From positions 1 through 33,691 of the forward strand of contig JAIRZE010000096.1 in the NCBI GenBank assembly GCA_031267375.1: a DNA stretch of 33,691 nt, given 5' to 3'. The notes below the pieces were generated by a model. The model saw nothing but the letters and a program-made list of their open reading frames with translations. It had not been told where the DNA came from and did no database searches. Within the stretch, counting starts at the first letter, position 1. Each line of letters begins with the position of its first letter. Shown here one piece after another: positions 1 to 33,691 of this stretch. A program made the translations under genes and the position numbers. This stretch comes from Rickettsiales bacterium. Lineage in GTDB: Bacteria; Pseudomonadota; Alphaproteobacteria; Rs-D84.

Positions 1-422
1 AGGCATTGGCGCTGGCTATTGATTCGGATATGGACCTGGTGGAAATCAACGCCGCCAGTATGCCGCCTATTGTAAAAATTATGGATTATGGCAAGTTCAA
101 ATACGATCAGAAAAAGAAAGCATCCGACGCCAAGAAAAATCAAAAGGCGAACGAGTTGCGCGAAGTGTGGATAAAGCCGTTCATAGAAGAGAACGACCTG
201 AACATCAAAATGAAAAAGGTGTTTGAGTTTTTGGGCGACGGGGACAAGGTAAAGATTTCCGTAATGACCAAGGGCAGTAAGAAAGTACTTGCGCGCGGGA
301 AAGACGCTGTGCCGAATCTTTTCGCGCATATCATAGAATTGATAGGGACCAAGGGAACATTGGACAGCAAGTCCAAACCGGATGAGCGGACAAAGAGCAT
401 AATCGTCGCGCCTGCGAAATAA
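1..422 (+). CDS. infC: translation initiation factor IF-3 (5' truncated by window)
   Basis: DLVEI..PPIVKIMDYGKFKYDQKKKA and FL..GDKVKIS motifs of IF-3; frame open to window edge. Confidence 0.95.
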   Translation, partial: ALALAIDSDMDLVEINAASMPPIVKIMDYGKFKYDQKKKASDAKKNQKANELREVWIKPFIEENDLNIKMKKVFEFLGDGDKVKISVMTKGSKKVLARGKDAVPNLFAHIIELIGTKGTLDSKSKPDERTKSIIVAPAK

Positions 423-424
423 AC

Positions 425-447
425 AATCCGCCCAAAGGCGGATTTTT
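425..447 (+). terminator. intrinsic terminator after infC
   Basis: AATCCGCC-CAAA-GGCGGATT followed by T-tract. Confidence 0.8.
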
Positions 448-477
448 AGTGAATAGTGAAAAAGTGAATAGTTAGTG
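447..477. repeat. degenerate TAGTGAA heptamer array
   Basis: TAGTGAA TAGTGAA AAAGTGAA TAGTTAG. Confidence 0.65.
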
Positions 478-489
478 GCTATTTTTTTA

Positions 490-517
490 TTGCACGATGC
501 GAAATCTTTGGTATAAT
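490..517 (+). promoter_or_regulatory. sigma70-type promoter of tRNA-Val
   Basis: TTGCAC-16bp-TATAAT with extended TG, 11 nt before the tRNA. Confidence 0.75.
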
Positions 518-528
518 CTGCCGCGCTT

Positions 529-605
529 GGGTGTGTAGCTCAGTTGGTTAGAGCGTTACGTTGACATCGTAAAGGTCGTCGGTTCGAGTCCAATCACACC
601 CACCA
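529..605 (+). tRNA. tRNA-Val(GAC)
   Basis: GGGTGTG/CACACCC acceptor stem, TTACG-TTGACAT-CGTAA anticodon arm, GGTTCGAGTCC T-loop, encoded CCA. Confidence 0.95.
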
Positions 606-638
606 AAAGATACGAAATATATCAACAAACGGTGTTGT

Positions 639-678
639 TGTCATTCCCGCGGACCCAGCGGGGTCATCGGCGGGAACC
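639..678. repeat. REP-like palindrome TGTCATTCCCGC...GCGGGAACC with internal hairpin
   Basis: Same ends as TGTCATTCCGGCGCAGGCCGGAACC at 15460-15484; inner GACCC/GGGTC stem. Confidence 0.65.
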
Positions 679-750
679 AATCACACCCACCACCCTTCGC
701 CCTGCGGGGCTTCCAACTTCGCCAAGGCTTCGTTGGACAAGTCGGGTGGC
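677..750. repeat. copy of tRNA 3' end plus nested CTTCGCC(AA)GGCTT palindromic repeats
   Basis: 677-692 identical to 590-605; outer CCACCC..GGGTGG stem encloses CCAACTTCGCCAAGGCTTCGTTGG; similar unit follows tRNA-Thr. Confidence 0.65.
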
Positions 751-779
751 AGGCCGCTATCAAAATTTTGGTATAACAA

Positions 780-806
780 ATGAAAATAAATTCTATGATG
801 CTTTGA
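780..806 (+). CDS. putative metG leader peptide MKINSMML
   Basis: 8-codon ORF with tandem ATG ATG, directly before overlapping hairpins upstream of metG. Confidence 0.55.
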   Translation: MKINSMML

Positions 807-815
807 TATGAACCT

Positions 816-860
816 GCGACAATAATCAACTATTGCCGCGTCTTTGCGCGGTTTTATTTT
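816..860 (+). promoter_or_regulatory. putative attenuator (antiterminator/terminator) of metG
   Basis: GCGACAATA(816-824) pairs with TATTGCCGC(831-839); GCCGCGT-CTTT-GCGCGGT plus TTTATTTT terminator overlaps it. Confidence 0.6.
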
Positions 861-876
861 ATAAAAAGGCTTTTAT

Positions 877-2559
877 ATGAAAAAAAAATATTTAATCACC
901 AGCGCGCTGCCTTATGTGAACGGCAATCTACACCTGGGGCATATGGTGGGCTGTCTTATTCCGTCCGATGTATACGCCAGATTCTGCCGCGCTATGGGGC
1001 GTGATGTCCTGTATGTGTGCGGAAGCGACGATCACGGAACGCCCGCAATGATAGCCGCCCAGAAAGCCGGCAAATCAGTAGAGCAATACACTGCGGAATG
1101 CTTTGCCGCGCAAAAAGAACAAACCGAAAAACTGTTTTTGTCTTTGGACGGCGGGTATGGGCGAACTCACACAGATTTGCAGACAAAGCTGGTGCATAAC
1201 TTATTCAGCCGTCTGGACGAAAACGGATACATAGAAGAAAAAGCAACCGTCCAGCCGTACGACGCGCAAGGACAGGCTTTTTTGTCCGACCGCCAGATAG
1301 AAGGAACTTGTCCGAAATGCGGTTATGAAAAAGCACGCGGCGACCAATGCGGAAAATGCGATTCTCTGCTGGACCCGTCGGATTTGATAAAGCCGTATGT
1401 GGCTGACAGCGGCAGCAAAGACATAGAATGGCGCGAAACCAAGAACTTGTTTTACCGCAATGATAAAACTATGTCCGCGGTTGCCGATTGGTTTGCTGAT
1501 AACCACGGTATGTGGTCCGCGGCGGCTGTTTCTAATACAAAAAAATATTTGTCGGAAGACATACCGAATCCGTCGGTCACGCGCGATTTGTCCTGGGGGA
1601 TTCCGGTTAACAAGCCCGGCTATGAAAACAAAGTGTTTTATGTATGGTTTGACGCGCCCTGGGGCTATGTTTCAATCTCGCAGGCTGCGAACAAGGAATG
1701 GGCGGATTGGTGGCACGGCGGCGAAAATTGCCATTACGCGCAGTTTATGGGAAAAGATAATACAAAGTTTCACTCTATATTTTTTCCGGGTCAAGAATTG
1801 GCTTTGAACGAGAATTGGAAAAAAGTAGACCAGCTGAAAGTTATGAACTTTTTGAATTTTGAAGGCGGAAAAGTATCAAAGTCGCTGCGCAACGGAATTT
1901 TCGCAAACGAGGCTTTAAGTGAAGCTCCGGCGGATTGCTGGCGCTATGCGTTTATGGCATCAGCGCCGGAAACAGACGACACGGACTTTACTATTCAGCG
2001 TTTCGCCGATATCGTGAACAAAGACTTGAACGGAATACTTGGGAACTTTGTTTCCCGCGTCTGCAAAATTACGGAAAAGAATTTCGGGACCAATGTGCCG
2101 AAACAATTAGCAATCAGCAATGGGCAATTAGCAATTGATGAAAATGAGCTGAATCAGAAATTATCAGAATTGACGGCCGCATTGGATGCCTGCGAATTCC
2201 GCGCGGCGGTTTCCGCATTGCGCGGGCTCTGGTCCGCAGGGAATGAATACTTTGCGAAACTGGAACCTTGGACATTGGTAAAGAACGGCGATTTGGACGC
2301 CGCTGGCGCGGTATTGAACGAATGCTTTCAGCTGATAGACTTTTACGCGCGCGTGTCCGCTCCGTTTATTCCGGCGGCCGCTGAAAAAATGCGAAGCATT
2401 TTTTCAATTAGCGATGAGCAATTAGCAATTAGCAATTGGCCGTCATCATACGAACGCCGGATTGCAGACGGGACGCAGTTTGCCGTGCCGGAAAATTTAT
2501 TCGCGCGCATAGACTCTGACAAAGTCGCGGAAATGACAGCCAAATATGTTAAAAAATAA
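877..2559 (+). CDS. metG: methionine--tRNA ligase (no C-terminal dimerization domain)
   Basis: TSALPYVNGNLHLGH, CPKC..CGKC Zn knuckle, YVWFDA, GKDN..FH, KVSKS. Confidence 0.97.
   Translation: MKKKYLITSALPYVNGNLHLGHMVGCLIPSDVYARFCRAMGRDVLYVCGSDDHGTPAMIAAQKAGKSVEQYTAECFAAQKEQTEKLFLSLDGGYGRTHTDLQTKLVHNLFSRLDENGYIEEKATVQPYDAQGQAFLSDRQIEGTCPKCGYEKARGDQCGKCDSLLDPSDLIKPYVADSGSKDIEWRETKNLFYRNDKTMSAVADWFADNHGMWSAAAVSNTKKYLSEDIPNPSVTRDLSWGIPVNKPGYENKVFYVWFDAPWGYVSISQAANKEWADWWHGGENCHYAQFMGKDNTKFHSIFFPGQELALNENWKKVDQLKVMNFLNFEGGKVSKSLRNGIFANEALSEAPADCWRYAFMASAPETDDTDFTIQRFADIVNKDLNGILGNFVSRVCKITEKNFGTNVPKQLAISNGQLAIDENELNQKLSELTAALDACEFRAAVSALRGLWSAGNEYFAKLEPWTLVKNGDLDAAGAVLNECFQLIDFYARVSAPFIPAAAEKMRSIFSISDEQLAISNWPSSYERRIADGTQFAVPENLFARIDSDKVAEMTAKYVKK
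2104..2138. repeat. CAATTAG-family heptamer array in frame in metG (QLAISNGQLAI)
   Basis: CAATTAG CAATCAG CAATGGG CAATTAG CAATTGA. Confidence 0.9.
2405..2439. repeat. CAATTAG-family array in frame in metG (ISDEQLAISNW)
   Basis: CAATTAG CGATGAG CAATTAG CAATTAG CAATTGG. Confidence 0.9.
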
Positions 2560-3094
2560 CCGCCGCATTGTCTTGATGTCTTGCTGCGCGCCGTGCAGCG
2601 CCGGCGCTATTTTGCAAATGAAAAATTCCGGCAATGATTTTTGCGTGCTGTTTTACAACCCGAATATCTTTCCAGAATCGGAATATAACAAGCGTCTGGC
2701 AGAGCAAATAAAACTGTGCGAAGCACACGGGGTAAAATATGCGGTCGGCGATTATAATCACGAGAGTTGGCTGGCCTGCGTCGGGGCAGGGCGCGAGAAC
2801 GAGCCAGAGCGGGGCAAGCGGTGCAGCGAATGCTTTCGGCACCGATTCGCATACGGGATAAAATGGGCGCGCGATAATGGCTATGACGCGATCGCAAGCG
2901 TTTTCGGCGTTTCGCGCTGGAAAAATCAACTTCAAGTTGATTTTTCCGCACAATTAGCAATTAGCAATGAGCAATTATCAATTATTTACCTGTCGGTTGA
3001 ATGGGATGAATCTTTGCGAATCGCCGAAAATAAAAGGCATAATTTTTACCGCCAGAATTATTGCGGTTGCGAATATTCAATCCGCAAAGTATAA
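2546..3094 (+). CDS. queH: epoxyqueuosine reductase QueH (DUF208)
   Basis: CCAPCS, FYNPNI, E.GKRC..CF..R, YRQNYCGC.YS motifs. Confidence 0.92.
   Translation: MLKNNRRIVLMSCCAPCSAGAILQMKNSGNDFCVLFYNPNIFPESEYNKRLAEQIKLCEAHGVKYAVGDYNHESWLACVGAGRENEPERGKRCSECFRHRFAYGIKWARDNGYDAIASVFGVSRWKNQLQVDFSAQLAISNEQLSIIYLSVEWDESLRIAENKRHNFYRQNYCGCEYSIRKV
2951..2985. repeat. CAATTAG-family array in frame in queH (QLAISNEQLSI)
   Basis: CAATTAG CAATTAG CAATGAG CAATTAT CAATTAT. Confidence 0.9.
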
Positions 3095-3114
3095 TCCCCG
3101 CAAAGGAGTTTTAT

Positions 3115-4008
3115 ATGTCATCAATTTTGGTTTTCCCGGGCCAAGGCAGCCAGTTCGTCGGTATGGGAAAAGAACTTTATGATAATTATCCCGCTGCACG
3201 CGAAGTCTTTGACGCGGTGGATGATGCCCTGGGGCAAAAACTTTCAGAGATTATTTTCAACGGCCCTATGGATGAACTGACGCTGACCGCGAATGTCCAG
3301 CCGGCTATCTTCGCCGTATCCTTGGCTATGCTGAAAGCGTCCGGCGCAGCATTGCCGGAATTTGTCGCCGGGCATTCATTGGGCGAATACAGCGCGCTTT
3401 GCGCCGCCGGCGCGCTTGGGGTGGCGGACACCGCGAAATTGCTGCGCCTGCGCGGGAATGCTATGCAGGAAGCGGTGCCGGTGGGCCTGGGGCTGACCGC
3501 AGTAATAATCAGCAATGAGCAATTAGCAATTAGCAATTTGTGCGCTAGGGCCGAATCGGAAACAGGTGAAATAGTTGATGTCGCAAATGACAATTCCCCC
3601 GGTCAGGTTGTAATTTCAGGGGCCAAGGCCGCGGTGGAACGCGCTATGGAACTTGCGAAAGAGCAGGGCGCAAAACGCGCTATGCCGCTGCAACTCTCGG
3701 CGCCGGTGCATTGCCGATTGCAGGAACCGACCGCTTCAATTCTTCGCGCGGCAATTGCCGGGACAGAATTCCGCGCGCCGGCCGCGACATTTATTTCAAA
3801 CCGCACTGCGGCGCCGATGACGGATGTTTCAGAGATAAAAGAATCGCTTGTCTATCAGATAACGCACGGTGTGCGCTGGCGCGAAACCATACTGTCGCTG
3901 CCAGGACTTGGGATAACAGAAACCGTGGAAGTTGGTCCAGGGAATGTTTTAACGGGCCTGACCACGCGAATCGTTCCGGAATTAACAGCAAGAAAATTGG
4001 AGATATAA
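3115..4008 (+). CDS. fabD: malonyl-CoA:ACP transacylase
   Basis: FPGQGSQ, GHSLGEY, ANDNSPGQVVISG, EVGPG; start moved to ATG 3115 after AAGGAG. Confidence 0.96.
   Translation: MSSILVFPGQGSQFVGMGKELYDNYPAAREVFDAVDDALGQKLSEIIFNGPMDELTLTANVQPAIFAVSLAMLKASGAALPEFVAGHSLGEYSALCAAGALGVADTAKLLRLRGNAMQEAVPVGLGLTAVIISNEQLAISNLCARAESETGEIVDVANDNSPGQVVISGAKAAVERAMELAKEQGAKRAMPLQLSAPVHCRLQEPTASILRAAIAGTEFRAPAATFISNRTAAPMTDVSEIKESLVYQITHGVRWRETILSLPGLGITETVEVGPGNVLTGLTTRIVPELTARKLEI
3506..3540. repeat. CAATTAG-family array in frame in fabD (ISNEQLAISNL)
   Basis: TAATCAG CAATGAG CAATTAG CAATTAG CAATTTG. Confidence 0.9.
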
Positions 4009-4009
4009 A

Positions 4010-4744
4010 ATGTTTTCATTAAAAGACAAAGTAGCATTGATAACAGGGGCTACCGGCGGAATCGGCGAAGGCATAGCCGCGGCATTCGCGGCGGCCGGCG
4101 CAACCGTCGTCATCACTGGGCGAAACGAGGAAAAGTTGAAAGGACAAATGGACAAATGGACAAATGGACATTATGTCGTTTCAGACTTATCACAACCTGG
4201 CGCTGCGGACGCCCTTGTCAAAGAGACAATTGAAAAAGCCGGCAAAATTGACATTCTGGTAAACAATGCCGGGATTACGAAAGACATTTTGCTGATGCGA
4301 ATGACGGACGAGCAGTTTGACGATGTCATCAATACGAACCTGCGCGCGACTTTTCAGCTGTGCCGCGCGGCGATTATGCCGATGATGAAGAACCGATTCG
4401 GCCGGATTATAAATATGTCGTCAATAATCGGCGCAATCGGCGGAGCGGGCCAGGCGAACTATGCCGCGTCCAAGGGCGGAATAATAGCAATGACAAAAAG
4501 CATAGCGGCCGAAGTCGCCAGCCGCGGAATTACAGCGAATGCGATCGCGCCGGGCTTTATCAAAACGCCTATGACGGATGTTCTGCCGGACGAATTAAAG
4601 GACGCGTATTTGAAGCAGATACCGGCGGGCCGATTCGGAGAACCCGCGGACATAGCGAACGCCTGTGTATTCTTGGCAAGCGCAGAGGCCGGATATATAA
4701 ACGGCCAAACTTTGCATATCAACGGCGGAATGGGACGGTTTTAA
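4010..4744 (+). CDS. fabG: 3-oxoacyl-ACP reductase
   Basis: TGATGGIG, NNAGIT, NYAASKGG, APGFI; follows fabD. Confidence 0.96.
   Translation: MFSLKDKVALITGATGGIGEGIAAAFAAAGATVVITGRNEEKLKGQMDKWTNGHYVVSDLSQPGAADALVKETIEKAGKIDILVNNAGITKDILLMRMTDEQFDDVINTNLRATFQLCRAAIMPMMKNRFGRIINMSSIIGAIGGAGQANYAASKGGIIAMTKSIAAEVASRGITANAIAPGFIKTPMTDVLPDELKDAYLKQIPAGRFGEPADIANACVFLASAEAGYINGQTLHINGGMGRF
4142..4170. repeat. GGACAAAT octamer array in frame in fabG (GQMDKWTNGH)
   Basis: GGACAAAT x3 plus GGACA. Confidence 0.9.
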
Positions 4745-4745
4745 T

Positions 4746-4849
4746 AAATGAAAAGTGAAAAATGAAAAATAAATCCGGCGTTGCCGGATTTTTTAATTTC
4801 GCAAAATTGCGCCAGCAATTTTGTATTTCTCACTTTTCATTTTTCATTT
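4746..4849. repeat. inverted AAATGAA/TTTTCAT heptamer arms enclosing two hairpins
   Basis: Arms at 4746-4770 and 4826-4849; right arm contains the mnmG stop codon. Confidence 0.8.
4771..4794. terminator. terminator between convergent fabG and mnmG
   Basis: AAATCCGGC-GTT-GCCGGATTT plus T-tract. Confidence 0.8.
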
Positions 4850-6613
4850 CTTTACCGCCCGCAGCACCGCGATTATTCCCGCCGGCGTCATTCCCTGAAT
4901 TCTTGACAATGCCGCGATATTTTCCGGCCGCGCGCGGCTGAGTTTTTCTTTCAATTCATTCGTCAGGCCCGAAAGCAAAGAATAGTCAAACGCACCCGGA
5001 ATTTTTATATTTTTATCATTGTTATAGCGTGCGATCTCTCGGCTCTGGCGGGCGATGTATCCGGCATATATTTTGTCGTTATTTGTGATTTCAGATTTAT
5101 GATTTGCGAATTGCCTTTCGCATTCTTCCGCTGAAATCAATCTGGCCGCGACCGCCATTTCGCCCAGTCGGGCGATAGCATTATCGGCGCGCAGCTGCAA
5201 TCTGTATTCCGCGCGCGATGTGAACATACGATAGGGCTCGTCAATGCCCAGCGTCGTTATATCGTCAATCATCACGCCGATCATAGAGTTTGTGCGGTCA
5301 AGATTCAGGGCAAGACTGCCTTTTGACTTTTGACTTTTGCCCTCTGCGGCGCAAGCCGCGGCATTCGCCCCCGCGACCAGGCCCTGGGCGGCGGCTTCTT
5401 CATACCCGCTGGTGCCGTTTATTTGGCCGGCAAAGAACAATCCCGGAATATCTTTGCTTTCCAGATTTGCTTTCAAAGCGCGCGCGTCAATCGCGTCGTA
5501 TTCTATCGCATATCCATAGCGGGCAACGCGGCAATTTTCCAATCCCGGAATAGTGCGCAGAAATTTGTCCTGAACCAATTCGCCGAACGAAGTGGATAAT
5601 CCGTTGGGATAAATTAAATCAGAATCCAGACCTTCGGGTTCCAGGAAAATATGATGCGACTTGTGCTCTGGAAAACGCATAACCTTGTCTTCCAGGGACG
5701 GGCAATAGCGCGGGCCTATGCCCTGAATTGTTCCGTTGTACATCGGCGCGTCCGCAATATTGCCCTGTATTATTTGATGAGTCTCTTCCGTCGTATGCGT
5801 GATGAAACAGGAAATGGGCAAATGGTCAGATGGACAAATGGACATTTCGCTTTGTTCCTGCCCGTCTGTCCTTTTGCCCATTTGTCCTTCACTAAACCAA
5901 TTATGATTTTCTTCCGACGGCTGCGGCTCGCACACATTAAAATCTATACTGTCGGCATACAGACGCGCAGGCGTTCCGGTCTTTAAGCGCAGAATAGCAA
6001 AACCGGCTTTTCGCAATATTTCTGAAATATTTGCATCAGGCTCTTGATATGTCCCGTCGTCTTGCAAGCGCCCTGTTGGAATGCGCCGGGCCCCGCGCGT
6101 GGCGACACCGCGCAGAAAAGTCCCGGTTGTCAGCACCAATGCCTTTGCCCGGTATTTGTTATTTATGATTTTATTTTCCAGATCCAGCGATTGAACAGAC
6201 TCATAGATAATGGACAAAAGGTCAGATGGACAAAAGGACATTTTGTTTTGTTCCTGTCCTTTTGTCCTTTTGTCCTTTTGTCCTTTTAATAGCTCTTTTA
6301 CCACTTCCCGGTAAAGATTACGGTCTATCTGGGCCCGCAGAGCCTGTGTGGCGGCGCCGTGCGTGGAATTCAGCAGCCGCCAGTGAATGCCGGCGCGATC
6401 TGCGGCGCGCGGCATAATCCCGCCCAGCGCGGCCATTTCTGCAATCATTTGGGACTTTCCCGGCCCGCCCAGGGACGGATTGCAGGACATAGCGCCCAGA
6501 TCGCTTTCGGACTTTGTAAGCAGCAGGGTCTTTGCGCCAATGCGCGCGGCGGCAGCGGCGGCTTCAACGCCTGCGTGTCCGCCGCCGATAATAATGACAT
6601 CAAATTCATTCAT
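4844..6613 (-). CDS. mnmG: tRNA uridine 5-carboxymethylaminomethyl modification enzyme MnmG/GidA
   Basis: GGGHAG, MSCNPS.GG, RLKTGTP, GPRYCPSLEDK, GQINGTSGYEEAAAQG, EPYRMFTSRAEYRL. Confidence 0.97.
   Translation of the reverse strand: MNEFDVIIIGGGHAGVEAAAAAARIGAKTLLLTKSESDLGAMSCNPSLGGPGKSQMIAEMAALGGIMPRAADRAGIHWRLLNSTHGAATQALRAQIDRNLYREVVKELLKGQKDKRTKGQEQNKMSFCPSDLLSIIYESVQSLDLENKIINNKYRAKALVLTTGTFLRGVATRGARRIPTGRLQDDGTYQEPDANISEILRKAGFAILRLKTGTPARLYADSIDFNVCEPQPSEENHNWFSEGQMGKRTDGQEQSEMSICPSDHLPISCFITHTTEETHQIIQGNIADAPMYNGTIQGIGPRYCPSLEDKVMRFPEHKSHHIFLEPEGLDSDLIYPNGLSTSFGELVQDKFLRTIPGLENCRVARYGYAIEYDAIDARALKANLESKDIPGLFFAGQINGTSGYEEAAAQGLVAGANAAACAAEGKSQKSKGSLALNLDRTNSMIGVMIDDITTLGIDEPYRMFTSRAEYRLQLRADNAIARLGEMAVAARLISAEECERQFANHKSEITNNDKIYAGYIARQSREIARYNNDKNIKIPGAFDYSLLSGLTNELKEKLSRARPENIAALSRIQGMTPAGIIAVLRAVKK
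5081..5108. repeat. ATTTNNG heptamer array in frame in mnmG (ANHKSEITN)
   Basis: ATTTGTG ATTTCAG ATTTATG ATTTGCG. Confidence 0.7.
5320..5347. repeat. CTTTTGA heptamer array in frame in mnmG (AEGKSQKSK)
   Basis: CTTTTGA CTTTTGA CTTTTGC CCTCTGC. Confidence 0.8.
5812..5889. mobile_element. ~78 bp palindromic octamer-armed element, copy A, in frame in mnmG
   Basis: GGACAAAT-type left arm, spacer TTTCGCTTTGTTCC, inverted right arm; encodes GQMGKRTDGQEQSEMSICPSDHLPI. Confidence 0.75.
6210..6287. mobile_element. ~78 bp palindromic octamer-armed element, copy B, in frame in mnmG
   Basis: GGACAAAA-type left arm, spacer TTTTGTTTTGTTCC, inverted right arm; encodes KGQKDKRTKGQEQNKMSFCPSDLLSI. Confidence 0.75.
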
Positions 6614-6676
6614 AAGCGGAATGATATAATAAAAAAACTGGAAATAAAGAAAAACTTGTGATAGATTTGCGGACAG

Positions 6677-6752
6677 GCCGGTTTAGCTCAGCTGGTAGAG
6701 CATCTCATTCGTAATGAGGGGGTCGTAGGTTCAAGTCCTATAACCGGCACCA
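6677..6752 (+). tRNA. tRNA-Thr(CGT)
   Basis: GCCGGTT/AACCGGC acceptor stem, TTCGTAA anticodon loop, GGTTCAAGTCC, encoded CCA. Confidence 0.95.
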
Positions 6753-6787
6753 CCTTTCCGCCAAGGCTTCGGGTGGCGCGCCAACAG

Positions 6788-6828
6788 AAAAAATCAAGCG
6801 TCCATACTCGGACGCTTGAACTTTTTTT
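6788..6828. terminator. bidirectional intrinsic terminator
   Basis: TCAAGCGTCC-ATACTC-GGACGCTTGA flanked by A- and T-tracts between convergent genes. Confidence 0.85.
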
Positions 6829-6841
6829 AACCGGGATTTAT

Positions 6842-7351
6842 TTATTTCCCCTCGTGATGCGCTTCTTCCAGGCAGCGGATTTTATCGTGCAGCCATTTGT
6901 CCCAATGCATTATGTCAACCGCGTCCCACTTCGTAAACTCAAAGCGCGCAGTCCAGCGGAATTTCATTTTCATCCATTGCTTGGACAGGCATTCCTGCAT
7001 ACATTTGCCCTCTGCATATTCCATTCCCGCCGCCTGAATAAACGCATAGTTCAGCGATTTCAGCTTTTCTATGTCCATTTCCAGCTTTGGTATGAAATTC
7101 TTGAAGTGGCTTTTCAAATCGGCGAAAGAATATCCGCCCTTTGGCGCCGATTTCTTTACTTCCATTCCATAATCCAGCGCAAAGTTCGCTATGCAAATTC
7201 CGTGCTTGAAAAACAATTTCGCGTGATGCCGGTGCAGGCGCTTTAATCCGTTCAGATTGGTTTTGTGCGCGGCGATCATAGCCTCTTCGTGCAGCAGAGC
7301 CTGATTGTCCGCCACATCTTTGAATCCTTGCAGGATTTTCCCCAGTTCCAT
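6842..7351 (-). CDS. hypothetical His-rich all-helical protein, possibly ferritin-like
   Basis: AAAGGAG RBS, own terminator, plausible composition; fold is only a guess. Confidence 0.75.
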   Translation of the reverse strand: MELGKILQGFKDVADNQALLHEEAMIAAHKTNLNGLKRLHRHHAKLFFKHGICIANFALDYGMEVKKSAPKGGYSFADLKSHFKNFIPKLEMDIEKLKSLNYAFIQAAGMEYAEGKCMQECLSKQWMKMKFRWTARFEFTKWDAVDIMHWDKWLHDKIRCLEEAHHEGK

Positions 7352-7447
7352 TTTTTTCTCCTTTGTTGTTGGCGCACTGATTATGCCTTGGATGCCGCCG
7401 CCGCATCAATGCGGAGCAATTCCTATGCGCCTGCGTTGAAAAAACTG

Positions 7448-7475
7448 TTGAAATCGCAAACAAATGTGTTAAAAT
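7448..7475 (+). promoter_or_regulatory. sigma70-type promoter of ileS leader
   Basis: TTGAAA-16bp-TAAAAT with TGn extension; predicted start lies at the leader ATG. Confidence 0.65.
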
Positions 7476-7482
7476 CAAAGCT

Positions 7483-7515
7483 ATGAATAACAAAAGCATA
7501 ATCATTATAGAATAA
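7483..7515 (+). CDS. putative ileS leader peptide MNNKSIIIIE
   Basis: 10-codon ORF with four consecutive Ile codons ATA ATC ATT ATA upstream of ileS. Confidence 0.75.
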   Translation: MNNKSIIIIE

Positions 7516-7521
7516 ACAGCA

Positions 7522-7565
7522 ATGCGCCGATGCGTAAAGCTGGGGCGCGTAGCGCCTGTTTTTTT
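7522..7565 (+). promoter_or_regulatory. putative attenuator of ileS
   Basis: ATGCGCC(7522-28) pairs with GGCGCGT(7544-50); alternative GGGCGC-GTA-GCGCCT hairpin followed by a T7 tract. Confidence 0.7.
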
Positions 7566-7587
7566 ATAAGAGTCCAAGGAACAATAA

Positions 7588-10500
7588 ATGTCAAAAGCAA
7601 AGCACTATCCTGAAATCAACGCCCGCGCAGACTTTCCAAAGCTTGAAAAGGAAATTCTGGCTTTCTGGGATGCGGAAAAGATTTTCAACCAGACTATTGA
7701 AAACCGCGCCAGTGCGCCAGAATATGTTTTTTACGACGGACCGGCTTTTGGAAACGGACTTCCGCATTACGGGCATATTCTGACTTCCTATGTAAAGGAC
7801 CTTGTTCCGCGCTATCAGACTATGCGCGGGAAAAAAGTGCCGCGCAACATTGGCTGGGACTGCCACGGCCTGCCGGCCGAGCTGGAAGCTGAAAAATACC
7901 TAAAAATTTCAGGAAAAGCCGAAATCGCGAAATTCGGAATAAAAGAATTCAACGCCGTCTGCACAGAGCGCGTGCAGATGTATGTCGGCGAATGGGAAAA
8001 GTTTTTGACAAGAATGGGCCGCTGGATTGACTATTCGGACACTTACCGCACTATGGATTTGAACTATACCGAAAGCGTCATATGGGCATTCAAGAAATTG
8101 TATGACAAGGGCTTGATTTATGAAGGGACTTATTCAATATGGTACTCTTACGGCGCGGAGTCAACCGTTTCAAATTCCGAGACAAAGCAGGACGACTGCT
8201 ATCGCGAGCGGGAAGACACCAGCGTTACCGTGTCATTCCTTTTGGACGAAGAATTTGACGGGAAACCGACGCATATATTGGCTTGGACGACAACGCCCTG
8301 GACATTGGTCGCAAACTTCGCATTATGCGTTGGCGAAGACATAGACTACGCCGTTATGGAAGAGAATAACCAGTATTATGTAATCGGAGACAAGGCGCGC
8401 GAGCGTTATAAACAGCAACTGCAAAACGCAAGCTTTGTCAAGACGGTCAAAGGGCGCGATTTAGTGGGCAAGACTTACACGCCGCTGTTTGATTTCTTTG
8501 GTGATGTAAAACACGCGTTCAAGGTTGTCTCCGCCGACTATGTTACGATCGATGACGGAACCGGAATCGTCCACCTTGCGCCGTTTGGGGAAGAAGACTT
8601 GATAATTATGGAGCGCGAGGCTATTTCTTGGCACGCCCCCGTAGACAGTCAGGGAAAATTTACAAAGCAGGTTGGACAGTATGCCGGAATGCTTGTCTTT
8701 GATGCAATAGACCCAATTGTATCGGATCTTAAAAAATCAGGAAAGCTGATAAAGAAAGAGCAATACAGGCATATGTATCCGCATTGCTGGCGCACGGGTG
8801 TCCCGCTTATAAATATGCCGCTGAACAGCTGGTATGTGGCGGTTGATAAGTTTAGGGATCGCATTGGCGAATTAAATAAAAAAATTGATTGGATTCCGGA
8901 TCATATCCGCGACGGGCAAATGGGCAAGTGGCTGGCTGGCGCAAGGCCTTGGGCCATATCGCGCTCCCGATTTTTCGGCGCGCCGATCCCGGTTTGGAAA
9001 TCCGACAACCCGGAATATCCGCGGATTGATGTATACGGCAGCATTGCCGAGCTGGAACGTGACTTTGGTATAAAGATCACCGATTTTCACCGACCGTATA
9101 TAGACGAACTGACTCGGCCGAATCCGGATGACCCGACTGGAAAATCAATGATGCGCCGCATTCCGGAAGTATTGGATTGCTGGTTTGAATCCGGCGCTAT
9201 GCCTTTTGCGTCCAAGCATTATCCTTTTGAAAACAAGGATTGGTTTGATTCTCACTTTCCCGCTGATTTTATCGTGGAATACATAGCTCAAACGCGCGGC
9301 TGGTTTTATAATATGATGATTCTGGCAACGGCATTGTTTGATAACGAGCCATTCAAAACTTCGCTGTGCCACGGCGTGGTTTTGGGAAACGACGGCAAGA
9401 AAATGTCAAAATCCCTGCGCAATTATCCCGACCCTATGGATGTTATAGAAACATTGGGATCCGATTCATTGCGATGGTTTCTGATGTCTTCAACAATTCT
9501 GTCCGGGGGTAATATGTCCGTTGCGCGCGAAGATATCGCAAAGTCCGCACGCGAAGTCATAATGCCGCTGTGGAATACATTTTATTTCTTTACGCTTTAT
9601 GCAAACGCCGAAGGAATAAAAGCGAAAGAAATCGCAACCGCGACAGATCCGCTGGATAAATACATATTGTCAAAACTTCGCACTATGGTTCTGCGCGTCA
9701 CGGAATTGCTGGATGCGTCGCGCATAAATGAAGCCGCGCCATTATTCTCGGCATTTATGGAAATCTTGAACAACTGGTACATACGCCGCTCGCGCCCGCG
9801 CTTTTGGGACGGAAAAGACACGGCCGCATTTGATACTCTGTATACCGTACTGACCGTGCTATCCAAAGCATTGGCGCCTTATATGCCGATGACCGCGGAA
9901 TTTATTTACAAATCGCTGACTGGTGATAAATCCGTTCATTTGCAAAACTGGCCAGATGTATCAGCTATCGCGGAAAATCATAATATTGAAAAAGCAATGG
10001 ATATCGTGCAATCTGTGGTTGCCGTTGGAAAAGCCTTGCGCGAGAATGCAAGACTGCGCAATCGTTTGCCGCTGGCAAAAATGACTATCGCCGGCGCGGA
10101 TTTATCAGAGTACGCGGATATAATAAAAGATGAATTGAATGTAAAATCTGTTGAATTTACAACCAATATTTCATCCGTTGCCGATTCGTTCGTATATTTG
10201 ATTACCCCGAAAATCGGGGAAAGATTAGGCGGCGCTTTGAAAGAAATTATCCCAGCAGTAAAAGCCGGTAATTACGAAATCAAAGACGGGCAGCTTTATG
10301 TCCTTTGTCCTTCGTCCTTCGTCCTTCGTCCTTCGGAATACGAAAATCGTCTGACTGTAAAGCCCGGAATCACAGGCGCGGCATTGCCCGACAATACCGC
10401 CGTAGTCGTTCTGGATACAAATCTAACGCCGGAACTGATTGCCGAAGGCCTGGCCAACGACGCCCTGCGCTTTATTCAGGACACGCGCAAACTGGTTGGC

Positions 10501-10686
10501 CTGGATGTGTCTGACCGCATACATCTGACCGTCGCAGGCGACGCGGAAATGATAGCCGCGTTCCGCGCACACGAGCCGCGGATTGCGGAAGATGTCCTGG
10601 CGCTGGATATAAACTATTCTGACGGCGAACAGGAACACAAGACAGAGATTGAAAATCACAAGTTTTCAATAAAGATTGAAAAATGA
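7588..10686 (+). CDS. ileS: isoleucine--tRNA ligase, type 2
   Basis: LPHYGH, GWDCHGLP, AWTTTPWTL, YPHCWR, QTRGWF, KMSKS; long type-2 C-terminus without Zn finger. Confidence 0.97.
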   Translation: MSKAKHYPEINARADFPKLEKEILAFWDAEKIFNQTIENRASAPEYVFYDGPAFGNGLPHYGHILTSYVKDLVPRYQTMRGKKVPRNIGWDCHGLPAELEAEKYLKISGKAEIAKFGIKEFNAVCTERVQMYVGEWEKFLTRMGRWIDYSDTYRTMDLNYTESVIWAFKKLYDKGLIYEGTYSIWYSYGAESTVSNSETKQDDCYREREDTSVTVSFLLDEEFDGKPTHILAWTTTPWTLVANFALCVGEDIDYAVMEENNQYYVIGDKARERYKQQLQNASFVKTVKGRDLVGKTYTPLFDFFGDVKHAFKVVSADYVTIDDGTGIVHLAPFGEEDLIIMEREAISWHAPVDSQGKFTKQVGQYAGMLVFDAIDPIVSDLKKSGKLIKKEQYRHMYPHCWRTGVPLINMPLNSWYVAVDKFRDRIGELNKKIDWIPDHIRDGQMGKWLAGARPWAISRSRFFGAPIPVWKSDNPEYPRIDVYGSIAELERDFGIKITDFHRPYIDELTRPNPDDPTGKSMMRRIPEVLDCWFESGAMPFASKHYPFENKDWFDSHFPADFIVEYIAQTRGWFYNMMILATALFDNEPFKTSLCHGVVLGNDGKKMSKSLRNYPDPMDVIETLGSDSLRWFLMSSTILSGGNMSVAREDIAKSAREVIMPLWNTFYFFTLYANAEGIKAKEIATATDPLDKYILSKLRTMVLRVTELLDASRINEAAPLFSAFMEILNNWYIRRSRPRFWDGKDTAAFDTLYTVLTVLSKALAPYMPMTAEFIYKSLTGDKSVHLQNWPDVSAIAENHNIEKAMDIVQSVVAVGKALRENARLRNRLPLAKMTIAGADLSEYADIIKDELNVKSVEFTTNISSVADSFVYLITPKIGERLGGALKEIIPAVKAGNYEIKDGQLYVLCPSSFVLRPSEYENRLTVKPGITGAALPDNTAVVVLDTNLTPELIAEGLANDALRFIQDTRKLVGLDVSDRIHLTVAGDAEMIAAFRAHEPRIAEDVLALDINYSDGEQEHKTEIENHKFSIKIEK
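10300..10334. repeat. GTCCTTC heptamer array in frame in ileS (VLCPSSFVLRPS)
   Basis: GTCCTTT plus GTCCTTC x4. Confidence 0.92.
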
Positions 10687-11333
10687 TGAATCCGGAAACT
10701 TATTTCAAAATAATGCCGCAGCACTTGGATATGACGGTGCGCACGGAATTGTATTATGTGAACGAATTCACTTTCGCCGTCGCCGTCATTCTTTCCGCCC
10801 AGGCGACCGACAAGAAAGTAAATGAAATTACCCCGGCGCTTTTTGCGGTCGCTGATACGCCGGAAGCAATGCTTACACTCAGTGAATCCGGCTTGAAAGA
10901 GCATATAAAGGTTATTTCTTTTTTCAATAACAAGGCAAAGAATATCCTGGCATTGTCTGAACTGTTAAACAAAAGGACAGATGGGCAAAAGGACAAATGG
11001 ACATTTCCAGTAAAATACCACAATCGCGATGAATTGATGAAGCTGCCGGGCATAGGCCAGAAAACGGCAAATGTTATAATGAATGTTCTTTGGGGCGCGC
11101 CGACGATCGGCATAGACACCCACGCATTCCGCCTGGCGCACAGATTCGGCTGGGTCGGCGATTCTGATAATACGCCAGAGAAAGTAGAAGAAAAATTATT
11201 AAAATTGATTCCGAAAAAATACCACAATGCCGTGAATCATATTATGGTCCTGCACGGGCGATATATCTGCAAGGCGCAGAAACCTTTATGCGCGGATTGC
11301 CCGGTGAATAAATTTTGTCCTGCGCGGACTTGA
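10683..11333 (+). CDS. nth: endonuclease III
   Basis: LSAQATD, LPGIGQKTAN, IDTH, C-x6-C-x2-C-x5-C Fe-S motif. Confidence 0.96.
   Translation: MMNPETYFKIMPQHLDMTVRTELYYVNEFTFAVAVILSAQATDKKVNEITPALFAVADTPEAMLTLSESGLKEHIKVISFFNNKAKNILALSELLNKRTDGQKDKWTFPVKYHNRDELMKLPGIGQKTANVIMNVLWGAPTIGIDTHAFRLAHRFGWVGDSDNTPEKVEEKLLKLIPKKYHNAVNHIMVLHGRYICKAQKPLCADCPVNKFCPART
10970..11003. repeat. GGACAAA(A/T) octamer array in frame in nth (KRTDGQKDKWT)
   Basis: CAAAAGGA CAGATGGG CAAAAGGA CAAATGGA CA. Confidence 0.88.
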
Positions 11334-11341
11334 TTTTCTTC

Positions 11342-11369
11342 TTGTATTCCCTGATTCTTATGATAAGAT
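11342..11369 (+). promoter_or_regulatory. putative promoter of structured RNA
   Basis: TTGTAT-16bp-TAAGAT with TGn extension. Confidence 0.5.
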
Positions 11370-11374
11370 TCCCA

Positions 11375-11540
11375 GCAGTGTCGGGGTATTCCCGACGCCG
11401 GGTCCTAGAAACCCCACACGCAATAAAAAAATTCCTGCCCGGACTTTTATGGCAGGAGGACGGCGAAATTAAATACGCCGTGCAAGTCATTGTGTGTTCT
11501 TGTTTCTAGCCTCCTGCCGCCTCTTTTACAAGGCGGTTTA
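11375..11540 (+). ncRNA. structured RNA resembling the phage c4 antisense RNA with upstream target sites
   Basis: GGCAGGAGG/CCTCCTGCC closing stem, ACGGCG/CGCCGT hairpin, internal GTTTCTAG and ATTGTGTGT complementary to upstream CTAGAAAC and ACACGCAAT. Confidence 0.55.
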
Positions 11541-11595
11541 ATTATGGCGGGAAACAGAGCAATTTGTCATCAGGCTAAAATTCCCAAGATAAAAG

Positions 11596-11658
11596 AAACA
11601 CTGATCAAGAGCGTTGGCGGTCGGCTCTCTCCTTCCGCCGCGCTCTTGACCAGTGTTT
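11596..11658. other. long imperfect hairpin directly after pheT stop
   Basis: AAACACTG-A-TCAAGAGCG..GGCGG / CCGCC..CGCTCTTGA-C-CAGTGTTT. Confidence 0.7.
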
Positions 11659-13953
11659 TTATTTGTCGCGTATTTTCGCACCAGTTTTTTCCACAGATGC
11701 AATGATCCGGTTTTGCATTTCCTGCAAGTCCGCGTCCGTCATATTCTTGTCCGGATAAGCAGTTATCGTGAAAGCAATGGACTTCTGCCCGTCTTTTTCA
11801 AACACATCAAAGACCATAATGTCGCGGATTTGCTGATCCACAAAGGCCGCTCTTATTATATCCTGCGCGTTTTGATTCTGCGCGCACCAGAACGCGAAGT
11901 CTTTTTTTATCGGCTGAAAATCAGTTATGGGCTTTTTAAGATGTTCGGCTATGCCTTTTTCCGCATTTTCTATAAATGCGATTTCAACATTCGTCTTTAT
12001 GCCGAATTTCTTTGCCAGTCCCGGATGCAGCTCTGCAAATTCCGCCTGGAATCCAATCTCTGGCAATTCAATCCGCCCATATCTGTACGGATGCGCCCAC
12101 TTCGGCGGATTATCAGTCTTTACATCATACCATACATTCGCGCCGATCAGCGCGTTCAGATCAGCGCGGACATCAAACACATCAACGGGACGATTTCGTT
12201 TCTGCCAATGTTTTGGATAATTGTTTCCGGTGCGGACGATCAAAAGCTGCCAATGCTCTTGCCCTGGTATTCCGCCGTCAAAAACATTTCCGCATTCAAA
12301 CAAGGCAAGGTCCGGGAAGCCGCGCCGCTCGTTATCCGCGATAACATTCAGCATATTCGGTAGCAAATGGTTGCGCGCCGTGTTCATATTTTCGGTAATC
12401 GGATTTTTTATAATCACATTCGGTTTGTCGGAAATCAATTTCTCCTGGGCCAGATTTCCAAACCCGTATGTTATAACCTCTGTCAGACCCAAATGCGTCA
12501 ATAAATCGGTCTTTCCGCCCATTTTTTGAATAACAGGATTTGCAACCTGCCGCCGGTCGGCGAACAAATTGACATATCCTGTGATGCGGATTATGTCCGA
12601 CACGATAGTTTCCGGAATATCCACATCAACCCGCCAGCTTGGCACAATCAAATCGTTTGCATTCGCAAATTTATACCCCAGTTTTTCCAATATTTCCTTT
12701 TGCTTCCCGGCGTCCAGGAACCAGCCTGTTTTTCTGCCGAATAATTCAGAATCATATCTTATTATCTTTGGATTATATTTCGGCAAATCCTTGATCGCGG
12801 CGATAATTCTTCCCCCACAGGCTTTTTGAATAATATCTGTCGCCATATCCAGCGCTTCGCCAGTAATGGTCGGATCAATTCCACGCTCGTACCTATACGA
12901 CGAATCAGTCTTCAAGCCCAAGCGCTTTGCGGTCTTGCGAATTCCAACCGGCTCAAAATAAGCGCTTTCCAGCAGGATATTTTTTGTATTTTCCGTCGTC
13001 ATTCCGCGCTTTCCGCCGATAATTCCAGCCAGTGCCAGAATTCCCTTTTTATCGGTTATGACCAGATCGTCCGCGGTTAAAATATGTTCTGCATCAAATA
13101 AATCCTCAAACTTTTCGCCGGCCACGGCCAAGCGCACAATTATGTCGCCATCTATTTCGTCCGCGTCAAAGCAATGCATAGGCTGGCCCAGGTCATAGCA
13201 GACATAGTTGGTCGCATCTATGCAGGCATTCTTTGGATTTACGCCTATCGCTTCCAGCCGCCGCTTTATAGTTTCGCCTGATTCCGCCATTTTTATATCG
13301 CTGATTTCAATAAAGTTATAAACAGGGCAGCGATCCGGATTTTGGATAAAAGCTTTGCGCCGACCCGCAATATTATTTATGACTGGAAATTCCCTGTTTA
13401 TAAAGCTTCCGGCGATGGATGTTGCGGACAAATCGCGCGCTATTCCGCGAACAGACAAGTAATCCGGCCGGTTGGGTGTAATTCCTGCATCAAAAACAAT
13501 ATAATTATCGGAATCTTTTTTTTCTATCAAAGGGTTTCCGATTTTATACTTCTTTTCATCCAATTCTATGATTCCGTCGTGATCTTCGCCCAGTCCCAGC
13601 TCTTTTTCGCTGCACATCATACCGTTGGATTCAAAGCCGCGGATTTTGCCGGCCTTTATTTCCATATTGCCAATTTTGCAGCCCGGGCGGGCCAGCGCGG
13701 AAACCAGGCCAGCGCGCGCGTTCGGTGCGCCGCAGACGACTTGACGAGGAAGCCCAGACCCGTCGTCCACTTTCAGCAAATGCAAATGAGTGTTCGGAAT
13801 ATCCGAAGATTCGCAAATCTTCGCCGCAATTGGACGGACAGGCTCTATCAATTCCTCTACCTCTAACCCGGCCAGGGTCAGAGCATTCGCGATCGTTCGC
13901 GCGGTCGCATCCGTATTCAAATAATCTTTCAACCAATCAAGTGTCCAGCGCAT
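11659..13953 (-). CDS. pheT: phenylalanine--tRNA ligase beta subunit
   Basis: Starts MRWTLDWLKDY at 13953; VVCGAPN, SNGMMCS, TPNRPDYLS, GQPMHCFD, PSWRVD. Confidence 0.97.
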   Translation of the reverse strand: MRWTLDWLKDYLNTDATARTIANALTLAGLEVEELIEPVRPIAAKICESSDIPNTHLHLLKVDDGSGLPRQVVCGAPNARAGLVSALARPGCKIGNMEIKAGKIRGFESNGMMCSEKELGLGEDHDGIIELDEKKYKIGNPLIEKKDSDNYIVFDAGITPNRPDYLSVRGIARDLSATSIAGSFINREFPVINNIAGRRKAFIQNPDRCPVYNFIEISDIKMAESGETIKRRLEAIGVNPKNACIDATNYVCYDLGQPMHCFDADEIDGDIIVRLAVAGEKFEDLFDAEHILTADDLVITDKKGILALAGIIGGKRGMTTENTKNILLESAYFEPVGIRKTAKRLGLKTDSSYRYERGIDPTITGEALDMATDIIQKACGGRIIAAIKDLPKYNPKIIRYDSELFGRKTGWFLDAGKQKEILEKLGYKFANANDLIVPSWRVDVDIPETIVSDIIRITGYVNLFADRRQVANPVIQKMGGKTDLLTHLGLTEVITYGFGNLAQEKLISDKPNVIIKNPITENMNTARNHLLPNMLNVIADNERRGFPDLALFECGNVFDGGIPGQEHWQLLIVRTGNNYPKHWQKRNRPVDVFDVRADLNALIGANVWYDVKTDNPPKWAHPYRYGRIELPEIGFQAEFAELHPGLAKKFGIKTNVEIAFIENAEKGIAEHLKKPITDFQPIKKDFAFWCAQNQNAQDIIRAAFVDQQIRDIMVFDVFEKDGQKSIAFTITAYPDKNMTDADLQEMQNRIIASVEKTGAKIRDK

Positions 13954-13954
13954 C

Positions 13955-14938
13955 TTAAAATCCTTCGTTTTGCAGCCAGCGAATATCGCCGTCATAAAAT
14001 TTTCTTATATCGTTCAGGCCGTATTTCAGCATAGCCAATCTGTCCCAGCCAAAACCCCAGGCATAGCCCTGGAATTCATCCGGATTAATGTTGCAGTTTT
14101 TCAAAACATTCGGATGAACCATTCCGGCGCCCATAATTTCCAGCCAACTGGTGTTTTTATCTTCGTTCTGAGCCAGATTTCCAGTACTTTTATCCCACAG
14201 CACATCTATTTCAACAGACGGGTCGGTAAAAGGAAAATAACTTGGGCGGATCCGCAGCGAAGTCGTTTTCTGGAAAAATAATTCCAAAAACATTTTTATG
14301 TCGGAAATCATATCCTGCAAAGTTATATCTTTGCCCACATTCAATCCTTCTATCTGATGAAACATAGGCGAATGAGTAGCATCCATATCGCGCCGGAAAG
14401 TCGCGCCGGCGGCGAATATTTTTATCGGGGCGCCGGATTTTTCCATCTCGCGAATTTGAATAGCGCTTGTTTGGGTGCGCAGAACATTATCTGTCCCATC
14501 TATAAAGAAAGTGTCCTGCATATCGCGGGCAGGGTGGTATTCCGGTGTATTCAAAGCAGTAAAATTATGCCAATCGTCTTCTATTTCCGGACCAAAGCGC
14601 GAAGAATAACCCATAGCCAATAAAATATCGCCTATCTCGCGCAGCGCCCTGGTAAGCGGATGTATTTTTCCGATAACAACAGGCGCGGCGTCCAGCGACA
14701 TATCAATCTTGTCTTTTTCCAATGCTGCGTTCAATGCCGCATCTTCCAATTGTGTCTGGCGCGCGGCAAACACCTCTCGCAATTGCGAATTTTCCAAGTT
14801 TAATGCCGCCCGCGCTTCCAGCGACAAATCCTTCATAGTTTTCAAGCGTGCGGTCATAGTGCCGTTCTTGCCAAAGGTCGCCGTATGCAGGGCCTGCAAT
14901 TCTTCCAATGAATTTATGTTTTTTATTTGTTCAATCAT
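13955..14938 (-). CDS. pheS: phenylalanine--tRNA ligase alpha subunit
   Basis: HPARDMQDTF, LRTQTS, THSPMFHQIEG, RPSYFPFT, GAGMVHP. Confidence 0.97.
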   Translation of the reverse strand: MIEQIKNINSLEELQALHTATFGKNGTMTARLKTMKDLSLEARAALNLENSQLREVFAARQTQLEDAALNAALEKDKIDMSLDAAPVVIGKIHPLTRALREIGDILLAMGYSSRFGPEIEDDWHNFTALNTPEYHPARDMQDTFFIDGTDNVLRTQTSAIQIREMEKSGAPIKIFAAGATFRRDMDATHSPMFHQIEGLNVGKDITLQDMISDIKMFLELFFQKTTSLRIRPSYFPFTDPSVEIDVLWDKSTGNLAQNEDKNTSWLEIMGAGMVHPNVLKNCNINPDEFQGYAWGFGWDRLAMLKYGLNDIRKFYDGDIRWLQNEGF

Positions 14939-14940
14939 TT

Positions 14941-15085
14941 TAGTGGTCAGTGGTTAGTTGTTAGTGGTCAGTTCAAGTATGACAAATTCTAATAAAAAAT
15001 ACCACCGTAAAGTGGTATTTATGTGGACAGTGTTGTGGCCGTGGAAAGATAAAACTGACCACTGGCCACCAATCACTGACCACTA
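14941..15085. repeat. inverted AGTGGT(C/T) heptamer arms around a terminator-like hairpin
   Basis: Arms at 14941-14973 and 15053-15085; hairpin AAATACCAC/GTGGTATTT at 14997-15020; rplT stop lies inside the arm. Confidence 0.9.
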
Positions 15086-15439
15086 CTTGATAAATCGTTT
15101 TGCTGTTTCAATCAACGCCGCGAAGTTTGCATCCCCGGCATAGGCCATTTCCGCCAAAACCTTGCGATCCAATTCTATGCCCGCCTTTTTCAAGCCGTTC
15201 ATAAACTGGCTGTATGTCAGTCCCGCGGCGCGGACGGCCGCATTAATGCGGATAATCCACAGGCTGCGGAATTCGCGCTTTTTGACGCGACGGTCGCGAT
15301 ATGCGTACTGTCCGGCTTTTTCGGTTTTTTCACGCGCCGCGCGGTATGTGCTGCCGTGGCGGCCCAGATAGCCCTTTGCGCGTTCCAGGATTTTGGAATG
15401 TTTTCTATTTACGGTCGTGCCGCGTTTTACTCTTGCCAT
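15083..15439 (-). CDS. rplT: 50S ribosomal protein L20
   Basis: [29 protein letters not shown]. Confidence 0.98.
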
Positions 15440-15459
15440 AATTAAAGTCCTTTATCTTT

Positions 15460-15484
15460 TGTCATTCCGGCGCAGGCCGGAACC
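15460..15484. repeat. REP-like palindrome
   Basis: TGTCATTCCGGC-GCAG-GCCGGAACC; related to 639-678. Confidence 0.7.
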
Positions 15485-15496
15485 TTTTATTTTATC

Positions 15497-15703
15497 TTAT
15501 TTGGGAAGTCCGTACGGGGACAAGATTTTCGCCTGGCCGACCATATTGGAATTCAGATATTGAGCTTTGGAACCCTGGTTATTGGCCCGGGCGGACTTTT
15601 TACGCAACAGTTTTTTATGGCTGTTTCTTGCGACGCGGATTTTTCCGGTCGCGGTCAGACTTGCGCGTTTTTTCAAGTATGACTTGGTTTTCATCTTTGG
15701 CAT
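15497..15703 (-). CDS. rpmI: 50S ribosomal protein L35
   Basis: MPKMKTKS..KKR...TATGKI; upstream of rplT. Confidence 0.95.
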   Translation of the reverse strand: MPKMKTKSYLKKRASLTATGKIRVARNSHKKLLRKKSARANNQGSKAQYLNSNMVGQAKILSPYGLPK

Positions 15704-15721
15704 TTTTGCTCCCTTTGGTCG

Positions 15722-15751
15722 CAGTGGTTAGTTGTCAGTGGTCAGTGGTTA
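15722..15751. repeat. AGTGGT(C/T) array in rpmI leader
   Basis: CAGTGGT TAGTTGT CAGTGGT CAGTGGT TA. Confidence 0.88.
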
Positions 15752-15865
15752 AACCGGCCAAAACGCTTTTATGGCTGCCTTTGCCATTTCAAGCCCTGCT
15801 ATTCTGGCAGAAATTTATCAAAAATCAAGTTGAAACTTCATATTATTTGTTCCATACTGGCCGCG

Positions 15866-16687
15866 ATGGAAATTAAAAAATTATCTTCGCGAATTTATAC
15901 CTTGGCCAAGGCCGGCGTCGCGGCGGCCATTCTGCCCGTTTTTTTGATTTACATTATGATTGACAAGCCAGATTACAAAGTTATGAACGCTGCCGCCCAT
16001 ATAGTCGTTCCCGCGGCCGGATTTGTCGCAGACGGCGCGACCTGGCCGATTCGCATCGTCGGCCGCGCCGCCGCCAATATCAGAGAGCTTTCGTCCCTGC
16101 GCGGCGAAAATGCGGAATTGCGCGCGCGACTGGATGCGGCCCAGGCCCGCAGTGCGGAGTGCGATATTCTGATCTCGGAAAATCAAAAGCTGGCGAAAGA
16201 GCTGGATATGGCGCGCGATGTTCCGCAAAAAACAATAGTGGCGCAGGTGATTCACGATAATACCGCGTTTCATCACAGCTCTTTCACAATATCCAAGGGA
16301 ACGGAATCCGGCATAGCGCCCGGAATGGCGGTCGTATCTTTTCAGGGATTTCTGGTCGGCATAGTCTCGTCCGCGGGCCAAACTTTTGCAAAAGTCCGCA
16401 GCCTTTATGATGCGAAATCAAATATACCCGTTCGTATCGCTGGCAGTGAGATTTATGGATTCCTGTCCGGCAACGGCGCGGCCGCGCCGACGATCGGATT
16501 TTTCAATGATCCGGAATTTCAAAATACAAAAGGGCTGAAATTGGTGTCTTCCGGGATCCGCGGCACTTTGCCCGGCGGATTGCCTGTCGGCACGACCGGC
16601 AAAGGCAGCGATGTAGAGGTCGCGCCTTTTTCACAGTCAACCGAGGTTATGGTCCTGGTCTTTGATGATAAAACGAAATACAAATGA
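15866..16687 (+). CDS. mreC: rod shape-determining protein MreC
   Basis: N-terminal TM helix, coiled coil (LRGENAELR), KG...GIAPGMAVV..GFLVG, SSG..G..P.GLPVG; context. Confidence 0.9.
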   Translation: MEIKKLSSRIYTLAKAGVAAAILPVFLIYIMIDKPDYKVMNAAAHIVVPAAGFVADGATWPIRIVGRAAANIRELSSLRGENAELRARLDAAQARSAECDILISENQKLAKELDMARDVPQKTIVAQVIHDNTAFHHSSFTISKGTESGIAPGMAVVSFQGFLVGIVSSAGQTFAKVRSLYDAKSNIPVRIAGSEIYGFLSGNGAAAPTIGFFNDPEFQNTKGLKLVSSGIRGTLPGGLPVGTTGKGSDVEVAPFSQSTEVMVLVFDDKTKYK

Positions 16688-16749
16688 TGGACAAAAGGGC
16701 ATAAGGACAAAAGGTCATTGTCCTTATGTCCTTATGTCCTTATGTCCAT
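16687..16749. repeat. spacerless palindrome of octamer arms between mreC and mreD
   Basis: ATGGACAAAAGGGCATAAGGACAAAAGGTCA / TGTCCTTA x3 TGTCCAT. Confidence 0.9.
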
Positions 16750-16752
16750 TTT

Positions 16753-17196
16753 ATGAAAAAGATACTATTAAACATTTTTCCATTTTTAATAACGCTGCTG
16801 ATGTGGCGGCTGAGCGCGCCTTTTTGGAATCCGGCCGGGCTGCTTGCCGTCATACCGATCTTTTATTATTCGTTTATCCGGCCAGCGCCTTGGTTCGCGC
16901 CGTTCGCTGGACTGATGTGCTTTGCGATTGATTACCGCGCGGATACAATGCTGTTTTGGACCGCCGCATTCTGTTTGTTCTATGCGGCAAACGGATTTCA
17001 GACTTTTATAGATTTTACAAGGCAAAAGCTGGACGGGCTGTATGTTTTTATGATTTTCTTTGGCGCGGCTCTGCTGATTTTATCCGTTGCGGGGCTTCGC
17101 TTTGTCAGCTTTATTCATAACTTGTGGCTGTTTATGTGGGCATCTATTTTATACATCCCGTTCGCGGCGCTTGCAAAAAGGCTGGGCAATGATTGA
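16753..17196 (+). CDS. mreD: rod shape-determining protein MreD-like membrane protein
   Basis: Highly hydrophobic 147 aa protein between mreC and mrdA. Confidence 0.75.
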   Translation: MKKILLNIFPFLITLLMWRLSAPFWNPAGLLAVIPIFYYSFIRPAPWFAPFAGLMCFAIDYRADTMLFWTAAFCLFYAANGFQTFIDFTRQKLDGLYVFMIFFGAALLILSVAGLRFVSFIHNLWLFMWASILYIPFAALAKRLGND

Positions 17197-18982
17197 CAGG
17201 GAAATCGCGCGTACTTTTGACCGGCGCAGCGCTCTGTTTTTGGGCGCCGGCACGATTCTTACATCCGCGCTGGTGCTGCGAATGCTGCAAATGCAGATTT
17301 TTGGACACGGCGAATACAGGCGCAAAGCCGAAAACAATTCTTATCGGATCCAGGTAGACCTGCCTATGCGCGGCGCAATATTGGCCGCGGATAGTTCCGC
17401 GATTTCGCGCGACGCGCCGATTTATCGCATTTATATTATTCCAGAAGAAGCTGAAAATTTGGACGGCTTGATAGACATCGTCCGCGCGGAATTAAAACTT
17501 TCCGCAAAGCGCATTGAAAAAATTTATACGAAAATAAAAAAGCAGCGCGCTTTTCAACCGGTTCTTGTGTCAGAAAATTCAGACTGGGCGCGGCTTGCAA
17601 ATTTGCAGGCCCAGAATCTGCCGGGACTGCATATTGAAAGCGGATACGCGCGAAACTATACTTTGGGGCCTGCGGGCGCGCAGGTATTCGGCTATGTCGG
17701 CGCGGTGGAAAGGCCAAAAGGCGATACTTTGGCCGAAAGATCTCCGTTCTTTACAACCGGAATTTCAGGCTTGGAAAAATCTTTCAACGGCGCGCTGTGC
17801 GGCGCGGCGGGACAAACTGCGCTGATCGCGAATGCGGTCGGGCGCATTACGGGCGAAGATTCGTCTATGAAGATATTGCCGGAAAACGGCGGAAATATAA
17901 AAACCAGCATCCGCACAAATGTTCAGAAAATTCTTTATGATGCGCTGGCCCTGAACAAGTCCGGCTGCGGGGTGGCTATGGATGCGCGCACCGGTGAAAT
18001 TTTGGCGATGGTCAGCGCGCCAAGCTTTGACCCGTATCAATTCCGCGGCGACGGCGGCGACGAATATATCGCGCAGTTGCGAAACGATCCTGCAAAGCCC
18101 TTTATGAACAAGGCGATAGAGGGATTGTATCCGCCGGGATCAACATTCAAAATAGTCGTGGCGCTGGCGGCGCTGGAATCCGGCGCGATAAGTCCGATAG
18201 AAAAAATTCATTGCCCGGGACATTGGGAATATGGCGACCACCGGTATCATTGCTGGGAAAAGCACGGGCACGGCTGGGTTGATCTGGCGGGCGCGTTGCA
18301 GCATTCCTGTGATGTGTATTTTTATCAGGTGGCGCTGCGGATCGGAATAGACGCGATAAAGTCTATGGCTTTGCGCCTGGGGCTTTCGCATATCTTTATG
18401 GACGGGATTTTGCCGCGCGAAACAACAGGCGTCATTCCGGACAGGGACTGGAAGGAAAAGAACATAGGATCGCGCTGGATGCACGGCGACACTATTATTT
18501 CCGGAATCGGCCAGGGCTTTATATTGGCGAATTGCTTGCAGCTGTGCACGATGATGGCGCGGGCCTGCACCAATACCGGCGTTTCGCCGGTATTAGTGCA
18601 GGCAGCCCATAGCCGCCAGCCCATAGCCGCCAGTCTGGGATTGCAACCTGCGAATATAAAGTTTGTTCTGAATGGTTTGGAAAAAGTTTTGAAAGAAGGC
18701 GGAACGGCCAGCGGCAGTGCAATAAATGTAAATGGTAAAAAAATGGGCGGCAAAACCGGAACCAGCCAGGTACGCAATATTTCCGCGAAAGAGCGCGAAT
18801 CCGGCGTGCTGACCAACGAACAGCTGAATTGGAGCCAGCGCAACCACGGCCTGTTTGTGGCTTATGCGCCGACGGACAATCCGAAATACGCGGTAGCGGT
18901 AATAACAGAGCACAGCGGCGGCAGCGGCCAGGCCGCGCGCACAGCAGCGGCAGTGATGCGGGAACTGTTGAAGAGTGGTTAG
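17189..18982 (+). CDS. mrdA: penicillin-binding protein 2
   Basis: YPPGSTFK (SxxK), SCDVYF (SxD), GGKTGT; start MIDREI at 17189. Confidence 0.96.
   Translation: MIDREIARTFDRRSALFLGAGTILTSALVLRMLQMQIFGHGEYRRKAENNSYRIQVDLPMRGAILAADSSAISRDAPIYRIYIIPEEAENLDGLIDIVRAELKLSAKRIEKIYTKIKKQRAFQPVLVSENSDWARLANLQAQNLPGLHIESGYARNYTLGPAGAQVFGYVGAVERPKGDTLAERSPFFTTGISGLEKSFNGALCGAAGQTALIANAVGRITGEDSSMKILPENGGNIKTSIRTNVQKILYDALALNKSGCGVAMDARTGEILAMVSAPSFDPYQFRGDGGDEYIAQLRNDPAKPFMNKAIEGLYPPGSTFKIVVALAALESGAISPIEKIHCPGHWEYGDHRYHCWEKHGHGWVDLAGALQHSCDVYFYQVALRIGIDAIKSMALRLGLSHIFMDGILPRETTGVIPDRDWKEKNIGSRWMHGDTIISGIGQGFILANCLQLCTMMARACTNTGVSPVLVQAAHSRQPIAASLGLQPANIKFVLNGLEKVLKEGGTASGSAINVNGKKMGGKTGTSQVRNISAKERESGVLTNEQLNWSQRNHGLFVAYAPTDNPKYAVAVITEHSGGSGQAARTAAAVMRELLKSG
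18603..18633. repeat. CAGCCCA/TAGCCGC array in frame in mrdA (AHSRQPIAAS)
   Basis: Reverse complement of the CTATGGG/CTGGCGG family at 25.4 kb. Confidence 0.85.
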
Positions 18983-19115
18983 TGGTCAGGGGTTAGTGGT
19001 TAGCAATATGATTGCTTGATAATTATTTTCGTAATTAAATAAAATTAATTTTCATAAGCGACATACTGCTGACCACTAACCACTGACAACTGACCACTAA
19101 ACGAGCGGAGCGAGT
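18974..19115. mobile_element. MITE-like unit: inverted AGTGGT(C/T) arms, 62 bp AT-rich core, GAGCGGAGCGAG cassette
   Basis: Core 19002-19063 matches the reverse complement of 31016-31077 at 53/62 positions. Confidence 0.75.
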
Positions 19116-19118
19116 GAA

Positions 19119-20255
19119 ATGGCGCGAATATCAAATGCGGCGTTTATGCCTATGTCTGAAAAACTGACGCGGTTTTCGTGGGTGCTTTTCGGCGCCATAA
19201 TCCTGGTGTGCGCGCTTTCCGTAATTATGCTGTATTCCGCTGGCGGCGGCGCGTGGCGCCCGTACGCGCTGTCCCAGCTGGGCAAGATTGTCATCGGGCT
19301 TTCCGTATTTTTTATCGCGGCTTTCGCCAACATAAAATTCTGGGTGAAATCGGCGTACGGAATTTATGCCGCCGCGCTGCTGCTGGTGGTTCTGGTTACA
19401 TTCGCGGGGCATACGGGTATGGGCGCGACGCGCTGGCTGAACCTGGGCTTTATGCATATCCAGCCGTCAGAGTTTATAAAAGTTGCGCTGGTGGTGTCCC
19501 TGGCGCGGTATTTTTCCTGGATGAATTCCATAGAGGTGTCGCAGCTGAAAAACTATGTGCTGCCGTCCGCTATGGTGCTGGTGCCGTTTGGCTTAATAGT
19601 AATTCAGCCGGATCTGGGGACGGCTATGTCTTTGGCATTGATTTCCGTCGGAATGTTTTATATCGCCGGCGCGCAGAAAAGGTGGTTTGCGATCGCGGCT
19701 GTTTTATTCGCGCTGGCCGCGCCGGTCGTCTGGTTTGCAGGATTGCACGATTATCAGCGGGACAGGATAATAACATTTGCAAATCCGGATTTTGACCCAA
19801 GCGGCGCGGGCTATCAGATTAATCAGGCGAAAATAGCATTCGGCAGCGGCGGGATAGTGGGCAAGGGTTATCTGTCAGGAACACAATCCCAACAGGCGTT
19901 TCTGCCGGAAAAGCAAACGGATTTTATCTTTACTATGCTGGGCGAAGAATTGGGCTTTGCGGGCGCGTTTCCGCTGATTTTGATTTATTCTGCGATAATC
20001 GGAATGCTGTTTTGGGCGGCAAAATCGTGCAAGAACAGATTCGGGCAATTGGTGTGCTTTGGATTTGCATTGAATTTTTTTGTTTATTATTTTATAAATA
20101 TCGCTATGGTATTGGGGCTGCTGCCGACGGTCGGGGTGCCGCTGCCGCTGATGAGTTTCGGCGGAAGCTCTCTTTTATCCCTGATGTTTGGGTTCGGGCT
20201 TTGCGAAAACGCGCACATAAACAAAGACCAGCAGCTGAGCGCAAAAGGATTTTGA
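19119..20255 (+). CDS. rodA: rod shape-determining protein RodA
   Basis: GATRW, IQPSEF.K, QPDLGT, FLPEKQTDFIF..LGEE, GVPLPLMSFGGSS. Confidence 0.96.
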   Translation: MARISNAAFMPMSEKLTRFSWVLFGAIILVCALSVIMLYSAGGGAWRPYALSQLGKIVIGLSVFFIAAFANIKFWVKSAYGIYAAALLLVVLVTFAGHTGMGATRWLNLGFMHIQPSEFIKVALVVSLARYFSWMNSIEVSQLKNYVLPSAMVLVPFGLIVIQPDLGTAMSLALISVGMFYIAGAQKRWFAIAAVLFALAAPVVWFAGLHDYQRDRIITFANPDFDPSGAGYQINQAKIAFGSGGIVGKGYLSGTQSQQAFLPEKQTDFIFTMLGEELGFAGAFPLILIYSAIIGMLFWAAKSCKNRFGQLVCFGFALNFFVYYFINIAMVLGLLPTVGVPLPLMSFGGSSLLSLMFGFGLCENAHINKDQQLSAKGF

Positions 20256-20256
20256 T

Positions 20257-22545
20257 ATGAACTTGCTTATCGTTGAATCTCCGTCCAAGGCAAAGACTAT
20301 TGAAAAATATCTTGGAAAAGGCTGGCGCGTCATCGCGTCCGTCGGGCATATCCGCGATCTGATTCCCGAAAACGGAAGCGTGGATACTGATAAAGACTTC
20401 GCTATGAAATGGCAGATTATGCCGGGCAAGGAAAAAGTAATAAAGCAAATTCTGGGAGAGGTTAAAAAAGCCGACGCTGTATATCTGGCAAGCGATCCGG
20501 ACCGCGAAGGGGAAGCCATTGCCTGGCACATATTGGAAATTCTGAACGAAGAGAAAGCGCTGGCCGGCAAAAAGCTTTACCGCGTCGTTTACCACGAGAT
20601 TACAAAAAAAGCAGTAGAGGCCGCCCTGGCCGCCCCGCGCGAGATTGATCAGAATCTGGTTGACGCATACTTGGTGCGGCGCGCGCTGGATTTTCTGATC
20701 GGATTCGGTGTATCGCCGCTGCTGTGGCGGCGCAACCTGGGCAAATCTGCCGGGCGCGTGCAATCCGTCGCGGTGCGGCTGGTGGTGGACCGCGAGCGAG
20801 AAATAGAAGCCTTTAACCCGCAAGAGTATTGGAGTCTGGATGCAATAGGGCAAAAGGCAAAAGGCAAAGGGCAAGAATTCTCGGCCAGACTGACCAAGTT
20901 TGATAATAATAAAATTGAAAAATTTACAATCGCAAACAAGGCGCAAATGGACGAGATTTTGTCTGCCCTCTGCCCTTTGCCCTCTGACTTGCCTATTCCG
21001 GCAAGCGTTGTTTCTGTTGAAAAGAAAAAGACCCAGCGCAAGCCGGCCGCGCCTTTCACCACCAGCACTTTGCAACAGGAAGCGGCGCGAAAACTCTATT
21101 TCTCTTCCAAGCGCACGATGAGCGCGGCCCAGAAATTATACGAGCAGGGCCTTATAACCTATATGCGAACCGACGCGACCAACCTGTCCGCGGACGCGGT
21201 TGCTGAAATACGCGAGTTTCTGGCGCGCGAATACGGCGCAGACTTTGTTCCAAAGACACCGAATGTTTACGCCACGAAATCAAAGAACGCCCAGGAAGCG
21301 CACGAAGCAATTCGGCCAACGCATTTTGAAGGCAAAAGGCAAAAGGCAGAAGGCATAGACGGGGACGAATTCAAACTGTATGAACTTATTTGGAATCGCA
21401 CCCTGGCCTGTCAGATGACCAATGCAGAATTTGATTCCGTCGCCGTTGATATTGAAACAGAAAATAAAAAAGCTATATTCCACGCGGTCGGCACAACCCA
21501 AACTTTCGCGGGATTTCTGAAAGTCTATCAGGAAGGGAAAGACGAATCGGATGACGACGATGCGGACACAAAATTGCCGCCGCTGGCCGTCGGCGACGCT
21601 ATATCCATAACGAAACTGCTTCCGGAACAACATTTCACAATGCCGCCGCCGCGCTATACCGAGGCATCGCTTGTAAAAAAACTGGAAGAACTTGGCATTG
21701 GCCGCCCGTCCACATACGCTACGATTATGAGCACTATTGTTGATCGCCAATATGTAGAACAGGACAAATCGCGCAGGTTTATCCCGACCCCCGGCGGCTG
21801 GGTCATAGCGGCATACTTGTCGCATTATTTCAAAGACTTGATTGATGTCAATTTCACGGCAAAGACAGAAGATACCTTGGACGCGGTGTCAAACGGCGAA
21901 GAAAAGAAAAACGCAGCTCTGCGCGCTTTCTGGACGCCCACGGAAAAATTGATAGATGCCGCCGCGGATGTCAAGACAACCGAAATTATTAACGAACTGA
22001 ATGCCAATTTGCACGATCATATTCACAAGGTTGTCGGGGATAAATGTCCGGAATGCGGCGGCGAAATATTATTAAAGCTGGGCAAATACGGGGCGTTTGT
22101 TTCCTGCAAAAATTATCCGGACTGCAAGTTTATTCAAAACTTAAAGGACGAAGGACAAAGGACAAAGGACGAAGGGGGCGCGGCCCAATCTTCGGCCCTT
22201 GACTTTGGGGACGGAATAAGTTTCAAAATCGGGCGATTCGGGCCGTACATAACCGACGGGACAAAGAATGTATCAGCACGGAAATACACGGCGGAAACTA
22301 TGACTTTGGAAATCGCGAAAGAGCTGCTGGCCGGCGCCGGCGCCAAGACAGAGGCTATAAAGCTGGGCGTAAATCCGGCGACGGGCAAGGAAATACTTTA
22401 TTACGCCAGCGGACGGTACGGCGCGTATATTTCATCAAACAAGGTGAATGTGTCTGTGAAAGAGCAGCCCGACTTGGAAACGGCGGCGGAATTGATAAAC
22501 AACAAAAAGCCCGCTGCAAAAAAAACTTTTGGAAAGAAAAAATAA
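20257..22545 (+). CDS. topA: DNA topoisomerase I
   Basis: IVESPSKAKTI, DPDREGEAIAWH, SAGRVQS, ITYMRTD, GIGRPSTYA, one Zn ribbon. Confidence 0.97.
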   Translation: MNLLIVESPSKAKTIEKYLGKGWRVIASVGHIRDLIPENGSVDTDKDFAMKWQIMPGKEKVIKQILGEVKKADAVYLASDPDREGEAIAWHILEILNEEKALAGKKLYRVVYHEITKKAVEAALAAPREIDQNLVDAYLVRRALDFLIGFGVSPLLWRRNLGKSAGRVQSVAVRLVVDREREIEAFNPQEYWSLDAIGQKAKGKGQEFSARLTKFDNNKIEKFTIANKAQMDEILSALCPLPSDLPIPASVVSVEKKKTQRKPAAPFTTSTLQQEAARKLYFSSKRTMSAAQKLYEQGLITYMRTDATNLSADAVAEIREFLAREYGADFVPKTPNVYATKSKNAQEAHEAIRPTHFEGKRQKAEGIDGDEFKLYELIWNRTLACQMTNAEFDSVAVDIETENKKAIFHAVGTTQTFAGFLKVYQEGKDESDDDDADTKLPPLAVGDAISITKLLPEQHFTMPPPRYTEASLVKKLEELGIGRPSTYATIMSTIVDRQYVEQDKSRRFIPTPGGWVIAAYLSHYFKDLIDVNFTAKTEDTLDAVSNGEEKKNAALRAFWTPTEKLIDAAADVKTTEIINELNANLHDHIHKVVGDKCPECGGEILLKLGKYGAFVSCKNYPDCKFIQNLKDEGQRTKDEGGAAQSSALDFGDGISFKIGRFGPYITDGTKNVSARKYTAETMTLEIAKELLAGAGAKTEAIKLGVNPATGKEILYYASGRYGAYISSNKVNVSVKEQPDLETAAELINNKKPAAKKTFGKKK
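20842..20997. repeat. inverted GGCAAAA/T(C/T)TGCCC arms flanking native topA sequence
   Basis: Arms at 20842-20876 (IGQKAKGKGQ) and 20962-20997 (SALCPLPSDLP). Confidence 0.8.
21331..21358. repeat. GGCAAAA array in frame in topA (GKRQKAEGI)
   Basis: GGCAAAA GGCAAAA GGCAGAA GGCATAG. Confidence 0.85.
22144..22175. repeat. AAGGAC(G/A) array in frame in topA (KDEGQRTKDEG)
   Basis: Reverse complement of the ileS GTCCTTC family. Confidence 0.85.
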
Positions 22546-24159
22546 TTGGCGAATTTTAACAATTCTTTCACGGACGAACTGCGCGCGCGATTGTCAATCG
22601 TTGATATTATCGGGCGCGTCGTGCCGCTGACCAAGAAAGGGCAAAACTATTGGGGATGCTGCCCGTTTCACGGCGAAAAAACTCCGTCCTTTTCCGTCCG
22701 CGAAGACTGGGGAAAATATCACTGCTTTGGATGCGGCGAATCGGGCGATATAATTTCTTTCACTATGAAGCACAGCAATATGGACTTCAAATCCGCAATC
22801 GCGGAACTGGCCCAGGCCGCCGGATTAAAGCTGCCGGATTACAAGCCAAAGGCGCCAGAGCAAATAGCGCGCGAAAAATCTTATCTGGAAATAACCGACG
22901 CGGCCGCAAAAATATATCAGCAAAAGCTTTACGAAGAATCAGGCGCGGCGGCGCTTTCCTATATCCGCGGCCGCGGGTTTGACGATGCAAAGATAAAAAA
23001 ATACGGCATCGGATACGCGCCGAAAAACAATATCGTTTCCGCAAAATTTGCAAATGAAAAAATTGACAACCTGATCGCAACCGGCCTTGTCCGCCGCGGA
23101 GACTACGGCGCGTACGATTTCTTTCGCGACAAATTAATGTTTCCCATAACAAACGCAAAAGGGGAAATCATCGCTTTTTCAGGGCGATCTCTGGACAGAA
23201 GCGAGCCGAAATATATAAACACAGCTGACACCGAATTGTTTCACAAGCGCGGAACCATATTCGGGCTGTCGTTCGCGCGCGATGCGATCCACAGGGCGAA
23301 CCGCTCTATCGTTGTAGAGGGCCAGATTGACGCGATTCAAATGCAAACCAACGGCTTTCCGGAAACGGTGGCGCCGCTGGGCACCGCGCTGACCGAAGAG
23401 CATATTGCGATTTTATGCAAGCACAACCGCAACATAACATTCTGCTTTGACGGGGACAAGGCGGGACAGAAAGCGTCCGCGCGCGCGCTGTCCCTTTGTA
23501 TGCCTGTCTTGCGCGCCGATTCGGATATTCGTTTTGCATTCTGCCCGAACGGTCAGGACGCAGACGACATATTGAAAAAATCCCCCGCGGATATGAAAAA
23601 GATTATCTATTCTGCAATGGAATTGGCGGATTTCTTGTGGAAAATCGCCAATACGGATTTTAATACAAAGACAGAGCTGGGGCAGACCGGCGCTCATAAA
23701 TTCTTAATGTCTGAAATTGACAAGATAACGGATGAAGCCCGGAAATCCGCTATGCGCCAGAATATTAAAGATCGCGAATGGAACGAATGGCACAAAAATT
23801 TCAAGAAAAACGCGGCGGAAAATATCGCAGTGCCGGCGGCAAGTGATATTGAAAAAAACACATTGTCGGCGATCGCGGAAAAGTATCCGGCATTGATAGA
23901 AAAGCATTCGGAATTTTTATTCAAAATCGGCGCGGACCTGGGCGGCGGCGGCGTACAGGATATCGCTTTTCAATTATCGGAAAGCGATTCTGAAAAATTC
24001 ATAGTCGCGTTGAAGTTGAAAAATCATATAAAAAATTTGCAAACAGAGCGCGTGGAATTGTTAAAGCAAATGACTGCGGAATCGTTTGCCCGCATAAAAA
24101 TTATTGATTCGGAAATCGCGGACGCGAACGAGAAAATGAACCGACTGAGCGAAGCATAA
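22546..24159 (+). CDS. dnaG: DNA primase
   Basis: CPFHGEKTPSF..CFGC, PKYIN, VVEG..D, CFDGD.AG; TTG start abutting the topA stop. Confidence 0.96.
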   Translation: MANFNNSFTDELRARLSIVDIIGRVVPLTKKGQNYWGCCPFHGEKTPSFSVREDWGKYHCFGCGESGDIISFTMKHSNMDFKSAIAELAQAAGLKLPDYKPKAPEQIAREKSYLEITDAAAKIYQQKLYEESGAAALSYIRGRGFDDAKIKKYGIGYAPKNNIVSAKFANEKIDNLIATGLVRRGDYGAYDFFRDKLMFPITNAKGEIIAFSGRSLDRSEPKYINTADTELFHKRGTIFGLSFARDAIHRANRSIVVEGQIDAIQMQTNGFPETVAPLGTALTEEHIAILCKHNRNITFCFDGDKAGQKASARALSLCMPVLRADSDIRFAFCPNGQDADDILKKSPADMKKIIYSAMELADFLWKIANTDFNTKTELGQTGAHKFLMSEIDKITDEARKSAMRQNIKDREWNEWHKNFKKNAAENIAVPAASDIEKNTLSAIAEKYPALIEKHSEFLFKIGADLGGGGVQDIAFQLSESDSEKFIVALKLKNHIKNLQTERVELLKQMTAESFARIKIIDSEIADANEKMNRLSEA

Positions 24160-24160
24160 A

Positions 24161-24262
24161 AGGAGCAGGAATCAGGAGCAGGGACTAGGAATTATAATTG
24201 TGTGAAAAGAATTATCACAAATTCGGTATACTAGTCCCCGCCCCTAATCCCTGCTCCTAATT
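24161..24262. repeat. inverted AGGAGC/AGGAATC arms around AT-rich spacer between convergent dnaG and ychF
   Basis: Arms at 24161-24193 and 24231-24262; spacer contains TGAAAAGAATTATCAC. Confidence 0.8.
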
Positions 24263-25336
24263 ATTAAACAAAAAATGACATATATCGCCGGGCTGCATAA
24301 CATAGTCTTTCCCGACCAGGCGCATTTTTCCCGCTTCCTTTGCCGCGACTTCGCCGCCACAGGACAGAAAATCTTCCGCTTTTATTATTTCCGCGCGGAT
24401 AAAGCCTTTTTCAAAATCAGTGTGTATTTTCCCGGCCGCCTGCGGCGCGGTAAATCCGGCCCGTATAGTCCAGGCGTGCGCTTCCTTGGGCCCTATTGTA
24501 TAAAAAGTCTGCAAGCCCAAGGTTTTATATCCAGTGCGGATTATCTGGGACAAGCCGGATTCCGAAAGCCCCAAATCCGCAAGAAACATATGTTTTTCCT
24601 CTTCGGTTTCAAGCTGCGCTATTTCCGATTCTATTTTTGATGAAATTACCAAGACCGCGGATTCCGCCGCATAGCGCGTTTTCACAAGATTTGAAAATTC
24701 ATTTCCATCCTTTGCTGCGACTTCATCAACATTGCAGACATATATTGTCGGCTTTGCCGACAAAAGCCCAAAGCCGTCAGCCGCCAGTCCGCAGTTTCGC
24801 GCCGGAATTCCATTTTGCAGGCCGGCTTTTATTTCATTCGCCGCGACCAATAATTTTATCGCTTCCTTGTCCTGGCCGTGGGCTTTCTTTTCCAGATTCT
24901 TTATTTGCTTTTCCAAAGATTCCAAGTCCGCCAGCATTAATTCCGTTTCAATTGTCGCAATATCTTCCAGCGGATCTATTTTTCCATTCACGTGGACTAT
25001 GTCGTCGTTTTGAAAACAGCGCACCACCTGAATAATGGCGTCCGTCGCCTGGATATGCCCCAGGAACTTATTTCCCAAACCCTCACCGGCGCTGGCGCCC
25101 TTTACCAGGCCCGCAATATCAACAATTTCCAACTGAGTCGGGATTATTTTTTGCGATTTTGCCGCAACCGCCAATTTTTCCAAAATAGCATCCGGAACAA
25201 TGACCTTGCCCAGATTTGGCTCTATGGTGCAAAAGGGATAATTTGCAGCGTCCGCCGCCGCGGTTGCCGTCAGCGCATTAAACAAAGTTGACTTGCCCAC
25301 ATTAGGCAATCCGACAATTCCGCAATTGAAACCCAT
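24257..25336 (-). CDS. ychF: redox-regulated ATPase YchF
   Basis: GIVGLPNVGKSTLFN, ANYPFCTIEPN, DIAGLVKGAS.GEGLGN, IHTDFEKGFIRAE. Confidence 0.97.
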   Translation of the reverse strand: MGFNCGIVGLPNVGKSTLFNALTATAAADAANYPFCTIEPNLGKVIVPDAILEKLAVAAKSQKIIPTQLEIVDIAGLVKGASAGEGLGNKFLGHIQATDAIIQVVRCFQNDDIVHVNGKIDPLEDIATIETELMLADLESLEKQIKNLEKKAHGQDKEAIKLLVAANEIKAGLQNGIPARNCGLAADGFGLLSAKPTIYVCNVDEVAAKDGNEFSNLVKTRYAAESAVLVISSKIESEIAQLETEEEKHMFLADLGLSESGLSQIIRTGYKTLGLQTFYTIGPKEAHAWTIRAGFTAPQAAGKIHTDFEKGFIRAEIIKAEDFLSCGGEVAAKEAGKMRLVGKDYVMQPGDICHFLFNN

Positions 25337-25524
25337 AGCTCACTCCGTTCGCTAGCCACCAGCCATCAGCCCATAGTCGCCAGCCCATAGTTAATTAAGT
25401 TATTGTAAATATATATTTAATAAATTACAATAAAAATGACTAACTTACTATGGGCTGACGGTTATAAGCTGATAGCTATGGGCTATGGGCTGTGGGCTGG
25501 CGGCTATGGGCTGGCGGCTATGGG
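25337..25524. repeat. inverted CTATGGG/CTGGCGG arms around AT-rich spacer, with RBS cassette
   Basis: Left arm at 25352-25391, right arm of 11 heptamers at 25448-25524. Confidence 0.9.
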
Positions 25525-26197
25525 CTATCTTTGGGACGAATTTAACATAAAAACATTCCCCGCGCAAACTATTGTTTTCCGGGATGGCGTTTATCAGCCA
25601 GACTTGTCAACATTGCCGAACAATCTGAACTTTGATAAAAAACACGATTTGCCGGTTCATATCATATTTATTGGCGAAATAGCCGGTAAAAACGATATAT
25701 TTATTGAAATTTCGGCCGAAAATATGCAAGTCTTTTTCAGCGCAAAAATTACAAACAAAAAGCCGGCCTTTTTGAACATTTTTATCAAAAACACCGGTAA
25801 AAATTCTGAATTTTCCGGAAAAATATTGGCGCATAACCATTCAAGGCTGGAAATTAACGAAAAAGCCGGTCATTTTGCCAAAAACACCGGTATTTTTATG
25901 CATACCAGGTTAATCGCCGGCCCTGATTCAGACTCGCGATTATCCGCTATTGCCGAAATTGCCAAAAATTGTGAAAATTGCAAATCCGACATCGGGTTTT
26001 CCGCTTTGGCCGCGCAAAACGCAAAAATTATTTTCCAACCGGCGCAACAAATCGCATCCGCGCCAGATGACGCGACGCACAGCGCGGGGGTATGGCGTGC
26101 GACGGACGCCCAGATTGAATATTTGCGCGGCGGGGGCCTTTGCGAAACAGAGATAAAAGAAATTTTGCAAGAATCCTTTACAAATGACTTTCTTTGA
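25436..26197 (+). CDS. SufB/SufD-like Fe-S assembly protein (start uncertain: 25436, 25478 or 25520)
   Basis: C-terminal ATHSAGV....AQIEYLRGGGL.E.E.KEIL.ESF resembles the SufB/D C-terminus; beta-helix-like composition. Confidence 0.7.
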   Translation: MTNLLWADGYKLIAMGYGLWAGGYGLAAMGYLWDEFNIKTFPAQTIVFRDGVYQPDLSTLPNNLNFDKKHDLPVHIIFIGEIAGKNDIFIEISAENMQVFFSAKITNKKPAFLNIFIKNTGKNSEFSGKILAHNHSRLEINEKAGHFAKNTGIFMHTRLIAGPDSDSRLSAIAEIAKNCENCKSDIGFSALAAQNAKIIFQPAQQIASAPDDATHSAGVWRATDAQIEYLRGGGLCETEIKEILQESFTNDFL

Positions 26198-26228
26198 TTT
26201 ATAATGCCCCGGCAAAAAGGATTTTACT

Positions 26229-26363
26229 ATGAAGTTTTTAAGTTCTCTGAAAGGCTGGAAAAAACGCGGCAATATAAAACAGATTCGCCGCGGCAAGCAG
26301 ATTATTCTGATTGATCCGGATAAACCGAAATTCAAAGCAAAGCAAGGCTTTAAGAAAAAATAA
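26229..26363 (+). CDS. rpmJ: 50S ribosomal protein L36, Zn-free type, divergent
   Basis: MKFLSSLKGWKKRGNIKQIRRGKQIILIDPDKPKFKAKQGFKKK; AAGGA RBS; TTTACA-17-TATAAT at 26177-26205. Confidence 0.85.
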   Translation: MKFLSSLKGWKKRGNIKQIRRGKQIILIDPDKPKFKAKQGFKKK

Positions 26364-26389
26364 GCCGCGGCCGCGCTTTATTTTATTTT

Positions 26390-26420
26390 ATCCCGCAATT
26401 ATTTTGCGGGATTTTTTATT
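26390..26420 (+). terminator. intrinsic terminator after rpmJ
   Basis: ATCCCGCAA-TTATT-TTGCGGGAT plus T-tract. Confidence 0.85.
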
Positions 26421-26555
26421 TGCAAAGTGCGCAAATTGTGTAGTTATTAGATTATACTTATTGTGAAACACAAAGTTTAATTTTCGGACATATTTATAAA
26501 AATATTGGCTTTTTGATGTTAATTTTGTATAATATTCGCAATATGGAATATTAAA

Positions 26556-27161
26556 ATGGTATTGCAAAATAAACTCAATCTTAAAAGTCAGATCGCGTTA
26601 AACAAGGAGGAAGAACGCATCAGTAAACAACGCGCCAGAGAGTTTTATGATTCCGGCAAGATTGATAAAATAAAAGTTGGGACATTCGCAGGTTTGGCCC
26701 AGATTCATAAATTTTTATTCGGCGATATTTATGATTTTGCTGGAAAAATACGCGATGTGAATATCGCCAAGGGCAATTTCCGTTTCGCGCCGCTAATGTA
26801 TTTGCCCCAATCGTTGGCGCATATTGATAAAATGCCGCAAAAAACATACGACCAAATTATTGAGAAATATGTTGAAATGAATATTGCGCATCCGTTTCGT
26901 GAAGGCAACGGCCGCGCGACGCGAATCTGGCTGGATTTGATTCTGAAAAAAGAATTAAAAAAAGTAATAGATTGGAACAAAGTTGATAAAGAAGAATATT
27001 TGTCCGCTATGCAGCGTTCGCCGGTAAAAGATTTGGAAATCAAAGTATTGCTGAAATCTGCCTTGACTGGAAAAATCGCGGACCGGGAAGTTTTTATGAA
27101 AGGAATTGATGTCAGTTATTATTACGAAGGATATGACGAATTCAAAACTGATTATGTATAA
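26556..27161 (+). CDS. fic: class III Fic-domain protein adenylyltransferase
   Basis: HPFREGNGR catalytic loop and C-terminal SYYYEG autoinhibitory motif; TTGGCT-17-TATAAT promoter at 26505-26533. Confidence 0.92.
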
Positions 27162-27164
27162 TAT

Positions 27165-27435
27165 TTAACATAATTCTTCGCCAGAAAAAATCAAACAATT
27201 TTATATATAATTATTTTTGTTTTTATGCCTGTTGGTTTTGTTGAAAACTTTTATAATTTTTTTATCAACAAGTTTTCAACAAATAATATCATCAAATCCA
27301 CCAGTTGAAATCAAACTGTTGAAACAAAAGCAAAATAATAAACAGGTTGAAAAAGCCGACCTTTTTACAGTTTTTAACAAAAATTAAATTTTTAATTTTG
27401 TGCTTGTTGAAAACATTGAATTTTTGTTAAAATAA
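27165..27435. other. candidate replication origin: AT-rich noncoding region with clustered TTWTCAACA-type boxes
   Basis: About 8-9 related 9-mers on both strands, one mismatch or more from the DnaA box TTWTNCACA. Confidence 0.5.
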
Positions 27436-27473
27436 GGGCAGGAGAGAAGTGCTGGTTTTATGATGGTTTTTTA

Positions 27474-27505
27474 TTGACCATTAACCCCTGACCACTGACC
27501 ACTGA
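27474..27505. repeat. TGACCAC array directly before virB3
   Basis: TGACCAT TAACCCC TGACCAC TGACCAC TGA. Confidence 0.85.
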
Positions 27506-27506
27506 T

Positions 27507-27803
27507 TTGAAGCAGCAGGTATTGAAAGCTTTGGCAAATCCGCCGCGCATATTTTATGTGCCTTATTCTTTGGCTGTTTTCAATTTCGCCGCCCAATTTA
27601 TGATTTATATCGGCGTTTTCACAGGCGGGCTGATCATAACCGGCGGAAACATCAGCATTGATCCTTTGATTTTTCTGATATCGGTCTGCGGCGTTCATCT
27701 TGTTCTGGTCGGATATTCAAAGTCAGAGCCTCAGCTGGCAAATATAATCTCTGCAAAACTTAATCTGTGGAAACTGCGCGCGCCAAAACAATTAAGGGCC
27801 TGA
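27507..27803 (+). CDS. virB3: type IV secretion VirB3-like protein
   Basis: 98 aa, VLKALANPPRIFYVP N-terminal motif, two TM segments, directly upstream of virB4; TTG start. Confidence 0.75.
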   Translation: MKQQVLKALANPPRIFYVPYSLAVFNFAAQFMIYIGVFTGGLIITGGNISIDPLIFLISVCGVHLVLVGYSKSEPQLANIISAKLNLWKLRAPKQLRA

Positions 27804-27814
27804 GATAAACAAAT

Positions 27815-30226
27815 ATGTACGATTTTTATGATTTTTTTGCAGGCACGGAATTTCCGATAACTATGGTCATACTGGCTATGGCCGCTGTTTTCGTATTCAT
27901 TGTTCTGATGATGTATGTGCCGACGATAGCGCGCTGGATTTTTCCGCAATTCGGATATAAAAAATATTCCGAATATCTGCCTTTTGCCGCGATTATGGGC
28001 GGCGACGCGATAAAATTGACCGACGGAACGCTGGTCCGCGCATATAGGATTTCCGGCGTTCAGACAAGTATGCAGGACGAAAGGACGCGCGCCCAGTTTT
28101 TGGATTTGCGCAGCAGTTTGCTGAATCAAATACGCGATCCGCACGCGACTTTGCGTTTTTTTACTATCCGCGACAGTGATTCGTATCGCGCCGAATACGA
28201 ATTTGATCAGCCCACATTGCAAAAAATTTATGACAAGTGGGACAGCCAAGGTATGAAGATTTTTAACAATAATTACTATCTGATGCTGTCCGTATCCGGC
28301 AATAACGCTGCTGATAAGTTGCAGCAGTATGGCAATTATTGCGAGTCTATTCTGGCGGCGTACAGCCCGAAAGTATTAAGTCATAATTCGCCGGAAAATA
28401 TGGCGAAATTATTCGGGCGGATTTTGTCGCCGATTACAAAGCCCGCGCCCGCAAAGTGCGACGGGCAAATGGCGGCCGTCGCGACCGTTGACGATGTGGA
28501 GTTTCTGGACGGTGGACTGGTAAAATATTCCAGTGGAAATAAAACCAAAGTCGCCGCGCTTTTATCTTTCAAAGTATCGCCGGACTTTATGGAAGAAGAA
28601 TTTTTTGACGAAGTTTCAACCATTCAGTGCGAGATGATTTCCTTGAACGCTATGCGTGTTCTGGGCGCGGCCGCAGTTGAAACCGTAGTGCGCCAGCAGC
28701 GCGCCACCATAAACGAAAATAATGAAGACATTATGGACGAGCAGATTTCTGCGGCCCAGAACGCTATGGACGAGAATGTATCCGGCACCCAGGTTCTGGT
28801 CAATTATTATCCTTTGTTCGCATTGTTTGCGGACAGCGAGAATGAGCTGAACGACAATATCGCAAGCTTCAAAAAAATCGCGGCGTCTTTTGGAATATCG
28901 CCGGTTGTAGAAAACTTTGCGGCAAAAGTTTCTTGGTTTTCGCAAATTCCGGGCTTTGATGTTTTTCCGCGCAGCTTCAAAATGCTGTCCAAGACGGCGG
29001 CGATCAGCATTCCTATGTCGTCGCTGCCGCGCGGGGTGCCTGATTCCGATTGGGGTCCGGGCCCGCTGGTCGTATTTCCTACGGCCCAGGGAACGCCGTA
29101 TCAGTTTCAGTTTCATATATCCAGCGCACCCGGCGCCGTCGGGCATACTTTGACCATAGGGCCGACCGGCGGTGGAAAAACTACATTGTTCTCGTTCCTG
29201 ATTTCGCAAAGCCTGCGGCATCCGAAGTTAAAAGCGTTTTTCTTTGACCGCAATCGCGGCGCGGAAATATTCACCCTTGCGACCGGCGGAAAATATCTGA
29301 CCTTGTCCGGAAAAAGCAAAGGCGACGACGATATGGCGGCGGATTTTTTAACGCGCTTGAATCCGCTGCGTATGGAAGATACCGCGGATAACAGAATGTT
29401 TTTGCGACGCTGGCTGGCTATGATTTCGGGACAAGCAGACGCAAGGTCTTTGGATGAAATCGCCCGCGCGGTAAGCGTGAATTTTGACTATGTGGACGAT
29501 AAAAACAGGCAGTTGAAAAATTTATACGAAAGCTGTTTTTCCAGCGACGGCGCTATGCGCGGCGCTTTGAAGAAATGGATAGATCCGCTGCAATACGGGA
29601 CGATATTTAACGAAAGCCGCGATACGCTGGACTTGTATTCGCGCCTGACCACTTTTGATTTTACAGATATTTTGGCGGACGATGCTTTGGCGCCGGCGGT
29701 TATTTCTTATATTATACACAGGATAAACAGCCTGACGATTTCTGGCGGAAACCCAAGTTTGATTATGATAGACGAAACCGCTCCTATGCTGGAAAATAAA
29801 ATGTTCCGCGATAATTTTATTGCAGGTTTGCAAGAGGGGCGCAAAAACAGACAAGCGTATATGGCGGCGTTTCAACGCGCGAATGTGCTGGATAAACTTG
29901 GGATCGGCGATGTAGTGCGCGGCCAGGCCCAGACGGTATTGTTCTTTCGTAATCCGGCCGCGGATTACGCGGATTACGAGCATTGGAAGCTGAATCCCCT
30001 GGAAATGGCGTTTATCCAGGGCAAGGCATATCCTAACTTAAAGCGCGCGGTGTTATTGTCGCGTCCCGTCAGCGGCGAATCTGTGGTCTTGAATACAGAG
30101 CTTGGCGGGCTGGGGAATTTATTAAGATTGTTTGAATCCGGGCGCCCGTCGGTATTATTGGCCGAAGAATTATACAAGCAATTCGGCACAAGTTTTGTGG
30201 AAGAATACCTGCGCAAAAACGCATAG
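27815..30226 (+). CDS. virB4: type IV secretion ATPase VirB4-like
   Basis: 803 aa; GHTLTIGPTGGGKT Walker A, FFDRNRGAEIF..A.GG.Y, LNPL, IMIDE Walker B, RKN. Confidence 0.9.
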   Translation: MYDFYDFFAGTEFPITMVILAMAAVFVFIVLMMYVPTIARWIFPQFGYKKYSEYLPFAAIMGGDAIKLTDGTLVRAYRISGVQTSMQDERTRAQFLDLRSSLLNQIRDPHATLRFFTIRDSDSYRAEYEFDQPTLQKIYDKWDSQGMKIFNNNYYLMLSVSGNNAADKLQQYGNYCESILAAYSPKVLSHNSPENMAKLFGRILSPITKPAPAKCDGQMAAVATVDDVEFLDGGLVKYSSGNKTKVAALLSFKVSPDFMEEEFFDEVSTIQCEMISLNAMRVLGAAAVETVVRQQRATINENNEDIMDEQISAAQNAMDENVSGTQVLVNYYPLFALFADSENELNDNIASFKKIAASFGISPVVENFAAKVSWFSQIPGFDVFPRSFKMLSKTAAISIPMSSLPRGVPDSDWGPGPLVVFPTAQGTPYQFQFHISSAPGAVGHTLTIGPTGGGKTTLFSFLISQSLRHPKLKAFFFDRNRGAEIFTLATGGKYLTLSGKSKGDDDMAADFLTRLNPLRMEDTADNRMFLRRWLAMISGQADARSLDEIARAVSVNFDYVDDKNRQLKNLYESCFSSDGAMRGALKKWIDPLQYGTIFNESRDTLDLYSRLTTFDFTDILADDALAPAVISYIIHRINSLTISGGNPSLIMIDETAPMLENKMFRDNFIAGLQEGRKNRQAYMAAFQRANVLDKLGIGDVVRGQAQTVLFFRNPAADYADYEHWKLNPLEMAFIQGKAYPNLKRAVLLSRPVSGESVVLNTELGGLGNLLRLFESGRPSVLLAEELYKQFGTSFVEEYLRKNA

Positions 30227-30234
30227 CGTTTTTG

Positions 30235-30326
30235 CAATGAACAATGAACAGTGAACAATGAACAATTTTTTTGTAAAAATATTTATAGCAATTCATTGTT
30301 CATTGTTCATTGTTCATTGTTCATTT
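30235..30326. repeat. inverted CAATGAA/TTCATTG arms overlapping the start of the next CDS
   Basis: 4 units at 30235-30262, 5 inverted units at 30292-30326. Confidence 0.92.
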
Positions 30327-30887
30327 GCGGATGATTGCCTTTCGTATAAAATCAATACGAATGTTAAAATAATTGTTCCTGAATTTTCCGTCCAAACTGT
30401 GCAGCCGGCGCAGCCTATGGACTTGCTTCACGGAAATGTTATTTCCACCCTTTCGGAAAACTATGAATTGGGCGCAGAGTCTGCGGAAGTGCCGGGGGGC
30501 TTTTGCGTTTATTTGAAGTCTGTTTCGGGCACAATCGGATATTCTGACTTTCTGGTTCAGATTGATTCGCGGCACCGGCCGGGCTCTTGCGGCTATGATA
30601 TGACGCGCGCTCACGAGCAAGAGCATATAGACGCGCATTTGTCTGTAATAAAAGATTACCAGGATAAAATTGCGGCGGCGATAGGCGCGGCGGCGGATTC
30701 CGTTATGCCTGTGTTTGTCCGGACCGCGGCGGATCAGGACGCGGCGCTGGACGAATTGAACAAGAAAATACAAACGCACCCGGATGTGGTTTTGCTGAAA
30801 CAAAAGATAGCGGCGGAAGAAGAGATTCGCAACAAACGCATAGACCAGAACGATCCGGGAAAAAGAATTTCAGAATGCACACGATAA
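30258..30887 (+). CDS. putative secreted HExxH zincin-like protein (DUF922-like)
   Basis: Signal-peptide-like N-terminus ending SFA-D, HEQEH motif, paired Cys. Confidence 0.7.
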   Translation: MNNFFVKIFIAIHCSLFIVHCSFADDCLSYKINTNVKIIVPEFSVQTVQPAQPMDLLHGNVISTLSENYELGAESAEVPGGFCVYLKSVSGTIGYSDFLVQIDSRHRPGSCGYDMTRAHEQEHIDAHLSVIKDYQDKIAAAIGAAADSVMPVFVRTAADQDAALDELNKKIQTHPDVVLLKQKIAAEEEIRNKRIDQNDPGKRISECTR

Positions 30888-30890
30888 AAA

Positions 30891-30996
30891 AGTGGTTAGT
30901 GGTCAGGGGTCAGTGGTTAGCAAACAAAGAAGATAAAAATATTTGTCCAATATATTGGACACTTCATTAACCACTAAACACTCACCACTGAGCACT
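30891..30996. repeat. inverted AGTGGT(C/T) arms around spacer with TGTCCAATATATTGGACA palindrome
   Basis: Arms at 30891-30920 and 30967-30996. Confidence 0.88.
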
Positions 30997-31004
30997 TGGA
31001 AATA

Positions 31005-31091
31005 ATGGTTAGTTGTGTCGCTTATGAAAACCAATTTTAATTAATTGTGAAAATAATTATCACGCAAACACACTGCTAACCCCTAACCGCT
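31005..31091. mobile_element. second copy of the 62 bp core with eroded arms
   Basis: 31016-31077 matches the reverse complement of 19002-19063 at 53/62 positions; followed by AACCCCTAACCGCT. Confidence 0.75.
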
Positions 31092-31092
31092 T

Positions 31093-32403
31093 TTACTTCC
31101 CCAAGCACAATTGTCCGAATACCGCATCAGCTATTTCAGAGGCTTCAATAACGCCCAGTATCTGGCCTATTTCATCGCTTGCGATTCTTATATGCTCTGC
31201 AAACAAATCCATATTCGCTGATTGTTTGCCGGCCATTTCCAATTCTTCCGCGGCTGCAATCAAATGCGCCCGCGCCCGCTGATTTACATTTATATCCGAT
31301 TCGGCGCCGTCCAGCGCGTTATGTATTTTTTGTTTTATCAATTCCAGCAATTCCGGAATGCCAGCGCCGGTAAGGGCCGATACAGAAAGGACAAAAGGAC
31401 AGATGGACAAATGGGCAGAAGTGTCGGATAAGTCAGATTTATTATAAACAATTATCTCGTTATTATTTGTATTGTCCTTTTGTCCTTTTGTCCTTTTGTC
31501 CATTACTTTTATCACTAAATCTGCGTTTTTAATTTCAGCGTTGGTTTTTTCTATGCCGATTTTTTCTATGACATCGTCCGTTTCGCGCAAGCCCGCGGTA
31601 TCCGTCAGCCGGACCAAATACCCGTCAATATCCAATTCCGCGCTTATCGCGTCGCGCGTAGTGCCAGGAATATCTGAAACTATGGCCCGCGATTCCCCAA
31701 CCAGCCGATTGAACAAAGACGATTTTCCGGCGTTTGTTTCCCCGGCCAAGACTATATTAAATCCGCTGCGGACCGCGCGCGCCGCCGCATACCTGGAAAT
31801 GGCTCCGCTGATTTCTGTGTGCAGAGCGCTTGCGCGTGCCAATAATTTATCCTTTATATTTTCCGGCAATTCATCCTTTGGATAATCCAGAATCGCGGCG
31901 GCGTATGCTGCGATCTCTATCATCTGCGCGCGCCAGTTTTCATAAGCCGCGCTGTCTGATCCCGTCATAGATTTCAGCGCCGCGGCGCGCTGTTTGTCCG
32001 TGCGCGCGGATAATAATCCGGCCAGTCCGTCCGCCGCCACCAGATCCATTTTGTTATTTTGAAAAGCGCGGCGCGTGAACTCTCCCGGCTCTGCCAGGCG
32101 AAATCCCTGGCCGCGCAGGAATTCATAAACTTTTTCTATAACAGCATAGCTGCCGTGGGTATGCAGTTCGATCACATCTTCGCCGGTAAAGGAACTCGGC
32201 GCCTGGAAATAAATCGCAATGCATTGATCAATAGGTCCGCCCCCATTATCGCGCAGATTTATCAAATAAGCGCGTCGCGGAATTATGTCGCCGCTTTGAA
32301 TTATCTTTGAAAAAAATTCGCGCAAGCCAGTCCCGCTGATGCGAATCACTGCAACGCCGGCTTTGCCGTGGCCCGAAGATAATGCGAATATAGTATCTGT
32401 CAT
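31093..32403 (-). CDS. mnmE: tRNA modification GTPase MnmE/TrmE
   Basis: DTIFALSS, SFTGEDV.E...HG, GETNAGKS, GTTRD, DTAG, NKSD, terminal LCLGK. Confidence 0.97.
   Translation of the reverse strand: MTDTIFALSSGHGKAGVAVIRISGTGLREFFSKIIQSGDIIPRRAYLINLRDNGGGPIDQCIAIYFQAPSSFTGEDVIELHTHGSYAVIEKVYEFLRGQGFRLAEPGEFTRRAFQNNKMDLVAADGLAGLLSARTDKQRAAALKSMTGSDSAAYENWRAQMIEIAAYAAAILDYPKDELPENIKDKLLARASALHTEISGAISRYAAARAVRSGFNIVLAGETNAGKSSLFNRLVGESRAIVSDIPGTTRDAISAELDIDGYLVRLTDTAGLRETDDVIEKIGIEKTNAEIKNADLVIKVMDKRTKGQKDNTNNNEIIVYNKSDLSDTSAHLSICPFVLSVSALTGAGIPELLELIKQKIHNALDGAESDINVNQRARAHLIAAAEELEMAGKQSANMDLFAEHIRIASDEIGQILGVIEASEIADAVFGQLCLGK
31386..31503. repeat. inverted octamer arms flanking the native NKSD motif of mnmE
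   Basis: Arms at 31386-31419 (AHLSICPFVLS) and 31472-31503 (MDKRTKGQKD). Confidence 0.9.
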
Positions 32404-33003
32404 TTATTTATTCGTTATTTCTTTCAATGCCAGCGGCACCAGTTTTTCAATTGAATATCCCGCGTATTCGCGAATCAGTTTCTGCACAGTTTCCAGCACA
32501 TCGCCGCGCCGGTATCCCAAAGATTCCAGCGCCGACATCAGATCGTTATATAAAGATGATGAATTGTCAGAAGGGCTGGTGTCCATTTGTCCTTTTGTCC
32601 ATTTGCCCATAATGACTTTCCCTTTTAATTCCAGACAGATTTTCTCGGCCACCTTTTTTCCAACCCCTGGCGCCGCGGTTAATGTTTTTGAATCATTCGT
32701 GGCCAATGCCGTCAGCAGAGCGTCTTCGTTAAATGCGCCCAGTATCGCCATTGCAACCTTTGGCCCCACGCCGGACACGCTGGTCAATTTATTGAATAAA
32801 TCCTGCTGGGCCGCGCTTGCGAATCCGAACAGGCGAATGGAATCTTCGCGAACGATTGTTTCTATCCATAATGTAGCCTGCTGTTCGTGGCCGGTGGCCC
32901 GCAGATTTGCCGGCACGAAAACTTTATATCCGACGCCGCCGCACATAAGGATTATGTAATCTTCGCCTGTGTAATCAAGAAATCCTTGCAATTTGCCTAT
33001 CAT
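32404..33003 (-). CDS. ruvA: Holliday junction branch migration protein RuvA
   Basis: MIGKLQG, GGVGY, VREDSIRLFGF, VSGVGPK.A, PGVGKK.AEKI.LELK, ALESLGY. Confidence 0.97.
   Translation of the reverse strand: MIGKLQGFLDYTGEDYIILMCGGVGYKVFVPANLRATGHEQQATLWIETIVREDSIRLFGFASAAQQDLFNKLTSVSGVGPKVAMAILGAFNEDALLTALATNDSKTLTAAPGVGKKVAEKICLELKGKVIMGKWTKGQMDTSPSDNSSSLYNDLMSALESLGYRRGDVLETVQKLIREYAGYSIEKLVPLALKEITNK
32580..32610. repeat. octamer array in frame in the RuvA interdomain linker (MGKWTKGQMD)
   Basis: TGTCCATT TGTCCTTT TGTCCATT TGCCCAT. Confidence 0.9.
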
Positions 33004-33151
33004 AGCTCGCTCCGCTCGCAGTGGTCAGTGGTTAGTAGTCAGTATAAAGTAAAATATAGTATAATCAAATAAATTGATTTTATATATTTTTTTACTATAC
33101 TGGCCACTAGCAACTAACCACTGACCACTGCGAGCGACGAAGGAGCGAGTG
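33004..33151. repeat. palindromic element spanning the whole ruvA-yebC divergent intergenic region
   Basis: Heptamer arms at 33020-33044 and 33099-33130, each followed outward by a GCGAGCG..GGAGCGAG cassette and ATG. Confidence 0.88.
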
Positions 33152-33691
33152 ATGTCCGGACATTCCAAATGGCATAATATTATGCACAAAAAAGGCGCGG
33201 CTGACGCGGCGCGCAGCGGCCTGTTTACAAAACTGGCGCGCGAAATCACTATGGCGGCAAAGCTGGGGGATTCAAATCCCGATAATAATCCGCGTTTGCG
33301 CCTGGCCATATTTATGGCGCGCAAGAATTCTATGCCGAACGATAATATAAAGCGCGCGATTGACAAAGCGTCCGGCAGCACCGCCGAAAACTATGACTCT
33401 GTCCGGTACGAAGGGTATGGTCCTGGCGCGGTGCCGATTATTGTAGAGGCTATGACCGATAATCCGCGCCGCACCGTTCCGGAAGTCCGCACAATATTCG
33501 CCAAAAACGGCGGCAATATGGGCGAAGAGGGCTCTGTCGTGTTTATGTTCACGCGCGCGGGCCTGATTTTCTATCCGCTTTCGTCGGCAAAAAGCGAAGA
33601 TGAAATGACGGAAAAGATTATGGAGGCTGGCGCCGACGATCTGGAAACCACAGAAGATGGTTATATCGTGAAAACAAAGCCCGAAGACTTT
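33152..33691 (+). CDS. yebC: YebC/PmpR family protein (3' truncated by window; absent from ORF track)
   Basis: MSGHSKWHNIMHKKG, NPRLRLAI, YEGYGPG, TDNPRRT, GGNMGEEGSV. Confidence 0.96.
   Translation, partial: MSGHSKWHNIMHKKGAADAARSGLFTKLAREITMAAKLGDSNPDNNPRLRLAIFMARKNSMPNDNIKRAIDKASGSTAENYDSVRYEGYGPGAVPIIVEAMTDNPRRTVPEVRTIFAKNGGNMGEEGSVVFMFTRAGLIFYPLSSAKSEDEMTEKIMEAGADDLETTEDGYIVKTKPEDF

Follow-up and report, generated by a model that had tools for sequence, protein, structure and literature searches.

Tandem 7- and 8-mer arms, solo and in inverted pairs, in genes and intergenic DNA of an uncultured gut alphaproteobacterium

The genome analyzed here is interspersed, in genes as well as between them, with short modules built up from arms of about 32 nt, each composed of four to five slightly varied tandem 7- or 8-mers. 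These arms occur in four settings: solo, as compact hairpins of 60-80 nt in which a short loop separates an arm from its inverted partner, around conserved cores and around native sequence. There is in our judgement an even chance that the tracts are copied from small, non-autonomous repeat elements of foldback type, of which there would be several families. Their copies would arrive in coding as well as intergenic DNA, and purifying selection would purge those bringing a stop codon, a frame break or a hit on an intolerant part of a protein. Those surviving in genes would have an open frame and sit in surface loops, in linkers or in helices that can be replaced, and would thereby give rise to recurrent "alien" peptides. 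The copying enzyme may be encoded in the 20% of the genome missing from the assembly, may belong to a new family, or may be the replication and repair machinery of the host.

Genome and window

The window, a stretch of 33,691 nt, is one contig of a 917-kb metagenome genome (G000, 78.5% complete). Its bearer, an uncultured alphaproteobacterium of the gut, lies near 'Candidatus Enterousia', which together with uncultured gut Alphaproteobacteria supplies the nearest named records and is assigned to order Rs-D84 in an excerpt of PMC12306168. Coding DNA makes up 87% of the genome, and the 872 ORFs come from a crude caller on whose calls all counts of arrays in ORFs depend. These ORF calls and the reliance on a single 78%-complete metagenome assembly (109 contigs) limit the data and count to that extent against the foldback-element reading.

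Abundance and unit families of the arrays

A genome-wide scan for periods 7 and 8, as proposed in the first-pass annotation, gave 447 and 179 TRF rows, respectively, compared to 19-27 and 18-30 in five dinucleotide shuffles, an excess of about 19-fold for period 7 and 7-fold for period 8. The genome holds 608 non-redundant arrays of these periods, 317 of them in ORFs (206 of 872), where both strands are used about equally and all reading frames occur. This excess and dispersal speak for the foldback elements. The several unit families seen in the window are part of a larger set of 97 canonical heptamers and 70 octamers, about 10 of which are abundant; AATTAGC alone accounts for 69 TRF rows. 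The recurrence of alien peptides holds genome-wide as well, with GQKDKR found in 12, CPFVL in 10 and QLAISN in 7 of the 872 ORFs. GC-rich REP-like palindromes are also present, at up to 14 loci.

In the window TRF gave 56 rows, some period-7/8 tracts being called additionally with periods of 14, 16 or 21. ORF mapping and family searches placed 22 in-frame tracts in 13 genes, namely metG (two), queH, fabD, fabG, mnmG (five), ileS, nth, mrdA, topA (four), a SufBD-like ORF, an unassigned 209-aa ORF, mnmE (two) and ruvA. The genes, positions, strands and frames reported in the first-pass annotation are borne out, as are all seven unit families it named, with AGTGGTY intergenic, but mnmG has five tracts rather than four, one of them (5001-5026) weak. 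The tract-bearing genes are intact and of orthologue length, as had been claimed.

An artefact of assembly or binning might be suspected from a single metagenome assembly in which contigs C9, C10 and C21 begin or end in arrays, and from the window's proteins being singletons in the protein collection. Such an origin is nevertheless extremely improbable: the tracts lie within long ORFs that keep their frame, independently assembled sister genera show such arrays, including one at the orthologous MnmG site, and the families are placed according to a stop-codon rule (see below) that is not expected of an artefact.

Architecture of arms, hairpins and inverted pairs

The array length has its mode at 31-33 nt. 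For AATTAGC arrays the median is 33 nt (IQR 31-33), with 40 of 65 beginning in AATTA and 47 of 65 finishing in AATTA or CAATT, and imperfect 28-mers with an identical order of variant units were found again at 6-7 loci. The arrays are discrete modules with set end phases and not free-running microsatellites; a slippage reading was rejected on account of the tightly clustered lengths and the repetition of units and variant order at many loci. The tandem arrays described earlier are real, but their unit is a discrete arm, often inverted-paired, and not an open-ended repeat.

Among the 458 arrays at least 24 nt long, 256 have an inverted partner no more than 150 nt away, compared to 9 under a complement-only null. 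This pairing of over half of the arrays was overlooked in the first-pass annotation, as was the replacement of native sequence by most genic arms. Whole elements measure 60-130 nt. The TRF-based pairs number 115, comprised of 56 with a gap of at most 30 nt, 31 of which lie inside ORFs, and 59 in which the gap spans 31-160 nt. The long-gap pairs are located at ORF edges in 37 cases, enclosing there terminator-like hairpins, a Shine-Dalgarno sequence plus ATG, or an 18-nt perfect palindrome, and at 20 of the 59 the core between the arms is conserved. A 14-nt loop consensus is common to 10 of 29 octamer hairpins, and all eight arm pairs tested by RNA folding do fold (z -4.4 to -12). Discrete modules of about 32 nt, inverted arms and foldable arm pairs all favour the foldback elements. 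The conserved cores resemble terminators, ribosome-binding sites or operators.

The intergenic and ORF-edge copies in the window illustrate these settings. By TRF and ORF mapping, those outside ORFs include a TAGTGAA array at 447..472, upstream of the tRNA-Val (529-605), and the solo arms CAGTGGT at 15722..15749 and TGACCAC at 27475..27505; another CAGTGGT solo arm (33019..33043) lies where an uncharacterised ORF ends. Between fabG and mnmG, inverted AAATGAA/TTCATTT arms (4746..4849) surround a terminator-like core that recurs at G000:C97:19745-19840, and in the pheS-rplT gap inverted AGTGGTY arms (14940..15084; RNA fold -63.7 kcal/mol, z -8.1) flank a terminator-like hairpin. AGTGGTT arms between mrdA and rodA (18974..19100; -63.5 kcal/mol, z -12.1) enclose a conserved 68-nt core (CAGTATG...CATACTG) belonging to clusters of 10 and 3 loci. 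The core between the AGTGGTY arms at 30891..30989 contains the palindrome TGTCCAATATATTGGACA, which is found between arms also at C109:3648, C19:1465 and C88:22800. CAATGAA/TTCATTG inverted arms (30235..30325 (+); -48.1 kcal/mol, z -10.8) are situated around the called start of the 209-aa ORF, and an octamer hairpin with a 4-nt loop (16689..16747; -40.1 kcal/mol, z -10.9) lies at the end of mreC.

Features of this kind could also be read as selected cis-elements, either protein binding sites or RNA stems that govern where transcripts end, how stable they are or how translation starts, with an abundant DNA- or RNA-binding protein as the binder and genic copies as a by-product. The signal-like cores of the ORF-edge pairs are in line with this, as are the many AATTAGC arrays that adjoin terminator T-runs. 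Selection on stems fits the greater complementarity of partner arms than of non-partners in intergenic families (AATCAGT p~0.0005, AGTGGTY p~0.004, GGCAAAA p~0.01). Intergenic heptamer repeats of Beggiatoaceae, Xanthomonas and Nostoc have been suggested to act in regulation, according to excerpts of PMC4679880 and PMC4692102. However, no extra partner-arm complementarity was detected in mostly genic families (octamer p~0.69; AATTAGC p~0.23), and ORFs contain 130 of the 242 solo arms, at sites with no evident regulatory logic. Arrays in ORFs use both orientations about equally. The families moreover vary between sister genera, and 30 of 31 relatives have RNase III regardless of array load. We consider a primary role as cis-elements unlikely.

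Placement relative to genes

Whether a family enters genes follows its stop codons. Seven families that are stop-free in all frames comprise 125 arrays: ORFs contain 104, ORF edges 11 and intergenic DNA 10. Where a family has stops on both strands, its arrays lie almost all outside ORFs, as with AATCAGT (1 in ORFs, 10 at edges, 11 intergenic) and AACCACT (0, 4 and 5, respectively); none of the 19 AGTGGTY-type arrays of at least 28 nt (ACCACTG and AACCACT families) lies inside an ORF genome-wide. This filter favours the foldback elements, but the stop-free families have 83% of their arrays in ORFs and 8% in intergenic DNA, set against a genome that is 87% coding. If two-thirds of random-length genic insertions were lethal, such a genic share would exceed expectation, which counts against an element combined with a filter. 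Some "genic" arrays of the genome as a whole probably lie upstream of true starts, given that the first ORF decile is enriched (50 of 226 genic arrays).

Distribution among relatives

The array habit is common to several sister genera and is found also in unrelated metagenome contigs. Per sampled stretch of about 20 kb, eight sister genera have 4-16 arrays and eight others 0-2, and the units are largely different. The octamer pattern (GGACAAAA)x3, with up to 3 mismatches, has 96 matches in the genome but none across 120 further genomes of the family. The AATTAGC pattern has 133 matches, compared to 1-8 in six relatives and 0 in 24, and occurs in genus-specific variants (AAATAGC in G002, AATGAGC-rich in G013). 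The families have multiplied within the lineage of this genome, the octamer family only here. At one MnmG site period-7 arrays of identical length and register but genus-specific units are found in seven genera, and in both MnmG and Nth one and the same loop is occupied by different repeats from genus to genus. Lineage-specific bursts, the recurrence of the habit in sister genera and such tolerant sites are further points in favour of foldback elements.

Effect on proteins

Alignment to homologs, likewise proposed earlier, found the tracts absent from the corresponding sites in sister genera, so that they represent a lineage-specific remodelling of loops and some helices. The proposed in-frame insertion is half right: the frame is kept, but the solo arms come with the loss of a similar length of target and mostly overwrite native sequence. 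The median net change is +2 aa per 11-aa arm relative to orthologues, and it is 2 aa or less in 23 of 42 genic arrays.

Two CAATTAG arms in metG, one of 33 nt at 2104..2136 (+) with the peptide QLAISNGQLAI and one at 2405..2437 (+) with DEQLAISN, bring net +4 aa each, and another in queH (PF02677; 2951..2984 (+)) net +4 aa by anchor count and about 0 by alignment. In fabD an AATTAGC arm (3507..3538 (+)) takes the place of a native strand-turn-helix with a length change of exactly 0, both by anchor count and in the lack of a gap relative to any of 8 orthologues; in the FabD model (pLDDT 88) the tract spans strand E144-150, the turn and helix H157-168 (block pLDDT 86-97). The GGACAAAT octamer arm in fabG (4142..4170 (+)) and an octamer arm in nth (10969..11003 (+), peptide KRTDGQKDKWT) each add net +2 aa, the latter in a loop that carries GC-rich palindromic inserts in sister genera. 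The GTCCTTC heptamer arm of ileS (10300..10335 (+), CPSSFVLRPS) amounts to net +6 relative to the median and about 0 relative to orthologues having the same subdomain. A CTTTTGA x2.9 array in mnmG (5320..5339 (-), EGKSQKSKGS) lies in a loop occupied by other repeats in sister genera (pLDDT <50 at aa 427-431). The remaining tracts of this kind are a CAGCCCA/TAGCCGC tract in mrdA (18603..18633 (+), TRF period 14), a CTATGGG/CTGGCGG array (25448..25528 (+)) at the N-terminus of the SufBD-like ORF (PF01458 at cut-off score), and an octamer arm in ruvA (32580..32610 (-), GKWTKGQMD; ORF 32404-33003, minus strand). This last arm falls in the linker between the HHH and C-terminal domains (RuvA_N aa 1-60, HHH_5 70-127, RuvA_C 152-196).

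TopA has 762 aa despite four arms, compared to 733-772 aa in 10 of 11 aligned relatives (871 aa in G001). Two of its arms are AAGGCAA (21329..21355 (+), GKRQKAEG, net +3 aa) and AAAGGAC (22143..22175 (+), in the variable linker after the zinc ribbon). The other two form a split inverted pair (20849..20986 (+); RNA fold z -4.4), with a GGCAAAA arm at 20849-20874 (net +3 aa) and a TCTGCCC arm at 20962-20986 (net +5 aa). Between them lie 87 nt of native, conserved topA that align with 11 of 11 orthologues. Similarly, a split inverted octamer pair in mnmE (31386..31501 (-); -35.4 kcal/mol, z -5.9; arms net about 0-3 and +1-5 aa) encloses native sequence, including the NKSD GTPase box, that aligns with 10 orthologues. 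An element inserting as a single unit could not produce such pairs, which is a point against the foldback elements.

Compact hairpins add length and are net insertions. The two octamer hairpins of mnmG, at 5812..5889 (-) (arm, 14-nt loop, arm; -36 kcal/mol, z -5.6) and 6213..6287 (-) (KGQKDKRTKGQEQNKMSFCPSD; -37.3 kcal/mol, z -8.3), bring about +14 and +18 aa, and both inserts are modelled as unstructured (pLDDT <50 at aa 234-266 and 113-128, respectively), a further point for tolerant sites.

Overwriting by solo arms is atypical of simple insertion and weighs against the foldback elements. It is possible, although we hold it doubtful, that no mobile element is involved and that host replication or repair copies an existing array of about 32 nt over an unrelated site, length for length, by template switching or short-patch ectopic gene conversion, the same process keeping arrays alike (concerted evolution). 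This would account for the near-zero net length of most solo arms, the orthologue length of TopA, the seven-genus MnmG site, the genus-specific variants of the AATTAGC family and the lack of depletion of stop-free families in ORFs, and the failure to find a transposase is in line with it. Conversion normally requires flanking homology, however, which the unrelated targets lack, and the compact hairpins with their common loop add sequence. The fixed ends and length of the arms are better matched by a discrete element than by patches whose extent varies, and the genic partner arms, showing no extra complementarity, leave local fold-back copying of arms unsupported there.

A previously undescribed, length-preserving "overwriting" process that writes these 7/8-mer modules of about 32 nt over unrelated DNA, often as inverted arm pairs around native and even essential coding sequence, is put forward tentatively, as a reading we rate below an even chance and rather improbable. 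If true, a quarter of the proteome would have been patch-edited without gene loss by a mechanism that is neither classical transposition nor homologous gene conversion.

Candidate enzymes

As stated in the first-pass annotation, the window shows no mobilizing enzyme. Searched across the 78.5%-complete genome, profiles for Y1_Tnp (PF01797), TnpB (PF07282), rve (PF00665) and DDE_Tnp_1 (PF01609) gave 0 matches, no parent IS or RAYT (REP-associated Y1 transposase) was found, and only two tyrosine recombinases were found. Inspection by eye of the two mnmG hairpins, the sole sites inspected, revealed no clear target-site duplication. The lack of transposases of the four tested families and of an evident scar at these hairpins counts against the foldback elements.

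The genome does encode a reverse transcriptase (RT; PF00078, 66 bits), adjoined by a template/variable repeat pair with 13 mismatches, 12 of them at adenines of one copy. The homing of diversity-generating retroelements (DGRs) swaps sequence length for length, and cDNA of array RNA might be written in by this DGR enzyme or a relative, as in mutagenic retrohoming, which would match the length-preserving replacement. In a survey of 18 family genomes besides this one, RT matches were found in G001, G002, G007, G011 and G013, all array-rich in the 20-kb samples, and in the unsampled G010, and none in eight array-poor sampled genomes. Since the genomes are phylogenetically related, this co-occurrence is weak; three array-rich genomes, including G016 (97% complete, 3 contigs), gave no RT match, variants within arrays show no adenine-specific pattern, and the template repeat of the RT is itself no array. 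Seeding by the RT is accordingly very unlikely.

Comparison with known repeat systems

In effect, the system may be said to act like Rickettsia palindromic elements (RPEs) but to be built of STRR-like heptamer arrays, a comparison that is apt as an analogy and only as such. An excerpt of a MITE review (PMC10969869) describes 44 insertions of RPEs of ~150 bp in R. conorii genes. The likeness lies in short palindromic repeats of several families in a reduced-genome alphaproteobacterium, placed in frame at tolerated sites of unrelated housekeeping genes, adding recurrent peptides and moved by no known transposase (PMC10969869). In-frame palindromic elements in coding genes are represented here by the mnmG hairpins. 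The differences are that elements here measure 60-130 nt with tandem 7/8-mer arms (RPEs ~100-150 bp), that solo arms mostly replace and inverted arms can enclose native gene segments, that the load is much greater, at 206 of 872 crudely called ORFs, and that the host belongs to order Rs-D84 and not to Rickettsia or Rickettsiales; the two are likened by architecture, not by sequence.

MITEs, REPs and REPINs are likewise small, non-autonomous and hairpin-forming with inverted ends, some with terminator- or promoter-like cores. Terminal inverted repeats are present here in the paired arrays, whereas a cognate transposase or RAYT was not found in the incomplete genome, the arms are internally repetitive and many are solo. 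Eukaryotic foldback transposons have long inverted arms, built from short subrepeats in tandem, that surround a variable centre, and are kilobase-scale and transposase-linked; the likeness to them would be one of architecture only.

Cyanobacterial STRRs are dispersed tandem heptanucleotide repeats, mainly intergenic. Dispersed tandem heptamers are found here too, but more than half of all arrays are in ORFs, and the host is an alphaproteobacterium. In excerpts of PMC4692102 and PMC4679880, the GGGAATC-type repeats of Xanthomonas and Nostoc and the TAACTGA repeats of Beggiatoaceae resemble the present arrays in being dispersed, short heptamer arrays of several units, with about four units preferred and a patchy occurrence across lineages. 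They differ in that octamers here stand beside heptamers and over half of the arrays form inverted pairs.

Array abundance in the host genome

The assembly to which the window belongs comprises 917,217 bp in 109 contigs, of which the window is C34, and is 78.5% complete and 1.2% contaminated; no 16S rRNA was found in it. The window PheS is 57-66% identical to its eight closest records, which come from uncultured gut or rumen Alphaproteobacteria and from 'Candidatus Enterousia', a taxon assigned to the order Rs-D84, whose members have genomes below about 1 Mb (PMC12306168). Relatives in the same family have genomes of 0.7-1.1 Mb at 85-100% completeness. The window holds the housekeeping genes metG, queH, fabD, fabG, mnmG, ileS, nth, pheT, pheS, rplT, mreC, mrdA, rodA, topA, dnaG, ychF, a SufBD-like ORF, virB4, mnmE and ruvA.

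The first-pass annotation had described heptamer and octamer arrays lying in frame in 13 genes and had attributed them to a multi-family repeat-seeding process. TRF recovered the tracts in place, and ORF mapping counts 22 of them in frame (about 21 originally). Such arrays occur throughout the genome, far above shuffled sequence: TRF returned 1214 rows, among them 447 with a period of 7 and 179 with a period of 8, compared with 19-27 and 18-30 rows respectively (172-198 in total) in five dinucleotide shuffles. In this single incomplete metagenome assembly, with ORFs from a crude longest-ORF caller (872 ORFs, 86.7% coding), merging of overlaps left 608 period-7/8 arrays spanning 17,016 bases, or 1.9% of the genome. 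They lie wholly in ORFs (317), across ORF ends (85) or between genes (206), and one or more are present in 206 of the 872 ORFs. An excess of genic arrays (50 of 226) falls in the first tenth of the ORF, and the genic count is somewhat inflated because the caller extends starts upstream.

Arms are discrete and copied

Array length has its mode at 31-33 nt for both 7-nt and 8-nt units. Arrays of the AATTAGC family have a median of 33 nt (interquartile range 31-33), beginning with AATTA in 40 of 65 cases and ending with AATTA or CAATT in 47; octamer arrays have a median of 32 nt and end in GGACA in 47 of 83. Imperfect arrays show the same order of variant units at 6-7 loci; therefore whole arrays, here called arms, were copied and not locally grown, and telomerase-like synthesis on a 7-nt template is rejected on the same grounds. 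The arms are thus discrete, copied modules. A copying process would seed them over the whole genome, and selection would then retain those copies that are harmless.

Stop codons filter the arms that survive in genes. With a period of 7 or 8, each frame cycles through every phase of the unit; a perfect array therefore either leaves all three frames of a strand open or closes every one, and the array families obey this rule. Seven families open on both strands (125 arrays of at least 28 nt) lie mostly in ORFs, with 104 inside, 11 at an ORF edge and 10 between genes. Where both strands are closed, hardly any array lies within an ORF: AATCAGT has one array in ORFs, 10 at edges and 11 intergenic, and AACCACT none, four and five, respectively. 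Perfect AATTAGC is closed, and its genic copies are exclusively degenerate, with a variant unit that abolishes the in-frame TAG. In ORFs, AAAAGGC is found 20 times in sense and 22 times in antisense orientation, and AAAAGGAC 26 and 12 times.

Effect on the encoded proteins

Window genes were aligned to their orthologues in as many as 16 genomes of the family, taken from syntenic 20-kb regions and gene-centred loci. The tracts in metG, queH, fabD, fabG, ileS, nth, topA and mnmE are all missing from sister genera, so homologues do not encode the same peptides, an outcome that would have spoken against the first-pass annotation. A set of 42 genic arrays from nine genomes shows a median net length change of +2 aa against a median arm of 11 aa; 23 arrays change length by at most 2 aa, 12 by 3-6, one by 7-12 and six by more than 12. 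Those six are compact hairpins (an arm, a short loop and the inverted arm), two of them in the window mnmG (+14.5 and +18 aa). In these alignments most genic arms substitute for native sequence instead of adding length. TopA with its four arms has 762 aa, and 10 of 11 aligned relatives have 733-772 aa, the remaining one (G001) having 871. The fabD arm stands in place of a native strand-turn-helix without a gap relative to eight orthologues.

In predicted structures the mnmG hairpin inserts lack order (pLDDT below 50 at aa 113-128 and 234-266), and the fabD arm is confidently predicted to form a strand, a turn and a helix (pLDDT 88 for the model and 86-97 for local blocks). Both topA and mnmE contain a pair of inverted arms on either side of conserved native sequence, which in mnmE includes the NKSD box; neither pair entered its gene as a single insertion. 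To our knowledge, length-for-length replacement and inverted arms around native gene segments lie outside every described mobile-element mechanism. That the overwriting reflects a new mechanism is a tentative idea, which we consider rather unlikely. Host-driven patch conversion, by which the cell's own replication or repair would copy an existing array over an unrelated site, we rate as a minority possibility.

Inverted pairs and their cores

An inverted match within 150 nt was found for 256 of 458 arrays of at least 24 nt, compared with nine under a complement-only null. Among 506 arrays of at least 20 nt, 230 form 115 TRF-called inverted pairs, 34 have a degenerate partner and 242 are solo, located within ORFs in 130 cases, between genes in 86 and at ORF edges in 26. 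Gaps of at most 30 nt separate 56 pairs, 31 of them inside ORFs; of 29 octamer hairpins, 10 have a 14-nt loop consensus in common and seven have loops of 1-2 nt. The other 59 pairs have gaps of 31-160 nt, with spacers in clusters of 10, 4, 3 and 3 plus 39 unique ones. Three conserved cores make up the clustered spacers: a ~65-nt CAGTATG...CATACTG element, a terminator-like cassette, and a further cassette that combines a Shine-Dalgarno sequence with an ATG and about 10 codons. We give a mobile foldback-type element about an even chance of being the correct reading.

Folding of eight window pairs as RNA gave long stems in every case (z -4.4 to -12.1). Complementarity of partner over non-partner arms is in excess only in intergenic families, which points to selection acting on stems in those families but not in genes. 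The alternative that the arrays are selected cis-elements would fit these intergenic stems and the conserved cores, and has the many genic arms to set against it; we hold it to be improbable. Copying of one arm from its partner by local fold-back is unsupported in genic families, where partner complementarity is not raised. Loss of RNase III permitting long mRNA stems was rejected, as RNase III occurs in 30 of 31 relatives, this genome included.

An 18-nt perfect palindrome, TGTCCAATATATTGGACA, lies between AGTGGTY arms at window positions 30891-30989 and again in AGTGGTY-arm spacers on other contigs of the genome (C109:3648-3766, C19:1465-1598 and C88:22800-22923); it looks like a putative operator of a dimeric DNA-binding protein. 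Between GGCAAAA arms a cassette recurs (C35:124-233, C4:7317-7418, C59:8107-8212 and C33:3572-3693) in which a Shine-Dalgarno-like GGAG and an ATG accompany about 10 conserved codons (MKIVLV...); it may serve as a portable start of translation or as an N-terminal leader.

Distribution in the family and beyond

Syntenic samples of ~20 kb contain 4-16 arrays of at least 24 nt in eight sister genera, mostly with different units, and 0-2 in eight other genera, most of lower G+C; that the arrays are an artefact is extremely improbable. The array-rich genera do not form a single clade in a quick, unfinished tree of MnmG and IleS. Three tandem copies of GGACAAAA, allowing up to 3 mismatches, match 96 times in this genome and not at all in 120 further genomes of the family, with no match for a reversed control, and the AATTAGC pattern matches 133 times here, 1-8 times in six relatives (as genus-specific variants) and never in 24. 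Expansion of array families is lineage-specific. At one MnmG site, period-7 arrays in seven genera have the same register and length, and their AATC core is read in three frames. This marks some arrays as old and subject to concerted evolution.

An exact octamer 24-mer is present in 107 metagenome stretches. The 80 that were fetched have no megablast match to this genome and encode proteins 26-66% identical to its own, and some of them carry several 7/8-mer array families, partly within ORFs; the habit therefore extends outside the family. Six loci on unrelated metagenome contigs (L163, L165, L170, L198, L202 and L229) have 5-15 period-7/8 arrays of several families per 10 kb, and in L165 and L229 four of six and five of six arrays, respectively, lie inside ORFs of at least 100 aa.

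Other repeats are also present. GC-rich in-frame inserts in mnmG (L003, L015 and L016) and nth (L102, L108 and L115) of sister genera occupy the same MnmG and Nth loops that bear arrays here; they form a second repeat class, which behaves like Rickettsia palindromic elements. The present genome has GC-rich REP-like palindromes at up to 14 loci each (e.g. C13:~300-370, C28:~120-190 and C7:3138-3287), one unit reading ...TTCCCGCCTGCGCGGGAATGAC, and these palindromes are mostly intergenic (371 of 505 non-array repeat intervals).

Candidate mobilizing enzymes

Profile searches of the 78.5%-complete genome with Y1_Tnp, TnpB, rve and DDE_Tnp_1 gave no match to these four transposase families, and one reverse transcriptase (RT) is present. 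The Phage_integrase profile identified two tyrosine recombinases. Across the family, RT matches track array richness in the 20-kb samples only loosely, and seeding of the arrays by reverse transcriptase, for which the presence of an RT might speak, seems very unlikely.

The RT (354 aa, PF00078, C6:7265-8329) belongs to a locus at C6:5439-8329, partly covered by region L119 (C6:5960-9565). A repeat search within 3.6 kb of the RT gave no pair of at least 40 nt; a wider blastn search gave a 121-nt pair, 89% identical, at 5439-5559 and 6211-6331 of C6. Adenines of the first copy account for 12 of its 13 mismatched positions, and the second copy lies within a 298-aa ORF without a family match. The LGNQTSQ motif of the RT resembles that of the RTs of diversity-generating retroelements, and the locus looks like such an element.

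Relation to known repeats

Cyanobacterial STRR are heptamer repeats, and how such arrays spread in bacteria has been a standing question ever since STRR. The question is more testable here because the genomes are tiny, the families lineage-specific, and both array-bearing and array-free sister genera exist. Functionally, the case nearest to the arms is the Rickettsia palindromic element (PMC10969869), and architecturally the dispersed heptamer repeats (STRR; Xanthomonas/Nostoc; Beggiatoaceae), those of Xanthomonas/Nostoc and Beggiatoaceae being reported as mostly intergenic (PMC4692102, PMC4679880). Full-text searches of the literature yielded no account of in-frame 7/8-mer arrays in Rs-D84 or Enterousia, and the word 'repeat' does not occur in a paper on the genomics of Rs-D84 bacteria (PMC12306168).

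If this picture holds, a ~1.1-Mb genome with little junk space tolerates repeat modules in about one in four of its ORFs, among them those for aminoacyl-tRNA synthetases, topoisomerase I, MnmE/MnmG and enzymes of fatty-acid synthesis. It would then serve as a natural test of the amount of foreign peptide that core enzymes accept and of the positions at which they do so. A practical consequence for gut metagenomics is that assemblies break at the arrays and that gene calling and homology searching can be led astray by them.

Other features of the window

Two tRNAs are the only known RNA families in the window at gathering scores. In a collection of 15 billion proteins, four window proteins are singletons and a fifth (FabD, with the start codon chosen here) is absent. 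Positions 27815-30226 code, in this reduced genome, for a type IV secretion ATPase of the VirB4/TrbE family (PF03135). A segment of the C-terminal third of MnmG (up to about 60 alignment columns) is missing in this genome and in 15 of 16 aligned family members, and is retained in G012, a family relative, and in three more distant relatives. IleS (7588-10686) scores 672 and 626 bits against MupA/MupB-like models, high but below the cut-offs; in a quick tree it lies on a long branch with that of one relative (G013), and may be of a different type from the IleS of other genera.

Follow-up and report, generated by a model that had tools for sequence, protein, structure and literature searches.

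In-frame selfish DNA is rare in essential bacterial genes, the textbook case being the Rickettsia palindromic elements (RPEs), which were reportedly described by Ogata et al. in 2000. The RPEs are about 100-150 bp in length and are not known to be composed of short tandem units or to have an associated gene.

Coxiella's intervening sequence (IVS) has terminal inverted repeats that form a 28-bp stem, tandem heptamers (GACAGAT) and an S23p open reading frame (ORF) (PMC4990558). ORF-bearing IVSs of the 23S rRNA, with an S23p/PF05635 gene, are noted in Coxiella burnetii and Leptospira, and RNase III is described as cutting rRNA intervening sequences within the stem (PMC4990558). The S23p/PF05635 protein is of unknown function (PMC11270868), and PF05635 resembles Avd, which serves diversity-generating retroelements as an accessory protein (PMC10053308). 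Rehm et al. 2015 (PMC4692102) present heptamer arrays that occur as inverted pairs in Xanthomonas (GGGAATC), together with the STRR-type heptamers of Nostoc. In that paper, these heptamers are G-rich, are read as quadruplex formers and are under-represented within coding sequence, and the repeats are tied to no gene, with zero occurrences of 'S23' and 'intervening' (PMC4692102).

Two hairpin inserts in mnmG

The window (the whole stretch of DNA that was analysed, 33,691 nt) includes a 589-aa minus-strand ORF that is identified as MnmG by Pfam (GIDA, E=1.2e-133) and by PDB 3cp2 (E=1.1e-140). The gene and its inserts are as follows:

4844..6613, minus strand: host gene mnmG, reading frame intact, with three lineage-specific inserts; Pfam GIDA and SAM_GIDA_C
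6209..6286, minus strand: copy A of the octamer-armed hairpin (78 nt), with a loop at 6241-6254 between arms 6255-6286 and 6209-6240
5813..5890, minus strand: copy B of the octamer-armed hairpin (78 nt), with a loop at 5845-5858 between arms 5859-5890 and 5813-5844
5320..5339, minus strand: heptamer array of another arm family (GGCAAAA type), single, from Tandem Repeats Finder

Both hairpins share one unit design of four octamers (GGACAAAW), a 14-nt loop and four inverted octamers. Two palindromic units of ~78 bp, with inverted arms of four octamers and 14-bp spacers identical at 12 of 14 positions, had been reported within mnmG in a preliminary description, and a repeat search of the window recovers them as a direct repeat (5813-5889 and 6209-6285, 87% identity). 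The arms of copy A (6209-6240 and 6255-6286) form a 32-nt inverted repeat that is 88% complementary with 14 nt between, the arms of copy B are equivalent inverted repeats, and the octamer arrays have a period of 8 with 4.1 copies per arm. The two loops, TTTCGCTTTGTTCC and TTTTGTTTTGTTCC, do agree at 12/14 positions. The hairpin starts are 396 nt apart (~400 bp in the preliminary description), which is 132 codons, and thus the copies have the same strand and frame, as had been claimed. The homologous 26-aa peptides noted at the outset correspond to MnmG residues 110-135 for copy A (KGQKDKRTKGQEQNKMSFCPSDLLSI) and 242-267 for copy B (EGQMGKRTDGQEQSEMSICPSDHLPI). Chance is excluded as the source of the octamer pattern in the window; the two-unit pattern has 30 matches compared to 0.31 expected, and 30 matches are reached in 0 of 100 shuffles.

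Copy A is predicted to fold as RNA at -37.3 kcal/mol in the sense and -41.3 kcal/mol in the antisense orientation, and copy B at -31.2 and -34.8 kcal/mol, with z values of -5.2 to -9.1; none of 200 shuffles is as stable, on either strand. In an AlphaFold2 model of MnmG the fold is kept (pTM 0.77) and all three inserts are coil with pLDDT <50, including residues 113-126 of copy A, which have no secondary structure, and residues 244-263 of copy B. The third insert, GKSQKSKG (MnmG residues ~425-432, pLDDT <50 at 426-432), is encoded by the heptamer array; its extra 8 residues are missing from 17 of 18 MnmG homologues, and homologue L046 carries a 16-residue insert of its own there.

Five other octamer elements are found in the window:

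31386..31504, minus strand: octamer arms (4+4 units) with a 55-nt loop, inside mnmE (31096-32403)
16686..16750, no strand given: short hairpin form, 4+4 octamers with a 1-nt loop
4142..4170, plus strand: solo octamer arm of 4 units, in frame in fabG and read GQMDKWTNGH; host Pfam adh_short
10975..11003, plus strand: solo octamer arm of 4 units, lying in frame within a gene of the endonuclease III type (10680-11330); Pfam HhH-GPD
32580..32608, plus strand: solo octamer arm of 4 units, in an ORF (32300-32956) without a Pfam match

The mnmE host ORF has the Pfam domains TrmE_N, MnmE_helical and MMR_HSR1. The hairpin at 16686-16750 is probably intergenic, the longest ORF that spans it being only 104 codons.

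Comparison with relatives

The preliminary description had raised the prospect that the two peptides align to native MnmG sequence. The central part of both is instead opposite gaps in 18/18 aligned MnmG homologues, and thus neither peptide is native. Copy A is opposite an 18-column gap in all 18, and copy B stands in for a native loop whose length is 10-17 residues at 71 of the 72 loci from relatives. The LepA and PyrG inserts are likewise missing from solved homologues, the LigA insert is missing from 3/3 alignable relatives, and RlmN has 23 residues between aligned blocks where relative G140 has 2. The net gain in length is below 26 residues in MnmG (+18 and +10 to +16), PyrG (+21), RlmN (about +21) and LigA (+19 to +23); thus, these are not clean insertion events, and at the MnmG and PyrG sites there is a loss of native residues and no duplication. 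Among the genome and metagenome contigs searched, no MnmG relative of >69% identity was found. Relatives assembled separately (L181) bear, at these MnmG loops, hairpins that belong to other families.

A hairpin family across the genome

The genome surveyed is a metagenome-assembled draft from a gut alphaproteobacterium (917 kb, 109 contigs, 78.5% complete). The genome-wide search for the element that had been suggested earlier reveals an octamer family of 100 arrays and 40 arm pairs (hairpins) on many contigs. The purine arm comes first in 40/40 of these pairs and 36/40 have 4+4 units, while the length of 78 nt is found in 18/40, on 14 contigs. The 18 copies of 78 nt have unit-variant order and fixed stem mismatches in common, one of them being A.C at stem pair 17/62 (18/18 copies), a pattern that independent slippage would not yield; the earlier view that the whole arm-spacer-arm unit was copied is supported by it. 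Their 32-nt stems have 21-28 Watson-Crick pairs, with about 25 typical. The two mnmG copies are 86% alike, and copy 6209 is 91% identical to a copy at C88:17773 and 90% identical to one at C85:4272. The mnmG copies are not duplicates of one another but two of the 40 genome-wide hairpins.

Arm cores are nearly invariant among the 78-nt copies, with a loop that is only 57% identical; the copy search demanded intact arm cores and, thus, the conservation of the arms derives in part from the search design. The junctions of the 18 copies of 78 nt display no target-site duplication, direct repeat or common target motif. Compensatory pairing specific to the copy was considered and rejected (25.4 Watson-Crick pairs within compared to 25.6 across copies, with 3746 of 5000 permutations at or above the observed value). 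Two arm pairs whose 'loops' measure 171 and 198 nt are separate adjoining elements and do not enclose cargo. The hairpins have no Rfam match at the gathering score, the sub-threshold matches being generic hairpin models, mostly of miRNA precursors. Two tRNAs are the only Rfam matches at that score.

The octamer hairpin pattern is found in 0/200 other genomes sampled in the same order. The 21-nt run of octamers is matched exactly in 66 stretches from many phyla, nearly all of which are one-sided arrays, and hairpins with a GGACA core occur in 43 stretches, mostly of Gemmatimonadales and Thermomicrobiales, in which unit tails and loops differ. The presence of the same element in other phyla was set aside, as the core was fixed by the search pattern and hence has no bearing on common descent.

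Host genes and reading frame

Pfam domains (E<=1e-5) are present in 19/20 and 13/21 of the host ORFs (two sets), which include Der, Fmt, UvrD, Lgt, RuvX, RsmG, PriA, RecR, PyrG, MgsA, GltX, Lnt, LigA, RecJ, LepA, RlmN and MnmE. Of the 18 copies of 78 nt, 14 reside within Pfam-supported housekeeping proteins (two of them in MnmG), and all 14 use one orientation and one frame (S0), with the peptide xGQKDKRTxGQ-xxxx-MSICPSxxLSx. At the junction of the loop with the right arm, the coding copies have an ATG (13) or a GTG (1) in phase with the host ORF. The GGACAAAW octamer is stop-free in all six frames, and most 78-nt copies have 4-5 of 6 frames open. For frames S1, A1 and A2, each free of stops in 15-16 of the 18 copies, stop codons are ruled out as the cause of single-frame use. 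Antisense reading gives hydrophobic peptides (GRAVY 0.0 to +0.5), compared to -1.2 for the sense frames. Hydrophobicity accounts for the orientation of the coding copies, not for S0 over S1; S1 is as open and as hydrophilic, and neither stops nor hydrophobicity give a reason for the 14:0 bias.

The arm families differ in their tolerance of genes. Families with stop-free units have 29/39 hairpins in ORFs of >=200 codons (random segments, 1082/1500), whereas families with stop-containing units have 7/43 (Fisher p=1.3e-7). Stop-free families are thus found in long ORFs at the random rate and stop-containing families are depleted, which indicates that the inserts are translated, and from these sequence statistics we infer translation in vivo.

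PF05635 cassettes

The octamer arms are also found in a full form, at C31:7174-7595, where they flank a 130-aa PF05635 gene (23S-rRNA-IVS protein, S23p, Avd-like four-helix bundle), an arrangement identical to that in the literature on rRNA IVSs with an ORF. This gene (C31:7173-7565) scores 58.2 bits for PF05635 compared to a cut-off of 33.8, and its protein matches PDB 2rld, an entry of five chains, at E=2.8e-15 over 114 residues. PF05635 proteins are not known to have an enzymatic activity, and the S23p/IVS family has, to our knowledge, lacked an assigned function since the 1990s. We count 8 PF05635 genes in the genome, each with its own inverted tandem-repeat arms. The arms of 8/8 score above all 840 shuffled controls, as do 16/20 in three relatives, and the five commonest array families of the genome are built from the arm units of five cassettes. 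A PF05635 gene is present in 12 of 24 sampled genomes of the bacterial family. This 0.9-Mb genome contains eight PF05635 paralogues alongside eight arm families.

The mnmG units, with a 14-nt loop only and no PF05635 ORF, are gene-less forms. The empty hairpins are linked to the C31 cassette by the arms only. The loops were considered as deletion remnants of the C31 interior and rejected (8 loops and the 14-nt consensus against 362 nt, with the fraction of shuffles reaching the score at 0.17-1.00). A 23S rRNA gene was not found in the 78.5%-complete assembly. The literature searched, in which subscription journals are mostly uncovered, includes no paper that connects PF05635 genes with tandem-repeat arms located outside rRNA, or with in-frame gene hairpins.

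Origin and fate of the inserts

The mnmG units are quite probably gene-less, IVS-type hairpin elements that act like RPEs and are read through in genes. Empty hairpins with C31-type arms would have spread to sites all over the genome, presumably by a copy-and-paste movement of the hairpin element, with the PF05635 protein perhaps acting in trans on the repeat of its own arms, which is the weakest step of the mechanism. As 78 nt equals 26 codons and the octamer is stop-free, copies inside genes leave the reading frame unbroken. In mnmG, translation would then generate two 26-residue, probably disordered loops at sites where a change in length is tolerated. By analogy to the rRNA elements, hairpin-bearing mRNAs may be cleaved by RNase III.

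That the hairpins are instead removed or skipped in RNA, by RNase III excision and rejoining or by ribosomal bypassing, such that the 26-residue peptides are never made, appears quite improbable. The architecture is like that of rRNA intervening sequences, which RNase III cuts in the stem (PMC4990558), an RNase III gene is encoded at C82:2746-3054, and 32-nt stems with about 25 Watson-Crick pairs are expected to fold strongly; however, removal predicts that stop-bearing families are tolerated in genes, where they are scarce compared to the stop-free families (7/43 and 29/39). All 14 coding copies are, in addition, open in the host frame and in the hydrophilic orientation only, which argues for a constraint at the protein level. 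We know of no rejoining of RNase III-cut mRNA in bacteria. Co-option, in which the mRNA hairpin tunes housekeeping expression (by RNase III sensitivity, pausing or restart at the in-phase ATG) or the Cys-Pro peptide is useful, is improbable as well. The uniform use of S0 (14/14) with its in-phase ATG or GTG, which neither stops nor hydrophobicity explain, and the nearly invariant arm cores beside a divergent loop are in its favor, but the hosts comprise 14 or more unrelated enzymes with the insert in variable loops, the insert is modelled as low-confidence coil, the pairing is not copy-specific, non-coding copies have the same sequence features as the coding copies, and the arm conservation is in part a product of the search.

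A purely local origin, by slippage and intragenic duplication inside mnmG with no dispersed element, would suit tandem octamers, which are prone to slippage, and two copies of one orientation and frame in a single gene, 396 nt apart. It is nevertheless highly improbable, as it is contradicted by forty hairpins of 4+4 design on many contigs, by mnmG copies that each match copies in other genes at least as well as they match each other, and by stem mismatches and an order of unit variants that are family-wide. It is extremely improbable that the hairpins are mis-joins or collapsed repeats of a metagenome-assembled genome. While the draft is in 109 contigs and 78.5% complete, the units are internal to contigs and reside in long open ORFs with conserved domains on either side in at least 14 genes, 78 nt is shorter than a typical read, and the hairpins of L181 at the same MnmG loops come from a separate assembly.

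Spread of a gene-less, translated hairpin element thus being preferred for mnmG, a wider proposal is advanced tentatively, and is rather doubtful: PF05635 proteins might be sequence-specific trans factors of pan-bacterial tandem-arm hairpin elements, each recognising its own 7-8-nt arm repeat and propagating or maintaining its own cassette and the gene-less copies. The rRNA IVSs would then be the rRNA-dwelling members, and stop-free families would colonise essential genes and replace native loops with new translated ones. The hairpin family would represent a second, unrelated RPE-like system, of high density, in a 0.9-Mb gut alphaproteobacterium, and would tie together the S23p/IVS proteins, the abundant bacterial inverted arrays of 7-8-nt units and the origin of lineage-specific loops in conserved proteins. 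Eight paralogue/arm pairs in one genome offer a direct route to testing own-arm recognition, and the stop-codon filter may serve as a natural experiment on which selfish sequences are tolerable inside the genes of a compact genome.

Comparison with known systems

Similarly to REP/REPIN-RAYT systems and MITEs, the elements are short, non-autonomous hairpins in tens of copies with a rare gene-associated copy. REPs differ in that they are intergenic, and the gene associated with the hairpins is not a known transposase; the Y1 transposase/RAYT family (PF01797) has 0 matches in the 78.5%-complete assembly. Terminal inverted repeats and many dispersed copies (40 hairpins) are shared with MITEs, whereas target-site duplications and a transposase parent with the same ends are not found, PF05635 being the only gene found between these arms. 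The heptamers of Xanthomonas and Nostoc are unlike the units described here, which are A-rich, stop-free and mostly within genes. For Avd and the C31 PF05635 protein, kinship extends no further than the fold family.

The closest likeness is to the IVSs, with which the hairpins share terminal inverted repeats and a stem of about 28-32 bp, tandem units of 7-8 nt (GACAGAT in Coxiella and GGACAGAT/GGACAAAW here), a PF05635 gene between the arms in the full form (C31 here) and ORF-less short forms. By contrast, known IVSs reside in rRNA helices and are excised by RNase III, whereas the copies described here are in protein genes or between genes, keep the frame and are apparently translated. With RPEs the hairpins share dispersal as palindromes that are in frame in housekeeping genes of a small alphaproteobacterial genome, are missing from orthologues and add a peptide without destroying the protein. 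The arms here are 4x8-nt arrays common to a PF05635 cassette, a difference from the RPEs as described. The term 'RPE-like coding element' of the preliminary description is therefore retained as a working description of an in-frame palindrome in housekeeping genes, but not as a statement of kinship; judged from the arms, the demonstrable kin appear to be IVS-type cassettes, with a PF05635 gene between tandem-repeat arms, rather than the RPEs of Rickettsia.

Hairpin units of mnmG

The mnmG gene of the window, which is contig C34 of a draft genome of 917,217 bases (109 contigs, 47% G+C, 78.5% completeness), carries two 78-nt hairpins and a smaller third insert:

4844..6613, minus strand: mnmG, 589 aa (Pfam GIDA, E=1.2e-133; PDB GidA/MnmG, E=1.1e-140)
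6209-6286, minus strand: 78-nt hairpin, copy A (site 1), four GGACAAAW-type octamers, 14-nt loop, four inverted octamers; MnmG residues 110-135
5813-5890, minus strand: 78-nt hairpin, copy B (site 2), same layout; MnmG residues 242-267
5320-5339, minus strand: third insert (site 3), 8 residues (GKSQKSKG), a solo heptamer array of a different family from the octamers

The preliminary description of two octamer-armed palindromes of ~78 bp, lying ~400 bp apart in one orientation and frame, with like spacers and 26-residue peptides, is borne out: the unit starts differ by 396 nt, 12/14 loop positions are identical and the two peptides are encoded as reported (element ends are placed to ~3 nt only). 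The octamer pattern has 30 matches in the window versus 0.31 expected, far above chance, and both units fold as RNA into strong hairpins (z-scores -5.2 to -9.1).

The units were inserted in this lineage. The closest MnmG sequences (61-69% identity) belong to uncultured Alphaproteobacteria of the gut, among them genomes from termite guts and Candidatus Enterousia. That the peptides might be native to MnmG was the proposed counter-test; the core of both lies opposite gaps in 18/18 homologues, in an alignment that gives site 1 a net gain of 18 residues. The native loop at site 2 is 10-17 residues long in 71/72 loci of relatives (some contigs counted in both collections) and 27 residues, almost entirely element-derived, in MnmG of the window. 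In an AlphaFold2 model based on 16 sequences, the MnmG fold is retained (pTM 0.77) and the three inserts come out as coil, with pLDDT <50 at residues 113-126, 244-263 and 426-432.

The octamer hairpin of this genome was found in 0/200 other genomes sampled from the order. One relative (L181, a metagenome contig, MnmG 66% identical) has heptamer-armed hairpins of its own, from two other families, in frame at sites 2 and 3; the site-2 hairpin replaces the entire 11-residue native loop, and the other lies at about 1269-1335. In a second relative (L004/L160), an octamer-armed hairpin lies at the start of mnmG. Thus, the same MnmG loops have been struck repeatedly by different families. In the GKSQKSKG loop, relatives L046 and L181 bear inserts of their own.

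A dispersed octamer family

A search for runs of a 5-nt core spaced 8 nt apart, with intact arm cores required for the census, recovers 100 octamer arrays in the genome: 40 arm pairs and 20 solo arms. Units are 4+4 in 36/40 pairs; 17 pairs have a 14-nt loop, 10 a loop of 1-2 nt and 12 one of 7-55 nt. The purine-rich arm comes first in 40/40 pairs and the reverse order never occurs. A further pair lies within the window:

31386-31504, minus strand: MnmE hairpin, in frame in mnmE (31096-32403), 4+4 octamer arms, 55-nt loop

MnmE is the partner enzyme of MnmG, and both bear in-frame hairpins with the same octamer arms.

The 78-nt copies number 18 (one without the 14-nt loop), are 67-91% identical to one another, and are dispersed copies of one sequence. 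Local duplication was considered as the origin of the mnmG pair and rejected: its members are 86% alike, and copy 6209 is nearer to C88:17773 (91%) and C85:4272 (90%) on other contigs, which makes the pair two independent family members. The earlier claim that the arm-loop-arm unit was copied whole stands, since stem mismatches are family-wide (e.g., A.C at pair 17/62 in 18/18 copies) and point to copying from a common source. Mean pairwise identity across the 18 copies is 57% in the loop and 83-87% in the arms, the arm figure being partly a search artefact.

Host genes and reading frame

Pfam domains are present on 19/20 and 13/21 host ORFs. The hosts include Der, Fmt, UvrD, Lgt, RuvX, RsmG, PriA, RecR, PyrG, MgsA, GltX, YbeY/Lnt, LigA, RecJ, LepA, RlmN, DciA, UvrB and DprA, with MnmE in the window. 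Fourteen of the 18 78-nt copies lie inside Pfam-supported proteins, a count that takes in C88:17329, which sits between YbeY and Lnt domains in one open frame and may instead be intergenic; two others are just upstream of mdh and a glycosyltransferase gene, and two are in short ORFs. At C88:16756-19194, the YbeY and Lnt domains share one 813-codon frame with three octamer hairpins, the first of which, between the two genes, may have fused them. The element is absent from solved homologues of LepA (net gain +31 residues) and PyrG (+21), from RlmN of a relative (G140; about +21) and from LigA of 3/3 alignable relatives (+19 to +23). Some native residues are usually lost at the element sites, in MnmG and other hosts alike.

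The units preserve frame and pass a protein-level filter. All 14 coding copies share one orientation and frame (xGQKDKRTxGQ-xxxx-MSICPSxxLSx). Stop codons do not force this choice, as a count of the copies, out of 18, that are open in each of the six frames gives 17, 16, 5, 13, 15 and 16. Hydrophobicity explains the single orientation: sense frames are hydrophilic (GRAVY about -1.2), antisense frames hydrophobic (0.0 to +0.5). Neither factor accounts for the 14:0 preference for sense frame S0 over S1; it is in S0 that the triplet at the loop/arm junction, ATG in 13 copies and GTG in the other, is in register with the host.

Were the hairpins removed ahead of translation, families with and without stop codons would be equally unfiltered, yet a filter is seen. 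The genome holds 234 heptamer and 98 octamer tandem arrays of three or more exact copies, and a generic finder yields 82 arm pairs, many other families having heptamer arms. Families whose units are stop-free on both strands have 29/39 hairpins in ORFs of 200 codons or more, matching the random baseline (1082/1500 segments), versus 7/43 for stop-bearing families (Fisher p=1.3e-7, copies not independent). Pre-translation removal is thus disfavoured, and the inserts are probably translated as disordered loops. As RNase III is encoded in the genome, some cleavage of the hairpin-bearing mRNAs is possible.

PF05635 cassettes and a possible mode of spread

The octamer units share their arms with a cassette, i.e., a PF05635 gene (S23p, Avd-like) between inverted tandem-repeat arms:

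C31:7173-7565: PF05635 gene of contig C31, 130-aa ORF (PDB 2rld, E=2.8e-15)

This ORF is flanked exactly by four GGACAAAW-type octamers on one side and four inverted octamers on the other. The cassette (within C31:6915-8400) begins at the enolase stop codon. The next ORF, which encodes a membrane-like protein of 68 aa and lies upstream of ssb, takes its start codon and its first ten residues (MSICPSVLLP) from the right arm of the cassette. The genome has eight PF05635 genes, each with its own arms, and the arm units of 5/8 cassettes are the five most abundant array families. For 8/8 of these genes the inverted flanking match scores above every one of the 840 shuffled controls, as it does for 16/20 in three relatives; among the relatives' other PF05635 genes, two score 13, the top shuffle score, and two lack arms. 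PF05635 genes occur in 12/24 other sampled genomes of the family and in 0/16 genomes sampled from other families of the order.

Hairpins or arrays at window 30235-30325, 24161-24261 and 25448-25528 have units matching the arms of other cassettes, on C90 (AACAATG type), C109 (13-mers) and C68 (GCTATGG 14-mers). Same-strand CAATTAG heptamer arrays occur at 2104-2136, 2405-2437, 2951-2984 and 3507-3538 (the last inside the fabD ORF), spaced 300-550 nt apart; genome-wide, 12 hairpins belong to this family, for which the assembly has no PF05635 cassette. The segment 26001-28000 has 37.6% G+C versus 45-53% in the rest of the window.

The units may have spread by a copy mechanism without target duplication, often deleting a few native codons, and the PF05635 protein may act on its own arms. 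A simple parent-to-derivative origin from the cassette is argued against by the loops, which show no resemblance to the C31 cassette interior and are less alike than the arms (57% versus 83-87%, the latter partly a search artefact), and by PF05635 itself, which to our knowledge has no known activity.

Comparison with known systems

RPEs are a functional analogue of the in-frame 78-nt hairpins. Our literature search found no paper tying gene-less hairpins inside protein-coding genes to PF05635 cassettes. Coding palindromes are also reported from nematomorph mitochondria, and MITEs from Coxiella. PARCELs, as presented in PMC2996958, are also palindromic coding repeats but of a different kind. 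The inverted heptamer arrays of Xanthomonas prefer four units, are mostly non-coding and were interpreted as quadruplex formers (Rehm et al. 2015, PMC4692102); that paper does not mention S23p. PF05635 is called uncharacterised in PMC11270868 and likened to Avd in PMC10053308.

A Gemmatimonadales genome has >25 hairpins whose octamer arms are of the GGACAGAT/ATCTGTCC type and whose loops measure about 10-14 nt, and Thermomicrobiales genomes have GGACAGAC and GGACAGGG versions (loci L272-L313). The published heptamer of the Coxiella 23S intervening sequence (IVS) is GACAGAT. As described in PMC4990558, that IVS comprises a 28-bp terminal stem cut internally by RNase III, tandem GACAGAT heptamers and an S23p ORF, the same design as that of the C31 cassette.

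Follow-up and report, generated by a model that had tools for sequence, protein, structure and literature searches.

A conserved isoleucine-codon leader before ileS in small-genome Alphaproteobacteria is very probably a ribosome-read transcription attenuator

Introduction

Why should a ten-codon reading frame with a run of isoleucine codons stand directly upstream of a gene for isoleucyl-tRNA synthetase? We addressed this question at the ileS locus of a Rickettsiales bacterium (contig JAIRZE010000096.1; the window is the whole stretch that was analysed, 33,691 nt). Very few synthetase genes are known to be controlled by leader-peptide attenuation; in E. coli, pheST has a leader-peptide transcription attenuator before the synthetase gene. 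Our literature search returned no description of the element studied here, nor of any ileS attenuator.

A preliminary description of the locus had proposed an Ile-codon leader peptide with a terminator and a mutually exclusive antiterminator, an idea that was to fall if the Ile run were not kept in relatives. The run is kept: the element was found in 143 of 151 related genomes, and the run in 54 of 54 distinct copies. Because the reading frame, the competing hairpins and the terminator before ileS are kept family-wide, a ribosome very probably gauges the supply of Ile-tRNA at this place. We thus hold with high confidence that the element, as read from its sequence, is an Ile-codon transcription attenuator of ileS.

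Results

Organization of the leader

The features of the locus, all on the forward strand, are the following.

7448..7475, + strand: promoter, with -35 TTGAAA (7448-7453), a 16-nt spacer, TG (7467-7468) and -10 TAAAAT (7470-7475)
7483..7515, + strand: leader ORF MNNKSIIIIE*, read as ATG AAT AAC AAA AGC ATA ATC ATT ATA GAA TAA
7498..7509, + strand: four Ile codons, ATA ATC ATT ATA, 4 of the leader's 10 codons
7517..7542, + strand: hairpin P1 (anti-antiterminator), 7517-7520 paired with 7539-7542 and 7523-7527 with 7532-7536, loop 7528-7531
7522..7550, + strand: antiterminator (AT), 7522-7528 paired with 7544-7550, which excludes P1 and the terminator
7543..7565, + strand: intrinsic terminator (T), stem 7543-7548/7552-7557, 3-nt loop GTA, then G and T7 (7559-7565)
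7576..7581, + strand: putative Shine-Dalgarno-like AAGGAA of ileS, read from the sequence
7588..10686, + strand: ileS, 1032 aa, a long (type-2-like) isoleucyl-tRNA synthetase (Pfam and NCBIfam)

The extended -10 promoter was recovered where it had been described, with 10 of 12 consensus matches and the TG present in a promoter scan; for the region 6500-8500 the scan lists 6 promoter-like sites where 2.4 would be expected. The leader ORF, with its four consecutive Ile codons, was likewise found at 7483-7515. Its ATG lies 7 nt past the -10 hexamer, so the leader mRNA is probably leaderless. This spacing fits the leaderless start suggested earlier, and promoter spacing is what such a start rests on. 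The arrangement recurs in relatives: a -10-like hexamer ends 6-8 nt 5' of the leader ATG in 36 of the 53 copies with enough upstream DNA, while three copies stand after a tRNA gene instead. A possible second promoter in the T-tract/ATAAT region was rejected by eye, having neither a -35 nor a TG element.

The whole element spans about 83 nt from its first base to the T tract, and the ileS ATG at 7588 follows 22 nt past the tract, the distance given by the preliminary description. The ileS product has the Pfam domains tRNA-synt_1, Anticodon_1 and DUF5915, and scores 791 bits against the NCBIfam model TIGR00392 ileS (cut-off 621).

Three competing hairpins

The two mutually exclusive stems reported earlier (7522-7528/7544-7550 and 7543-7548/7552-7557, the latter with its T7 tract) are at their places. 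The leader RNA has a third hairpin, P1, which that account had missed, and the "minimal" two-stem design it proposed does not hold: the design of the family has P1, AT and, last, T. P1 begins just past the stop codon (1-2 nt). The 5' arm of AT overlaps P1, and its 3' arm contains the entire 5' arm of the terminator.

Comparative evidence for the last two structures is strong. In the alignment, 97.8% of the cells of T are paired, with both-sided changes in 3 of 6 pairs and a family median of -11.6 kcal/mol. AT takes the form of a 10-bp helix in the family (92.2% of cells paired, compensatory both-sided changes in 4 of 10 pairs, median -13.35 kcal/mol); for neither structure does any of 500 shuffles score as high. 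For P1, column-wise covariation is weak (69.3% of cells paired, 28 of 500 shuffles as high, MAFFT alignment) since its 5' strand shifts by 1-3 nt among copies. We therefore took the support for P1 from per-sequence folding and a strand-swap test rather than from fixed columns. Folding predicts P1 in most of the 54 distinct copies, at -11.7 kcal/mol in the window and a family median of -11.4, and weaker than -8 kcal/mol in 10 of the 54. Its native 5' strand contributes -6.97 kcal/mol, compared with -5.99 for strands permuted among copies (0 of 500 reach the native value) and -4.32 for shuffled ones (0 of 200). Of P1 and AT, the latter is the more stable in 43 of 54 copies.

The AT stem belongs to the minimum-free-energy fold of the leader in the window, and by itself this fold could have arisen by chance (z = -1.82; 9 of 200 shuffled sequences do equally well). 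The significance of the leader comes from conservation and not from the fold of one sequence. A pairing of the U tract with the Ile codons, seen in one fold, was set aside because the U tract would still be inside the polymerase at the time of the decision.

Conservation across the family

We searched 151 genomes of the family, which consists of small-genome Alphaproteobacteria, with a covariance model (R1, E ≤ 0.01). The model matches 143 of them, with a single match in nearly all, and gave no match in 8; in genomes G012 and G020 a plain promoter stands 5' of ileS. In a sample of the order, 121 of 150 genomes again belonged to the family, and the 29 others gave no strong match. Two weak matches outside the family (E = 0.002 and 0.007) lie on contigs other than those carrying ileS. 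A class-level search found the long type of IleRS in 8 of 60 other genomes (E ≤ 1e-100), with one locus N-masked; this survey covers the long type of IleRS.

What is conserved in the leader is a protein-coding pattern. An ATG..TAA frame of 9-11 codons is present in all 54 distinct full-length copies (10 codons in 46); it has no internal in-frame stop in any of them, and the +1 frame has a stop in all. Every copy has at least three consecutive Ile codons, the longest run being of four in 45 copies, three in 8 and five in one. The 220 Ile codons of these leaders vary solely among ATT, ATA and ATC, usually in the pattern ATA-ATT-ATT-ATA. The second, third and fourth Ile codons are nearly invariant (54, 54 and 52 of 54), with no ATG or other A/U-rich codon in their place, and codons 2-5 of the leader are A-rich and variable. 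The N-terminus of IleRS lies downstream on the same strand in 50 of the 54 copies, at most 60 nt away in 47; for the remaining four the fetched DNA was too short for the test, so that ileS follows in 50 of 50 testable copies.

The spacing of the structures is also kept. P1 starts at the first to third nucleotide past the stop codon in 43 of 54 copies, and the AT arm at the ninth or tenth in 45. In five copies the codon after the Ile run is TAA, which places the stop 3 nt earlier, with all stems kept. The AT/P1 region is very well conserved across genera whose IleRS are just 44-52% identical, and this is explained by one stretch serving two helices. Some ileS leaders have diverged: those of G009 (MSIREIIIIKI*) and G011 (MINKTIIIIEN*) lack P1, and their AT arm falls within what a terminating ribosome covers; the variant of G007 (MTTIIIF*) folds as one long hairpin ending at the U tract.

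What the ribosome can reach

The mRNA channel of the ribosome is described as 11 nt long, and hairpins as lying 11-12 nt from the P site (PMC7282821). With this channel and TAA in the A site, the leader is covered up to 7521, and the AT arm begins at 7522. The preliminary description had the antiterminator masked by a ribosome at the stop codon; what such a ribosome covers instead is the 5' strand of P1. A ribosome at the fourth Ile codon covers up to 7515, and P1 begins at 7517, so a ribosome held in the Ile run covers neither the P1 5' strand nor AT. For a ribosome stalled at the regulatory codons to cover the 5' strand of the first hairpin, as in the classical arrangement, a reach of 15-17 nt would be needed.

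In the window, with the fourth Ile codon in the A site and an 11-nt channel, the first free base is 7516 and folding favours the terminator state by 5.8 kcal/mol. The margin falls to 1.2 kcal/mol with GAA in the A site (first free base 7519), and with TAA there (7522) the terminator state is at a disadvantage of 0.8 kcal/mol. With at least 9 nt past the stop covered, it is favoured again, by 2.0-5.2 kcal/mol. The family medians with 0, 3, 6, 8 and 10 nt covered are -7.0, -6.0, -2.9, -1.4 and -5.3 kcal/mol. Before the 3' arm of the terminator exists, AT is the best fold in 65% of the copies when uncovered and in 94-96% when 3 or 6 nt are covered.

These positions lead to the following model. 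The place of the ribosome on the leader would choose between P1 with T (ileS off) and AT (ileS on), the P1 5' strand, 7517-7521, being the sole part that a ribosome translating the leader ORF could reach. With the last sense codon or the stop in the A site, this strand would be covered and P1 could not form; AT would then form once 7544-7550 emerges, and RNA polymerase would read through. With a ribosome waiting at any Ile codon, or with none, the strand would be free, and P1 would fold first and T after it. Transcription of ileS would then need prompt decoding of the four Ile codons, a feed-forward control with ileS on when charged tRNA-Ile is plentiful and off when it is short. The near-invariance of the second to fourth Ile codons fits a device in which the ribosome is slowed by each Ile codon on its way to the end of the ORF.

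Since the ribosome at the stop codon covers the P1 5' strand and not AT, and the ribosome in the Ile run covers neither, the anatomy suggests that Ile-tRNA sufficiency opens ileS, while physiology points the opposite way; this direction assumes a footprint of 10-13 nt and thermodynamic folding, not kinetics, and a reach of 15-17 nt reverses it. We give the feed-forward direction just under an even chance. It is anti-homeostatic. To our knowledge, every synthetase control (T-box, pheST attenuation) raises the enzyme when charging falls.

Alternative explanations

The same device may work in the textbook direction, a shortage of charged tRNA-Ile giving readthrough into ileS, a reading that we consider only slightly less probable than the feed-forward one. 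A stall at the end of the Ile run (fourth Ile codon or the next in the A site) would cover the start of P1 and let AT form; in times of plenty, the ribosome at TAA would cover the first bases of the AT arm, or would already have left so that P1 refolds, and in both cases T would follow. Homeostatic logic speaks for this direction, as do all known precedents, pheST among them. The older attenuation literature assumed that the RNA in a ribosome stays single-stranded for 15-17 nt past the first base of the P site, and with that reach the window in which AT is permitted (4-8 nt past the stop) corresponds to the fourth Ile codon or GAA in the A site, with TAA giving T. The attenuators predicted for Streptomyces trpS and leuS (PMC1262725) are further precedents for the textbook direction. 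P1 may not hold long, given that AT is the more stable in most copies (43 of 54). A point against the feed-forward direction as well is that the lysS leaders of the same genomes and the G009 and G011 ileS leaders, with the AT arm 1-6 nt past the stop, are unambiguously wired in the textbook manner. Against the textbook direction stands the geometry of the common form. With an 11-nt channel, the ribosome at the fourth Ile codon leaves P1 whole and those at the first three are still further off; the strictly kept second and third Ile codons would then be useless or harmful, because early stalls give P1 and T. The AT arm, 9-10 nt past the stop in 45 of 54 copies, is out of the terminating ribosome's reach, and the five early-stop copies keep all stems with their TAA 3 nt earlier.

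Three further explanations do without an isoleucine-specific, ribosome-read device. A general check on transcription-translation coupling, with the Ile run kept for example as an A/U-rich unstructured leaderless 5' end, appears improbable: a ribosome has to be at the end of the ORF for the device to work, whatever delays it, and codons 2-5 are likewise A-rich and variable, but the amino acid itself is conserved through the run, whose codons change only synonymously in the 54 copies, the downstream gene is ileS wherever this could be tested, and the lysS, thrS and serS leaders have their own cognate codons. We judge even less likely, and quite improbable, an RNA-only switch with an untranslated ORF, whose P1, AT and T respond to a protein (e.g. 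IleRS), a tRNA or a small ligand. The strong conservation of the AT/P1 sequence despite divergent IleRS, and the occurrence of T-box-like leaders in the lineage, could speak for such a switch. However, the double use of one stretch explains the conservation; all 54 copies preserve the reading frame with its length, start and stop, the other frames being closed; and no Rfam family comes near its threshold. In the window, nothing reaches the gathering score of the T-box model RF00230, and in 7380-7640 the model has no match even at E ≤ 10; we rejected a T-box reading of the ileS leader for want of such a match. In the same interval, the Rfam leader families (Thr, Leu, His, Trp and others) give no match, the four unrelated hits being at chance level (best 21 bits against a threshold of 55). 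As for the idea that a promoter, a short ORF and a stray terminator came together by accident and have no function, with which the insignificant fold of this one leader sequence would agree, its probability is negligible: it is already refuted by the comparative data, that is, by the presence of the element in nearly all family genomes, directly before ileS where tested, and by the compensatory changes in T and AT. The reading that we retain as very probable is that of an attenuator whose Ile codons are read by the ribosome.

Leaders of other synthetase genes

The preliminary description had extended the idea to the lineage, suggesting that its synthetase genes are regulated by cognate-codon attenuators. 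This was borne out for some genes: a Lys-Lys leader stands at all 4 lysS loci, with no P1 and with the AT arm 1-6 nt past the stop; thrS has a Thr run in 5 of 5, serS a Ser-rich leader in 3 of 4, and both metG loci have a leader with an internal Met, a weak indication. For others it was not, as no cognate-codon leaders were found at valS, leuS and pheS, and the leaders of aspS and asnS are T-box-like. By eye, the small hairpin after the thrS and serS ORFs often has no U run and overlaps a promoter-like hexamer pair. A genome-wide scan of G000 for a mini-ORF and terminator before a gene gave 49 raw rows, mostly chance ORFs next to the terminators of upstream genes; a homopolymeric run was found at ileS alone, and the scan missed the lysS and thrS leaders.

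Domains of IlvD, KARI and RelA/SpoT are absent in 5 of 5 genomes searched, and the members of the family are probable Ile auxotrophs that lack a stringent response. It is quite possible, though short of an even chance, that a family lacking RelA/SpoT and Ile synthesis runs a "ribulon", with ileS, lysS, thrS, serS and perhaps metG behind cognate leaders, and the ileS switch inverted, off when charged tRNA-Ile is short. Lying exactly where a terminating ribosome has its footprint, the extra hairpin would be what inverts the ileS switch relative to all known synthetase controls.

Discussion

The ileS element is among the smallest complete attenuators, and more than 50 natural sequence variants are on hand from which design rules may be drawn. 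In these uncultured bacteria, which have no stringent-response enzyme, similar leaders precede at least four synthetase genes, and for these reasons such bacteria may sense amino-acid supply mainly through the position of ribosomes. The stop codon directly before the first hairpin poses the question of whether a terminating ribosome opens or closes the antiterminator. If the anatomical reading is true, ileS would be the first synthetase gene under feed-forward, and not homeostatic, control by its own charged tRNA.

Among the closest known systems, two control biosynthetic operons. The trp attenuator has three structures, 1:2, 2:3 and 3:4. In C. glutamicum, the leader peptide of the ilvBNC attenuator is described as leaderless, and its hairpins as an anti-antiterminator, an antiterminator and a terminator (PMC11857589). 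The ileS leader is like both in its three mutually exclusive hairpins of similar stability, and like the Corynebacterium ilvBNC leader in that the transcript starts at or next to the leader ATG there, as is predicted here. It differs from them, as far as these systems are described, in the gene controlled and in that their regulatory codons overlap the first hairpin, and it shares no sequence similarity with them, as no Rfam leader family matches here.

Leaderless poly-cysteine short ORFs in mycobacteria, for which the "ribulon" idea was put forward (bioRxiv 10.1101/834739), are also ribosome-read sensors built on a run of one codon, with several loci sharing the design, as ileS, lysS, thrS and serS do here. 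In that account, a ribosome-binding site concealed by RNA structure is freed by stalled ribosomes, a control of translation, and the targets belong to cysteine metabolism, whereas the read-out here is an intrinsic terminator before synthetase genes. In Caulobacter crescentus, ribosome profiling lists CCNA_03934 as an "ileS leader CDS", used there as a negative control (PMC4117421); it is a small translated CDS that, like our leader ORF, lies upstream of ileS in an alphaproteobacterium. The ileS T-box of Firmicutes and Actinobacteria is described as distinguishing charged from uncharged tRNA-Ile through the choice between antiterminator and terminator, or a sequestor (PMC1262725); unlike our leader, a T-box reads the tRNA directly, without a ribosome.

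Also close are pheST and the leader-peptide attenuators predicted for trpS and leuS in Streptomyces (PMC1262725). Like them, the ileS leader combines a short ORF rich in cognate codons, an antiterminator/terminator pair and a synthetase gene downstream. Unlike them, so far as they are described, it has an ORF of 10 codons that is probably leaderless, its gene is ileS, and its cognate codons lie 10-19 nt 5' of the first hairpin. The stop codon stands directly before that hairpin, which is why a ribosome stalled on the leader would miss "region 1" here.

Organisation of the region upstream of ileS

The ileS gene of the window encodes a protein of 1032 aa with the Pfam domains tRNA-synt_1, Anticodon_1 and DUF5915, which scores 791 bits against the NCBIfam ileS model (cut-off 621). 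The 236 nt between this gene and a divergent upstream ORF contain, in order, a promoter, a mini-ORF and a terminator-like hairpin. The features are as follows.

7448-7475, + strand: sigma-70-like promoter, TTGAAA (7448-7453), 16-nt spacer, TG, TAAAAT (7470-7475)
7483-7515, + strand: leader ORF, ATG AAT AAC AAA AGC ATA ATC ATT ATA GAA TAA
7517-7520/7539-7542 plus 7523-7527/7532-7536, + strand: P1, first hairpin (anti-antiterminator), from folding
7522-7528/7544-7550, + strand: AT, antiterminator, from folding
7543-7557, + strand: T, terminator-like hairpin (stem 7543-7548/7552-7557), then G and T7 ending at 7565
7588-10686, + strand: ileS

Both stems claimed in the preliminary description were found in the window, by folding and in the terminator listing. 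The window sequence taken alone folds no better than chance (z = -1.82; 9 of 200 shuffles equal).

Short tandem arrays occur throughout the window, in spacers and within genes (e.g. 2104-2136, 4142-4170, 6255-6287, 10300-10335, 14942-14972 and 30292-30325; 56 TRF rows), with 7-8-nt units and lengths of ~30-36 nt. The array within ileS (GTCCTTC x5) codes for ~12 residues; of three relatives aligned, two have ~10 fewer residues in this stretch, so the array is an in-frame insertion within a variable loop.

Distribution and conservation of the leader

The window's genome has 0.92 Mb in 109 contigs and is 78.5% complete. Across 41 related genomes we surveyed 30 ileS loci. In 13 of them ileS is preceded by a mini-ORF with an Ile run, then a GC-rich hairpin and a run of T, and one more such arrangement is interrupted by a contig end; all these loci belong to the window's family of small-genome Alphaproteobacteria. 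Two other ORFs flagged by script (loci L007 and L011) start with TTG, lack the hairpins and were discarded as chance occurrences. A covariance model made from 12 copies had hits at E ≤ 0.01 in 143 of the 151 genomes of the family, with a single hit in nearly all of them, so that the proposal of an Ile-rich leader before ileS was borne out and the element is strongly conserved. Among the 29 genomes of other families in the order sample there was no strong match, and two matches at E 0.002 and 0.007, both weak, were not on ileS contigs. An IleRS N-terminus lies downstream on the same strand in 50 of the 54 distinct full-length copies, the other four having too little downstream DNA fetched. The distance is at most 60 nt in 47 copies and 104, 552 and 554 nt in three. 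At two loci (L028 in genome G018, L029 in G022) the leader lies ~550 nt upstream of ileS with another ORF intervening; that of L029 resembles an acetyltransferase-type ORF in sequence.

In all 54 copies the frame runs uninterrupted from an ATG to a TAA. The leader has 10 codons in 46 copies, nine in seven and 11 in one, and indels within it are multiples of three. Stops close frame +1 in every copy and frame +2 in 20. Ile runs reach at most four codons in 45 copies, three in eight and five in one; Ile occupies the three positions preceding the last sense codon in 54, 54 and 52 copies, and codons 2-5 and the final one are free to vary. The 220 Ile codons are ATT, ATA and ATC only, most commonly in the pattern ATA-ATT-ATT-ATA. 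Such conservation reads as the signature of a translated frame, short of proof of translation. The ATG of the window is only 7 nt downstream of the -10. In 36 of 53 copies, too, a -10-like hexamer ends 6-8 nt upstream of the ATG and is preceded, 16-18 nt further upstream, by a -35-like one; from this spacing the leader mRNA may be leaderless. Three copies instead lie downstream of a tRNA gene.

Another design of Ile-rich mini-ORF was found outside the family, in two of eight class-level genomes with the same IleRS type. These mini-ORFs, MSDIRSISIIISIIIP and MRSFFKHPSFDIIP, each followed by a stop codon, come from two other alphaproteobacterial families (loci L224 and L226). In both, the 5' arm of a hairpin is made up of the final Ile codons together with a Pro codon; the loop contains the stop codon, and a U run follows.

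Three alternative helices

Individual folding of the copies over the stretch between stop codon and T run gave two adjacent hairpins, P1 then T, in most of them. The stretch between them is strongly conserved because a third helix, AT, uses it. The 5' side of AT is a 10-nt arm comprising the end of the P1 5' strand, the P1 loop and the start of the P1 3' strand; its 3' side is the end of the P1 3' strand and the entire T 5' arm. In its family form AT has 10 bp, with four G-U pairs and a 4-nt loop, and it is mutually exclusive with both P1 and T. The elements are laid out as in a three-structure attenuator.

Table. Support for the three helices in the family.
Helix; cells paired; pairs with both-side changes; shuffles as high
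T; 97.8%; 3/6; 0/500
AT; 92.2%; 4/10; 0/500
P1; 69.3%; 5/9; 28/500

The low score of P1 on fixed columns reflects shifts of a few bases in the position of its 5' strand. By a strand-swap test, the native P1 5' strand contributes -6.97 kcal/mol, against -5.99 when permuted among copies (0/500 reach the native value) and -4.32 when shuffled (0/200). Median energies over the 54 copies are -11.4 (P1), -13.35 (AT) and -11.6 kcal/mol (T). AT exceeds P1 in stability in 43 copies, and P1 and T together are better than AT by 9.7 kcal/mol.

Ribosome position and direction of regulation

The unusual feature is that the leader ORF terminates upstream of the first hairpin. In 43 of 54 copies P1 begins at the first to third nt past the stop, in 45 the AT arm begins at the ninth or tenth, and the Ile codons sit 10-19 nt 5' of P1. 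According to PMC7282821, the bacterial mRNA channel takes up 11 nt 3' of the first base of the P site, and a hairpin may be located 11-12 nt away from the P site.

Table. Predicted ribosome cover in the window with an 11-nt channel.
A site; covered to; state
Fourth Ile codon; 7515; P1 intact
GAA; 7518; P1 outer stem covered in part
TAA; 7521; P1 outer 5' strand fully covered, AT arm (from 7522) free

We then masked a growing stretch past the stop and compared the best terminator-containing fold with the best fold in which the T 3' arm is unpaired.

Table. Masked folding (kcal/mol; negative values favour the terminator-containing fold).
Masked past stop; window; family median
0 nt; -5.8; -7.0
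3 nt; -1.2; -6.0
6 nt; +0.8; -2.9
8 nt; +0.6; -1.4
10 nt; -2.7; -5.3
12 nt; -4.8; -9.0

Without the T 3' arm, the share of copies whose best fold is AT is 65% unmasked, rises to 94-96% when 3 or 6 nt are masked and drops to 28% at 12 nt. From these values and percentages, AT is predicted to be able to win only in a narrow range, ~4-9 nt past the stop; given an 11-nt channel, only a ribosome positioned on the last sense codon or on the stop codon would reach it.

The element is very probably an attenuator read through Ile codons, in one direction or the other. In the feed-forward direction that the anatomy suggests, to which we give nearly an even chance, a ribosome clearing the Ile run in time would hide the P1 5' strand, AT would form and ileS would be transcribed; if the ribosome were still waiting at one of the Ile codons, or if none were present, P1 would be free to form first and T next. 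Every Ile codon would then count, consistent with their strict conservation and also with five copies in which the codon following the Ile run is TAA and all stems are retained. The synthetase would fall when charged tRNA-Ile is short, to our knowledge the opposite of every known synthetase control. That reversal argues for the textbook direction, which we regard as plausible at rather less than an even chance. The lysS leaders of the same genomes (4/4 loci) are wired in this way, as are two divergent ileS leaders of 11 codons without P1 (genomes G009 and G011). Older attenuation work assumed that the ribosome keeps 15-17 nt single-stranded; the permissive range would then fall on the fourth Ile codon and the next, and a ribosome on TAA would lead to termination. 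An 11-nt channel, however, leaves P1 whole with the fourth Ile codon in the A site.

We searched five family genomes, the window's and four relatives (completeness 78.5-100%). IlvD, KARI and RelA/SpoT domains were found in none of the five and Rho in all. The window's genome is reduced and probably that of a branched-chain amino-acid auxotroph without (p)ppGpp synthetase, and all five probably belong to Ile auxotrophs that lack a stringent response.

Leaders of other aminoacyl-tRNA synthetases

All four lysS loci (L099 on contig C76 of the window's genome, L095, L096 and L097) have ORFs of 9-10 codons (MSNNTKKFS, MILNSKKTFE, MFVCKKIHI and MRKNNKKFI), with a conserved Lys-Lys followed by 2-3 codons and the stop. 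The AT arm begins ~4 nt past the stop, the terminator follows it and P1 is lacking; three of the four leaders are downstream of a tRNA gene. An ORF of 17-20 codons with a Thr run precedes thrS at five of five loci (L123-L127; gene name checked at one), and Pro-x-Gly codons after the run form a CCCC/GGGG hairpin in all five. The small hairpin past this ORF is often without a U run and coincides in part with a pair of promoter-like hexamers. A Ser-rich ORF of the same build precedes serS at three of four loci (L129, L130 and L134; gene name checked at one).

For metG the evidence is weak: a short ORF with internal Met codons lies upstream at two of two loci, with no clear antiterminator. In the window (780-867) it is MKINSMML plus a terminator, downstream of tRNA-Val, and the ileS-leader model matches it weakly (E 0.29); in genome G014 it is MRMYN, in the equivalent position. 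Nothing comparable was found upstream of valS, leuS and pheS in the family genomes. The pheS region of the window (14939-15100, minus strand), downstream of rpmI-rplT, has a terminator and a promoter-like TAGAAT without a Phe-rich leader, and is bordered by heptamer repeats of the TGACCAC/AGTGGTC type.

T-box-like leaders would be unusual in Alphaproteobacteria. The regions upstream of aspS (L090, L091, L092, L094) and asnS (L098, L100) have in common a T-box-like motif, GGTGGCACCGCG, and in five of the six loci Rfam T-box matches are far below threshold (24.8-30.3 bits vs 93; E 0.0024-0.059).

Comparison with known systems

Our literature search returned no description of this element or of any leader-peptide attenuator of ileS. 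The nearest published cases are a Caulobacter 'ileS leader CDS' that served as a control (PMC4117421), attenuators predicted for trpS and leuS of Actinobacteria, where ileS has T-boxes (PMC1262725), mycobacterial sensory ORFs that are leaderless and poly-Cys (bioRxiv 10.1101/834739) and a leaderless attenuator with three hairpins at ilvBNC of C. glutamicum (PMC11857589). The ileS element, in an uncultured lineage, is very probably a control of a known type with an unusual geometry.
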